Shown here piece by piece: positions 1 through 64,000 of a stretch of 64,000 nucleotides of DNA. Position 1 is the stretch's first letter; every line of letters begins with the position of its first letter. The notes below the pieces were generated by a model, which made no database searches, was not told the DNA's origin, and was given only the letters and a program-made list of their open reading frames with translations. Source of the DNA: Octopus vulgaris (taxonomy: Eukaryota). Both the position numbers and the translations under genes were made by a program. The DNA lies in the NCBI GenBank assembly GCA_951406725.2, contig OX597830.1, positions 2,728,001-2,792,000 of the forward strand, read 5' to 3'.

Positions 1-64
1 TAACAGAAAACGATCACAGCCACATCATCCAAACAGACTGGGTGATACCGGGCTTAGCTGCTAG
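1..64 (+). mobile_element. 3' end of a non-autonomous Helitron (truncated by window start)
   Basis: Short imperfect GC-rich hairpin (CTGGGTGATACCGGG), then CTAG|T at 61-65; same terminal layout as the elements at 46355 and 58252. Confidence 0.5.
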
Positions 65-423
65 TATATATATATATATATATATATATGCAGGCTAGAA
101 TGTCTAGTGGGGGGACAGGTTGTTTAGCTAGTAAGCTAGCTCAGGTCAGGGATGTGTGTACACACATTCACACACACACCCACTTGTACATGCACTCACA
201 CAAGGGACATTGGCCCACCCACCCATATGGTCAATTTCAGTGGTAGTTCGTATAGTTTATAGTTGGAAGACAATCTTACCAGTGGTCTGTCATCACAGTC
301 TCTTCATCAGGGACAGCAACAGGATGGGTCGAAACGATGACCATTGTACAAAATAAAGATTAATACTAAATCCATCTTCTGGCTACTTAAGAAATTATTA
401 TTATTATCTCAATTAGCACTTTT

Positions 424-2124
424 AATGTTGACGAACCTGACTCAACAGGTTTCTTCAAGAACTGCAGGTCACTCTACGATCCAAGGTTAGCACAGCAGGC
501 CATCCTGCGAGCCATGGACTCACTTCATTTGTCGGGTCTTCGAAGTCACAGCATATCTCCAGAGGTCTCGGTCTTTCGTCATAGCCTCTGTGAGGCTCCA
601 AGTACGAAGGTCATGCTTGACCACCTCGTCCCATGTCTTCCTGTGTCTACCTCTAACCTGGATTCCTTCAACAGTTTGGGAGTGGCACTTCTTCACACAT
701 CTCTCCTCGTTCATCCTTAGTACATGATCGTACCAATGCAATCGTCTCTCCTGCACACTGCATCCAACATTTCTCTCATGGACACTGACATTACACATCT
801 AGCTTCCTTTCTTTCAAGCCTACGCATGTACTCTACAGTCACAGCCCACGTTTCACTGCCATGAAGCATAGCAGTTCGCATACATGCATCATACAACGTG
901 CCTTTCACTCTGAGCGAGAGACCCTTTGTCGCCAGTAGGGGGGGAAGCTTTAAACTTTGCCCAAGCTATCTATACGGATAGCTGGTCCTTCTACTGGGTC
1001 AATATTTGGCAGGCTCTCCTCCTCCCACTCGTTCTCCACATTCAGCAGTCTCACGGAGTGGCTTCTCCAAGCCTCTTTCTTTTCAGAATCACAAAAAGCA
1101 AGTGCCCCATCATCCATTCGAACACATTTCTCCCCTGTGACATCACAATTTTCTCTCACACACTGTCTTGCAATCCGAAATACCTTAGTTCTTTGGTCCT
1201 CACGTCTCTGGACATTGGCAAACATCTTCTTTTCCGCTATGCTCTTGGCTATGTATACCTGCTGCCTAGCCTCCCTTCTGGTTACCTGGTACCGTTCCCA
1301 GCTACCTCCATCCTTCCAGGCTTTTCAGGCCTGTTTCTTTGCCCTGATGGCCTTGTCTACTGTGGAATACCACCACCACGTAACTCTAGCTCTGGAAGGG
1401 ACTTTGCACCAGCCAGAGACTTGGTCTGTGGCACTCAGCAAGCTGTCCCATAGGAATTTCCAGCTACCTTCTATGTCCGATGTCTGTAGCTCCTCCTCCC
1501 TCTTCTCAAATTTCTTGATGAGGATGTCCCTAAATCTCTGACCATGTGAAGGGTTCTTTAGCTTCCAAATCCTTCTTTTTTGGATTGGTTTGCTTCTTGG
1601 TATCCTTCTGGCCTCAAGCGTAAAGTCACTAATGACTAGCCTATGCTGGGGGGTACATTCTTCACCTGGGAGTGTCTTTGCATTTAAGAGCAACCCTGCG
1701 TCCCGCTGTCTGGTGAGGATGAAATCAATCTGGCTAGAAGAGTCACCTGATTGATAGGTTATCAGGTGGCTGTCTGGCTTCCTGAAGTTAGTGTTGCAGA
1801 TTAGAAGGTTACATGCATCACAGAATTCCAGTAGCCTGGTTCCCTCATCGTTTTGAGTGCCAATACCATGGCTACCGTGTACCTCAGTGAAGATACCTGC
1901 TTCCCGCCCGACATGCCCATTAAAACTTCCAGCCACGAAGATGTGGTCATTGCCACTCGTCTTTGAGGTAGCCTGTAGAAGGGTGTCATAAAAGTGGTCC
2001 TTTTGATCATTTGGTAGCCCCGCATGTGGGGCATAGGCGGAGATGATAGCAGTTGGGTTATTCTGCATTACTAGCCTAAGCTTAAGCACTCTATTGCAGA
2101 CCCTAACAACCTCTATAACCTTAT
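424..2124 (-). mobile_element. RTE-clade LINE relic: APE endonuclease and linker fused directly to the C-terminal region (RT core deleted)
   Basis: ORF 1325..2329 has APE motifs (ISAYAP, GSFNGHVG, NDEGTRLLEFC, SQIDFIL, PQHRLV); ORFs 520-908 have the RTE C-terminus (LYDACMRTAMLHGSETWA, LHWYDHVLRM, GRHRKTW). Confidence 0.9.
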
Positions 2125-2287
2125 ATATATGTATAGTTGTGCATGTTTGTATAAATGACATATATGTATATTTGTGTGTGTGTGTGTAGACAGATGGATA
2201 GATAGATTGATTGACAGACAGAGAGCCAGGTGGATAAATGCATACATACATATGTATATAAATATGTATGTTTGTATGCAAGTAAAT

Positions 2288-2320
<33 letters not shown>

Positions 2321-2339
2321 CATACACAATATTTGTTAC

Positions 2340-3130
2340 CCTCACTTTCTGATTCTTGATTTTACTCAACTTCATATTTTTTGTCGTTCATTCGTTGAAT
2401 CATAACTCAATCTCTGAAATATTTGTCCTGTAAGTAACAGCAATTCTAAATGCTGAAATGGCAACTTATCTTAAACCTAACTGACTAACAACCATTGATC
2501 GAAGTGCCCCAGCATGACTACAGTTCAGTGTCTGTAATCAGTATAATCAGTAAAATAATAAACAGACTAATCAATACCATTCAGCTGGTCATCTATACAT
2601 TCCAAACAGCAGTGTCCCACCAATAGCCACAGTCCATCTTGGAGACAAAGAAATCTCCACATTTAGCATATAGTATTTTACAGCCCTCAGATAGCAGTGA
2701 AACTTGAGAATGCAAGCAGGTTGCTATTTGGTAAATGGATATTCCTACTTCACCAAAGTTAAATTGCAAGCTGCTTCTATTCTTAAGTTTGGCTTCTGTC
2801 GCAGAGCTGCACAATGCTAAATGTATGAGTTTCTTTGTGTAGAATTTGGACTGCAGCTGTAGGTGGAACATTGCTGTTTAGAAGACATAGAAGAAGACCA
2901 GAAGAATTGCATTGATTACATCTCGTTGCTATTTTGCTGGTTATAAACACTAGAGTGTGGCCATGCTGGGGCATGTGTCTCAATGGGTTAGTCAATTAGT
3001 TTTAAGATAACTTGCCATTTCAGCATTTAAAGTTACTACTACCAACACAACACAGTATAAGTATTTCAGAGATTGAGGAATGAGTGATAAAAAATATTTA
3101 GTCGAGTAAAATTAAGAATCAAGAAGAGTG
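2340..3130. repeat. Long diverged palindrome (fold-back element), arms about 390 bp, centre near 2740
   Basis: TAAATGCTGAAATGGCAACTTATCTTAAA (~2448) is near-complementary to TTTAAGATAACTTGCCATTTCAGCATTTA (~3001); CAAAGAAATCTCCACATTTAGCAT matches ATGCTAAATGTATGAGTTTCTTTG in reverse complement; pairing continues to the centre. Confidence 0.8.
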
Positions 3131-3187
3131 GAAAAGAGAAAGTATATGTATGAGCATACATACATATATATACATATACATGTATAT

Positions 3188-4354
3188 CATCATCATCATC
3201 ATCATCGTTTAACGTCTGTTTTCTGCACTAGCATGGGTTGGACGGTTTGACCGGGGTCTGGGAAGCCAGGGGCTGCACCAGGCTCCAGTCTGATCTGGCA
3301 GAGTTTCTACAGCTTGATGCCCTTCCTAACGCCAACCACTCCGCGAGTGTAGTGGGTGCTTTTTACGTGCCACCTGCACAGGTGCCAGGGGGGTCCGGCA
3401 TCGGTTGGAGCTTTCAACGTGCCACCGGCACGGAAGCCAGCCAAGGTGGCGCTGGCAACGGCCACGTTCGGATGGTGCTTTTCATGTGCCACCGGCACTG
3501 GAGCCAGTCGAGGCAGCGCTGGGATCGGCCACATTTGGACGGTGCTTGTTATGTACTACCGGCAAAGAAGCCAGTCAAGGCGGCACTGGCGTCGGCCACG
3601 TTCGGATGGTGCTTTTTATGTGCCACCGGCACAGGTATCACATCTACTATTTCCATTGATATTTATTTCGATGTTCATGTTCATATACTTGACTCAACAG
3701 GTCTCCTCAAGCACAGCGCAATGTTCTGGAATCCAGGATACTTTGAATGGGCAGGGGCTATGCGGAGCTGGTGGAGGAAGCAGCCCGGGTCTTTGCAGTC
3801 ACAGCATATCTCCAGAGATCTCGATCCTTCGCCATTGCCTCAGTGAGGCCCAACGCTCTGAGGTCATGCTTGACTACCTCATCCCATGTCTTCCTGGGTC
3901 TACCTCTCCCCCTGATACCTTCAACTGTTTGGGAGTGGCACTTCTTCACACATCTCTCCTCATCCATCCGCAGTACATGACCATACCATCGCTCTTGCAC
4001 ACCACATCTGATGCTTCTTATATCCAGCATTTCTCTCAGGGTGCTTACACTCTGTCATGCATGCACACTGACATTACACATCCAGTGGATCCTGCTAGCT
4101 TCATTTCTTTCAAGTCTACGCATGTCCTCTGCAGTCACAGCCCATGTTTCACTATGGTGAAGCATGGCGGTTCGCATACATGCATCATACAATCTACCTT
4201 TCACTCTGAGTGAGAGACCCTTTGTCGCCAGTAGGGGTAGGAGCTTTCTGAACTTTGCCCAGGCTATTCGTATTCTAGTGGTGACACTCTCTGAGCATCC
4301 ACCTCCACTATGAACTACTTCTAGTTTCTCCCCCTGGAGTGTGATGGAATCTGT
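3188..4354 (-). mobile_element. 5'-truncated RTE LINE with complete 3'UTR and (GAT)n tail
   Basis: C-terminal ORF remnants (RWYGHVLRMDEERCVKK, GRPRKTW); 3' motif GGCGTTAGGAAGGGCATC on the minus strand; (CAT)n at ~3188-3207; possible TGTATAT target duplication. Confidence 0.92.
3355..3632 (-). repeat. 67-bp tandem repeat array in RTE 3'UTR with GTGCC-ACC-GGCAC hairpin cores
   Basis: Core GGTGCTTTTTAYGTGCCACCGGCAC (with variants) starts at 3355, 3407, 3474, 3541 and 3608. Confidence 0.85.
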
Positions 4355-4415
4355 ATATGTGTTTGTAAATGTGTATCTCTCTTTCCCCCACTCTCTCTCT
4401 CAATATTTATATATA

Positions 4416-4831
4416 TTACTCTTTACTCTTTTACTCTTTTACTTGTTTCAGTCATTTGACTGTGGCCATGCTGGAGCACCGCCTTTAATCGAGCAACTCG
4501 ACCCCGGGACTTATTTTTTTTTGTAAGCCCAGTACTTATTCTATCGGTCTCTTTTGCTGAACCGCTAAGTAATGGGGACATAAACACACCAGCATCGGTT
4601 GTCAAGCAATGCTAGGGACACAAACACAGACGCACAAACACACACACGCATATATATATATACATATATACGACGGGCTTCTTTCAGTTTCCATCTACCA
4701 AATCAACTCACAAGGCTTTGGTGGGCCCGAGACTATAGTAGAAGACACTTGCCCAAGGTGCCACACAGTGGGACTGAACCCGGAACCATGTGGTTGGTAA
4801 ACAAGCTACTTACCACACAGCCACTCCTGCG

Positions 4832-4835
<4 letters not shown>
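4416..4835 (-). mobile_element. Full-length tRNA-derived SINE, family A (CORE-like domain, internal microsatellite, (AAAAGAGT)n tail)
   Basis: Minus strand has A box TGGCTGTGTGG, B box GGTTCAGTCCC, then ACCTTGGGCAAGT, internal (TA)/(TG) tract and repeated tail; several homologues in the window. Confidence 0.88.
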
Positions 4836-4889
<54 letters not shown>

Positions 4890-5009
4890 TTATATATATA
4901 TAAAATTAAATAATAAGTGTAGAAATTAATATTATTAAAAAATACCAATTTGAACCAGTGATCAGCATACGTAAAAAAAAACGTCCGAGGACTGTAAATT
5001 ACATTTAAA

Positions 5010-5592
5010 TATAATTAAGGGGAGAGACCACTAAGTGGATTCCTTTCAAGCTAAAAATAGACTTCAAACCATCCTACCACAAAAAATGTATTTTCAAATT
5101 AGCAAGACACTAGATGTTTACGAGCCACTTAATTCCATATCTTAAGGTTTCACCATAAACAACTCAATTATTGTGTGTGGCTCCACAGTGATTTCGGTGC
5201 TAAGACATAACAATGGAACTAGACTCCACCCATATCCATGAGAGGATACGCATGTATAGAGTTCCACTATTATGCATTGTAACTTCAATTGAAAAGTCCT
5301 CATATTAGCCCACCCAGCCAGAGAATAAATGCAGTGAATCAACTGGACACAGATATTTAAAATAAATAATAAAGGAACTGATTCTGCTGAGAAGCCACAG
5401 ACAATAATCAAATTGTTTTTGGCAAAACCTTAAGGAATGGAATTAAGGGCTATGTTTATTTCATTTCATTTGTCTAGATTGTAAACATCTGGCGTCTTGC
5501 TAATTTGAGAACACATTTTTCGTGGTAGGATGGTTTGGTGTCTATTTTTAGCATACAAGGAATCCACTTAGTGGTCTCTCCTCTTATTTATA
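5010..5592. repeat. Fold-back element with arms of about 180-200 bp
   Basis: GGAGAGACCACTAAGTGGATTCCTT...AGATGTTTAC (5021-5121) is near reverse-complementary to 5481-5581; 5126-5190 pairs with 5385-5449. Confidence 0.85.
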
Positions 5593-5784
5593 TAAACATA
5601 TATATATAGAATGGTTGTATACTGTCAATCTAACAAGAACGTGACAGTAGGGGGTACACGACCGCTGTATAGCCCTAGGAAGCATCGAACGCCTCCTGAT
5701 AGCTTTGACACATTTTTTCCCTGTGTCCTATATAATGATAAATCTCCGAGCGAGTTATAAACAGTAGCGGTAACACATCGTGAC

Positions 5785-6016
5785 GCATATTTGCCATTTG
5801 AATATGGCTAACCTCTAAGGGTGGATGCTACTGTAGTTTGTAGCCCTCCAGCTGGCTATAGACACACTATCTGTGCCCTATCAGTATTTGTGAAGGGTGA
5901 CTTCCCTTCACAAATACTGATAGGGCACAGATAGTGTGTCTATAGCCAGCTGGAGGGCTACAAACTACAGTAGCATCCACCCTTAGAGGTTAGCCATATT
6001 CAAATGGCAAATATGC
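5785..6016. repeat. Perfect 113-bp inverted repeat with 6-nt loop (TGACTT)
   Basis: 5785-5897 is the exact reverse complement of 5904-6016; extends to 5780-6021 with one mismatch. Confidence 0.97.
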
Positions 6017-6056
<40 letters not shown>

Positions 6057-6059
6057 TTA

Positions 6060-6240
6060 CCACACATGAAAAGCAGCCAGCACACTTTGTTAAATCGTTG
6101 GTGTTAAGAACCTTGCTGCAACAGGCAACTGGAGTCTGGCCAGCTGCCAGTTGGCCAGCTCCATGTCAAACCATGCAACGCATGGCAGTATGGAAAGTGG
6201 ACATTAAACATTGATGATTATGTTGATGATGATGATGGTG
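6060..6240 (+). mobile_element. Degenerate RTE 3' tail fragment
   Basis: AAAAGCA...GTTGGTGTTAAGAA...ATGGAAAGTGGACATTAAA followed by (GAT)n. Confidence 0.6.
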
Positions 6241-6461
6241 ATATGTATAGCTAGACAGACAGACAGACAGACAGATAGACAGATAAACTGATAGACAGAT
6301 AGATAGATAGATAGTTTTCTCCAAGGATGGAAAGAATAGAATAGGTTAAACACAGACTGCAGTCGTTCCACAGGAAAGCCAGTTTGAAATATACAGAGAA
6401 CCAGGTTGGCTAATCTTCAGGTTCTGTCACCTAAAGTTATTTGCATTGTCACACGGAGATG

Positions 6462-6510
<49 letters not shown>

Positions 6511-7399
6511 GAGTGTGTGTATTTGTGTATGTATGTCTAGACAAAGTATGTCAACTGTGTTGTCTCTGTAGCTAAGACATGTGTGGTTGCTCCGTTGCTC
6601 CATTGACCTAGCAGTACATCAAACTCTTTTTTCGTTCCTGTCAATAGTTAGTGTTTCTCAATCTTATTCCTTGGATATTCTTTAAAGTCACACCCAGGAT
6701 CATCTACTTTGACCACTGGGTACTTAATAGATATTTAAATAAAAGCAAATATATTTTGTAATTAAATAGATTTTGAGTGCTAGATAATATGTTTGTTATA
6801 GGATTATTGTTCAGTAACGAAATACTCAATGAGTTTTATATTTATTACATTTTTTACTTGACATTGCTCACTAAGCAAATAAGAAAAATAAATGTTTTTA
6901 ATGTTAAAAGAACATTTTTCAAATTAAAGGTCAACTTTTGATGGCAGTTCTTCTGTTTGATCTGCAGACACACTTTTTTGAATGGACTCTTTTAAGAATT
7001 ATTTATTGTCATTTCGTATTGCAATAATCTCTGTCTTGTACATGATCTTTTCACTTTGAATATGTATTCCGATATAACTTGATGCTCAGTGACACATAGA
7101 TTGTACTCAAAATTACAAAGAATCCTGTTCTTGCATGACTAAACTGCAGACTATGACATTGTTCCATTTCCATCATTGCCTTCATCAGAACAAGATGCTT
7201 AACATGGTTAATCTTGATTTTCAAGATTAACCATATTGTTGCTAATACCCTGGAAACTTTGTATAAATCCCAATATTTCGGTTAACGAAATCCGATCCTA
7301 ATTAATTTTTATCTTCAACACTTTTGGAATGGATTTACTAAAGAGCTTGTTGGTGCTGTTCTTGGTATTTCTAGTGTGTTTTACCAAACATTAAACCAT

Positions 7400-8400
7400 G
7401 GAAATTTTCTCTATGTTCACCTTCAGAAATTCTTTCATGGAACATAAAAATTGATAAAATTTTTCAATATAGTCTCCAAGGAATAACAGGTTTACCAAAA
7501 GTTCGTATAATATTAAGTACAAAGAGCACATCTATAATTACATGCACTTTTAGATGTAAATTGGCAGAGAATGTTAAAGATAGGAAATTCACTGTTGATT
7601 AAATTGCTTTATAAAAATGGATTTTATGTTGATATTTGAAATTCATGGTAATTCCATTATTTATTGGTTTTATGAGAGAAATGATTTTGTGTGTAAAATA
7701 AGAAGGAAAATATTTCCATGATCTGAAATTGTGTGAGGATTGGGCTTCCATTAAGAAAAGGTCAAAACCATTTTGTGTCTAAAGATGCAGCCGTTTTGTA
7801 TAAATGAAGTCAAACTGCAACCACAAATTCATAAGTAAAAGAATTTGAAAAGATTCTTTATCTATTCGTGCAAATCTTAAGACAGACAGGAAATGGTATT
7901 ATTCCTTTCAAGACCATACAATGATGGAGCTTACCAAACACTAAAAGTTCGTCTTGTGTTCACCAGAGGTAACTGTGCTTCTTTTTATTCTGCATCAACC
8001 ATTCACACTTGCTTCATTAGAACTTGCCAATGTCTTCCTTGGTAAACATCTGATAAAAGACAGTTCGTTTCATTGGTGCTTTATATTTGATCAATCAGAA
8101 CATGTCATGTCCTTAATGTTTCTTAAATCCAATCTACCAACCGACCGAGAAAACAACTGAAGCCACGAAAACCCTTTTTGCATCAAAATATTTATCTTTG
8201 ACTGAAATCAAAGCCCCACATACAGCTATGTCAGCCAATCACTTCAATAAATCCCATTCTTGTAATATTTAATCTCAGTTTTCACATTTTGTTTTCTGCA
8301 GATTCCACCTCTTTGGTTTTGTTCCAATTAGAATTAGAACAACCAATAGTATCTTTGAATTATTGTTTTCTTCGTTGCATGTTCTGTAAAGTCAATGATC
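7400..8400 (-). mobile_element. Highly degraded Tigger/pogo (CENP-B-like DDE) transposase relic
   Basis: Minus-strand frameshifted pieces FSVGW*..FKKH, NET..FYQM.LPRKTLASSNEASVNG and FSLIKPINNGITMNFKYQ resemble pogo motifs (S.GWL..FK, DETGLF, TS.IQPMDQGII..FK). Confidence 0.55.
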
Positions 8401-9040
8401 CAAATTGAATTATTCTTTAGTTACTACCAAATCTGTAGTAAAGTTCTAAAGTATGAAAACTCAAGCACAAAAATAAGAAGTCTGAGACGATGCATCAAGT
8501 TCTTTCTACATATATGTTTTGCATTTAAACAAATCCATCTTTGAGAAAACACAAAGAGGCTATAGACTTAAAGCAAGCAAAGTTTTATTTGAAATTAAAA
8601 CACAATCAAAACATTTTAAGGTAAGATCACAAATATATATAAAATGTACTTGAAATTAAAATCCAATAAAATCATAAGTGTTACACAATTATTGCACATT
8701 TGGATTTAAAACGGAAATAAAGTTTTCATTGTTGCAAAGTTATCTATTATTTTATGGCAATCCACCTCAGAAGTCAATTATATTGAAATGGAGAGCAAAG
8801 CTAGACCAGATTATCTATCATGACACTTTGTAGAAATAATGTACAACTTTATTCACAAGGAGCAGGGAGAAAGTTCCATTTCTACTACAACAGACATCCT
8901 TTCTTGCTAAAGGGAAAAAATACACATCCATTCCCTGATAGTTTGGACACCAAAATACACACACACACATACACACACACATACACTTGAATATAACAAT
9001 ATACATGCTCTTTACACTTTCTAAAATGAATATGCACATA

Positions 9041-9079
9041 TGTGTGTGTATGTGTGTGTGTGTGTATGTGTGTGTGTGT

Positions 9080-9164
<85 letters not shown>
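9041..9164. repeat. (TG)n microsatellite
   Basis: Direct reading. Confidence 0.98.
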
Positions 9165-9165
<1 letters not shown>

Positions 9166-9509
9166 TAGACTACATATGTCTCCAGGATTTCCAGAAAGAA
9201 AACTATTTTGAATTTTCGTTTGGAATTGTTAAATATTCCAAGCGTATAAAATGCTTCTCTGTTTATAGAAATCATCCAAACAATTGTTAAAGAAGATTTT
9301 GCTTCATTTTTAATTATTCTACAAAACTAATCATTAATTAAAACAAATACTAATTACAGGAGAATAATGGAAGAGAACTGCTCCTATATAACAGTTCATG
9401 CATCACATACTTAATGAATTAATCTCCCAAAATGACGAGATACAACCAGAAAATATATTTGCAAGAAAAGTTCATACACTAATCCTAATTTATTTCATGT
9501 CAGCTCCCC

Positions 9510-9905
9510 CTCTCTCGCTCTCTCTCTCTCTCTCTCCCTCTCTCTCGCTCTCTCTATCTCTCTCTCACTCTCTCTCTCTCTCTCTCTATCTCTATATCTC
9601 TGTCTCGCTCTCTCTCATGCTCTCTCTCTCTCACTCTCTCTCTCTTACTCTCTCTCTTGCTCTCTCTCTTTCTCTTGCTCTCTCTCTCTCTCGCTCTCTT
9701 GCTCTCTCTCTCTCACTCTCTCTCTCTTGCTCTCTCTATCTCTCTCTCTCTCGATCTCTCGATCTCTCTCTCTCGCACTCTCTCTCGCTCTCTTTCTCTC
9801 GTGCTCTCTCTCTCTCTCACTCTCTCTCTTGCTCTCTTGTTCTCTCTCTCTCTCTTGCTCTCTTGTTCTCTCTCTCTCTTTCTCTCCCTCCCTCTTTCTC
9901 TTCTC
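9510..9905. repeat. Imperfect (CT)n tract, about 400 bp
   Basis: Direct reading. Confidence 0.98.
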
Positions 9906-10157
9906 ACATGTATTTGTATCTTTCTATGCTACATGAATTCTCCTAATTAGAAAGAGCATATGACACACTTGGTTGCAAGCTTTAGGCTAAATGCCTTCCG
10001 CCACAACTACTAATGTGGCCGTTTATGGCACACACACACACACACATACATATTATTAATTAACTACGGACTATTACACTAATTAAATGACACCTGCTAA
10101 TACATGTGAAGCTTCTTCAACTCTGTTGACAGTTTTTCTTTTCTTCATATTTCCCAG

Positions 10158-10191
10158 GTGTGGCCATTCCTTGTAATGATGGTCTTCATAG
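10158..10191 (+). CDS. Candidate 34-nt coding micro-exon (VWPFLVMMVFI-G), hydrophobic
   Basis: Pyrimidine-rich acceptor TTTTCTTCATATTTCCCAG, donor GTAAAT, open hydrophobic frame, lies in non-repeat DNA. Confidence 0.4.
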
Positions 10192-10672
10192 GTAAATAAC
10201 TGCGACTCCATTTAATTAACTTGGCTCTCAATCAGCATTGTCTCATATTCTTGATTTATTATACTTTAGCTCTTGTCATTGATTTAATAAGTAAACTTAA
10301 AGTCTATTACTCAAAGCAAAATGGTAAAGTTTATATTGAAGAGTGGAAAGGAAGCTGTTCTGCAGCAAGAATAATCAAATAACGAGCAGAATATCAGAAG
10401 TGATCTTGAATAAATAGATTTAATTTGCAAAAGTTTCTTGGATAAATTTCTAGGACTAATTGTGAGCGTGATTATCTTTCAGGGATTATCAGGATAAATA
10501 CCGAATTCTATGACGATATAAATAACTTTGTTTATTGGTAATTACCAGGACAAAGTGTATTACTATTGGAATAATATATGGTCGTTGTTTTGTTGCGAGA
10601 CATAAATTCTTGGGTGAAATAAACAAATTTAATTGGAGTGAAAAATGTAAAAAAAACCATTTCACTGAACAG

Positions 10673-10697
10673 GTTTGGCAACAATAAGTATCTTCAG
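10673..10697 (+). CDS. Candidate 25-nt micro-exon (G-LATISIF-R/S) in phase with 10158-10191
   Basis: Acceptor TTTCACTGAACAG, consensus donor CAG|GTAAGT; continues the hydrophobic frame. Confidence 0.38.
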
Positions 10698-11459
10698 GTA
10701 AGTTTTTCTTGTCACTTTTTTATATCTTTGATGTTTTATCTCCATCTTTCCTAGTATTCTTCAAGACATTTTACTTCCCATGTTTTTTTTTTTTTGTTAC
10801 TGTGTATGGTGGAGGTGTATAATATTTTATGAATCATTTCTGTTTTCGATTTTAAATAAAACCAAAAATGATATCAATCAGATAAAATATTTCAACTCAA
10901 AATTTCTTTCTTATATATATATTTTTTTCCTTAAATAAAAATACAAAAAAAAATGTTTGAAACATTTCTTAAAAGCTGTGATAAATTTTCTCAACGTTTT
11001 CACAACAAACTAAAAAAAACAAAAAACAAACTTGTTTCAGTTTTTATTTTGGAACTTGTGGAATTCTTGAAATGTCCGACTGCTGATTGAAGAATCAAAT
11101 ATTCCATTTCATTTATTCATGTTATTCCATGTTGTTGGTAAATCTATTTAACACTCCACCATCCCTTCTATGAAGTCAATGTTTTTTATAACCAAGGAAA
11201 CATTTGTGGTTTTGAACTGAAGCCAAACAAAGACACGATGCATCTGACAATGGTTCCTACCAACAACAAGGGATTAGACTGTCTGATATTTCCAGCAGAT
11301 CAGGTAGCAAATATGTTACTTTGATGAGCTACATGTTGTGTAGTGGCTTTCATCCATAATCATAAACTTGTACATTTCAGTTACGAAAGCTTTAGCTCTT
11401 CTGTTTTATATATTCTGAAAGTTGAATCACCCATGTGATGCCACTTAGCACCACTAATA

Positions 11460-11697
11460 CCTATTTCTTTACTCCCCACAAGGGGCTAAACACAGAGGAG
11501 ACAAACAAGGACAGACATAGGTATTAAGTCGATTACATCGACCCCAGTGCGTAACTGGTACTTAATTTATCGACCCCGAAAGGATGAAAGGCAAAGTCGA
11601 CCTCGGCGGAATTTGAACTCACAACGTAACGGCAGACGAAATACCACGAAGCATTTTGCCCAGCATGCTAACGTTTCTGCCAGCTTGCCACCTTTAG
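11460..11697 (-). mobile_element. Full-length tRNA-derived SINE, family B
   Basis: Minus strand has A box TGGCAGAAACGTTAG, B box GAGTTCAAATTC, central GCCTTTCATCCTTTCGGGGTCGATAAATTAAGTACCA; degenerate 17-bp TSD TTAGCACCACTAATACC / TTAGCACTACATATACC. Confidence 0.88.
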
Positions 11698-12197
11698 CAC
11701 TACATATACCATCAACTCCCTCCTCCTTCTTGTCATTGTCATCGTCATCATCATCATCATCGTTGTCATCATCATCGTCGTTATCATCATCGTCATCATC
11801 ATCATCTATATGTCTACATCCACCTTCAATGCTGGTTTAAGCTAGCATGATCACTATGGTCTCAGTCAACTTTTATTCAGTGTTCCTCTTCCCCTCCATG
11901 GGTCCAATCTCTCACACTTCACTTGTCGGTTCCATTTTCGACTTGCTTTCTATGACTGAATGACCTTTCTAACACCAAACACTTTACATAGTGTATTAAG
12001 TGCATATTTATTGTGGCACCGGCACCAGAAAGGGCCATTAACCATCAGCAACACTGAAGGTCCCCTCTTCTTTTCCACTTTATCTCTACACATCATAGAA
12101 GTGAAATAGGATTGATATCTGTTTAGGTGTTAAATCTAATTTTGTCAGGCAAATATATTCTAATCCAACTAAAATCAAAGAACCTCTAAGTCTAGAG

Positions 12198-14305
12198 CAA
12201 GGGTTCCCAGCCCTTTTATTTAAATGAGTTTTCCAAAGAGCCCCTTTTAATATGCTTGGCAAATGAAATAAGTATAAAAATGTACATTATCCATTTAATT
12301 AAAAAATTCTATATGTGGCTGAAGATCATATATTTCGACATTTTAAAACTGATGTAATACTGAGATGCTTAAAACATCTGGTGGTGTGGGCTATGGCCTA
12401 GTCAACCACATTGTAAACCAGGTAGTTCATAATGGAGTCATACCCAATGACTCCCTTATCTGGTGGGCAATGTGGAAACTGGAGATTGACGAATGATTAA
12501 TAAGGGCTGTACAGGCCCTATACAGAGAGGCTGTCAGCAAGGTTAGGATTGGCAATGAGTATAGTGAAGAATTCCGGGTAGAAGTAGGTGTCCACCAAGG
12601 TTCAGCCCTCAGTCCCCTTTTATTCATCATAGTCCTCCAGACAATAACAGAGGAATTCAAGACCGGTTGCCCCTGGGAGCTCCTCTATGCTGATGACCTG
12701 GCCCTCATACCAGAATGACTACCGGAAGTAGAAAATAAATTTCGAGTGTGGAAGCAAGGTTTAGAATCAAAAGGCCTTAGAGTAAATGTAGCAAAGACCA
12801 AAGTTATAGTAAGCAGAAAGGCGAACTCATCACACACATCCTCAGGCAGGTGGCCCTGCTCGATCTGTAGGAAACATGTAGGTAGAAACTCCATAAGATG
12901 TACCCAGTGTAAGCTATGGACACATAAGAGGTGCAGCAACATCAAAGGAAAATTAACTGATAAGATAGCTTTCATGTGCGGCAGATACACAGGGGCAATA
13001 GACACCACAGATACTCAGAAAACAGATTCCATCTCACTCCAGGGGAAGAAACTAGAAGTTGTTGATAGTTTCCGCTACCTGGGTGACCAAGTTAGTAGTG
13101 GAGGTGGATGCTCAGAGAGTGTCACCACTAGAATACGAATAGCCTGGGCAAAGTTTAGAAAGCTCCTACCCCTACTGGTGAAAAAGGGTCTCTCGCTCAG
13201 AGTGAAAGGTAGATTGTACGATGCATGTGTGCGAACCGCTATGCTTCACGGTAGTGAAACATGGGCCATGACTGCAGAGGACATGCATAGACTTGAAAGA
13301 AATGAAGCTAGCAGGATCCACTGGATGTGTAATGTCAGTGTGCACACATGACAAAGTGTAAGCGCCCTGAGAGAAATGCTGGACATAAGAAGCATCAGAT
13401 GTGGTGTGCAAGAGAGACGTTTGTGCTGGTATGGTCATGTACTGCGGATGGATGAGGAGAGATGTGTGAAGAAGTGTCATTCCCAAACAGTTGCAGGTAT
13501 CAGGTGGAGAAGTAGACCCAGGAAGACATGGGATGAGGTAGTCAAACATGACCTCAGAACATTGGGCCTCACAGAGGCAATGATGGAAGACCGAGATCTC
13601 TGGAGATATGCTGTGTCTGCAAAGACCTGGGCTGCTTCCTCCAACAGTTTTGTATAGCCCCAGCCCATCGAAAGTACCTTGGATTGCAGAACGACCTGCT
13701 GTGCTTACCTTGAATCGTAAGGTGACCTGCTGTGCTTGAGGTGACCTATTGAGTCAAGTACATCAACATCAGAATAAATATCAAATGGAAACTAGTTGCG
13801 ATACCTGTGCCGTTGGCACATGAAAAGCACCATCCGAACATGGCTGATGCCAGCGCCGCCTTGACTGGCTTCTGTGTCGCTGGCATGTAAAAAGCACCAA
13901 CCGATCATGGCCGCTGCCAGCCTCCCCTGGCACATAAAAAACACCCACTACACTCATGGAGCAGTTGGTGTTAGGAAGGGCATCCAGCTATAGAAACACT
14001 GCCAGATCAGACTGGAGCCTGGTGCAGCCTCCTGGCTTCCCAGACCCCAGTTGAACCGTCCAACCCGTGCTAGCATGGAAAACAGACGTTAAACAATGAT
14101 GATGATGATGATGTAATACTTACAGTGTTTAATAAAATGAAGTAGCATGAAACGATTGTACTACACTACCTTGGATATCCTTGTTGCTTATTTTGATTAT
14201 GTATATATATGTAAATATATATGAAATTTTGAATTTAGTGCCTGGACCCCAGTACTACCTTTGCAGACCACCAGGGGTCTATGAATTCCAGGGTAGGAAC
14301 CACTG
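12198..14305. mobile_element. Old hAT (Charlie-like) MITE interrupted by an RTE insertion
   Basis: Imperfect TIRs CAAGGGTTCCCAGCC / GGGTAGGAACCACTG; 8-bp TSD-like GTCTAGAG / GCCTAGAA. Confidence 0.45.
12362..14113 (+). mobile_element. 5'-truncated, internally deleted RTE LINE with RT motifs, 3'UTR, (GAT)n tail and 12-bp TSD
   Basis: EMLKTSGGVG..IPND, GVHQGSALSPLLF, LLYADD (~12680-12697), FRYLG, RLCWYGHVLRM; TSD TGATGTAATACT at 12350-12361 and 14109-14120. Confidence 0.95.
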
Positions 14306-14529
14306 GCCTAGAAAGAAAAGGCAAACAAGAGAAAGAGAGAGAGGGGAAAGAAAGGGGGAAAGAGGGGTGTCTATTATAATTGCAACTCTGCTAAAGGAAC
14401 CCAAGGGGCAGGAAGAGGTGTCAGACTGGGAGACAGCTTCAGTCTACCCCTCGTAGGGCGTCAGTGGGATGCAAACGCCAAGCACAAAAAGCTGGAACAA
14501 ATAATACAAAGTAGCAATGGAACATTCTA

Positions 14530-14670
14530 GCAATTCTATACTAGACTGGTAAATTATTTATCAACCCCAAGGAGGATGAATCATAAAATTGACATGGGTA
14601 AGATTTGAGTCCAGAATCTAAGAGAGAGTGTTTTGTCTAACACTCTACTGGCTCTACCATTTTGCCAGAA
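14530..14670 (-). mobile_element. Degenerate SINE family B
   Basis: ACTGGTAAATTATTTATCAACCCCAAGGAGGATGAA similar to the 11460 copy. Confidence 0.55.
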
Positions 14671-14712
14671 GATCTGATATCAAAGCACCAATAATCAAAT
14701 AATATTATCTAT

Positions 14713-15165
14713 ATGGTGTAAGGTGTGATTGTATGGTTAAGAAGTTTGCTTTCCAATCATACAGTTTTGGGTTCAATCTCACAACACAGCACCATGGATA
14801 ATTTCTTTTCTATTGTATTCCTGGGGCAGAAAAAAGCCTTGTGAATGGGTTTAGTAGATGGAAAGAGTAAAAAGCCTATTGAGTGCATGTGTGTGTGTGT
14901 GTGAGTGTGTGTGTGTGAATGTGTGTGAGTATGTGTGTGTGTGAGTGTGTGAGTGTGTGTGTGAATGTCACCCTGCCATTGTCTTGCCATCATGCTATGG
15001 CTGTGAACAAACGTCCATATCATACAAGTGCTGTCATTCACTTCCAATCTTCCATGAATAACATGTCTCATCATGGAGAAAATAACACCTTGTTCAGAAA
15101 CAGGTGAAGGAAAAGACCACCTCAGCAAGTTGCATCTGATCCATGCAAGGTGCTTGTTGAAATGA
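14713..15165 (+). mobile_element. Diverged SINE with family A head and a different 3' half ending in (GAT)n
   Basis: A/B-box-like head (GGGTTCAATCTC), AAAGCCTTGTGAATGGGTTTAGTAGATGGAAA, internal (TG)n, ATCCATGCAAG..(GAT)n end. Confidence 0.65.
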
Positions 15166-15430
15166 TGATAATGATGAAGATGATGATGATGGGGACAAGG
15201 AGGAGAAGTAGGAGGAGGGTAGTGGTGGTGGTAATGTTTGTGGTGGCGGTGATGATGATGATGATGATGATGATGGTGGTATATTTCCTGCTCTCCATCA
15301 ATCCTACAGGATTTGTTTCAAAATTCTAGTTCTGTGTGATTTCTTTCCATGCCACCCACCTAATAAACTACAATTATTTACGAATTTACAAATCTCCACT
15401 GCCCTCTCACCCCTCTCTTGCCCATCCCCA

Positions 15431-15472
<42 letters not shown>

Positions 15473-15854
15473 TCTCTCCCTCCCTCTCATTCTCACTCAG
15501 TTCTTTTTTCTTCTCTTCACTGAAGGACAGTTGAGATTTCCTTTATAGAACTGGAATTGGTGGAAAACCAGGTGCTTGAAACACATTACACTTTTCAATA
15601 TTTGGAACAGTTGCCAAATGAAGCCACTGACACAAAGAGATAGCCGAGCCATTGCCAAATTTGGAGCAGTTGGCATTGTTACCAAAAACATAACATATTA
15701 CCGCCAGTGAATCACCATAATCATTCCAAGGAAAATAAATTATATTTATTCCAAGTTAAGACAAATAAATTTCAATGTTAAATTAGGTGAGATGCTGATG
15801 ATAGTGTTAATTATTACGTTGATTAAGAGGGGAAAGTCAGTGGTGGTAGTGAAG

Positions 15855-15916
15855 AAGATGATGATGATGATGATGACGACAACGACGACGATGATGATGA
15901 AGATGATGATAATGAC

Positions 15917-15962
<46 letters not shown>
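15855..15962. repeat. (GAT)n trinucleotide tract
   Basis: Direct reading. Confidence 0.95.
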
Positions 15963-16429
15963 GCAGTGCTGACAATCTAGCTTCTACGTCGTAACCTACA
16001 GCCCTGTAACAGACTTGCCACCAACAGAGTGAAATTCTGATGGGAGGGGCATCCAGGAGACAAAGACAACAGCCAAACAAGAGCCTCTTCGGGGAACCAG
16101 GGAAATTGATGCTTGAAGATTACTGAAGGATGCTGCAGAGGTTATGACCGGATGAGAGAAGGTAATGAAGAAACAGAGAGAAAAAATCGGATGAGAACCC
16201 TGCTGGAGGACATAGATAAGTGTTTGTCAAAGTGAGGGTCATAAGAAAATTCAAGGGTTCTGCAAAGGAAGGTTTCTGTTAGTAAAATTAAATAAATATT
16301 TATTTTATGAAAGAATGGTATTCATTATTATAATTTTTCATGTTATTTAAAAAAATTTTTCTTTAAGGAATAAATTCTTTCTTTGAAACAGGTTTTTCGT
16401 TTTTCAGTTTTGATATTGGAATCAAGGAA

Positions 16430-16620
16430 TGTAGTGGTTTGGCAGAGCTATTCACACATTTTCATGTTCTGAGTGAAAATTCTGCCAAGGTTGACTTTTC
16501 CTTTCATCTTTCTGGGGTCAATAAAATAAGTACCAGTTATGTACTGGGGTCAATGTAATCAACTTACTGCCTCCCCTGAAAATGCTGGCCTTGTGCCAAA
16601 ATTTGAAACCAAAATTAGAA
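16430..16620 (+). mobile_element. SINE family B copy
   Basis: GTTGACTTTTCCTTTCATCTTTCTGGGGTCAATAAAATAAGTACCAG. Confidence 0.75.
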
Positions 16621-16740
16621 TTAAGGTAGCAGAGAGTTGTGTCTGAAATATAGTAAATATAGATGTTGAGATCTTGGCGAAAATTGTGGTTCCACACCAA
16701 AATAAGTGAGTGTGAAAACAACTGATGTAAAGAAGAGTTA

Positions 16741-17141
16741 GGAGTAAAGATTACTTGCCAACATAACATGGCAGTCCTGGTTTAGGACGAATGTTGCTGT
16801 AATTTAGCCCCAGGAGACATCCTCTCCATCTGGCTATACAACACGATCTGTGTCCTTATATTTTCAAACAAGGCAATCTCGCACCCCCACTCAGCTCAAA
16901 ACAATATCTGTGTATCTCGATTTCCGGGTTATTTCCCTTCATCAGCACAGAATAAATGTTTAGCTAGAGGTGGCGCTGCCAAATTCCCATTCGAAATATA
17001 TAGTTTTCCCTTGTTCGAAAATGTAAGGACACAGATCGTGTCATAAAGCCAGCTGGAGAGGATGTCTCCTGGGGCTAAATTACAGCAACATTCGTCCTAA
17101 ACCAGGATGGCCATGTTATGTTGGCAAACAATATTTACTCC
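16741..17141 (-). mobile_element. Penelope-like non-autonomous element: 133-bp inverted repeats flanking a hammerhead motif
   Basis: 16741-16873 is near reverse-complementary to 17009-17141; the spacer holds a hammerhead motif; arms are homologous to 33560-33695 and to the 5785 hairpin. Confidence 0.75.
16907..16951 (-). ncRNA. Minimal type I hammerhead ribozyme motif
   Basis: TCTGTG-CTGATGA-AGGG AAATAA CCCG-GAAA-TCGAGA-TA-CACAGA: 6-bp stem I, intact CUGAUGA and GAAA boxes, AUA triplet; first stem II pair mismatched. Confidence 0.75.
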
Positions 17142-17314
17142 AAAATACTGTTGTGAGATTTAAAAATAGTAATTTTCTAAAGAAGAGTTAATTACAAAGT
17201 GATAATGATAATGACTGGTATTCCTTCGTTTAGTAAATGTTTTCAGTAATTGGATTATGGCCATAGTTGAGTACTGCTTTCCTGGGTTTAGTAATTGATA
17301 TCGGCCCCCGACCA

Positions 17315-17525
17315 GGATGGTGGATTTGCAGAATATTTAGAAAATTGGAAAGAAGGCAGTGTTTCTGCCAGATCTTTACATTCTGAGTTGAATCCCATCA
17401 AAGTCAGTTTTGCCTATCATACTACCTACCAGGGCTGATAAAAATAGAATACTAGTTATATACTTGGGTCAATATAACTCATTGTTTCCCTCCTCTCAAA
17501 TTTCTGGCCTTGTGCCTGTATAATA
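17315..17525 (+). mobile_element. Degenerate SINE family B
   Basis: TTCTGAGTTGAATCCC..TTTGCCTATCAT..GGGTCAATATAA..GGCCTTGTGCC. Confidence 0.55.
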
Positions 17526-20489
17526 AATCCCCCCATCAACCACAGCTACATGGTTGTACGCTTCGTTTCACACATAAGACAACAGTGTGTGATTTGCAGC
17601 AGACTTGGCTGTTATACGTAATAGCAGGAACAACCACAATAATAAAGAGTCTTCTTCATTGGTTTTGAGACAACAGAAAGTTCTGAGACCAACGAGATAC
17701 ATTACAATTTACTATAAAACAAATATTTTTATGATAGTGTAGTTAACTTAAAGAAAAGGTGATTATCTAAATGAAATCAAATTTTACATCTACCAAGACA
17801 ATACTTTCATTAGATTTTCTAATAATATTATTCTAATTATATAGAATAGAGTAAATTACCAGTTCGCTCTTCGATACATTACAGAGGACTGGAGCAGAGA
17901 GTAATTACTGCAAATATTTCCCATTATCTATGTCATTACTTTCACTCCCTTGCTGTGTGTGCATGTGTGTGTGTGTGCGAGCACATATATAAAACTCAAA
18001 TTCACTGCCTCTTTTTCTGTTTTTATATACCACAATTTTAATGAACCAGTTTATTTTGGTGATAGAATATTACTTGAAATGAGTTCTAGTTCATTTCTGG
18101 GTACTAGAACCCAGAAAAGAAAAAAAATGCTGCTGAATATCTATCAACATAGAAAAGTAATTTTCAGTTTTTCATAAACAGGAAACATTTCATGAACAAC
18201 ATCAGCACAAACATTCAGACATAAACATCAATAAAGAATAACAGATAGACATCTTGTCAATTTACTCTATCTCATGTCTATGATCCCACTACAGTGTGTT
18301 TATAGTTTGCATTGAGTCTATTACTTGGAATTTCTATTGATTTTTTTTTTATAGCAGGTAGGGACATTAATAAATGAATCAGAGATGTTACAATCAAAAT
18401 CCATTTTTGCTGACAGGAGTAATGGATACAGGCTTTGTTTACATTTCTTCTCTTCAACTATTTTCAACTGAAAAACTATTTTAAAATGTAAATTATCTGA
18501 TATTCAGCAATCTCTTAGATATATCTATTGAAAAATGTTCATTTAGTATGCACCATACATGTATGTATGGTGCTGTAATGCTGGTTTTATTGGTAGAGTT
18601 GTAAATAACTTTAGCCATGATCATCTTAGTGAAATTCCATGTGGTGTAAGGTGTAAGTTTGAAATGTATTCTTAATAACACTATGTCAGTAAGTAAAAGG
18701 GGATTCTGTTTGTCATAATAGAGGAAAGAAACCAGTTGGTGCTTTAGACTGGAAGAGACAGAATGAATGTAGGAGAAAATGTTTAAAAAGAAATCTTAAA
18801 TGATCCTCTATATTAATAATACCGCATATGTATGTGGGGTGTGGTCCCTAAATATGTCTGGCCAACGTCTATATGAATTGCTTTATTGTTTAGACAGGAG
18901 GGAAAGAGGGTCAGTGTGAATGGCCCTTTTCAGGGTCTATAGGAGACAGAGAGAAATGTAGCCTCAAACCAAAGACATGGTTTGAATAGTTGCAACACTG
19001 TGGACTCTGCAGTCGAAGCATTAAAGAATTGGGTGTGGGCATTAAACTAGGATTAACCCAACTCCCCCAGTAAGCCATAGCAGGATTTGAACCCAGAATG
19101 CAAAGATCAACAACAACTAGAATAAGACACTTGTCAGATGCACTCACCTAAAAGATGATTTATTGGTCTTGGAAGAATAAACAGCAGAAATGATATCGGT
19201 GATATTCAAAACTAGAAAACCAAAAGGCGTATCAAATATCATGAGGCATTTCTTCCAAATCTTTCTCCATTTCTAATGCCAACCATTTTACAGAAGTGTG
19301 TTGGTATATTCTATTGTACCACTGACACTTGAGAGGCAACCTGTGGTGAGATGTGATGGTCATAGTCGGAATACTTTTAATCATAAGCCTAGCAATCAGG
19401 GTTAGCCTAAAGCTAAGCAGTAACAACATGAAGAATTGTAATAAAACAATAAATAACATTCGTTTGAGAATAAACTAGATAAAAATAATTTTGGAATGTT
19501 GCACAAGTAAGGAATACACCAGCAAAAGAATGGTTTTTCTTCTCGTAAACAAGGTGACAGAATTAGAAGGTAACAGCATTACTTCATGGTTCACGGCATA
19601 CCACTAATTTATTTCGAAGAAAATTGTGGGCAATTATTTAATTATGAGACAAAAGCATTTTATATGCAGTTGCCAATTACAATTTTTGTAGGTCTTTTTT
19701 TCTTTTTTCTTTTGCGGAAATACTTCAATATTAATTTCTTTCATAGAGAAAATTTGAACTGACAAACTGATGCTCAATGATGCGAAATAAAAGAGAAATG
19801 AAATAATGGTGTGTTCTAAGTGGAAATTATGGATGCATTAGTTACTGAAAATTAGATGTGATGTTAATTACACATCTAAAAATGTCACTTAATGACAAAA
19901 CAATCAAAACTACAAATAATGATATGTTGCTTTTGCAAGTTGGCTCAAATTTAGTTTGGACATAATACAAAATATTGACAACTGACAAAGAATACGTCTT
20001 GAGATTATACTAAACTCTTTGACAGCAGATTTCATATTGCCACTCTGTGACAACCTGACAGTTTTGAAGCAGAAACGATGGTACGAACTTTTTTTCTTGA
20101 GATAGAACAGTTGCACAAAATTCAATACTGGGAAATCATAATATTTATAAATATGCTGTTATGGTGGGCCATTGCTGCTCTCCACTTGCAACAACATCTA
20201 CTACTACTACTACTACTGCTGCTGCTATTACCATTGCTGCTGCTGCTGTTGTTGTTATGCAACAAGACGGGTAAGGGTGATTAGGTGATGGTCTCGGGCC
20301 TTAGGGGCGGGAGACCCCAGACCTTGGAAAAGAAAACTTTGGTCATCTTGTTGTAGTCGAGGGCTCTTCATTGATGCCTGACACCTGTGGGAGGTGGCCC
20401 TCGAAGTCACTGGAAATGAAGATCTCCAGGTCCAAATTCTTGAACGGCTGCTGTTGCTGCTGCTGCTGCTCTTATTGTTGTAGTTATTA

Positions 20490-20620
20490 GCTAGCATATT
20501 TTTTAGAGCATTGGATAAAATGTCTTGTGGCATTCTTTCAGGCTCTTTACATTCTTCGCTGGAATCCCACCAGGGTCGAATTTGCTTTCATCCCTTTAGA
20601 ACTGATGAAATAAAAAACCA
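20490..20620 (+). mobile_element. Partial degenerate SINE family B
   Basis: GGTCGAATTTGCTTTCATCCCTTTAGAACTGATGAAATAA. Confidence 0.5.
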
Positions 20621-20729
20621 AGGCATTTCTACTTTTGTAGGCTCATGGGTGCTGGTACCATATAAAAGCAGCTGTGCCAATGCCAGGTACAAGCTCCCAT
20701 TACCAGTGCCACATAGAAACACCTGCATT

Positions 20730-21297
20730 CTTGACCAGAAGATGTGGTACCCACCAAGCAGAAATCTTCATCATGTCAAGTTCACTGTGCAGAGTATTCT
20801 CAACCCTCTCATGGGATATGCTAAAAGCATTGGTTATTTGATTTATAGTCAATTACCTGTCCTCCATCAGCATGTGGTGAATATGATTGATGTTTTCCTC
20901 AGTGGTGGTAGTTGCAGGACATCTAGACCAGACCTTGTGTCATCTTCAAGTCCTCGACTCTCTCTCATGTAAATTCAGTTACCCACTTTTGCATTGTTGA
21001 TAAAGCTGGAGCATCATCCTCTACTGTAGCAACCATGTCAGCAAGAATGCCATAGGGGACTAAAAGCCTTTTTCTGCAGGAACTTGATAAAACCACGATG
21101 CCAAATTTGGTACATCTTCAAGAGACGCTGCTACTAATTACTTTTGAAGTGTTCTTTGAACAGTCAGATGTCAGTTTACCTGGAAAGAAGCAACAAGGTT
21201 ATTAATACAAAGCATTGAAATTAATGCCTGCAAGATTTCACAGTTCTAACATTACTCCTTCATAGCCAGCCTATGAACTTCCCCACCCACCCTCATA
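20730..21297 (-). mobile_element. Mariner transposon 5' half (left TIR plus N-terminal HTH region), pseudogenised
   Basis: TA-TGAGGG start; minus-strand remnants ADMVATVEDDAPALSTMQKWVTEF, LEDD.RSG, TTTEENINHIHHMLMEDR and KISAWWVPHLL (mariner WVPHxL motif). Confidence 0.85.
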
Positions 21298-21689
21298 ATA
21301 GATATTTGCCCAAGGTACCACACAGTAGGAGTGAATCTGAAATCATGTGTTGCAAAATAAACTTTTTAACAACATAAGCTCTTTCTATGCTTACAACAGG
21401 AAGAACAACCATACAGCAAACAACTTGCTCTAAGTCCTTTAACTATTTGCATAACGACCTTATATAAATAGTTTTTAATGATATTTCAATAGTTTGATAT
21501 CCAACTTTCTTAGAAATATTTCATAAAATAAATGAGTGGGAGGTGACTTTATAAATATCACTCACTGAATGAATGTTGTTTGCCATGAGTGATGGTGTAG
21601 ATGTTGTGTGATTGAATGGGGCTGACAATCAGAACTGGAAATGTAAACAATGAAATTAGCTTAGTGGAAGGTGAAACTGTTACAGGTGA

Positions 21690-21900
21690 GAGAATTTAAT
21701 CTCCTGCAGCAGTTTTAATATAACAAAACTTACTGAATGATTTTTTTTTTATATTGAACTCAAAGAATTCAAATTTGAATGTTAAGTTTCGGATACAATT
21801 CTAATTCCTGCAGCAGTTTCATTGCAACAAAATCTACTGACTTAAAATATTTTTGATTTTAATATTGACACCAAATAATTGAAATTTAAATGATTAATAT
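21690..21900. repeat. Diverged tandem duplication, unit about 105 bp
   Basis: TCCTGCAGCAGTTT...AACAAAA...TACTGA...ATATTGA...AAATTT occurs twice (~21702, ~21806). Confidence 0.7.
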
Positions 21901-22228
21901 GTGAGCAAGAAGAAAAAGTTGAAGGTCATTATTTTAGAATATTGAACTTCGTAAGCATTCCAAAGTGTCAGAGTTTGCAGTTAGTATACTAGAACTAGCA
22001 GAACGTTGATTAATTGTCCTCATTCACCAGACTCTTTTTCCTCAGGACCAATTTGATCCAAATAACTAATTAACCCCAAAATATCAATTTTTTACATTTT
22101 GTCTCCAAAAATATAAAATCGGCATCAGTAGTCGTTAAAGTCGTTCTTGTATCAATACCTTCTGAAAATGGTAATTCTGTTTGAAGAACCTGGTTTATCT
22201 GGATATGCTGATATTTAAATACCACTTT

Positions 22229-22448
22229 GTTGTGTCTGGAGAGAGACATTCTCTTTCGGTGCCTTATAATTTAACACACTCACCGGTAAAATTTCCACTT
22301 TTTTATTTTTCTAAAATTTTCGCTTTATTGAAAGGGTTGCAAGATGCAATGAAAATTTCTAGGAAAATAAAAAAGAAAGAAGTGGAAATTTTACTGGTGA
22401 GTGTGTTAAACTATAAGCCACCAAAAGAGAATGATTCTCCCCACAACA
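22229..22448. repeat. Palindromic MITE-like element, arms about 95 bp
   Basis: TTTAACACACTCACCGGTAAAATTTCCACTT versus AAGTGGAAATTTTACTGGTGAGTGTGTTAAA. Confidence 0.85.
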
Positions 22449-25400
22449 GAATATTTTCAACACATGAACTCACATAAAGAATCTTGCAAACCAAATCCAA
22501 AAACCAAATGGCTGAATAGCTCCAAAGAAATTCATCAAAGAGCAAGTGTTCATGGAAAAAACATGCTACTGAATTTAAGGAAGAGTAATTCAAAGAAGTG
22601 AGAGAAATGCCAATATCTCAAAGAATACACCAGACAAATAAGACAGACCAAACGAGAGATGGCTGTGCCAACTTGCCCTAAATCATGCAGGAATTTATCT
22701 AACTTTAATGATACAAGGCAACTTGTTTCACCAGATAGAATTATTGGCACCAAATGGAAATGGCAGAACACCATGCTGCACCTGTGTTTAGTTTTAAAGA
22801 CTATGAGCTGACGAGTAAGCAAGCTTGTTCCTTAAGATACTCTCAGTTTGTACAACAAAACTAACGAGAGAAACACAGGAAGTACATCAGGAATTTTATG
22901 GTTACCCCACGGAAATTGATGATGCTAAAACCAGACACTGTCTTGTACGCATGCAGACAAGAACATAAAACCTTCTCATGTTCAGTGATGGAGATACAAC
23001 TTTCTGGAGACTGACATTTTGGGTAAGTAGAACTGGGAACAAGGGTTTGAATAAGGGGTCTGTGGAGTAAAGAGAATGGATAGGGTATAATAGAAAGAGG
23101 GATTAGTGAATCAGGAGTAATTGAGGGGAGGTGACACAAGGGCAACCAGTGTGGAGAAGTGGACGCCATTGTAGTAATGATAAAAATATATAAAAAGGTG
23201 ATGCAGCAAATTTTTGGTTAAGAAGTTGGTGAGTTTGTTGCTTGATGGCTGAACTATTATGACAATGAGGGAGAGAGAGAAAGAGAGAGCAAGAAAAACA
23301 AACAGCAAGAGAAAGAGAGATAGAGAGAGAGAGAGAGCAAGAGGAAGAGAGAGGGGAACAGAGAGCAAGAAAGGGAGAGAGAGAGAGAGGAAGAAAGAGA
23401 GAAGGGGGCGGAGGGAGCATCTATGTACTTCAGGGAAGAGAATCGCTGAAGTACATTAGAAAGTACATTTTCCTCTCAGGGGAAGGAAAGAGGAAAGAAA
23501 AGAGAAGAGCATCCATGTTTTATCGTAAGATGTTTTATTATTACCTGAATATTCATGAATAGTACTATTTCAGCTTTGTTGATGTGTGTTGTTGACTAGT
23601 TTTTATGCCTCTCAGCTCGATGGACATATAGAAGGATGTCTGTCTGTATGCACAGCAGTAGCACCACCCATCATTGGATTAGTGAGAGCCTTTGTGAAGG
23701 GAAGCCTGCCTTTGTTATGCGGTCTTTGATATTTTGGACATTTGGAAGTTCATCAGTATAGACCCAGGTTCATATATATTTGTTATGTATATGTATAGTA
23801 TTTTAATAAAATTTAGTACCAAAACAATATGCATTCCTTTGTATCTCTTTCATGTTTCCCCAAGGAATTAGAAAATATATTTGTCCTTCCTCCTCAGGCT
23901 TTGGACAAACTGAAAAGAAACATTCCAAGTAGAAAAACCAGCTGAACTGCTGAATAACAATAGAGAAAAATTTAATGCTTATTGGAATATATTCCATTAT
24001 ACTTTAGCAGGCACCATTAATTATTTATCAAATCTGAAGTTATCATTTAGCAAATGTTTCACCAAATTACAAGATTTCAATATTGCAAGATTTCATAAAG
24101 ATTGAGTTTGTAGACATTTTCAAGTTTGTTCATTTAGTAATTTTCTAATAATGAAATCAACATTTATTAAGATCAATTTCCAAATATAATTTATGACTTG
24201 AAATCAGCAACTAAGATTTACAAATTTATTTTATCAGAATGTGCTTGTTTGCAGTTTTCTTGCAAGAGACACAGACATGGGAATAAGCCAGCATTTAAAA
24301 ATGAATATCTGTTTGTACTTTGAACATTTTCACAGAATTACCAATTGTGAAGTCAAGGTAGAGCCACAAGGCAGAACTGAAGTTGTTTTATATTTTGGCC
24401 CAAGGTCCCAGCATAGTTAATAACATTGCTGAATATTATATTGGCTGAAATTAGGTCTTGCATAGCAGAATCCCCTAAGGACACTGTTTTATTCATAAGC
24501 ATCACTGAACTATCATCAAACTGATTCAAAAAGAGAATTTAGTGTAATAAAAGGAAGACATTTATTACTATTTTACAAAAATATATTAAATATTTTCAAT
24601 AATATATATTCAATATTTCACTGTGATAAAGGAACATAATTTTGGAAAACATTCTTGTTGTATATTAAGTATTTTCTATAATAGAAACCAGCTCCAACAA
24701 AGGAACAACTTGTGTGACAATATTACACAAATAAATCTAATATTGTGGATAAAATTGTTGCTGCCACAATGGTGAGATATCAGTTCTGTTTTTGCAACAA
24801 TATATTTGATATTCTGAAAAAGAAGTGAAAATCTCATGATAATATGAAGGTCAATTAATTCGTTCAGCTAGTTTCCTTCCATTTCCCCAAAACAGAATTC
24901 TCAGAGTAATAATAGTGCCAGAAACCAGTTTGGAACATATAAATTGCACAGGATTGACAAAAAATGTGTAAATATAATAAAAATGGCCAGAATAGTACTT
25001 ATGAAACCTGAAATGTGGATAGAAACACTGTGACGAGCATATATATACAGTATATACATATATATATATACATATACATATATATGCGTGTGTGTGTATG
25101 TATGTATGTGAAGGTGGAATAAATGTGCTTTAATTACAAATAACAACAGTTGCTTCTGTGCAGTGACAACAGCTTTAATTTGCCGAGTTTCCAGTTTCAC
25201 ATTACATGAAATTCCTTTATAAATAATTACATAAAGAAATATAGTGCACCAACAACTGTGTGCTGGCACATCATCAGGTAGAGTGTTTCTAAAGCACTGC
25301 ACAGAGACAAATGTAATTTGAAAATTAGAGACTGTTTTTGTCCATTTTCTTGTTACATAAATTTTTACTTTTAAATTTATGCAGTAATGGTGTTCCACAT

Positions 25401-26044
25401 TTATCCAGCTCTATGATGGCATATTGTAGATGATAACAGCAGAGAGGCTTTTAAATGCATGTTACGAAATTATTAAGCAGATAAAATTTAATGTGTGTGA
25501 ATGTGTGTGTGTGTATGTGTGAGTGAGTGAGTGTGTGTGTGTGTGTGTGTGTGTATACATACACCACATTCATTTGATGTATTTTGCCACCAAAAGAGAG
25601 GGTACTCAAAACACACTGAAGAGTGGTAAATTTATAATTTTAAACAGAATTACTTTGATGTATAACTTGTGTTTCTTTCATATGCTGTCTTGATGCAGGT
25701 AGTTTATCTCACCCGACTACGACGAGAGGCAATTGAATTCCTTAGATTCAAATGAAGTCTCAATTGTTAATTTTGCAATGATTCCATCTGAAAAAGTAAG
25801 TTTAAAGAACAAGATTTATACAAATCAAACGCATAAACATAACCTGAAGAACAAAAATAGAGAAAGTCACAGAGATATAAAAGACCTTTCATACGACAAC
25901 TCCACTCCTCTAATGTCAAACAGACTTCTACATGCTTCACACTCTGATACCATTCTTAACATAGAATCCTACACCAAACCAATATTGTAAGTTACTCTGT
26001 TGCCACCCCCAACACCATCCGAGTTAATTTACCCACACCATGTC

Positions 26045-26445
26045 TTTTATCTTTAACTTGTTTCAGGCATTAGACTGTGGCCATGTTGGAGTGCCACCTT
26101 GAAGAATTTGAATCAAAGAAATTGACCCCAGTACGTACGTTTTTAAAGCCTGGCACTGATTTTATCAGTCTCTTTTGCTGAACTGCTAAGTTATAGGAAC
26201 ATAAACACACCAAAACCAGTCGTCAAGCAGCAGTGGGGGACAAACACAGACACAAAGACTCACACACACACACATGCTAGGCTTCTTTCAGTTTCCATCT
26301 TTGAAATCCACTCACAAGGCCTTGGTCAGACCGAGGCTATAGTAGAAGACACTTGCCTAAACTGCCATGCAGTGGGACTGAACCTGGAACCATGTGGCTG
26401 GGAAGCAAACATCTAACCACATAGCTACACCAGTGCCTATATGCC
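26045..26445 (-). mobile_element. SINE family A copy
   Basis: Collinear with 4416-4835 (GACTGTGGCCATG..., AGTAGAAGACACTTGCC..., GGGACTGAACC). Confidence 0.85.
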
Positions 26446-27075
26446 ATGCCTGCACCTAAATTACCAACACAGCACAACCATCCAATAATACTGAATGGGA
26501 ACTGTATGAGTTCAAATGCCTGATTTTCAACCCCCAAAAAAAGAATTAGTATATCTGTCAGTACTTCTTCCTTGCTCAGTCTAAAAGAATGGTCTGTTTT
26601 AATGGGTTTTGCAGACTTCTAAGCTTGGTGAAATTCTTAATGTTAATCTTCTACTTGATCTCCTGGAGTGAAAACAAAAACAGAGGGAAGTTCTCTTGTG
26701 TCAGCATTCTGGAGAAGAAGGAGTGTGGAGGGAAGGTTAGTGCATGTTCTGTAGGGGTTTTGGTTATGGGAAGAGAAAATATGAGGGAGCTGGAAGAACC
26801 TGAGTGAAAACAGCCAACTTTGAGGAGCAGAGGCCATTAGCGTTATGGTAGATTGTCTGAGACTGGTGACAACTTGTCACATGTCAGAGTGAGAGAGGCT
26901 GGAGGATGTCTGTGAATGACTTTACCTCACTTAGTCAAATATATTCGATGTTTTACATAAGGCAGCTTTATTCCAACGAAACCTTGAATCTGAGCAAAAG
27001 CTATATCCCACTTCTTCCTCATTCTTGTCTTTCACATCATTGCCCTCCTCCTCCCCATCCTCTTCCTCTTGCTCC

Positions 27076-27107
<32 letters not shown>

Positions 27108-27140
27108 CTCTTCCTCTTGCTCCTCCTCCTCCTCCTCGTG

Positions 27141-27179
<39 letters not shown>

Positions 27180-27589
27180 ATATTACTACAAAATAGGACC
27201 CACATTTTCTTTTTAATGCTCAATAAGCCTATTTAATGGAATTTCAAAGTCCCAATCAACTCAGTTGTTAAAATAAGTAAAAACAATTGACTGTACACCA
27301 TGTATTGAGTCCTTACTTCAGTTAATGCTTTATGTTTTTAGATGTTAAGAAACATTAAACCTATATATACACTCATACATATTCACACACACACACACAC
27401 ATATATAAATACATTCCTACCTGCATACACATACACATACATTGATGCATGCCTAAATACACACTGTCAGGCAGACTGACAGATCTGTCTTGACGTACAC
27501 AGGAAAGCCTTGTCACTTTGTTAGTGACTGTCTTGAAGTCTACAAAAAAGAAATGCATTTGAAATAAACATAAAAGAAACATGCATTCG

Positions 27590-27707
27590 TGCATATATGT
27601 ATACATACATATACACTCACATATATACATACATTAATACATATGTACATGTATATGCATATTTATATGTCCACACACACACACACATATATCTATCTAT
27701 CTATCTA

Positions 27708-27752
<45 letters not shown>

Positions 27753-28180
27753 GTATATGTATGTATATATACTCGTAGAAGCATGTATACACATACATAT
27801 TTACATATTACATGCATACACATACACATATGCAGCCACATATAAGCATACATGCTACATATATACATACATACATACATACATACACACATACATACAT
27901 ACATACATACATACATACACACGTACGTACATACATACATACATACAAACATACATACATACAAACATACATACATTCATACACACACACATACATATAT
28001 ACACACATACATACATACATACATACATACACACATACATACATGCATACATACATACATAGATGTATACATACATACATAGATGTATACATACATACAT
28101 ACATACACACATACATACATGCATACATATATACATACATAGACAAACACTTATATGCCTAGCCATACACACACACGTAG
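27590..28180. repeat. Compound (TA)/(CA)/(TACA)n microsatellite region
   Basis: Direct reading. Confidence 0.95.
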
Positions 28181-28749
28181 CTGTTCAGTGATCTCCATGG
28201 AATGTAAATAGGAAACAAATTTTTCTGGTTACTGATAATATTATCACAATTACTTAACATTTAACTTGAAAAAACCAAATCACAAGTGAATCATAAGACT
28301 TACTGCAGCCATCACACTTTACAAAACAATGCTAATTTCATTGTAACTTCTTTTATTGTATTTTATATTTATTTATTTAACATCTCTTGATTTTGATTTT
28401 GCAGTAAGTTTTCAATTCCAAAGTTAAATAATAGAGAGAAAAAGAAAAGAAAGAAGCAAATTAGCAGAATGGAAATGAAAAATCTGAGGCCATTATTGAT
28501 CAAACCATGAGTAAAATGGAATCTTAAATCCAATTCCATATGATTTAGATAAACTAGTTCAAGATTTATTTAAAAGAAAATGAAAAAGATGAGATTAGAA
28601 ATTAAAAAAGAAAAGACAGCAACACACACGACGACAACAACAACAACAACAACAATGGCACTAAGAACTGACAACAAACGATTTCCTTCTTTATTGGGAT
28701 TACTCTAAGAAGATTAGTGGATTAGGTTTATATTCTTGAGTCTAACTTC

Positions 28750-28750
<1 letters not shown>

Positions 28751-28838
<88 letters not shown>

Positions 28839-28885
28839 AAGGAGGAGGAGGAGGAGGAGGAGGAGGAGGGCAACAACAATGACAA
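28751..28885. repeat. Compound (AAT)n-(GAA)n-(GGA)n-(CAA)n microsatellite
   Basis: Direct reading. Confidence 0.95.
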
Positions 28886-30445
28886 CTAAAATTAGAAAAG
28901 GAATTTTTTTCCTTGAATATATCTGGTTAATTTAGTATGTTTGATGTTCTAAATGTCTACGGTTTTCATTTTACCATTTTCTGCTGCATTTGGCATTGAG
29001 TGCTGAAGAAACACTAAATATTATCACAAGAATCTTGCAGGCTTAAATTCAAAGTCAAAATGTGAATTCAAAAGCAAATAATTCAAACCTTGATATATTA
29101 CAGGATACACAAAGCGATTCGAAGAGATTAAAAACCTGCAGACTTCAAATTGAAATCAGGAAGTACAGGTCTGTCAAATCCAGTTTGCCATTATAAGAAT
29201 GGAGGAGTATTTTGTTAATTAAAATAATTACAAGAAATCAAGTGATTAAGTAGTAATTATTTTCAGTTTGTCTAGTAGTTTTAGAGACATACTCATAGTA
29301 TGTTTTGGAGAACAGGACATTTTCACAGCCATCTAACCAATATTCTTCAACTATTGGGTGGTCAGATAAGAACTTCAGTATGTCAAAGATTAAGACAAAA
29401 ATGGAGAAGGTACAAGAACTGGTAACATGAAGAACTTGGATCCAAGTTGGAAATGTTCATTCTGGTATAAAGAAAAACTGTTCAGGCAAGGTCTATAATT
29501 ATTTTGATTAAAATATCACAATCAGTTGAACCGACAGAGATAACGATGCAGCCATAATAAGAGATTTCTTGAGTAAGGTTGTAACAATGCAAGAAGATAA
29601 AAAAAAGAACATACAAATAAAAAAAAAAAAACAAAACAAAGTTGTAGTTTTGGTTTATATTTCTATATTTCAGGGCTGTGACCCCTTCATGATGTCATGT
29701 GTAGAAAGGGAGGAATGGAAAAGATCAATGAGTCTGGGAGGAAGGTGGGAGGTGACATGCATATCTTCTATTTCTCTCTGTATGTATATGTGTGTGTATG
29801 TATGTAGAGTGAGATGAGAATCCTTTAAGCAGTGGCTAGTGGGAATGCCAGATGCATTTCTGCTTCTTTGAGCTCTATCAATGGTATGGAATGACAGCCA
29901 GCCTCATGCTTAGACAAGATATGCCTTGGTTGATAGAGAGGAATGAAGAAATAAAACAATCACTGGATCAGTCTCTGTGAGATGTTTTCTCTGGATGAAC
30001 ATCACAGCTAATTGCCTTCCAATGATATATTTGCATTAGGTATGATGCGTGAAAGGCTTCAATTAGATGTAATAGATTTTTATTCAGCTGGTCAACTATT
30101 TGAAAGACTAATGGCAATTTTATTCCCAGTTGCCTCTATATAGGGGACAAGCCTTAGATGTGAGTGTACATCGTTGATAGAGGGCATGAGGCAGAAATGC
30201 ATCTGGTAATTGAGAAGCCAATGTTGGAACGATTTTCATCTCCCTCTGGTTTATTTTGTTCTTAAATAAAGCAAGTCTATAAGTGATGTTATCTCTGAAC
30301 AAATATCATAATAAATTGCCTTTCAAAGGTGTATTTAGATTAGGTATGATGTATAGATGGTTCTTTTAAGTCAATACTGCTTGAATTGCATATAACAGAT
30401 GTGTGTGCGTGTGTGTCATGCTAAAACGAGATAATAATGATGTTG

Positions 30446-30476
<31 letters not shown>

Positions 30477-31175
30477 CATATACATATACATATATATATA
30501 CATATACATATATATATACATATACATACACACCTACACACACTCATACATACATTTATATAGAAATATATATATGCATAAATACATGAATGTATCTATA
30601 AACAAAGACACACACACACACACATCCACACACACACACATATCTCCACACACACTCAATTACGTACTCACACACATATGCAATCAGATTTGGTAACTGA
30701 TTTCTTTTCCATTTCAATGCTAAGTCTATTTGGAAATGTATTAAAGTGAATAATTTCTACCTAAAGGTAAACTATGTGAATAGAAATGACACATTTTGAC
30801 CTTTGTATTAAACAGATGAGATTAGGGCGAAGAGGAGGGTGGGGAACTGTTCAAATATTCAATCTAATTATTGGCTTCCTTCAACATTGTCAATAAGGAA
30901 TATGAATTCAGCAACACCTGGGTTTTTCCCCCCAAAGTCTTAGTAATAAAATATTTTATATCAGATCTCTGAGTTACAATTGATATGTTGCCTGCTTTGT
31001 GTTTGGTTTCTGTTTCTCTATCTTATTTATTTATTTATCAGCTTGTATAGGTTTTAAAAAGTTTCTTGTAAATATGGTAATTATGGGAGATCTTTAAACA
31101 CAAAAACAAAATATTTGGTGAAGAAAAAGGATCATTAATGGTGTCTTGATAAAATAGAACAGATATATATATACC

Positions 31176-32458
31176 ATCATCATCATCATTTAACGTCCGC
31201 TTTCCATGCTGGCATGGGTTGGACGGTTCAACTGGGGTCTGGGAAGCCAGAAGGCTGCATCAGGCCCAGTCTGATCTGGCAGTGTTTCTACAGCTGGATG
31301 CCCTTCCTAACGCCAACCACTCCGTGAGTGTAGTGGGTGCTTTTTATGTGCCACCGGCACAGGTGCCAGATGGGACTGGCAGACGGCCACGATCGGATGG
31401 TGCTTTTTACGTGCCACCGGCACGGGGACCAGACAAGGTTGGCAACGACCACGGTCGGATGGTGCTTTTTTTGTGCCACCGGCATGGAGGCCAGATGGGC
31501 GGCGCTGGCTACAGCCACATTCAGATGGTTCTCTTACATGCCACCGGCACTGGTATCACAGCTACAAATTCCATTGATGTTGATAGATTACGATTTTGAT
31601 TTTGATTTTGATCTTCACTTGCCTCAACAGGTCTTCACAAGTGGAGTTTTGTGTCCCAAGAAGGAAAGGAATGCATAGGTGGGCTGGCTACATCCCAGGT
31701 GTAGGCCACGGGATTATGGCCTCACTTGTCCTGCCGTGTCTTCTCACGCACAGCATAGGTCTCGGTCTCTAGTCATTTCCTCAGTGAGACCTAAAGTTCG
31801 AAGGTTGTGCTTCACCACCTCATCCCAAGTTTTCCTGGGACTACCTCTTCCACAGGATCCCTCTACCGCTAGGGTGTGGCACTTTTTCACTCAACTATCT
31901 TCATCCATTCTCGCCACATCCATACCAGCGCAAACGTCTCTCTTGCACACCACAACTGATGCTTCTTAGGTCTAACTTTTCTCTCAAAGAACTTACACTC
32001 TGTCGAGTATGAACACTGACATTACACATCCATCGGAGCATACTGGCTTCATTTCTTGCAAGCTTACGCATATCCTCAGCAGTCACGGCCCATGTTTCAC
32101 TGCCATGAAGCATAGCTGTTCGTACACATGCGTCATACAATCTGCCTTTTACTCTCAGCGAGAGGCCTTTTGTCACCAGCAGAGGTAAGAACTCTCTGAA
32201 CTTTTCCCAGGCTATTCTTACTATAGCAGTTACACTTTCAGCGCACCCGCACCCGCTGCTGACTTGGTCACCTAGGTAAAGGAGGCTATCAACTACTTCT
32301 AGTTTTTCTCCCTTGAATGTGGCGGAAGATGGTCTCTGCATATTTTCAGTGTTTATTACTCCCGAGCATCTGCCACATACAAAAACTATTTTCCTAGTTA
32401 GCCTTCCTTTGACATTGCTGCACCTCTTATGTGTCCATAGCTTACACTTGGTGCATCA
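31176..32458 (-). mobile_element. 5'-truncated RTE LINE (different subfamily at the C-terminus/UTR junction)
   Basis: ORF 31901..32341 (KGLSLRVKGRLYDACVRTAMLHGSETWA), 3'UTR repeat array, (CAT)n at 31176. Confidence 0.92.
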
Positions 32459-32512
32459 TATATATATATACATATATATACATACATGGAAGACAGACGT
32501 TTAACGATGATG

Positions 32513-32559
<47 letters not shown>

Positions 32560-32562
32560 TAT

Positions 32563-33255
32563 GGTGTGAACAAGCACAGGTGAGGTCCCTCCTGAACCTC
32601 ATCAACACTTTGTACATGGAACAAATAGTACACCAGCCAACCAGGGCAGGTAACATACTGGATCTCTGCTTCACAAATAATATGGATCTCATCCATAATG
32701 TGAAAGTGACACCGATGCTACTCTCGGATCACAACATGGTAGAGCTGACCATGTACGCGCCAAAAGAGAGCACGGACATGCAGCCTACAAGAAACCCTCA
32801 GAATCTTTCCAGCTTGAACTTCCATAAGGCAAACTGGAGACAAATTGAGAAAGAGATTCTCAAACAAAACTGGTCTAAATGTCTCTCCTCACCGGACATC
32901 GACATGAAACTTCAACAATACATGTCTGTAATGCAAGTCATATGCTACAAATGTGTCCAGGAGAGAATGTTCACAAGAACAAAATCCCCAGGGAGAGAAA
33001 AATTCTTATGAGACGGTGAACAAAAGCTTCAAATTGCCTAAGCAAACAGATTGAAAGCAGTGAAAAGTCCCACCTGAAAATAAAACTGTTGGAAATTGAA
33101 AAAAGTTTGCAACTCTCCCATGAAAAAGAAAGAGCAGAGAGCAGACAAAGATACCTGGGCTATAGACAATATAAAATCTAACCCCACAGCTTTCTACAAG
33201 TTTGCCAAAGAAACAGCTTCCGTGCACTGCAAGATTGGGCCACTCCTAGAAAAAT
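32563..33255 (+). mobile_element. CR1/L2-group LINE fragment (end of APE endonuclease plus linker)
   Basis: ORF 32580..33011 QIVHQPTRAGNILDLCFTNN...LSDHNMV...NFHKANW; downstream NIKSNPTAFYKF..IGPL. Confidence 0.85.
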
Positions 33256-33695
33256 ATGGCCTCTTGGAGCTAATCAACGGCAGCATTCATCCTATATTTC
33301 TGGACTGACATATTAGCTTGGCGATAAATATTAATATTCAGTACCGCTGCCGTAGTCTCCTTTAGAGAGACTTAGAAATATTAATATTTCTACTTTTGAA
33401 AACCAATGGATGTATTCCACTGAATTTAGGTAAATAATCCTTCGAACAGACGGTCTGTAGTGATGCCTGCTGGGTTCGGCTGCTCTGCATTGATGAAGGG
33501 CAAATACCCTGAAACTAGTCTGCAGATGCCTGACCAGCAAGGGGAAGTGGCTGACCTCCCCTGTTCGAAGGATATAATGGACACAAGTTCATGTGTCACA
33601 TAGATAGCTAGAGGCGATGGCCTCTTGGAGCTAATCAATGGCAGCATTTGTCCTATATTTCTGGACTGCCATATTAGCTTGGTGATAACTATTAA
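33256..33695 (+). mobile_element. Retrozyme/Penelope pLTR-like unit: 361-bp monomer plus 79-bp terminal redundancy, with hammerhead motif
   Basis: 33256-33334 repeated at 33617-33695 with few mismatches; hammerhead motif at 33484-33526. Confidence 0.75.
33484..33526 (+). ncRNA. Minimal type I hammerhead ribozyme motif (C3U variant)
   Basis: TCTGCA-TTGATGA-AGGG CAAATA CCCT-GAAAC-TA-GTC-TGCAGA: perfect stems I and II, palindromic ACTAGT stem III, GUC triplet. Confidence 0.8.
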
Positions 33696-33711
33696 CATAT
33701 ATATATATATG

Positions 33712-34020
33712 TTCATCGCTAAAGTGACTGAAGACACTAGTCAGCACACTAGCATTGCTAGAAATAAGAGTTAAAACAGCACAAGAAGCACCCTAACTTA
33801 ATGCCTGACAAGGGAGATGAGTTCCGTCAGTGCCTAGGCCAGATCACAATGATTTTGCATTTTTATTAATGCTTGTCAGTGACTCTTGCCTAACTCTGAG
33901 GGAGTTTGCCTTTCTTGTCAGTCTTTAAGATAGGATGTTTTATGTAGCTGTGAGTCGTTTTAACTCTTATTTCTAATAATATTCATACTGACCAATGCCC
34001 ACAATCACCTGAATTGTAAA
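33712..34020. repeat. Diverged palindrome, arms about 150 bp
   Basis: TAGAAATAAGAGTTAAAAC versus GTTTTAACTCTTATTTCTA; CTGACAAG versus CTTGTCAG; pairing to a centre near 33865. Confidence 0.75.
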
Positions 34021-35082
34021 TTGCAAACAAGCCACTCTTGATATAAATGTGTGTCTGTGTGTGTGTGCATGTATGTATCCAAGTAATTTTACTTTATTGA
34101 TATTCTATAAAATGGAAACAACGAATATTAATTCATGTGTCATGAGTGATACTGTGTGTATGCATGTATCTGTGTGACTGTCTGTGTTTGTGTGTATGTG
34201 TGTGCATGTATTATTGTGTGAGCAAGTGTGCATGCATGTGTGATTACATAAACCTATGTCTTCAGCAGTTTTGCAGTTTTGTGTAAAATCATTTCAAGTT
34301 GTAAGAGTCAGCCTTGCTCAAATTCGAAAGTTTAAATCACTGGTGAATATTATAGTTTCATGCTGAGGCTATAATTTCCACAAGCAATGAAAATTACTGT
34401 ATTTGATAATTAATGACCAGAATTAACTTTGGTTTTATTTTTGAACTTCGTTATAACACCTATTTTGATTTTTTTCCATTCCATCATCTTTGACATAAAT
34501 TTCAGATGGGCATTGACAGACATAAAGCAAAGTTTAATTTACATGCCCAAAGGCTTCATAAAGCATTCAAGGTCCTGTTGGGAGGCTAACATTTGGTTCT
34601 TTGAATGGATTATCTCATTGCTGCTGGAGGCTATGTATGTTTAGTCAGAGTTTTAATAAGATAATGTTCATTCCTCAGCTTTCTCCCTAAGAGATTATTC
34701 CTTTTGTAACCAGAGACTAAGTTTATTCAAAGTTTATATGAGCTGTCCTGTCTCTCATCTCTTGGCAATTTCAATATTTCTTAATTCAAACATATAGCAG
34801 ACATACAAGAAATTGTGAATTATGGATATATGAAATGCTTAGTGTTATCAATAAACATTACTGAAAGATAATTCACAGATTGACTATTCAACATGTTAAT
34901 CATAATAGCGCTACAAACCATTTATACATTAATTGTTGAATTAATTAACAAATATATCAAGTGAGAGAGTGATGATAGAATGTTTGTGTTTATTTGCAAC
35001 TACACAGGTATCTAAAACAAGAGTGAATGCTAGCTGCATATTGCTATGATTGCTTTGACCTTTTAGCATTTAAACCAGTCTC

Positions 35083-35333
35083 CATGCCGGAGGCACGTAA
35101 AAAGCACCATCCGATCATGGCTGTTTGCCAGCCTTGTATGGCACCTGTGCCAGTGGCATGTAAAAAGCACCCACTACACTCATGGAGTGGTTGGCGTTAG
35201 GAAGGGCATCCAGCTGTAGAAACACTGCCAGATCAGACTGGGCCTGGTGCAACCTTCTGGCTTCCCAGACCCCAGTTGAACTGCCCAACCCATGCTAGCA
35301 TGGAAAGTGGACGTTAAACGATGATGATGATGA
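35083..35333 (+). mobile_element. RTE 3'UTR-only insertion
   Basis: Two repeat cores, TGGTTGGCGTTAGGAAGGGCATCCAGCTGTAGAAAC, (GAT)n tail. Confidence 0.9.
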
Positions 35334-36314
35334 CATCAGACTAAAATATTCAATTGACTTTAAGTTCAAACTGGCCAAATCCTGCCTTTCACACTTGCCC
35401 TACAATGTCATTCTAAAAATAAATAATCACATCAACAAAATCTCAAAGCTACGAAGTGATGCAGGATTAATTCAAAACCATGCGGACAAATAAAAATTAC
35501 GTTTGATAAGATTAATTTGAAAGCTAAACAGTTGAGCTTGTTACCATAGTTTCAAGCTGATGTAGGACAAAACTTATGCACCCATGTTTGCATTATAATT
35601 TGTCAAGTCATTCTGATAGAATTTCTAGGATTGTGACACCTGAAATTTTTACCTATACTGTCTGTCCTCCATGCTGTTTGGTTTGGTTTATGCATTCCCG
35701 AGGAATCCATTATAACATTAAATTTTGGTGTAATTCACATTCAGCACTTTCATTGAAATTGGTAACCCTAATGCTAACCTTACCCCAGGATACAGATGTC
35801 ATTTCACTCTCCACAAGTTCATCCAATTGGTCTTTGACAGATGTTTGTTTACTTAATCCTGCTGGGTAACCATAATCCTTCTTCTCTTAGTAAACCCTGT
35901 AGGTGCCAGTTTTGTCATTGACCACTTGACCATCAGCAGAGTTGGATTACCTGGCTGCCAGTAACAGGATTCCATCAATCTGTCATGGAATTGGTCCTCA
36001 CTTGACAAATATTTTCATTGTAAGATGTACACTGAATACTATTTTCATTAACAACATCAGGAGCTTAACTTTTATGTCTTAGACTGTAATCTTCAATAAA
36101 TTTGATGGCATTCACCACCATTGTATTCAAAGAATTTACAGTTGCCACTGGACGTATTCTTTAAACATTAATAGTTGTGGATATTAGAAGTTCAGTATTT
36201 CAGGTCAATCAACTTCATTAACACAGAAACGCTGCTGTTGTTCATTTGCATTTTCTGAAAACTTGCTAAAATGCTCCAGGTGTAATTTCAGTGTTTTACA
36301 CTTGAATAAATATT

Positions 36315-36530
36315 GGTTCCAATCTTTAGCAAAAAGCCAGCAAGTGCTTGGGAATGGATAAGTCGATTACATCAACCCCAGTCCACAACTGGTACTTACT
36401 TTAGTGAACCTGAAAAGATGAAGGGCAAAGTTCGACCTTGGCAGCATTTAAATTCAGAATGCAAAAATGAATGAAATGCTGCTAAGCCTTTTTCACGCCA
36501 TGTGACCAATTCTGCCAGTTCACCACCTTA
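36315..36530 (-). mobile_element. SINE family B copy
   Basis: GTCGATTACATCAACCCCAG..ACTGGTACTTA..GATGAAGGGCAAAGT. Confidence 0.75.
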
Positions 36531-37287
36531 AATTAGACTTGAATGAATATTGTTTGACAACTCTAAAGAGCGAATCTATCAGAACAACTTCTAAACCTAT
36601 AAACACTTATGTTAAGACTATTTTGTCTCAGCTATTTTGTACACGTGTTCAATAAAAGTTATTAAAACTATATGAAATATTAATTACATATTGAGAGGAG
36701 AAGAAATCTGTGAATTCCTGCTGTCAAGGAAGAGTTAGCAATCACTGTTCATAGAAATATTTTGTTATAATAATTATGGCAGAGCTCTTGTTAAAATAAA
36801 CACTATTTCTATCTTATTTGGTTTTTATAATAAATTGTGAGTTTTCTTCTTTTTTTATACATATTTGCTTTAAATAGATAATACCATCTTCAAACTTTAG
36901 TTTCATTTTCAATTTTTACTTCAGATTTCTATCTAACACTAAACAAAATTTCTTATTTAATTATATTCAGACATTCCGTCTCCAAGCTTTCAACTCTCTT
37001 CCTTCTGTGTAGTCTTCATATTGTTTCTTATACTAACCATAATGGTTACCAGATAACAGAGAATACAAAATGTCTGTGTTTATTTCCTTGCTTAACCATG
37101 ATTTAATGCAGCTTTTGTCTATTGTTATTATTCCAATGAACTGCAGTTGGCATTATTTCTCTTTTTTTCCAGTTCAACTCTGAAAACAAAACAAAGCTGA
37201 CCTATCAGTTAAGGAAACTAACAAATCTTTCCAATATAATGCCATATGCTGGTACTTACCAAAATTTCTATTGTATTCCTCTTACAG

Positions 37288-37335
37288 AAATTGGGGAAGT
37301 TCTTAACTGGAACAATATTTATTGGCGGAGATTCT
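37288..37335 (+). other. Candidate 48-nt frame-preserving exon
   Basis: Acceptor TTTCTATTGTATTCCTCTTACAG, donor GTGAGT; two open frames (KLGKFLTGTIFIGGDS or IGEVLNWNNIYWRRF). Confidence 0.3.
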
Positions 37336-37631
37336 GTGAGTTATTTGGAAATGGCCAACAGTAAAATAAACATGTTAGGTTTCAGTGAATGAGAGAGTCT
37401 ATATATGGTGATTTGACCTGTTAAAAATAGCCGAAGAATCACCCTCAGACAGCACACTATAGTCATCAGAGTTGGCATCATCCCCATCACCACCACCACC
37501 ACCACCACCACCATCATCAGCAGCAGCAGCAGCATCATCATCATCATCAGCAGCAGCAGCAGCATCACTATTGTCATCATCATCTCCACCACCACCACCA
37601 CCATTGCAACTACCTATGTTAGAGGATCATA

Positions 37632-38596
37632 CAGGGTGTCCCCCCCCCCCCACCATAAAAAAAACAACCCACAAATCGTTGAAGAAAACTGTTAATTTTA
37701 CTTTTTCTTCTTTTCTTTTTCAGGGTCTACAAGTTGACTTTGTGCACGAAAGATTGGAACAATAGTCTACCCCAACATGTCTTGGTCAACGAAAGAAAAG
37801 ATATTTTTCCCGGAGGCCTATTTCACCAACAAATCCTACACTGCAGTGCGAGCAATAACGTTCATTGGGGTACATCCGCATCGGAGGAAGCGTTTCAGAG
37901 GTTGATACCCTCAGCAAAATGCACAGCATGGGTAGCATTCTCTAAACATGGCATCATCAGCCCATATTGGTTCAAAGAGGAAAATAAGAGAGCTCAAACA
38001 GTGGGTATGGAGCACTATGGGGGAAGGGCTGAGCAAGCTTTGGACATCACTGGGAAAACACAGAGGGACAGATCGAGATGAACAGTGGTTCCAGCCAGAT
38101 GGAGCCACCTCCCACCCTGCATCAAATGACTCCCTGGCCTGGCTTAGAGATCAATTTCAGGAGAGACTGATCAGCAGGAAGTGTGATGTTGAGTGGACAC
38201 CGGATTAACCGGTGGAGGAAGAAGAGGGGGTGAACCCCACCCAGATTTTTATCTGTGGGGGTAACTCAAGGATAATGTTTACCAGAACAACCCTCAAATG
38301 ATTGGTGAACTGAAAGCAGCAATCACAGCAGAAATCAGGGAAATCCCCAAAGAGGAATGTGTTTGAGTAATTGACAATTTTGTGCAGTGTATGCAAGTGT
38401 GCCTCCAATGCTGCGGAGGCCATTTGGAGCATGTTTTGAAAAGAACATGACTTTTATACAAAGGGAACGATCGTACACAGACAGAAGTTTAAGTCGATCA
38501 AATTAACAAGGAATTTGCTGCACCTTTGTAGGATTTAATAAAATTTTTATGGGTTCAGTTTGTTTTTTTTGTTTTTTTTTTGGGGGGGTCACCCTG
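37632..38596 (+). mobile_element. Internally deleted Tc1/mariner element (maT/DD37D-like) with TIRs and TA TSDs
   Basis: TA|CAGGGTG...CACCCTG|TA; remnants MSWSTKEKIF..EAYF, CTAWVAFSKHGIISPYWF, WFQPDGATSH, NPTPDFYLWG*LKDNVYQNNP, GGHLEHVL. Confidence 0.9.
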
Positions 38597-39264
38597 TATC
38601 TTATTCATATGTTTCGTCATTGCTAAAGCTGGATGCCTCTCCTAACACCAACGACTTTACACAATCTGTTTTATCACAGCACCACCACTAAGAGGTATTT
38701 CATGTCCTTCACAACACTAAAATGTCCTCTCTGCTCCTCATATTCTCGGCTTGTTTAACAAAATGCTCTTTTTCAAAGGGACATGGAGAATGAGGAATTC
38801 CAGAGGACAATGTTGTTTTATGTCAGCCTTTCTTATTTTTACATCCTTCAATGGAGGTTATCAAGTGAGGGGGTGCAGCTGATTCCCTTCTGTAGGACCT
38901 ATCGATTCTTGGTTATTTGCAAGAGCAAACAGCAGAAGAAATATGAAGAAAATTGTGGAGGCTGCAGAGAAATCCTATCAATGGCTCTGACTAAAAAGGA
39001 AGTGATTAGTGAGGTTAGCAGAAGGGTTAACTGAAGGCAGGGAGAAGCCGGATTATCCTTGGTTGGGCTGCCTGCATGAAAGAATATGATGTAAGCCTAG
39101 GCTTAGGAATAGAGGCTGCAGGGGATGTCATTGCACCCCCTAATATTTTGTGGGAGCAATGAATATCCTCCTGATAAACTTCATTGCTAAAACAAATTGT
39201 AGAAACATTTTTGGACTGATTTGAAAAAGTCATTTTGCCATTGTTGGAACAAATATTATAAAAA

Positions 39265-39692
39265 TGGTTTCAAATTTTAGTGTAAGGTCAGCAATTTCTG
39301 AACAGTGGTTGAGTCAATTACGTTGATCCCTGTGCTCGACAGGTTTGATTGACCCTGAAAAAATAAAAGGCAAAATCAACCATGACAAAATTTGAGCTCA
39401 GAACCTAAACTGGACAAGTTGCCAGTAAGCATTTTGCTCAGCTTGCTACCAATTCTGTCAGTTTGCCAATTTATACAAACATAAGAATAATCCTTTCTAT
39501 TAAAGACACAAGGCCAGAAATTGGGGTGGGGGACTAGTCAATTACATCGACACCAGTCTTTCACTGGAACTTAATCTATCAACACCGAAAAGTCAACCTC
39601 TACAGAATTTGAACTCAGAACGTGCAAACAGAATAAAAAACTCCGGAGAATTTAACAAGGTCTGCTAGCAATCCTGACAGCTTTTGCCACCT
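39265..39692 (-). mobile_element. Two tandem degenerate SINE family B copies
   Basis: GTCAATTAC.T.GA and AATTTGA.CTCAGAAC motifs occur twice (~39313/39390 and ~39537/39607). Confidence 0.7.
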
Positions 39693-40164
39693 CATACAAA
39701 TATAATAATAATAATTATTATTATTTTTATTCTTGTGTTTGTTTTGATAATAAAATTGATAAAATTCAACCTTGTTATAAAAAATTTTGGAGCTGGGTTT
39801 GCACTCTCAAAGCAAATGTCATTTCTACACTTCTGGATTTAAAATCTAAAACATGCAATGGTCAAACGATGCAACCCTGATGAGGCTATTCTCAAACATT
39901 CATTGGTTTATGAAGAATTTATATTCTTACTCTATTATAAGCAATTTTGTCAGTTTCATTGTCGTCATACAGCAAAAATACCTGTTGTATTCTGCTTGCC
40001 AGCTACAGTGTACCTTGGAGTATATTATCAAATGTGTTTTGTGTTTGTGAATATTGTTTATTCGAGTAAGTTGAAATACTGAAGGGAGGCTGCATTACTG
40101 CTTCATCAGTGTTAGATCTAATTACTCTGATGAATCAATGATTGATCGTGATTATGATGGCTGT

Positions 40165-40278
40165 GTTGTTGTTGGTGGTGGTGGCCGTGGTGGCGGCGGT
40201 GGCAGCAATAGCGGTGGCAGTGGTAGTGATGATGGTAATGATGATGATGATGATAATAGTAAAGACGATGTTGATGGC

Positions 40279-40327
<49 letters not shown>

Positions 40328-40440
40328 TCGACGACGACGATGACGATGATGATGATGATAACAATGGCAATGACACTGACGATGACGAGGAAGAGGGGGT
40401 GAAGGAGGAGGAGGTGATGGAGGAGAAGGAGGAGGTGGAG
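40165..40440. repeat. Compound (GGT)/(GAT)/(GAG) trinucleotide tract
   Basis: Direct reading. Confidence 0.95.
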
Positions 40441-40852
40441 GTTATGCTTGATTCAACTCTGTTTAAGCCAGAGAAAGATTAATGGGTTGTTATATAAATG
40501 TAAAAACTCTACAGAGAAATCTTTGCACTTAGTTAAAGTGAGAAGCTTACAAGTAAATTTCATTAAGAAACTGAGTCATGTCTGTGAGTGGCAAGAGAGA
40601 GAGAGAGAGAGACGAAGCTGTTGCTTTGTCTCAGTAGACAGCTTGTTGTTGTTGCTTTCCTTGTTTTTATTGGCACCTAGGTGAGTCCTGATTGAACAGA
40701 CTCATATTAACCAGGGAGAGAATCACTTAGAATTAATTTGGAGACACCTGTTGAAGCCTAACCAGGCTGGGCATTAAACAACAATCTCAACAGGAGACAA
40801 CAATGTTTAACCTGTTGGAGACCATATTTCTAATGATGGACTCAGCACAGTA

Positions 40853-41060
40853 TCATCACCATCATCATCGTCATCATTTAATGTCCATTTTCCAAGCTGG
40901 TACAGATTGGATGGTTTGAGAGGAGTTGGTAAGGATTGGAGCCTTACCAGATTCCATTGTCTGTTCTGACATGGTTTCTCACTCTGGATGCCCTTCTTAC
41001 TGTCAACCACTTTATAGAGTGCACTGGGTGCTTTTTATGTGGCACCAACACGGGAAAGAT
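40853..41060 (-). mobile_element. Degenerate RTE 3' tail
   Basis: (CAT)n TTTAATGTCCATTTTCCA..CTGGATGCCCTTCTTA..GGGTGCTTTTTATGTGGCACC. Confidence 0.75.
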
Positions 41061-44010
41061 AATGCCTGCATTAGCCAAGAGTCGAACCTGGATTGACTGC
41101 TTGGAAAGCATTGGTTCACCTAGGGCTATAACAGGAGACACACATCCCAAGTTGCTGAACGGTGAGTTGAAACCCAAACCACATGACTGTGAAGTGATCT
41201 TCATCCCCACACATCCATGCCTAGCTTCAGTTTCATTTGAGTTAATGTCTCTATAAATCCTGGCCAAATATGTAGCTTCTGAAATTATTGCAGTTGTTAT
41301 AAAGTAAAATATGTATTTTTATTAATTAAACTTTACAATGGAAGCTTTACCAAAGATGCATTAAATAAACTTGACATGTTAATAAGATTACAGTTTTTCC
41401 CGACATTTGACATGAGTAAACTTGTTTGTAATATTTATTGAATATTTATTTATCAAATGTTAAAAGGTCAATGACTTTTACATTGCACTAAAGTCAAATA
41501 TATTAACTATTCATGACTCACACATGTTCATGTACATGCACACACACACACACACACACACACATGCACAAAAGCACAGACTCAAACATACAACAAGCAA
41601 ACATCATGATGTACCTGCTAGAGCCCAGGCCAGCTCTGACTAAGTCTTCCAGTTCTTCCCCCAGGCATAGTAGACCTAGGACAGTATTATTTAAAGTATC
41701 ACTCGATATTCACAAATGAAATAAATTATTGTTTATTTTCTCTTATTCAAGGGTGATGTTTGATGCAAAAACTTTCATTTTCTTACTCCACAACTACCAA
41801 TATATATATATCCACACACACACACACACACATATACATGTTGTAGTACAGCACACAAATATTATTCAGTGTGTGTGTGTGTGTTTGTTTCTGCTTGTGT
41901 GTCTGTGTGTTATCATTAAGCATATCAGATATATCATACAGTATGAAAACCTTTCATTGTACATCCCTGATTTGGTTGCTTGTATTTTTTCTTCCCTGTA
42001 GTTCAGTTTGAAGTTGAAAAACACTTGCAAATGAGTGTCCTCTGTTTAAGAAATGCAGTTAGAAAGAAAAGAGTCCTGATATATTAAGTATAAAGTTTGT
42101 GAAAAATTTTTTGAATAAATTCCATGAAAAATACCAAAATTTGAAAATGTTCCAAGAATTATTTTCAAACTGGCCGATTGATCGTAGCCCCTTTTAACAC
42201 ATCATTGGAAGGCATTGTTCTTGTCAATGTTTTAGAATTTTAGTTATTTTAAACAAAGGACCAAAGTTTTAATAACTCTAAAACAAGAATGACAGAAAAT
42301 ATAATTGGCATAACTAGCAGAAAGTCAGGCTAAATGTTTTAGTTGCATTTCATTTATCATTCAGAATACAAATCTTATTGAGGTGTATTTTGCTTGTCAT
42401 GCCTCCAGCATCAATAAAAAGGGTACCAGACATATAATGGGGTTGATTAAATCAACTTTTCTCCTCTCTCATAATATTTGCTCTTAGGCTATTAAAAATC
42501 ATTTGATTGTTCTGGACAAAGTAAATTATATTAATAAATTGAGAAAATATAATACCAAACCTGCTTTAAAATAAAACGGTTAATAAGAAAAATTGTTTTT
42601 TTTAATACTCGTCTTTTATAAAAGTTTACAAACTTATTTTTCAAAAATGATGTTTCAAAGAAATGTGAAACCCTACAAGTTTGGGGCCCATAGCATCAAA
42701 CTAGTTTTGATCTTCTGTTAATCTGCCAATAACAATTTTTATTTAATCAATCAGAGAAAATGCAAATAACAAAGTCAATACTCACTGGAATTTGAATACA
42801 AAATATTGAAAACAGAATTCTAACACAGTCTAAATAAATAATTTTCTTCACAAACATCATTATTTTATGGAAGTTTATTGTGAGTGAAGTTTTCTTCCTA
42901 GTAACAATAATTTAGTTTCTATATTATTAAAGTTGACTTAAACTTGCCGGCATTAAAACTGGTGCAGCACACTAAATATAGGATCAAGTTCATTCTTCAT
43001 TCATTACAAGAAATCTGAACACTTTGAAATCACTTAAAGTACACCAGAACATTTCAACAACTCTACAAGAAGTCTATTTGAGAAGTTAACAATTAGCTGT
43101 AATCAGATTAGGCATTGTAAATGTGCCGCTTTCATTACAACTGACTAAAGTGAAGTTCGGAATATGGTAGAGATATAGGAATAGTTTTAATGTAATTTTT
43201 CTATTTGTAATGTAAGCTAATTCAATATCAGAGTGAAATGCTGAAGAATGTAATATTCCAATATTTTATGGATTTCTGAAGCTGGAAATGAAAACAGGTC
43301 GGCCAAAATTTATAGACAGAAATATTATAAGTAGTAGTCAGACGGCATTGATTTTGTGAAGCCAGTAGAGTCCATATCAGTGAATGTTGGTTAAAAGGAT
43401 GAATTTTAGTTGCCATGTATTTAGTATGTAACTGGACACCATATCATGGCTAAAGGGGTTACGGACAGCTCAATGCTCAGAGAAGAGCATTCAAAGATTC
43501 TCTTAAATTCTTTTATATGTTTAAATTGTTAAACTATGGAGCAACCTTACACAAATGTAAAATTACTTTAGCTGCAGATAAAGCAAATGTAGAATTTAAA
43601 TGATTTAGACATAATTAAAATTAGGGTTCTGATTAAACTAATTGTCAACAGGATTTAAATATGCTTAATCATATTCAATGAGGTAACTGTCCACAATCTG
43701 TAGGTGATGACCAAGAGTTGGGTGTTCTAAATTTCTTTGAGGGTCACAAAGACAGCAGGTTTTACTTTTGCCATATTTAATGTAATATAAAAGATTTATG
43801 AATAATTCATAGAAGACAAGGGTCACAGAACAGCATTTACTGTAAATAAAATTGAGTAAAAGTATAAATTATTTAGGTTATTTATTGAATAGAAAATATT
43901 TTAGGGAAGATTCTACTTTTCAAAGAGAAGTAAGAAAAAGAATCAAAATTTAAAGAAATGTGTTGTTAGTACGAGACCATCAAGTATTGTACCAAGTGGT
44001 TTTATGATTT

Positions 44011-44170
44011 GGTTCAAATTCCGCAGAGGTCGACTTTGCCATTCATCCTTTCAAGATCGATTAAATAAGTACCAGTTACGCACTGGGGTCGATATAATCG
44101 ACTTAATCCATTCATCTGTTCTTGTTTGTCCCCTCTATGTTTAACCCCCTGTGGGTAATAAAGAAATAGG
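44011..44170 (+). mobile_element. 5'-truncated SINE family B with perfect 17-bp TSD
   Basis: GGTTTTATGATTTGGTT at 43998-44014 and 44169-44185; body close to the 11460 copy. Confidence 0.92.
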
Positions 44171-45832
44171 TTTTATGATTTGGTTGAAACACATGACTGA
44201 GGGCAATTGAGAGAAATAGATATTTGTGAGCACTGCAGATCAGTTTGGTGGACATTAAATAAATAGTTGAGTGCTACAAGAGATGGGAGTAGAACCAAAG
44301 AAACCAAAACTGTTCAATAAATGAGATTTCAAATTAAGGGCTTTTGCCAACCATAGAAAGGATTCGATTAAATTATGAATTGTGTGTTGAAACATTCTTG
44401 GTTATTATCTTCTGTATCATTGTTATCAGCTCCTGGTGTCATTTTATTGAATTAAAGTCACTATGAAATAAAATTAGAGATGATGGGATGTGGGACAGTT
44501 TGAAAATCCCAATTGGAGAACTTTTTTTCCAGTTTTCTGGATATCTTCACAATATTTTATACATTAACTGGGCTTTTTCTTAACTTTATTTCAATCTTTA
44601 TTCAAATTACTAAGCTAACCTTATATTTCCAGTTTTCCTAATTTCTTAATTTCTTCTTTAAGAACCAAAATCTAATATGATTCTTAATTATTTCCTTTTC
44701 AAATTAATTTACATCAAATTTAAGGGTTATTTTGACTCAGTCTCATTTAAATTACAAACTTTCAACAAATAAATTAAAATATTATTTGCACTGTTATCTG
44801 GCACCAGACAGTCCTTCCACCCCAAAATGGAACTTCCACAGGCTACAAACCAATCCATACTTGACAAGTATATATAATGTATGTATAGAATAAACTCAAC
44901 AGAAAACAGTAAGACTTTCGTTTTATATAAATAAATATGTGGTGAATATTGCCTTCAGATGAAACAAATCAATCCGAGTGATAAACAAGAACTAATTAGA
45001 AGCAGAATTAAAGATTAGCATAGAAGCAAGATTAACACAAGAGTTAAGAAACTGTTAACCAATGCAATTTACAAATTTTCTTGCCCTACTGATAACCATA
45101 AACATCACTTTCCGTGTGGATGAGAGACATTGGTAATCAAAGCTTCTCACTAGAATATTCATAGAAATAAATTTGATAAGAAAAGTGACAATTATCTTCC
45201 AACATCTTTAAATTATAGACTTACACATACATGAGTTCAGGAACACACACACACACACACACACCAAAATATACATACAGAATTAAAGTATTGGAAGAAT
45301 TAACACTTCACAAAATAGATAGAATCTGATTTTAGGAAATTAAAAAGAAAAACAAGAATAAAAATTTAGAAATTTTGAAAATCAGATTTTTGCAACTAGT
45401 GTGTTCATAAATAAACAAAAACAAAATTTCTGATTCACAGTGTTATCATTGTAAATAGGAAGAGAAAATCTTTGCAATTTCAGACAAGTTTTAATTTTGG
45501 TTTAACAATTTTTAACTGAATTATCAAAGTCGACTGAAAACTAAAAGCATGGATTTCTTATTTTCTGCTGATCTGAGCAGATGCAATTAATTTGCTGAGA
45601 GAAGGAAAAAAATGCTATAACAACTAAAGATCATAAATTTGAAAAATTATGGCTGTTGTTTGTGTCAAATATGGCAACATTTTGGTTAGGTATAAGTTAA
45701 TGATAAAACTACTTAGAGACGCCATCCATCTTAACAATAATAAAGTTTGTGTTAATATATTTGATGAAGAAATCTTTAAAGACTTACTATTTAGATATGA
45801 ATAAGCATATGTCAGCAGGTATAGTAAAGTCT

Positions 45833-45876
45833 GTCTTTCTGATGAGGTCATAATAAGACTGAAACATGACCTAAGT
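45833..45876 (+). ncRNA. Degenerate hammerhead motif
   Basis: CTGATGA-GGTC ATAATAA GACT-GAAAC-ATGAC; cleavage triplet and stem I decayed. Confidence 0.45.
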
Positions 45877-46354
45877 TGTCTTCCTAAAATAATATAAACA
45901 ATTACAGTCTATCAAGAATATTACATTTATATCATTGAATTTGTAATTCTAGTTAGCTTTTTTAAATGTTTTGTGTAATAAAAATCAACTCCAACTTAGT
46001 TATAACTTAAACTGAGCTTCATTAAATAACGAAACAAACACAAAAAAAATACTTGCTCCTCTTTAACATATTTTTGCATCTTGTTCTTTCTTTACAAACA
46101 TCAAGAAAAGTTTCTGTTTATGTGAATCATCCTCACATCACCATTAATATCTCTGTTCCATGCTGGTATGAGTTGAATGCTTTGACAAGATCTGTTGGGA
46201 CCAAGGATTACATTATGATCTCCTGCCTGCTTTGTCATGGTTTCTATGGCTTAGATGCCCTTCCTGATGCCACTGTATCTTGCTGGAGTTGTCTGACACT
46301 GTCATAGCTACAGTTATTTCCAAGTGAGTCCCTGTTTTTTGTTTCATGATAATA

Positions 46355-46726
46355 TCTCTATATATATAAACGGCAAAATGTCTGTGTGTGTGTGTGCATG
46401 TCCTTCATACAAATCCACAATTTTTCAGTTAGAGGGCTCGCACTTTCTATGGTCATTCAAACCCGTCCAAGGGTGGTCATGCACATCTTGACATTTCCCC
46501 AGTCACCCTGCAAAGCCATTAAAAACTCAATAGAAGTGACTTTTTTGTGAATTTTCTATCCAAAACCCAATCAAAATGCCTGAAACGTGATACACCAATT
46601 GAATGACAGCTAGCTGTATGTGATTGGTTGGAGATTTGGACAGTACTCACATGTATGTGTGCACGCATGCAGCTGTATATGCATGCACTAGCACTATGAC
46701 CCGGCATTGCTGGGTCAGAGTGCTAG
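46355..46726 (+). mobile_element. Non-autonomous Helitron
   Basis: A|TC 5' end (TCTCTATATATATAAA), (TG)n, subterminal hairpin TGACCCGGCATTGCTGGGTCA, CTAG|T 3' end, no TSD. Confidence 0.85.
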
Positions 46727-49700
46727 TACTGAATAAATCATCTTTCGTGCCACAAACACCAGAAACCTTAAGACCTGTCAGAAAATCACTCTTCACCTCA
46801 ATACAGACAAGGGATAGACTTAATTGTTACCTGATTTAGCACCATCATCTAATTCTTAGATGCCTTTATCATCATCTAGAAACAGTTGAGATGGACTGGT
46901 CATGCTGTCCAAATGAAAAAAACAACCATCTACCAAAGCAGCTTCCCTACTCCCAACTAAAAGAAGGAAAATGAAGAGGAGGAGGGCAGGAGAGAAGTAC
47001 AAAGATGCCTGAAAGCCAACTCCAAGAAATGCTATATTGACACTGAGAACTGGGGAACAAATACTCAAAATCAAGAATGCTGGAAATCCATCATGAAAGA
47101 GGGGCTAACAACTTTTGACACTCGTAGGACTGCTTAACAAGTAGAAAAGAGGGAGTACAGGAAAAATAGACAACATCAATCTATAAGGGATCTTCTGTTT
47201 GGAATCACACATGTCCCCTTTGTGGAAGGAACTTCCGAGCAAGAAATGGACTCATCAGTCATCTCAGAATCCATCAAAAACGAAAAAAAATCTCAAGAGA
47301 TAGCCAAAATGATAATGAATGCCTTTAACAAAGAATTTGGACAAAATATTCCATCTGTTTGTGATCCTGTCCAACATTCCTAGATACTGCTCCTTCTTTT
47401 TCCACAAAGCCTTAATAATGTTTTTTAACTTGTGCTGGACATAAGAATCATTTAAGAAAGTGGTTTCTAGCCTTCTGTAGTGGCTTGGCATGAAAGGAAA
47501 GGAAAAATATTTTGGATGGGCACCAAATCCTTTTTCCTTAAAATCTAAAAACAAATGTAATTTCCATTTTCTCAGTTTTATGTTGAAATAATTTTTAAAA
47601 TGTGGCAATAAAATCTCTAAGTTTGTTTTATGTTTGCTATATTAAATACATTAGTAGAAGCTTAACTATCATTTTAAAATCAGATGGTGTCTCTAAGTAA
47701 GTAACATCAAGGATTAACTTCCTAAAACGTAAACTTAAATATGTACAGAGTGACATCATTCCAGCACATGAGTAAACAGTGTGTGGTTATGGCTAAATTG
47801 ACTTTCTTCCATGCAGGTGAGGAACTTATGTGAGCTTACCATTGGTGAAAGATAGGTGGCAGGTGGTGCAGACTGACACTGCTCCAAAACTTGGGCATCA
47901 GGATTAAGTTTATTTTTTGAACAGGTAAGTCACCAAACAAGCATAACATGGCCCTTTTTCAGATTCTGTGCGACTCATGAGAGGAAGAAAGTAAATTACC
48001 TTAGGAACAGAGACACCCCTTGAACATGAAACAGAAGGGACTCTTTTAATGGCTCTAAGAATATAATGCAGTGAAGTTAAATTGACCTACAGGATTAAAT
48101 CTTTAACCTCAGAAACAAGGACAGTGCTGCCAACAGATTTCCTAGTATTTGTGCCTATAAAAATTCAGTTTCAGGTTTTGGTCAGCTCAAGAATATGGTA
48201 GAAGAGACTTTGCAAGATGCGGCACTTTGGAATCGAATATGAGACCACGTAATTCCAAAGGAAAATTTCTTAAATTATTTATCTACTTCTGTATCTACAA
48301 AGACTGGAAGCTTGTGTTGTTATCCCAAGTTTAAACGACAGGAATCACAGAAGTCGTCATTTGTCAAAGGTTTGTCTTTTTGGCTTCAACTTTGAATTTT
48401 CTTTCACATACATTTCTTTCATATCTAGAGATACAAAATCCTTTAACTCTGAAATCTGAAAAAAAATATAACAAAAAAAAAAATAACAAGTTTTATCCTG
48501 GAATAATTTTAAAAACTAATGGGACCTGTGAATATTTCATAACTATATAAATACGTGTTATTACTTCACTAACAGGATGTGTGAATATTTCATAGAATTA
48601 ATGGTAAACTTATTGGGTTATTTCTGAAAACTTTATCCAAAAAAACCTGAAAGCATATCCCCGTGTTGTGTCTGTATGGAAAGATAGTTGCTGCTCATCT
48701 GCTAATCATTGAAAAGTGAAAGAAATTGGAATACGATGATTACTTTATATATACACTTTATATACTTTATGCACAATTTTATAGACTTAATACACAACAC
48801 TCATAAAATTAATATTCTTAGTTTTCCATTTTCCCCATGAACAAAAAAAATATATCCTGTACATATGATACAACCTTTAGTTAAATTGCATATGTCTGCC
48901 ATGTAAATAAGCAGGAATATTTCATGGAATTGCACTTATGAATATGCGTTAAGTGATACGGAATATATAAAAAAACTTAGTTCAATTAAAAAAATACACT
49001 TTTCATCATCCAAACACCACTGCTACCATCACCACCATCACCCCCACCACCTTCATCTCCACCACCACCACCACCGCCACCATCATCATCTCTCTCTCTT
49101 TTTTCTATCTCTCCTTTCTCTCTCTCTCTCTCTCTGCCGTTCTTTAACCTCACCATCAGAGCACCACCCCTCTGCTAAAATTATATTTCTATCTCTCCTC
49201 CTCTACCTTCAACTAACTTTTATAGCCACATAATAAACATTACACTCCCCCTACCTCACATCATGGACGCTTCTCTCTCCCTCTTTTTCTTTCTCGCTCT
49301 TCACCTTTTTTTCTCTCCTTTTTCCCTTCACCTAATCACATGGAAGCATTACAATCACATTCCCCCTACCTCATGTCATAGACACCTCCCCCTCCCCCCT
49401 CCCCCCTCTTTTTGTGTTTCTTCTTTCCTTTCTCCCTGTTTTTCTCTAATCACAGGAAAGCATTATTACCGATGGGCGAAGTAATGCAATGACAAGCAGA
49501 ATTATTATAAAACGAGACTATTAATCTCTAGAGTTGTTTTATATTCAATAAATAAAACATAAATATGTTAGCAGTGTTTTAACTATCGTTTTTGAAGCAG
49601 GTGAAGTCTCTTAGTGATTACAACCAGTGATTTGCTGTCTTAAATATAGAATTAAAAATGTATCAAGTTCAGCATGTTTGGCTTAATAGAAACAGAAAAA

Positions 49701-50089
49701 AGTTTACCCACCAAACACAGCAAATAACTATTCCCTGTAAACATTAAAAGGTCGAGTGATTGCTGATAAGGTCGGGTAGCATCACTAAACCCGGTGGTGA
49801 AATTAACTTATTTTAGTTCAACTGAATTCACATGCAGGCAGAAAACTATCAACTGGATCACCCATTAAATATAGATGGAACAAACTATTTCATAAACACT
49901 GGTATGAAATAAATAGAGATAAATCTTTTCTAAATTCAATTCCAAATGAGAAACAACATTATGGATCAAGCTACAAACCCACAGAGCCTTGTTTCAAATG
50001 GAAGCACCTTACCCTACCTTGCCTTAATATTTTCAGGCCCTTTCTTTCATTTCCTTACAACATATTTCCTTTTCAAACCAATCATCCAG

Positions 50090-50120
50090 ATATGTCTGTG
50101 AGTTCTCTCCTCCCACCTAC
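50090..50120 (+). other. Candidate 31-nt micro-exon
   Basis: Long pyrimidine-rich tract ending ATCATCCAG, donor GTGAGT; open as YVCEFSPPTY or MSVSSLLPP. Confidence 0.3.
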
Positions 50121-50389
50121 GTGAGTACCATTTTGAACAAAGCTGCATCAGGATTTCTACCCTGGGTGAATATGGAATGTAACTGGACCAACTAAATGTA
50201 CATAAAAGCTAAACTAGGGGACATCAAGACACTCGAACAGCAGAAACACTGGTCAGATTGAAATACAAGGTCTGAAGAGTGATAAAAAAGGTCTGAAGTT
50301 GTATAATTCTCCATTTATATTAAGGAAGTAGTGTGTGTGTGTGTGTATGTGTGTGAATATACAAACATTCATATATACATATATATATA

Positions 50390-50442
<53 letters not shown>

Positions 50443-51357
50443 ATGATGATGATGATATAACTATATATATATTATCGGTCCCAGTAAGGTATAAAGGTAG
50501 GTTATTTCTAGAGAAGAACACAACCAAAATTATGGGGTATCAAAACTGTCTGGTTCCAGACCAATGCCACATTTCTTCAAATGTAGAAAATTATGGTTTT
50601 ACGATGGTCACAACATAATATGGGTTTAGCAAAGAGTAAATTATAATCTAAATAAGAAGACAAAGAAATCGTTTAGCACATCGTTAATGATTCATTACAT
50701 CATTACAATTATTTCTGCTTGCAACACAGGTTTATGCAAAACTTCAAAATGAAAATTTATATAATGTTTAAAACCACAAACATTATGTACATTTTCGCTT
50801 TTAGATTTTTGCAAACAGAGTTGGTATCAAAACAATTGTAATGAATTATAAAAGATGTGTTAAAGGATTTCTTTGTTGTCTTCTTATTTGGATCATACAT
50901 ACATTTACACACACACGCACACACATACACAACCCATGAAATAACAAACATTGGAGCAGAACGCAATCCTCTGACCCCTCAGATCCTATTAAACTGTCCA
51001 ACTCATTGCCAAAATTGAAGATGGACTTTAGATGATATACATTAAATTATATAAGCATGTGTGTGTGTGCCTCCCATGCAGACACACAGATATATATACA
51101 CAAACACGTGTATAATATACATATGTATATATAGTAAATTGACTTGTATAAACACTTGTAGCCATTACCATGGAGACTAAAAATGTTGCTGAGGACAAAT
51201 ATTTATTTATAAATTTTTATGATTAATGACAAACTTTAGAGTGTTTTGATCCTATAAACTGGTATGATGATGATGATGATGATGATGTTAATAATGGTAA
51301 AGTTTTACATTATTAATTCACATATTTGTATGTATGATTTCTTTCTCTTGCTCTACC

Positions 51358-52210
51358 TCATCATCGTTAATGTCCGTTTTCCATACTGGCATGGGTTGGA
51401 CAATTTGGCAAGCCAGGAGGCTGCACCAGTCTCCAGTCTGTTCTGGCATGGTTTCAAGAGCTGGATGCCCTTCCTAACGCCAAACACACCAAGAGTGTAG
51501 TGGGTGCTCTTTACATGCCACCTGTACTGACATTAGCCATGCTCAAATGTTGCTTTTTACGTTCCACTGGCATGGGTGCCAGACAGGTAGAATTGGCATC
51601 AACAGCATATTGAAGGGTACTTTTAAATGGGCCTGTCAGGCAACACTGGCATCAGTCATGGCAATAATCACACTTGGCTTGCAGAGTCTTCTCAAGCGCA
51701 TCATATCTCCAAAGGTCTTGGTCACTTACCATTGCCTCTGTGAGGCCCAGCATTCACCACCTCATCCCAGATCTTCTTGGGTCTACCTCTTCCACAGGTT
51801 CCCTCCACTGTTAGGGTGTGACACTTCTTCACACAGCTGTCCTCATCCATACACAACACATGACCATACCAGTGCAGTCATCTCTCTTGCACACCACATC
51901 TGATGCTTCTTATGTCCAACTTTTCTCTCAAGATGTTTACATGCACACTGACATTGCATATCCAGTGAAGTATACAGGCTTCATTTCTTTCAAGCCTATG
52001 CATGTCCTCAGCAGTCATGGCCCATGTTTCACTGCTGTGTAGCATGGCTGTTCACATACAAGCATCACACTGTCTACCTTTCACTCTAATTGAGAGGCAC
52101 TTTGTTACCAGCAGAAGTAGGAGCTCTCTGAACTGTTCCCAGGCTATTCTTATTCTAGCAGCTACACTCTTGGAGCATCCACCCCTCCACTACTGTCTTG
52201 GTCACCTAGG
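51358..52210 (-). mobile_element. Older 5'-truncated RTE LINE copy
   Basis: CATCATCGTTAATGTCCG tail, CTGGATGCCCTTCCTAACGCCAA, C-terminal coding remnants collinear with the other copies. Confidence 0.85.
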
Positions 52211-52298
52211 TATCTATAAATGTATAAATGTGTATGTGACATATATTCTTTTTATTGTTTCAGTCATTTGACTGTGGCCATATACAAATATATACATG

Positions 52299-52334
<36 letters not shown>

Positions 52335-52384
52335 AATATATCTATATATATGTATGTATAGGTATATATGCATATGTATGTATA

Positions 52385-52703
52385 TATTCTTTTATTCTTT
52401 AATCTGTTTCAGTCAATTGACTGGGGCCATGCTGGAGCACTGCCTTTACTTGAACAAATCAACCCCCAAACTTATTATTTGTATGCCTAGTACTTATTCT
52501 ATCAGTCTCTTGTGCCGATCTGCTAGATTAGGGGATGTAAACACACCAAAATTGGTTGTCAAGCAATGGTGGGGGTGACAAAAACAGACACACAAACATA
52601 TATATATATATATGTATATATATGACAGGCTACTTTCAATTTCCATCTACCAAATCCACTCACAAGGCTTTGGTTGGCCCGAGGCTATAGTAGAAGACAC
52701 TTG

Positions 52704-52707
<4 letters not shown>
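52385..52707 (-). mobile_element. Headless SINE family A copy
   Basis: Collinear with ~4430-4755; ends in (TA)n. Confidence 0.85.
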
Positions 52708-52745
<38 letters not shown>

Positions 52746-52746
<1 letters not shown>

Positions 52747-52953
52747 TATGTGTGTGTTTGTCCCCCCAACATCGCTTGACAACCAATGCTGGTGTGTATA
52801 CATCCTTGTAACTTAGCGGTTCAGCAAAAGAGATTGATAGAATAAGTACTAGGCTTACAAAGAATAAGTCCTGGGGTTGGTTTGCTTGACTAAAGGCGGT
52901 GCTCCAGCATGGCTGCAGTCAAATGAGTGAAACAAGTAAAAACAGTAAAGAGT
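52746..52953 (+). mobile_element. 3' half of SINE family A, inverted relative to its neighbour
   Basis: TGTTTGTCCCCC..CTTAGCGGTTCAGCAAAAGAGA..GGTGCTCCAGCATGGC..GAAACAAGTAAAA. Confidence 0.85.
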
Positions 52954-54051
52954 ATTTGATTTAAATGTATTGAATATTCTACATTACTTTAGTGACCAGA
53001 TTTGAGTCTAAGAGTTCTTTAAGGAAACATGAGAAAAGTTTGTTTAGGAAGACTGAGTGACAGATACAGAAATGGTAATGAAAAGTGAGAAGGAGATCAG
53101 ATGACAAGGCAAAGGGGGTTTAGTAAGGAAGAAGAACAAAGATGTATAACTGCCAAAATGAAGAAATTAGGGTTAGAAGAAGGGGAACCCAGAAAAGAAT
53201 ATGTCACAGGATGTGAATATAATGCACAATATTTCTGTGGATATTATGTGGGTGCTTTGTGAGATGGGTAGTTTCAACCATTAGGTTCTGAGTTCGATCA
53301 CAGTGTGGTAAACATCTTCTACCATATCCTAAGGTTGGTTCGAGGTTTGTAAGTGAAATACAGTCTGAGGGAAATTGTAAGGAAGCCTGTCAGATGGAGT
53401 CTTTCAATAGTTTGACAAGGTAGCTTTGGCAGAAATACCATCAGGCTGTGCGAGTTTGAAAATGAAATTAAGGATACATGGCCCTGTGGTATACTCAGCC
53501 CTTAACATTGTATGATTCAATGAACAAAAAGAAACATAGTTCCTTTCACTGAGTTATTGGACATTTCTTTCTCAAAATGAATGGCAGACTCCAGCATACT
53601 GACAATCGTGTGTGTGTGTGTGCATGCATTGTGTGTGTTGTGTGTGTATGTTTGTGCATGTATATATATATATATTTATACCTATATATATTTGTGTCTG
53701 CATATTCATGCATCTATGTATACATATAGATGCTTGTTGCTTATACACCTGTCTTCGTCTTTTGTTTCTCTGTAAACTTCAACTATATAAACATATATAT
53801 ATATATATATATATATTCACACTTCGATAGTTAGATACAGAGAGAAAGAGAGAGATAGAGAGAGGCTTTATTATTATGCATTATTATTATGAGATTTTGT
53901 TCTTTCAATTTTGTTTTCATTTCTTGCTAAGAGCATTATTATTATTTTTATAATTATTATTATTATTATTATATTCATACTTATTCCTGCAAAGATATAT
54001 GCACATGTGAATTCATGGGTCAATAGATAAATAGACACATTGATAGGTGTA

Positions 54052-54135
<84 letters not shown>

Positions 54136-55059
54136 TATATTAAAACATATAAACTTGGAAGCTACTCTAGATGCCGCTATACGTAATATGCATTGAAACT
54201 ACAAGAAGCCATTCTCACTTCTCCCCCACCCCACTCCATACAGCTTTACTATGTTTTTCTCTTAGTTTCCACAAAAATATTTACTTTTATTTTATTGGCA
54301 ATAAAAAAAATTGCTCTGTCAAAATATTTTGTCAATAAATAATGGAATCATGTAGGAGATTTCATAAAAGCCACTGCTTCGAGAAGAATCCAGCATTTTA
54401 CAAGAAAACATTTAGTTTTTGCTATGACCTTTCATTGAGAAAGAAATGTCCACATCACTTCCAAGTTATGCTCAAGACGAAACCAAATTTTCCATGATAT
54501 TTTGGAAGATGCTATTTTAAAATTTTTCTGAGAAGAGATCAAATGGGTTATCTGAGGCAATAAATAAACAAATACAAAAACAAACTAACAGAAATAAGAA
54601 AAAAAATCAGAATATATAAATACACAAATATAGATCTTTTTGAGAATTTTTGCCAAAATAGATATGTTGGTGATTCTTGGTGGCATTTATCGTCAAATGC
54701 TTTTAAGAAACTTACTCCAAGTACATAGACCGGAGCTGCTAAATTAAAGATAGCAATGTTGTTCTATTTACTGCTGGGAGAATTGTGGGGGAGCAGCAAC
54801 GAATGCATGTCTACATTTAGTTTTGCATAAATGTTAATTTATAAAAAATCGGTACTTCAAGACATCCGAAGGGCAAAGGTAATGTTATCATTTATCAGCA
54901 CTACATGCTACCAATAATAAAGTGCAGCATCTCACCACTGAGGCACCTTTCATCTTTAGGTTGTTTTTATATTCCATCCATATTTTATTCTGTTCAAATT
55001 TTGCATGTCTATCTCCAATACGACTTTCTCTTCTACATAATATGCCATCAGTTTGCTTT

Positions 55060-55175
55060 TCAACAAAATGGTTCATCCCAGGTTCAGTCTCACTGCATGG
55101 GCAAGTGTCTGCTATTACAGAAGCCCACCGTATATATATATATTTTCCCTGTATGTTTGGAATAATATTCCCTCA

Positions 55176-55216
<41 letters not shown>

Positions 55217-55595
55217 AACAAAACTGTCCGATGAATGGGAACATGAAACTCCGAGTAACAGCTTTTGTTATATTTTTGCTGCTTTTAAATAAAGCATATT
55301 ACTCTACCTCTGGTATTTGAGTACTCTTTTTTCCACCTTGTTTCACATTTATGTGCTTACTCTGGTATATATATATATATATATATATGTATGCATGTAT
55401 ATGTGTGTGTGTGTGTTTGTCCCCCCACCATCGCTTGACAACTGATGTTGGTGTGTTTATATCCCCATAACTTAGTGATTCAGCAAAAGGATAATGATAA
55501 AATAAGTACTCGGCTTACAAAGTCCTCAGGTTGATTTATTCCAATAAATGGCAGTGCTCTAGCATGGCCACTGTCAAATGTCTGAAACAAGTTTT
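55060..55595 (+). mobile_element. SINE family A copy with a Penelope-like insert in its internal microsatellite
   Basis: GGTTCAGTCTCACTGCATGGGCAAGTGTCT head; 3' half resumes near 55400; foreign segment ~55143-55366. Confidence 0.75.
55220..55266 (+). ncRNA. Minimal hammerhead motif (U4C variant)
   Basis: AAAACTGT-CCGATGA-ATG GGAA CAT-GAAAC-TCCGA-GTA-ACAGCTTTT; AATAAA about 20 nt downstream. Confidence 0.65.
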
Positions 55596-55869
55596 AAAAA
55601 AATGAAAAACGAATATTCTCACCCCTACCGATATCCTTTCAGGGCAGCATGCCCTAACACATCTCTCTCTCCCTATTGCTCTCCTTATCTTGCACATGTT
55701 CCTTTCTTTTCCAACTGGAACAGATACAGGGTATCAACTCCAAAGCAACAAACCTATCTCTGTCACTTTATACCTTTAATCTCTCCACTGGCCATATGAC
55801 CACCGCCTCTCAATAGCACTGCCCCATCCCAAGTTGAGAGGGGTTTTGTTTTGCAAGGTAGTTGGTGGC

Positions 55870-56070
55870 CCCTGTCAGTGCTGGTGCCACATGAAAGCAT
55901 CCACTACATGCTGTAAAGTGGTTGGCATTAGGAAGGGCATTCAGCTGTAGAAACCAACCTAATACAGAGAGTAGAACCTGGTGCAGCCCTCGGCCTTGTG
56001 AGCTTCTGTCAAACCACTCACCCCATACCAGCATGGAAAACAGATGTTTAATGATGCTGATGATGATGAT
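55870..56070 (+). mobile_element. RTE 3' tail fragment
   Basis: GTGGTTGGCATTAGGAAGGGCATTCAGCTGTAGAAAC..AGCATGGAAAACAGATGTT(GAT)n. Confidence 0.85.
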
Positions 56071-56879
56071 TAGGAGGAGGAGGAGGAGCATTGAAAGGCA
56101 TGATGTGTTTTTCGTTTGACAGTAAAATGTCTTCACAGACAGGTTGTATTAAATCACAAAATGCATCAGAGTGAGGCAATACATTAGATATGATGCGCAG
56201 GTGGCTGCTTTCATTTAAAGCAATCTCAATTCTGTTCTTTGAGTTTTATGTATTAATTAATTTCATATACTAATTTTATCCACAGATGAAATTTAATTGC
56301 AAACCAAATGTCATCTCTGCTTTCAGCTTCCATATTTATAATCCTCATTAAGTATCAGTAAGGGACAGAATGAATTCTTTCCTATTTTAATTCTGTTTAT
56401 TGTTGGTGTGGTGATAGATTCGGCTGAGTGTTTAAATGGTTTGATTTACAAACATGAGATCCTGGGCTCAACAATATTGCAGAGCATCATTCATTGATAA
56501 AAGACAGGTGAGTGGAATTTTGTGCATGGATGCTGTATCAGATTGACATATTTCTCACATGTTGTGACTCACAGATTCAAACGTAGAAATAATAAGTTAG
56601 AAGTACACATATTGGTGGAATACTGAAGCCCTTATATGTTAATTCATGGCATTGGTAGTTCAGGTTAACAACAATTGGTTGGTCGTTGTCAAAACAAGCA
56701 AGGCATGCATTGTTGCTACTTGTTAGCTGAGGGTGAAAGTTCTTTGGTCAACATTATGAAATGGAAAATTTTAAAGTTAATAAGTTTATGCCTTGAGGAA
56801 AAACATTGTATCTGATGTTAATGCTGTCTCTTTGTCTGAAAATGAAATATATATTCTCTCTCTCTCTCTCTCTCTTAAA

Positions 56880-57250
56880 TGAAGAAACTGCTTCCTCTTC
56901 CCCTCATAATGTGTGCTACAAAGAAAAACATTCACAGAAAATACTTCCATATTGCATTAGAATACTCCATAGAAACAGAAGACTGTTTCTAGAAGCAAAA
57001 CTAGTGTCACAAAACAGAGCTATAATAAAAAGCAAACAGCATACACACATCACAAAGGCAAATCTGGTGATGTAGAACACTAATGCCCAAACAGTCAAGA
57101 GCTGTGTATATAAAAGGCAGTTAAAATGGAAAGGGCAGCTCAGAAGCCAAAACAATGTCACATCCTGAAGATGAGGCTGAGAGAGCCTGGAAACGTTGAT
57201 GATAGTAATCAATTTAATAACTTTATTGTCTCAAATGTAATATACACAGC
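56880..57250 (+). mobile_element. Probable Penelope-like 3' end relic
   Basis: ORF remnant RILHRNRRLFLEAKLV resembles the GIY-YIG C-terminal R..LEA motif and is followed by a hammerhead motif. Confidence 0.45.
57161..57201 (+). ncRNA. Minimal hammerhead motif (CUGAAGA type)
   Basis: CATC-CTGAAGA-TG AGGCT GAGAG AGCCT G-GAAAC-GTT-GATG; palindromic AACGTT in place of stem III. Confidence 0.65.
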
Positions 57251-57343
57251 AACAAGAAAGCATTCCTAATAAAGATCAAATTAGAACATAGTCATGTTTG
57301 CAATACAATATTTTAAAAATAAAAGCTGTTTGCTATGTGTGTA

Positions 57344-57375
<32 letters not shown>

Positions 57376-57528
57376 TGCGTGTGTATACATATATATATGT
57401 GTGTGTATGTATGTATATAGATATACATATATTATGTGTATGTATTTGAGTGTATGTATATATATAGTTACGTATATTATACATGTGTGTGTATGAGAGT
57501 GTGCATGTGTGTGTATGAATGTATATAT

Positions 57529-57574
<46 letters not shown>

Positions 57575-58213
57575 GATTCGGGTGATTGAATGGAAAGCTG
57601 TAGAAAATGAAGGTGAAAAATAGTTGAGTTTGAAATATATATTTTTATTCTCAATAAAATATCGAGATGTCTATAAGAATTTTTCAATAAAGAATATCAA
57701 CAACGCCATTTCAATATTTATTTCAAAATTCACACACACAAAAATACATCATACACACAGATACACACACACACTTGCATGTGTGTGTTCGTACATGCAT
57801 GTGTATGTGTATGCATATATGTATATATATATATATATGTACGTACACATGTATATATGATTGTATGCAAATGGAGGTTGATTGTATAATATTGATATCA
57901 CATGATATGTAAATACAATATAACAACAAAAATGATCAGCTGCATGTTTTTGATTTATCTTGAGTTCATTTGGCAAAACAAAAGTGAGAAAATGTCACCA
58001 GTTCCATTTATCACAAAAAAGATGTCTTCTGCTTCATGTTTAGTTTTAATCCATACTTCAAAATATCTTCATGGTGTTAAATATTATAAACTCTTAGAGA
58101 TTACAAGATGTGCTTCTTTGATTATTTAATTGGAAAACAAACATAGCAGAAAAGACTACACTATGATGCGAAAAGAAGTTATTAAAACGAAATCAGTTTG
58201 AAATAATAACAAC

Positions 58214-58251
<38 letters not shown>

Positions 58252-58252
<1 letters not shown>

Positions 58253-58889
58253 TAGCAGACATACCCGGCGTTGCTTGGGATTTAGATGTCCTAGTTTGTA
58301 TATATGGTACAGTTAAGTCAAAACATGTGATACAGAGAAGTGCAGCATTGATGACAAAACATTTGTGGTGTAAATGAGGGGCTAATTCGTCTTAGTGATT
58401 TGTCAGGCATTTGTTTGAAAGATTCCAGGCCCATGTTTATTAAAGAAAATATGCTCAGGATTTAAACATATTTTAGCTTATTTTTGATAATGAACATGGT
58501 GCGTTCCAAACGGTTTTTATTCAAACAAATTGCTACCTATGGTACTGTAGGAACAGGCTATCAATGTAGTCTGGAGTCTAGATCGGTTCATCCATTTAAT
58601 ACAACCTACTTATATCATTTCAGTAGCTGTTTTTCCCACTTTGAACAGAAGCAATGCCTGGACCATATGGGCAGTCATATGCACCCCAGGAAAGTGGGTT
58701 TTCTGCCCCCAGTGGCCCCATTACTCATTATGCGAAAATGTTTAAGAGTCTAAAATCATCTCTGGAACAAAAGTAATGTATGTTCCCAGTATGGAGAAAA
58801 TTAGTTTTAAACTTCAGAAGTTCTGTGCCTTTACACACACACACACACACACACATGCACATCGTCAGTTTTATATAGAGAGAGATAGA
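58252..58889 (-). mobile_element. Non-autonomous Helitron
   Basis: Minus strand A|TCTATCTCTCTATATAAAA start, (TG)n, end CCCAAGCAACGCCGGGTATGTCTGCTAG|T. Confidence 0.8.
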
Positions 58890-59087
58890 TAATACATTCA
58901 GAAACTGCTCTTTTGAGAACAGCAAAGACTGTAATAAAGGTCCTCAATATCTAAAGAAAGTGGCTGTGATCTGAGTATCAAGGCCATTGATTCTGAATCT
59001 AAAACATTTATGCACATGAATAATAATAAGAACAACAATAATGGTAATAATAATAATAATAATGTTGATGATGATGATGAAGAAGAT

Positions 59088-59290
59088 GGTTTCAAATTTT
59101 GGCACAAGGCTAGCAATTTCGAGTTGGGAATAACTTGATTACAGCAACCTCAGTGGTATTTACTTTTATCTGAAATAAGGAAAGGTAAAGTCGACCTCAG
59201 CAGAATTTGAACACAGAATGTAAAGATGGACAAAATGCCACTCAGCATTTTGCCCACAATGCCAACGATTCTGTCATCTTGTCACCTTAA
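59088..59290 (-). mobile_element. SINE family B copy
   Basis: GAAAGGTAAAGTCGACCTCAGCAGAATTTGAAC..GCATTTTGCCC. Confidence 0.75.
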
Positions 59291-59299
59291 TGATATTAA

Positions 59300-59800
59300 T
59301 CATTATCATCATCTTCATAATTATCATTTAACATCTGCTCTCCACAGTGGCACGAGTTGGACAGTTTGAGAGGAGCCGGCAGCCAGGGACGTGTCCAGAC
59401 TCCAATTGTCTGTTATGGCATGGTTTCTACAGCTGGATGCCCTTTCTAATGCAAACCACTTTACAGAGTGTGCTGGGTGCTTTTTATGCCCCTTTGGCAA
59501 GGGTATGTTTATGCACCACCAGCACAAGTGCATTTTATGTGGCACCGATACCTGTAAAGGACACGCCTGTGTGTACAGATGATGATGGTTTTACTTGTCT
59601 TGACACTGCTCAAGAATAGCAAATCACTGCAACTCCCAGTCCATTGTCCTTTCCTGAGTGAGGCCCAGCTTCCAAAGATCTTTTCTCATCACTTCCTCCC
59701 ATGTCTTCCTGGGGCTACCACTTCCACAGACTCTCTCCACAATTAAAGCTTGGCAATTCTTTATGTAGCTGTCTTCATCCATGCACATAACCAAACCAGC
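59300..59800 (-). mobile_element. Old RTE 3' fragment
   Basis: CATTTAACATCTGC..CTACAGCTGGATGCCCTTTCTAATGC..TCCCATGTCTTCCTGGGGCTACC. Confidence 0.75.
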
Positions 59801-59839
59801 ACATTAATAATAACAACAACAACAACAACAACAGCAATC

Positions 59840-60058
59840 TTTCTAATTTTGGTGGCACAAGGCCAGCAATTTTCAAGACAGAGGCAAAGTTGATTACATC
59901 AACCCCAGTACTTGGCCAGTACTCTATTTTATTGACCCTGAAAGGATGAAGGGCAAAGTTGACCTCGGCAGGATTTGAGCCCAGAATGTAAAGGGCCAGA
60001 AAGAATGCCACAATGCCTTTTGTCTAAGGTGCAAATAATTCTGCTAGTTCAGCACTTT
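59840..60058 (-). mobile_element. SINE family B copy
   Basis: TTGATTACATCAACCCCAG..GACCCTGAAAGGATGAAGGGCAAAGTTGACCTCGGC. Confidence 0.78.
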
Positions 60059-61698
60059 AACAACAACAGCAATAATAATAATAATAGAAAAGATGATGTT
60101 GATGATGATAATGCTGATGAGAATAGATTTTATTTTTTTTCACTTATTTCATATTATAATATAATCTATTGAAAATCTTTATCTCATGATTGATTTTCTC
60201 ATTGAGTCAAAAATCTGAAATATGTTCTCAGCCAATGAACTTTATTTATTAGTCAGCAACGTGTATGAATATTAAAAGAAGATATGGCTTTCAGTTTTGA
60301 ATCCTCTCAAAATACATTCACAGATAATCCTATGAAGCTAAGAAGAACAAGAGAATCAAAGCCTTGTAAGGCCTCCTTTCTTACGGATTAGCAGATTATC
60401 ATCCCATCACAGATGCTGTCAGGATTTGATAAAACATTACAAAGCATACATCACAGTGAAACTCTACAATATACTGCAAATATTTAGCACAAAGAGACAA
60501 AACAGAGCACTCACTGTTATTAAGTTGCCATCGGTCAGCTCCGCTCAAAAGTACTTTCAGTTTTGACCATCTCGTCAGTTTTCTTTACCAGTGCAGTTTA
60601 TCTATGGCCATATTCAATATGTCCGACATTTTTCTGAAAATAGTAGGATTCGATGTGAGGTGGATATAGCTGATATTTTTGGCAGGTTGGTTGGCTAAGC
60701 ATGGAAAGCAACAAAGAACTGATATATTTGTTTATTATTTGGGATTTTGAAGCACCAATATATTTCTATGTTGTAGGAGCAGTTTCTCCATGTTTCAATA
60801 GCAGGGAACAAAATACTTCTGTGGTGTAAGAGAAGCTCAGCTGCTTCTGGGATATAAACAAATACGATTCCAGTCTGTCTTATCTTGTAAATAACAGACT
60901 ATCCCATAGAATGGTCTTGGCATCACTTTCATTGATGAACATTCCACTTGTGAAATCACATTGACTTTATAATTAGTGAAGTAATTAGTAGCATAATTAC
61001 TGAAGTATGCAAATAAGCATTAATTAGTTAATATAATCATTGAAATGAGAAGAAAAAGAAAATATAAATCAGTTTAAAAGAGAAATGGGGGATAACTCCA
61101 GCATTCTATTCTCACAACTGATCTTAAAAATATTTGAGTGAAACATGTTCTTTCTCCTTACTGTAAACAACTGAAAGTTAATGCTCAGAGATGTGGTACA
61201 TTAGTTGTAGTAGTTATAGCTGTCCAGTGGTCCAACACCTAAACTCACTGCTACTGTACCTCAGTTATTTAACACAAGTACCTGACAAATATGATGTTTT
61301 CAGTAATTTTTGATATCTTTCCTTCAGTTCTTACCCCATTTTCTTGTGCTTCATTTTGTCTTCCTTTAGGGACCTATTTCTTTCCCTCTCACCTACTTAT
61401 TTATTTATCAATCTAATTCACTTCTAATAATTCTTCTTTTTTGTCTCTTTCTCCTTTTTCAGCATAGCCAATACTTTCTCTTACCATCATCACAGAAAGG
61501 CAGAATTCAACCAACAAAAATTGACATGTGACTTGACATTTTATATATTTAGATTATTTAAACATCATTCAGTAAGAAAAAATTATTTGTATATTTGTTT
61601 AATTTTTTAATTCTTTTTAAAAGAAAAAAAAATGATTTCTTCCATGTACAGAATGGAACCTGCTACAGGTTTTGTGAGGAACCAATATGCTTGAGTTA

Positions 61699-61735
<37 letters not shown>

Positions 61736-61884
61736 TGTGTGTGAGTGTGCATGTGTGTATGTGAGCATGCATGTGTGTGTGTGTGTGCATGTGTGTGTAG
61801 GGAGTAGTTAATCCTACTTAGATGGGATTTGAACTAAAATATATTTTGTATCCAAGCTGTCAATCTCTGAACAACGGTAGCTAT

Positions 61885-61924
<40 letters not shown>

Positions 61925-62227
61925 AAGAGAGATGGGGAGGGGAAGAGAGAGAGAAATAGAGGGGTTGAGGAAAGAGACAATGAAAGAGCAAAAGAAGGAG
62001 AGATAAGCGGGAGGGAAGCTGTATTGCCGTTCCTTTTGTCATATCTGAAATCATGACAGCATGCAAGAAAAAAAAAATGAAAAGAAAAATTCAGATTTGA
62101 TGATGTTGTTGATGATAATGATGATGACAACTGTGGTGGCAGTGATGCTAAAAGTGATGATGATGATGATGACAACCTCTCTTCCTACCAACATCATCAT
62201 CAGTGACTTGATAGTTTTTAAATACTA

Positions 62228-62465
62228 GTGATGGTGGTGGTGGTGGTGGTGGTGGTGGTGGTGGTGGTGGTGGTGGTGGTGATGGAGATAGTGGCACTGA
62301 GATGATGTGGAGGATGCTGGTGACGATGTAGTAGAGGTTGAAGATAACGGCAGTGGTAGTGGAAATGGTGGTGGTGGTGGTGGTGGAGGTTGCAGTGGTG
62401 GGGAGGATGGTAATAGTGACAATGGTGGTGATGGTGGTGGTGGGAATGCTGATGGCAGTGATAAC
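62228..62465. repeat. (GGT)n-rich trinucleotide tract
   Basis: Direct reading. Confidence 0.95.
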
Positions 62466-63096
62466 AGCAAATCTTCCTCAGCAGTTTATGTTCTGCACGC
62501 ATGTGGATTTAGATCAATGTCTATTTTGTTAACTCAGCAGAAAGTGTTTGCAGAGTTTCATGCAAGAAGGATTCCAACCGATATATCCAACCTTTTGCTG
62601 CCAGTAAGTCAAACACCAAAATTATAATCTAACAAAGATGATCTCAAAAATAAAAATAAAAGAAAAATTAAATTAAAGAATAAACTAAAAATGCAATAAA
62701 AAAATAAAAATGAAAAAAATTAAATAAAATTGAAATAAAAGTAAAATAAAAATAAAACAATAAAAATTAAAATAGAATGAAAATAAAATAAATCTTGTTG
62801 CAGTTTTGTTGTTTGCGCAAAGAAATGTCCAGAAGTGTTTATGAATAAATTTTGCTTTAATTAAGATTACTGTTATATTATTACATTAACATTTTTTGCG
62901 ATGTAACTCTTTATTTCCTTCAAGTTATTTATGTTTTTCATTTTAACGATCTACATTTATTTTTATCCCGACCCTATCTCTGTCCTTCCCTCAAACAGAC
63001 GTATCTTTTATCTATTTAGCTTCTTTCTTTCTTTCTTTCTTTCCTTCTTTCTCTCCTTTCCTAAATGTTAGAACTATTTTACAATATGGTGAATGG

Positions 63097-63805
<709 letters not shown>

Positions 63806-64000
63806 TGTATATTTGGGGTAGAAGTAACATTTGATTTACAACAACGAAACAACAAAAACAAAAAACAGCAGAAAATTTCAGTGAGAATTTGATGAAAGAT
63901 AAAAAGATAAATAAAATAAAATGAAACACCAACGCAAAGACACACCCACACATGCACACACATACACACACACATATTCACATTGTCACTTACACACATA

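Follow-up and report, generated by a model that had tools for sequence, protein, structure and literature searches.

Four subfamilies of a non-coding hammerhead repeat in Octopus vulgaris, likely inserted in trans by a Penelope-like element

Introduction

Animal non-LTR retrozymes (PMC7229834; bioRxiv 10.64898/2026.07.22.740005) are portrayed, in the parts of these sources at hand, as non-coding tandem repeats with monomers of ~350 nt that are dispersed as monomers to multimers. They carry a type I hammerhead with a short, often palindromic stem III, adopt a stable self-paired fold and coexist with Penelope-like elements (PLEs). For endonuclease-positive PLEs, the sections available of PMC8557442 and PMC3846280 describe partial tandems, an adjacent inverted copy, a tail at one end only, microsatellite or AT-rich targets, and target duplications (8–10 bp in rotifer examples). 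For PAc of Anolis, two internal start sites, located in an A/C-rich structure downstream of the hammerhead, define the tail in vitro; cleavage is AT-rich, hammerhead cleavage is not required, a dimer was predicted, and the later insertion steps were left unvalidated (PMC11167929). The octopus elements described here resemble the retrozymes and the PLEs in all of these respects, and PAc in having two start sites in such a structure, which here are predicted.

Results

The DNA analyzed (the window) is a stretch of 64,000 nt of Octopus vulgaris (contig OX597830.1, positions 2,728,001 to 2,792,000). An earlier note had read from its letters one conserved ~130-nt module in four architectures. A model of this module, built from genomic relatives, gave seven matches in the window, all where the module had been placed and none elsewhere at E ≤ 1:

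5590-5727, minus strand: module-model match
5728-5882, minus strand: module-model match
5919-6070, plus strand: module-model match
16696-16859, minus strand: module-model match
17023-17173, plus strand: module-model match
33212-33385, plus strand: module-model match
33575-33702, plus strand: module-model match

Whereas the positions held, the notion of a single element did not. The places belong to four different subfamilies (A–D), 60–72% alike, of one superfamily of ~350–365-nt type I hammerhead repeats, with the following features:

5607..5733 (start approximate), minus strand: subfamily D copy adjoining the C insertion; short 3′ end, 5′ truncation at a TA-rich site within D
5734..5897, minus strand: subfamily C left arm, long 3′ end; tail 5734-5780 unpaired
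5898..5903: 6-nt loop joining the two C arms
5904..6021, plus strand: subfamily C right arm, short 3′ end
6022..6051: (TA)n run at the C insertion site
16728..16740, plus strand: left copy of the 13-bp target-site duplication of the B insertion
16741..17008, minus strand: subfamily B left arm, with short 3′ end at 16741, branched head, rod 3′ strand, hammerhead and rod 5′ strand
16908..16950, minus strand: type I hammerhead motif in B, with 5-bp stem I, CUGAUGA core, stem II and GAAA; palindromic loop III mutated in this copy
17007..17179, plus strand: subfamily B right arm, long 3′ end, 17 nt of the tail deleted
17178..17190, plus strand: right copy of B's 13-bp target-site duplication, overlapping the element end by 2 nt
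33256..33698, plus strand: subfamily A partial tandem, 1.2 turns of a 361-nt monomer, 5′-truncated, short 3′ end, then a TA run
33485..33525, plus strand: type I hammerhead motif in A, with UUGAUGA core (UUGAUAA in most A copies), palindromic stem III and predicted cleavage after 33520
33579..33698, plus strand: branched head of the final A unit, as far as its short 3′ end

Several architectural readings had to be adjusted. The direct repeat at 33256..33698 corresponds to the 1.2 turns of the A monomer. The supposedly perfect hairpin at 5785 comprises 117 bp with a single mismatch at 5784, a 6-nt loop and a left-arm tail unpaired to 5734; its two arms have a private 15-nt deletion in common. 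The solo copy at ~5640-5730 exists but extends over the whole D feature. Each of the subfamilies A–D occurs in direct and in inverted forms. Both hammerheads lie 31–34 nt 5′ of a CCCT(T)GTTCGAA motif; the earlier note had put the module ~35 nt 3′ of them.

The pairwise comparison suggested as a check on kinship (global alignments scored against 300 shuffles) was significant for five subfamily pairs (A-B, z 11–14; B-C, z ~9; A-C, A-D and B-D, z 3.4–4.1), but for C-D not on its own (z 0.7–0.9). Homology and fold span the whole monomer, not the module alone, with monomer lengths of 361, 353, 352, 365, 357 and 360 nt; short non-coding units also occur head to tail with periods of 352–365 nt, including dimers and trimers. 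A tight superfamily pattern matched 3011 places genome-wide versus 47 for its control, and first-look candidates numbered 1647–2714 for each of the subfamilies A–D. A pattern with an overlong gap served to find extra subfamilies only and not to count copies. Four pattern hits (L155, L160, L162 and L174) were due to chance. Four duplicate loci (L062, L087, L091 and L153) were left out of the counts.

In every subfamily examined, the whole monomer is predicted to fold as a viroid-like rod, carrying the hammerhead, plus a branched head. In a sequence-only MAFFT alignment of 21 copies, behind which stand about 8–10 lineages, so that the counts represent sequences and not independent events, six of eight pairs of the long-range closing helix and four of six of the inner hairpin change on both sides, and 91.5% of cells pair, compared with 37–49% in slid controls. 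In the model-fitted alignment (21 matches, 13 of them from loci outside the model-building set), 14 of 26 pairs change on both sides. G-U wobbles are retained on the sense strand, and two real copies gave folding z values of −4.1 and −5.5. The analysis supports the proposal that these are mobile repeats linked to a hammerhead, with a structured domain that is conserved and lies 3′ of the ribozyme; two helices covary strongly. As to the bounds of the ~130-nt unit, the branched head stood up but the CCCTTGTTCGAA motif lies outside it, at the base of the rod, and the GACAC/GTGTC stem is conserved in sequence without covarying (none of five pairs changes on both sides). Nothing in the data shows or calls for a second catalytic RNA.

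Hammerhead stems I–III and the core are present in all five references and in both window copies, with core variants U3-A8 in subfamily A and C4 in D. A search of the window and seven loci against Rfam, another of the checks suggested, returned no hammerhead match and no real family; the head domain had no match at the gathering score, and sub-threshold matches were mostly to microRNA-precursor models on hairpins or microsatellites. No accumulation of 5′ ends at the hammerhead cleavage site was seen in 271 arms, of which 182 run through the site; this last count is inflated, since loci were chosen for resembling the window or for having an intact hammerhead.

In every subfamily, two fixed 3′ ends were found, ~42–57 nt apart. 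The short end is predicted to fall in an A/C-rich single strand inside the multiloop of the head; the long end would follow directly after the helix that closes the head and the hairpin next to it. Both lie in or just behind the conserved domain, which fits a signal for reverse transcriptase (RT), as the earlier note had supposed. In contigs of runs X16 and X18, loose ends fall at these same two positions; in contigs, tandem junctions and circle junctions look alike. The 205 clusters comprise 109 inverted and 96 one-orientation ones. Inverted copies almost always combine one long with one short end: 90 did so, one was long+long and none short+short among the 91 that were classifiable (18 of the 109 had an unclassifiable end). 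Nine further inverted loci, assessed by eye or BLAST map, were all long+short, and one pair with a 440-nt spacer, which clustering had split (L100), was short+short. One-orientation copies had 56 short, 35 long and five other ends.

Non-simple target duplications of at least 9 nt, mostly 12–13 bp, flank 35 of the 90 long+short insertions versus 3 of 300 shuffled flank pairs. (TA)n runs are common beside the ends of C (40 of 63) and D (39 of 60) but rare beside those of B (2 of 92). None of the 109 inverted pairs joins two of the four lineages. Variant sharing is higher between arms than between loci in B, C and D and is not significant in A (four pairs); judging from these sequences, it shows a common subfamily or source, not proof of one RNA molecule.

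The check for an autonomous Penelope element with the same module found none with this head as terminal repeat in the 96 loci scanned with the module model, 66 from a GIY-YIG search (150 of 6136 candidates scored) and 30 from a Poseidon-type RT pattern, a few of them chance matches; sixteen Neptune 5′ regions (L269-L284) were read outside the model scan. The GIY-YIG search led to Neptune-type families and the motif pattern to an old, broken Poseidon-type family. Each PLE family whose 3′ region was examined has one of its own, without the head. The only strong module matches among the 96 loci (L134, L187 and L252) are all separate insertions; that in L187 lies 1.3 kb behind the stop codon, and in L252, TA runs flank a C-type dimer that sits next to a truncated PLE. 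Likewise, L310 holds a separate A fragment. No PLE protein match was found in the window. Among 202 module loci, PLE proteins match four, none continuous in sense with the monomer: three are at least 470 nt away, and the arrangement in the fourth, L004, is ambiguous. The autonomous Neptune-type PLEs of this genome (GIY-YIG plus RT) likewise have two 3′ ends and TA targets, and both of the two with both arms in view are long+short; the 781-aa frame of L177 is an example of an intact Neptune-type protein.

Two further observations were made. Subfamily A has a short GCAGCATT stretch in common with one Neptune family, in which pairing of this stretch across the two ends is possible (z −2.3); this sharing is only a lead. 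In addition, a gag-only LINE-like element inserts at one site in the retrozyme rod, and the A tandem of the window sits directly behind a LINE-like reading-frame fragment. No RT was found in this element, the copies seen carrying a gag-like frame only.

Discussion

The four places in the window probably each represent the insertion of a different subfamily of one non-LTR retrozyme, a non-coding hammerhead repeat, pasted in by the RT and GIY-YIG endonuclease of a PLE acting in trans; filing the elements as such retrozymes is likely the best assignment. They work like PLE-type insertions in their partial tandems, inverted 5′-truncated arms, one-end tail and TA-rich targets, and the way in which a Penelope-type enzyme pastes copies in likely suffices to explain the direct, mirror-image and single layouts. 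Mechanistically, the head, as predicted, may be where the PLE protein binds, and the two 3′ ends may mark the two sites from which it starts reverse transcription. The enzyme, likely a dimer, would nick both target strands ~13 bp apart and prime a cDNA at each of the two sites, the template being an uncleaved multimer or circle that stems from a single source. Joining both cDNAs over a few nt of microhomology would yield an inverted copy or hairpin; fixation of only one would leave a direct or solo copy.

Alternatively, the copies could be ordinary 5′-truncated ends (pseudo-LTRs) of autonomous PLEs yet to be found, the head being their terminal repeat or reading-frame start. Most PLE copies are indeed 5′-truncated, according to the text available of PMC8557442, frog retrozymes match PLE pseudo-LTRs (bioRxiv 2026.07.22.740005), and the scored GIY-YIG candidates are a small part of the total. 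This is nevertheless distinctly unlikely: upstream, 72 of 271 arms continue not into a reading frame but into the tail of another monomer that precedes them, each arm of L315 contains about three near-identical monomers, the sole non-monomer 5′ flank common among the 96 one-orientation copies is the gag-only LINE-like insert, and PLE proteins match only 4 of 202 module loci, three of these matches being at least 470 nt away. That the head is instead kept for the RNA's own life (circularization, stability, export or viroid-like RNA-to-RNA copying), the ends merely marking where structure permits RT to start, would suit the predicted viroid-like fold and the accumulation of animal retrozymes as circles, reported in the part of PMC7229834 at hand. 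Both ends, however, occupy the same structural positions in subfamilies only ~60–70% alike, and passive pausing would not pair them long+short; we consider this account unlikely, although such a role and RT docking can coexist.

The inverted arm might also have formed without priming at both target ends, if a single cDNA or antisense template folded back and primed itself, or if the arm was homogenized after insertion. Self-priming has been proposed for PLE inverted repeats, as far as PMC3846280 was available, the private deletion in both arms of the window hairpin agrees with it, and the rod makes sense and antisense strands partly alike, favoring strand switches. Yet copying a short first arm cannot add the 42–57-nt tail, copying a long one would not obviously halt at the short site, spacers between arms range from none to several monomers, and the arms mostly differ at several sites, which renders this origin improbable. 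Inverted arms, target duplications and TA-rich sites are also traits of MITE-like DNA transposons with terminal inverted repeats. Here, this origin is extremely improbable and was already refuted by the existence of one-orientation (96 of 205 clusters) and tandem copies; furthermore, the two arms end unequally and meet at variable junctions, 5′ ends fall at permuted positions of the tandem monomer, and the hammerhead motif is conserved.

Beyond insertion in trans by a PLE, a bolder reading is possible and is offered tentatively: viroid-like hammerhead RNAs may have evolved their own docking head, unrelated in sequence to PLE terminal repeats, that recruits a borrowed Penelope-type enzyme, seats one of its two subunits at each of two start sites on the same RNA and primes both ends of the 13-bp staggered cut at once, always one long and one short, while a LINE-like element targeting one rod site would parasitize these RNAs and diverge along with them. 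Tx1-clade target-specific LINEs are known to insert into other transposons (Tx1L into Tx1D; crocodilian Tx1 into Mariner-N4), and the element found here resembles them, as described in the part of PMC4494074 consulted, in being LINE-like and in occupying one fixed site of a mobile element, with short duplications and in tandem arrays; it differs in that its target is the rod of a hammerhead retrozyme and in its gag-like frame only.

The layouts that first drew attention are ordinary for PLEs; the fold-backs, presented as a novelty, follow an insertion layout already published (PMC8557442, PMC3846280, in the sections available). Unlike PLEs, the elements lack a reading frame. Their tail of ~42–57 nt exceeds the published 30–40 nt, which counts against a PLE model; their duplications are mostly 12–13 bp compared with 8–10 bp in rotifers, and the one-end tail, optional or frequent in PLEs (both PMC8557442 and PMC3846280, same sections), was found in 90 of 91 cases. 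Compared with descriptions of animal retrozymes (PMC7229834; bioRxiv 10.64898/2026.07.22.740005, in the parts at hand), the covarying shared domain, the fixed 3′-end pair and the inverted layout are distinctive (the word “inverted” has no occurrence in PMC7229834; Cervera and de la Pena 2020), and no PLE pseudo-LTR matching the monomer was found in the 96 loci, unlike in the bioRxiv study. In the portions of the retrozyme and PLE literature available, we have not seen a covarying head with both ends mapped on it, a near-strict long+short rule, or a gag-only LINE-like element at one rod site. Short, abundant and divergent, these elements form a natural alignment outlining the RNA structure around both start sites. 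Long+short ends, a 12–13-bp stagger and both arms from one lineage constitute a rule that any PLE insertion model must meet and that would make the pasting mechanism testable, and animal retrozymes are tied to the PLE machinery by an insertion signature, beyond co-occurrence or sequence likeness.

Subfamilies and monomer fold

The earlier note described one ~130-nt module laid out as direct repeat, inverted repeat, perfect hairpin and solo copy. The shared module is real, but each of the four places seeds its own genome-wide family; first-look candidates in the source genome (G000; 2.8 Gb, 227 contigs, microsatellite-rich; the window is G000:C17:2728001-2792000) numbered 2714, 2195, 1706 and 1647 for subfamilies A, B, C and D, respectively, and 40 candidates per family were scored in the searches from the window copies. 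Module copies exist at all places named: a covariance model derived from 21 relatives in the genome matched the window seven times, in each case at one of these places. The model was trained on close kin of the window copies, and its matches reflect common membership, not independent discovery.

Hammerhead repeats of the window (long and short denote the two fixed 3′ ends)
33256-33698: subfamily A, 1.2-mer, short end
16741-17179: subfamily B, inverted insertion, left short, right long, bounded by a 13-bp target duplication
5734-6021: subfamily C, inverted insertion forming a hairpin, left long, right short
5607-5733: subfamily D, independent truncated copy

Within the window, BLAST aligned 33484-33682 with 16951-16758 (66% identity, E about 1e-12) and linked neither the hairpin nor the solo copy to this pair. 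In global alignments (300 shuffles each), similarity between loci was significant for A-B (z 11-14), B-C (about 9) and A-C, A-D and B-D (3.4-4.1), but not for C-D (below 1). The fold-back of C measures 117 bp and, with one mismatch and a 6-nt loop, is not quite perfect; it appears as a hairpin because its arms are joined close to the base of the rod. Most likely, C landed later, in a TA run at the 5′ end of the D copy.

Monomer length, as given by tandem copies, is 361 nt in A, 353 nt in B, 352 nt in C and 365 nt in D. The pattern of a hammerhead core followed by 60-70 nt and GGRCAC occurred at 3011 places genome-wide, compared with 47 for the reversed control, and also brought in further subfamilies. 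The hammerhead was of type I with a 5-bp stem I in all five references tested, three of which had a palindromic stem III. Folded singly, monomers of all four window subfamilies are predicted to share one plan, consisting of the hammerhead, a long rod in which the sequences flanking it on both sides would pair, and a branched head; in subfamily G, the head is predicted to fold partly otherwise. Real copies had folding z scores of −4.1 and −5.5. The conserved module comprises the head together with the base of the rod.

Covariation supports the closing helix and the inner hairpin of the head, but not the GACAC/GTGTC stem seen in the earlier note, which had no two-sided changes. When 21 copies were aligned with MAFFT on sequence alone, RNAalifold predicted 16 pairs, 11 of them with change on both sides; 91.5% of 540 cells paired with the five helices named, compared with 37-49% for slid partners. 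Two-sided changes occurred in 6/8 pairs of the multiloop-closing helix (spanning about 63 columns) and in 4/6 of the inner hairpin, counted per sequence, with about 8-10 underlying lineages. In the model-fitted alignment, which leans towards the model, 14 of 26 pairs changed on both sides among 21 matches, 13 of which came from loci outside model building. G-U pairs persist on the sense strand.

Two 3′ ends and the inverted insertions

Ends were mapped at 202 loci (four duplicates were dropped, and four chance pattern hits gave no match). Two 3′ ends, separated by about 42-57 nt, recur in every subfamily; the short one is predicted to lie in an A/C-rich stretch within the multiloop, the long one past the closing helix and the hairpin that follows it. 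Inverted clusters (n = 109) combined long with short in 90 cases and long with long in one, never short with short; 18 had an unclassifiable end. One-orientation clusters (n = 96) ended short (56), long (35) or otherwise (5). Pattern-drawn loci by themselves gave long+short in 34/35, as did all nine inverted loci added later (L315, L324, L332, L334, L368, L369, L371, L372 and L374). An exception is L100, short+short with a 440-nt spacer; the remaining three split pairs combined a long with a short end. Loose ends at both positions were also present in contigs of two sequencing runs with other organism labels (X16 and X18).

Non-simple duplications of at least 9 nt flanked 35/90 inverted copies (18 of these being 12-13 nt long), compared with 3/300 shuffled flank pairs, and 7/96 one-orientation copies. 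Junction overlaps peaked at 2-3 nt. None of the 109 inverted pairs mixed the four lineages. Non-consensus variants common to both arms amounted to 0.80 (B), 1.04 (C) and 1.19 (D) per 100 sites, and sharing between loci to 0.44, 0.16 and 0.18, respectively; for A, arm sharing was not significant, and in large part such sharing is subfamily structure. Arms did not pile up at the predicted cleavage site, and 182/271 read through it; the sample favoured intact hammerheads.

A very young inverted insertion (L315:1700-3900) carries in each arm about three monomers of 360 nt, with 0-2 differences among the four units compared; it has a short left and a long right end and flanking TA runs, and is a good template for assays.

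Other repeats of the window

22237-22443: imperfect 207-nt palindrome, unrelated to the module, also matched in L114 and L149; possibly a MITE
45839(+), 57165(+), 60578(-), 7188(-): hammerhead-core-like words without matches among the fetched loci; probably chance
32900-33255: degenerate LINE ORF2-like fragment abutting the A insertion on its 5′ side, with no visible continuation 3′
2318-3151, 5009-5593, 33759-33975, 50642-50897, 52384-52955: further old inverted repeats (68-75% identity)

A gag-only element in the rod

The sole non-monomer 5′ flank shared among the 96 one-orientation copies was a 1.7-kb element whose 453-aa frame is gag-like (zinc-knuckle match weak, E 0.06) and in which no RT was found.

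L336:77-1438; L192:1671-3340; loci L335-L376: gag-only LINE-like element, 1.7 kb, frame about 450 aa

It inserts at a single rod site of the retrozyme, with a short duplication and tandem arrays there. At each of the 30 loci retrieved with the 3′ end of the element, the rod target was present, either as such or shortened and diverged, about 35 nt upstream of the hammerhead; beyond that end lay a retrozyme in 21 and another tandem element copy in nine. Its own subfamilies parallel those of the host (D, A, E and H-like), and related families (81-83% protein identity) had other targets in 11 of 15 examined. The window contains none. The element is a passenger or parasite of the retrozyme, not its mobiliser.

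Penelope-like elements as probable partner

The genome holds intact Penelope-like elements (PLEs) with a 781-aa RT + GIY-YIG frame, probably of the Neptune clade, going by the zinc-finger linker. The two such families examined likewise end at two 3′ positions each, 38 nt apart in one and about 32 nt in the other, and insert in TA runs; both loci with both arms in view were long+short. No autonomous PLE with the head as terminal repeat was present in the 96 loci scanned.

One Neptune-type family (L177, L178, L271, L273) has many copies with an open 781-aa RT + GIY-YIG frame and a separate frame upstream, a hammerhead-like motif with a U3-A8 core, as in subfamily A, and a predicted 13-bp helix that could span both 3′ ends together with the first start codon. 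An old Poseidon-type family (L285-L314; 142 motif hits, frames broken) has its own hammerhead-like 3′ repeat and short internally deleted forms. At L004 (1197-1352 and 1903-1986), an A copy directly adjoins, on its left, an inverted RT piece from a different PLE family and has a GIY-YIG fragment on its right, which may be a nested insertion or a chimera.

According to one study (PMC11167929), a PLE protein, predicted to dimerize, cuts both strands of AT-rich DNA, begins reverse transcription at two internal sites, which define the tail, and does not require hammerhead cleavage. Beside the retrozyme anatomy, ends, duplications and covariation, which were observed directly, a mechanism may be proposed in which the head would be the docking site for the PLE protein, the two nicked target ends would prime at separate sites of a multimer or circle that comes from one source and has not been cleaved, and the fold-back would arise when both cDNAs are joined.

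Full-text searches, which covered few subscription papers, turned up nothing published on cephalopod retrozymes, a covarying retrozyme head or a retrozyme-targeting LINE; supplementary retrozyme/PLE lists of published papers, Repbase or Dfam may hold these families already. What merits following is the head as mapped here, together with the long+short rule and the LINE-like element that targets the rod. The hammerhead repeat itself is real, well structured and of a known kind, non-LTR retrozymes with PLE-type insertions, and the four layouts are ordinary for PLEs.
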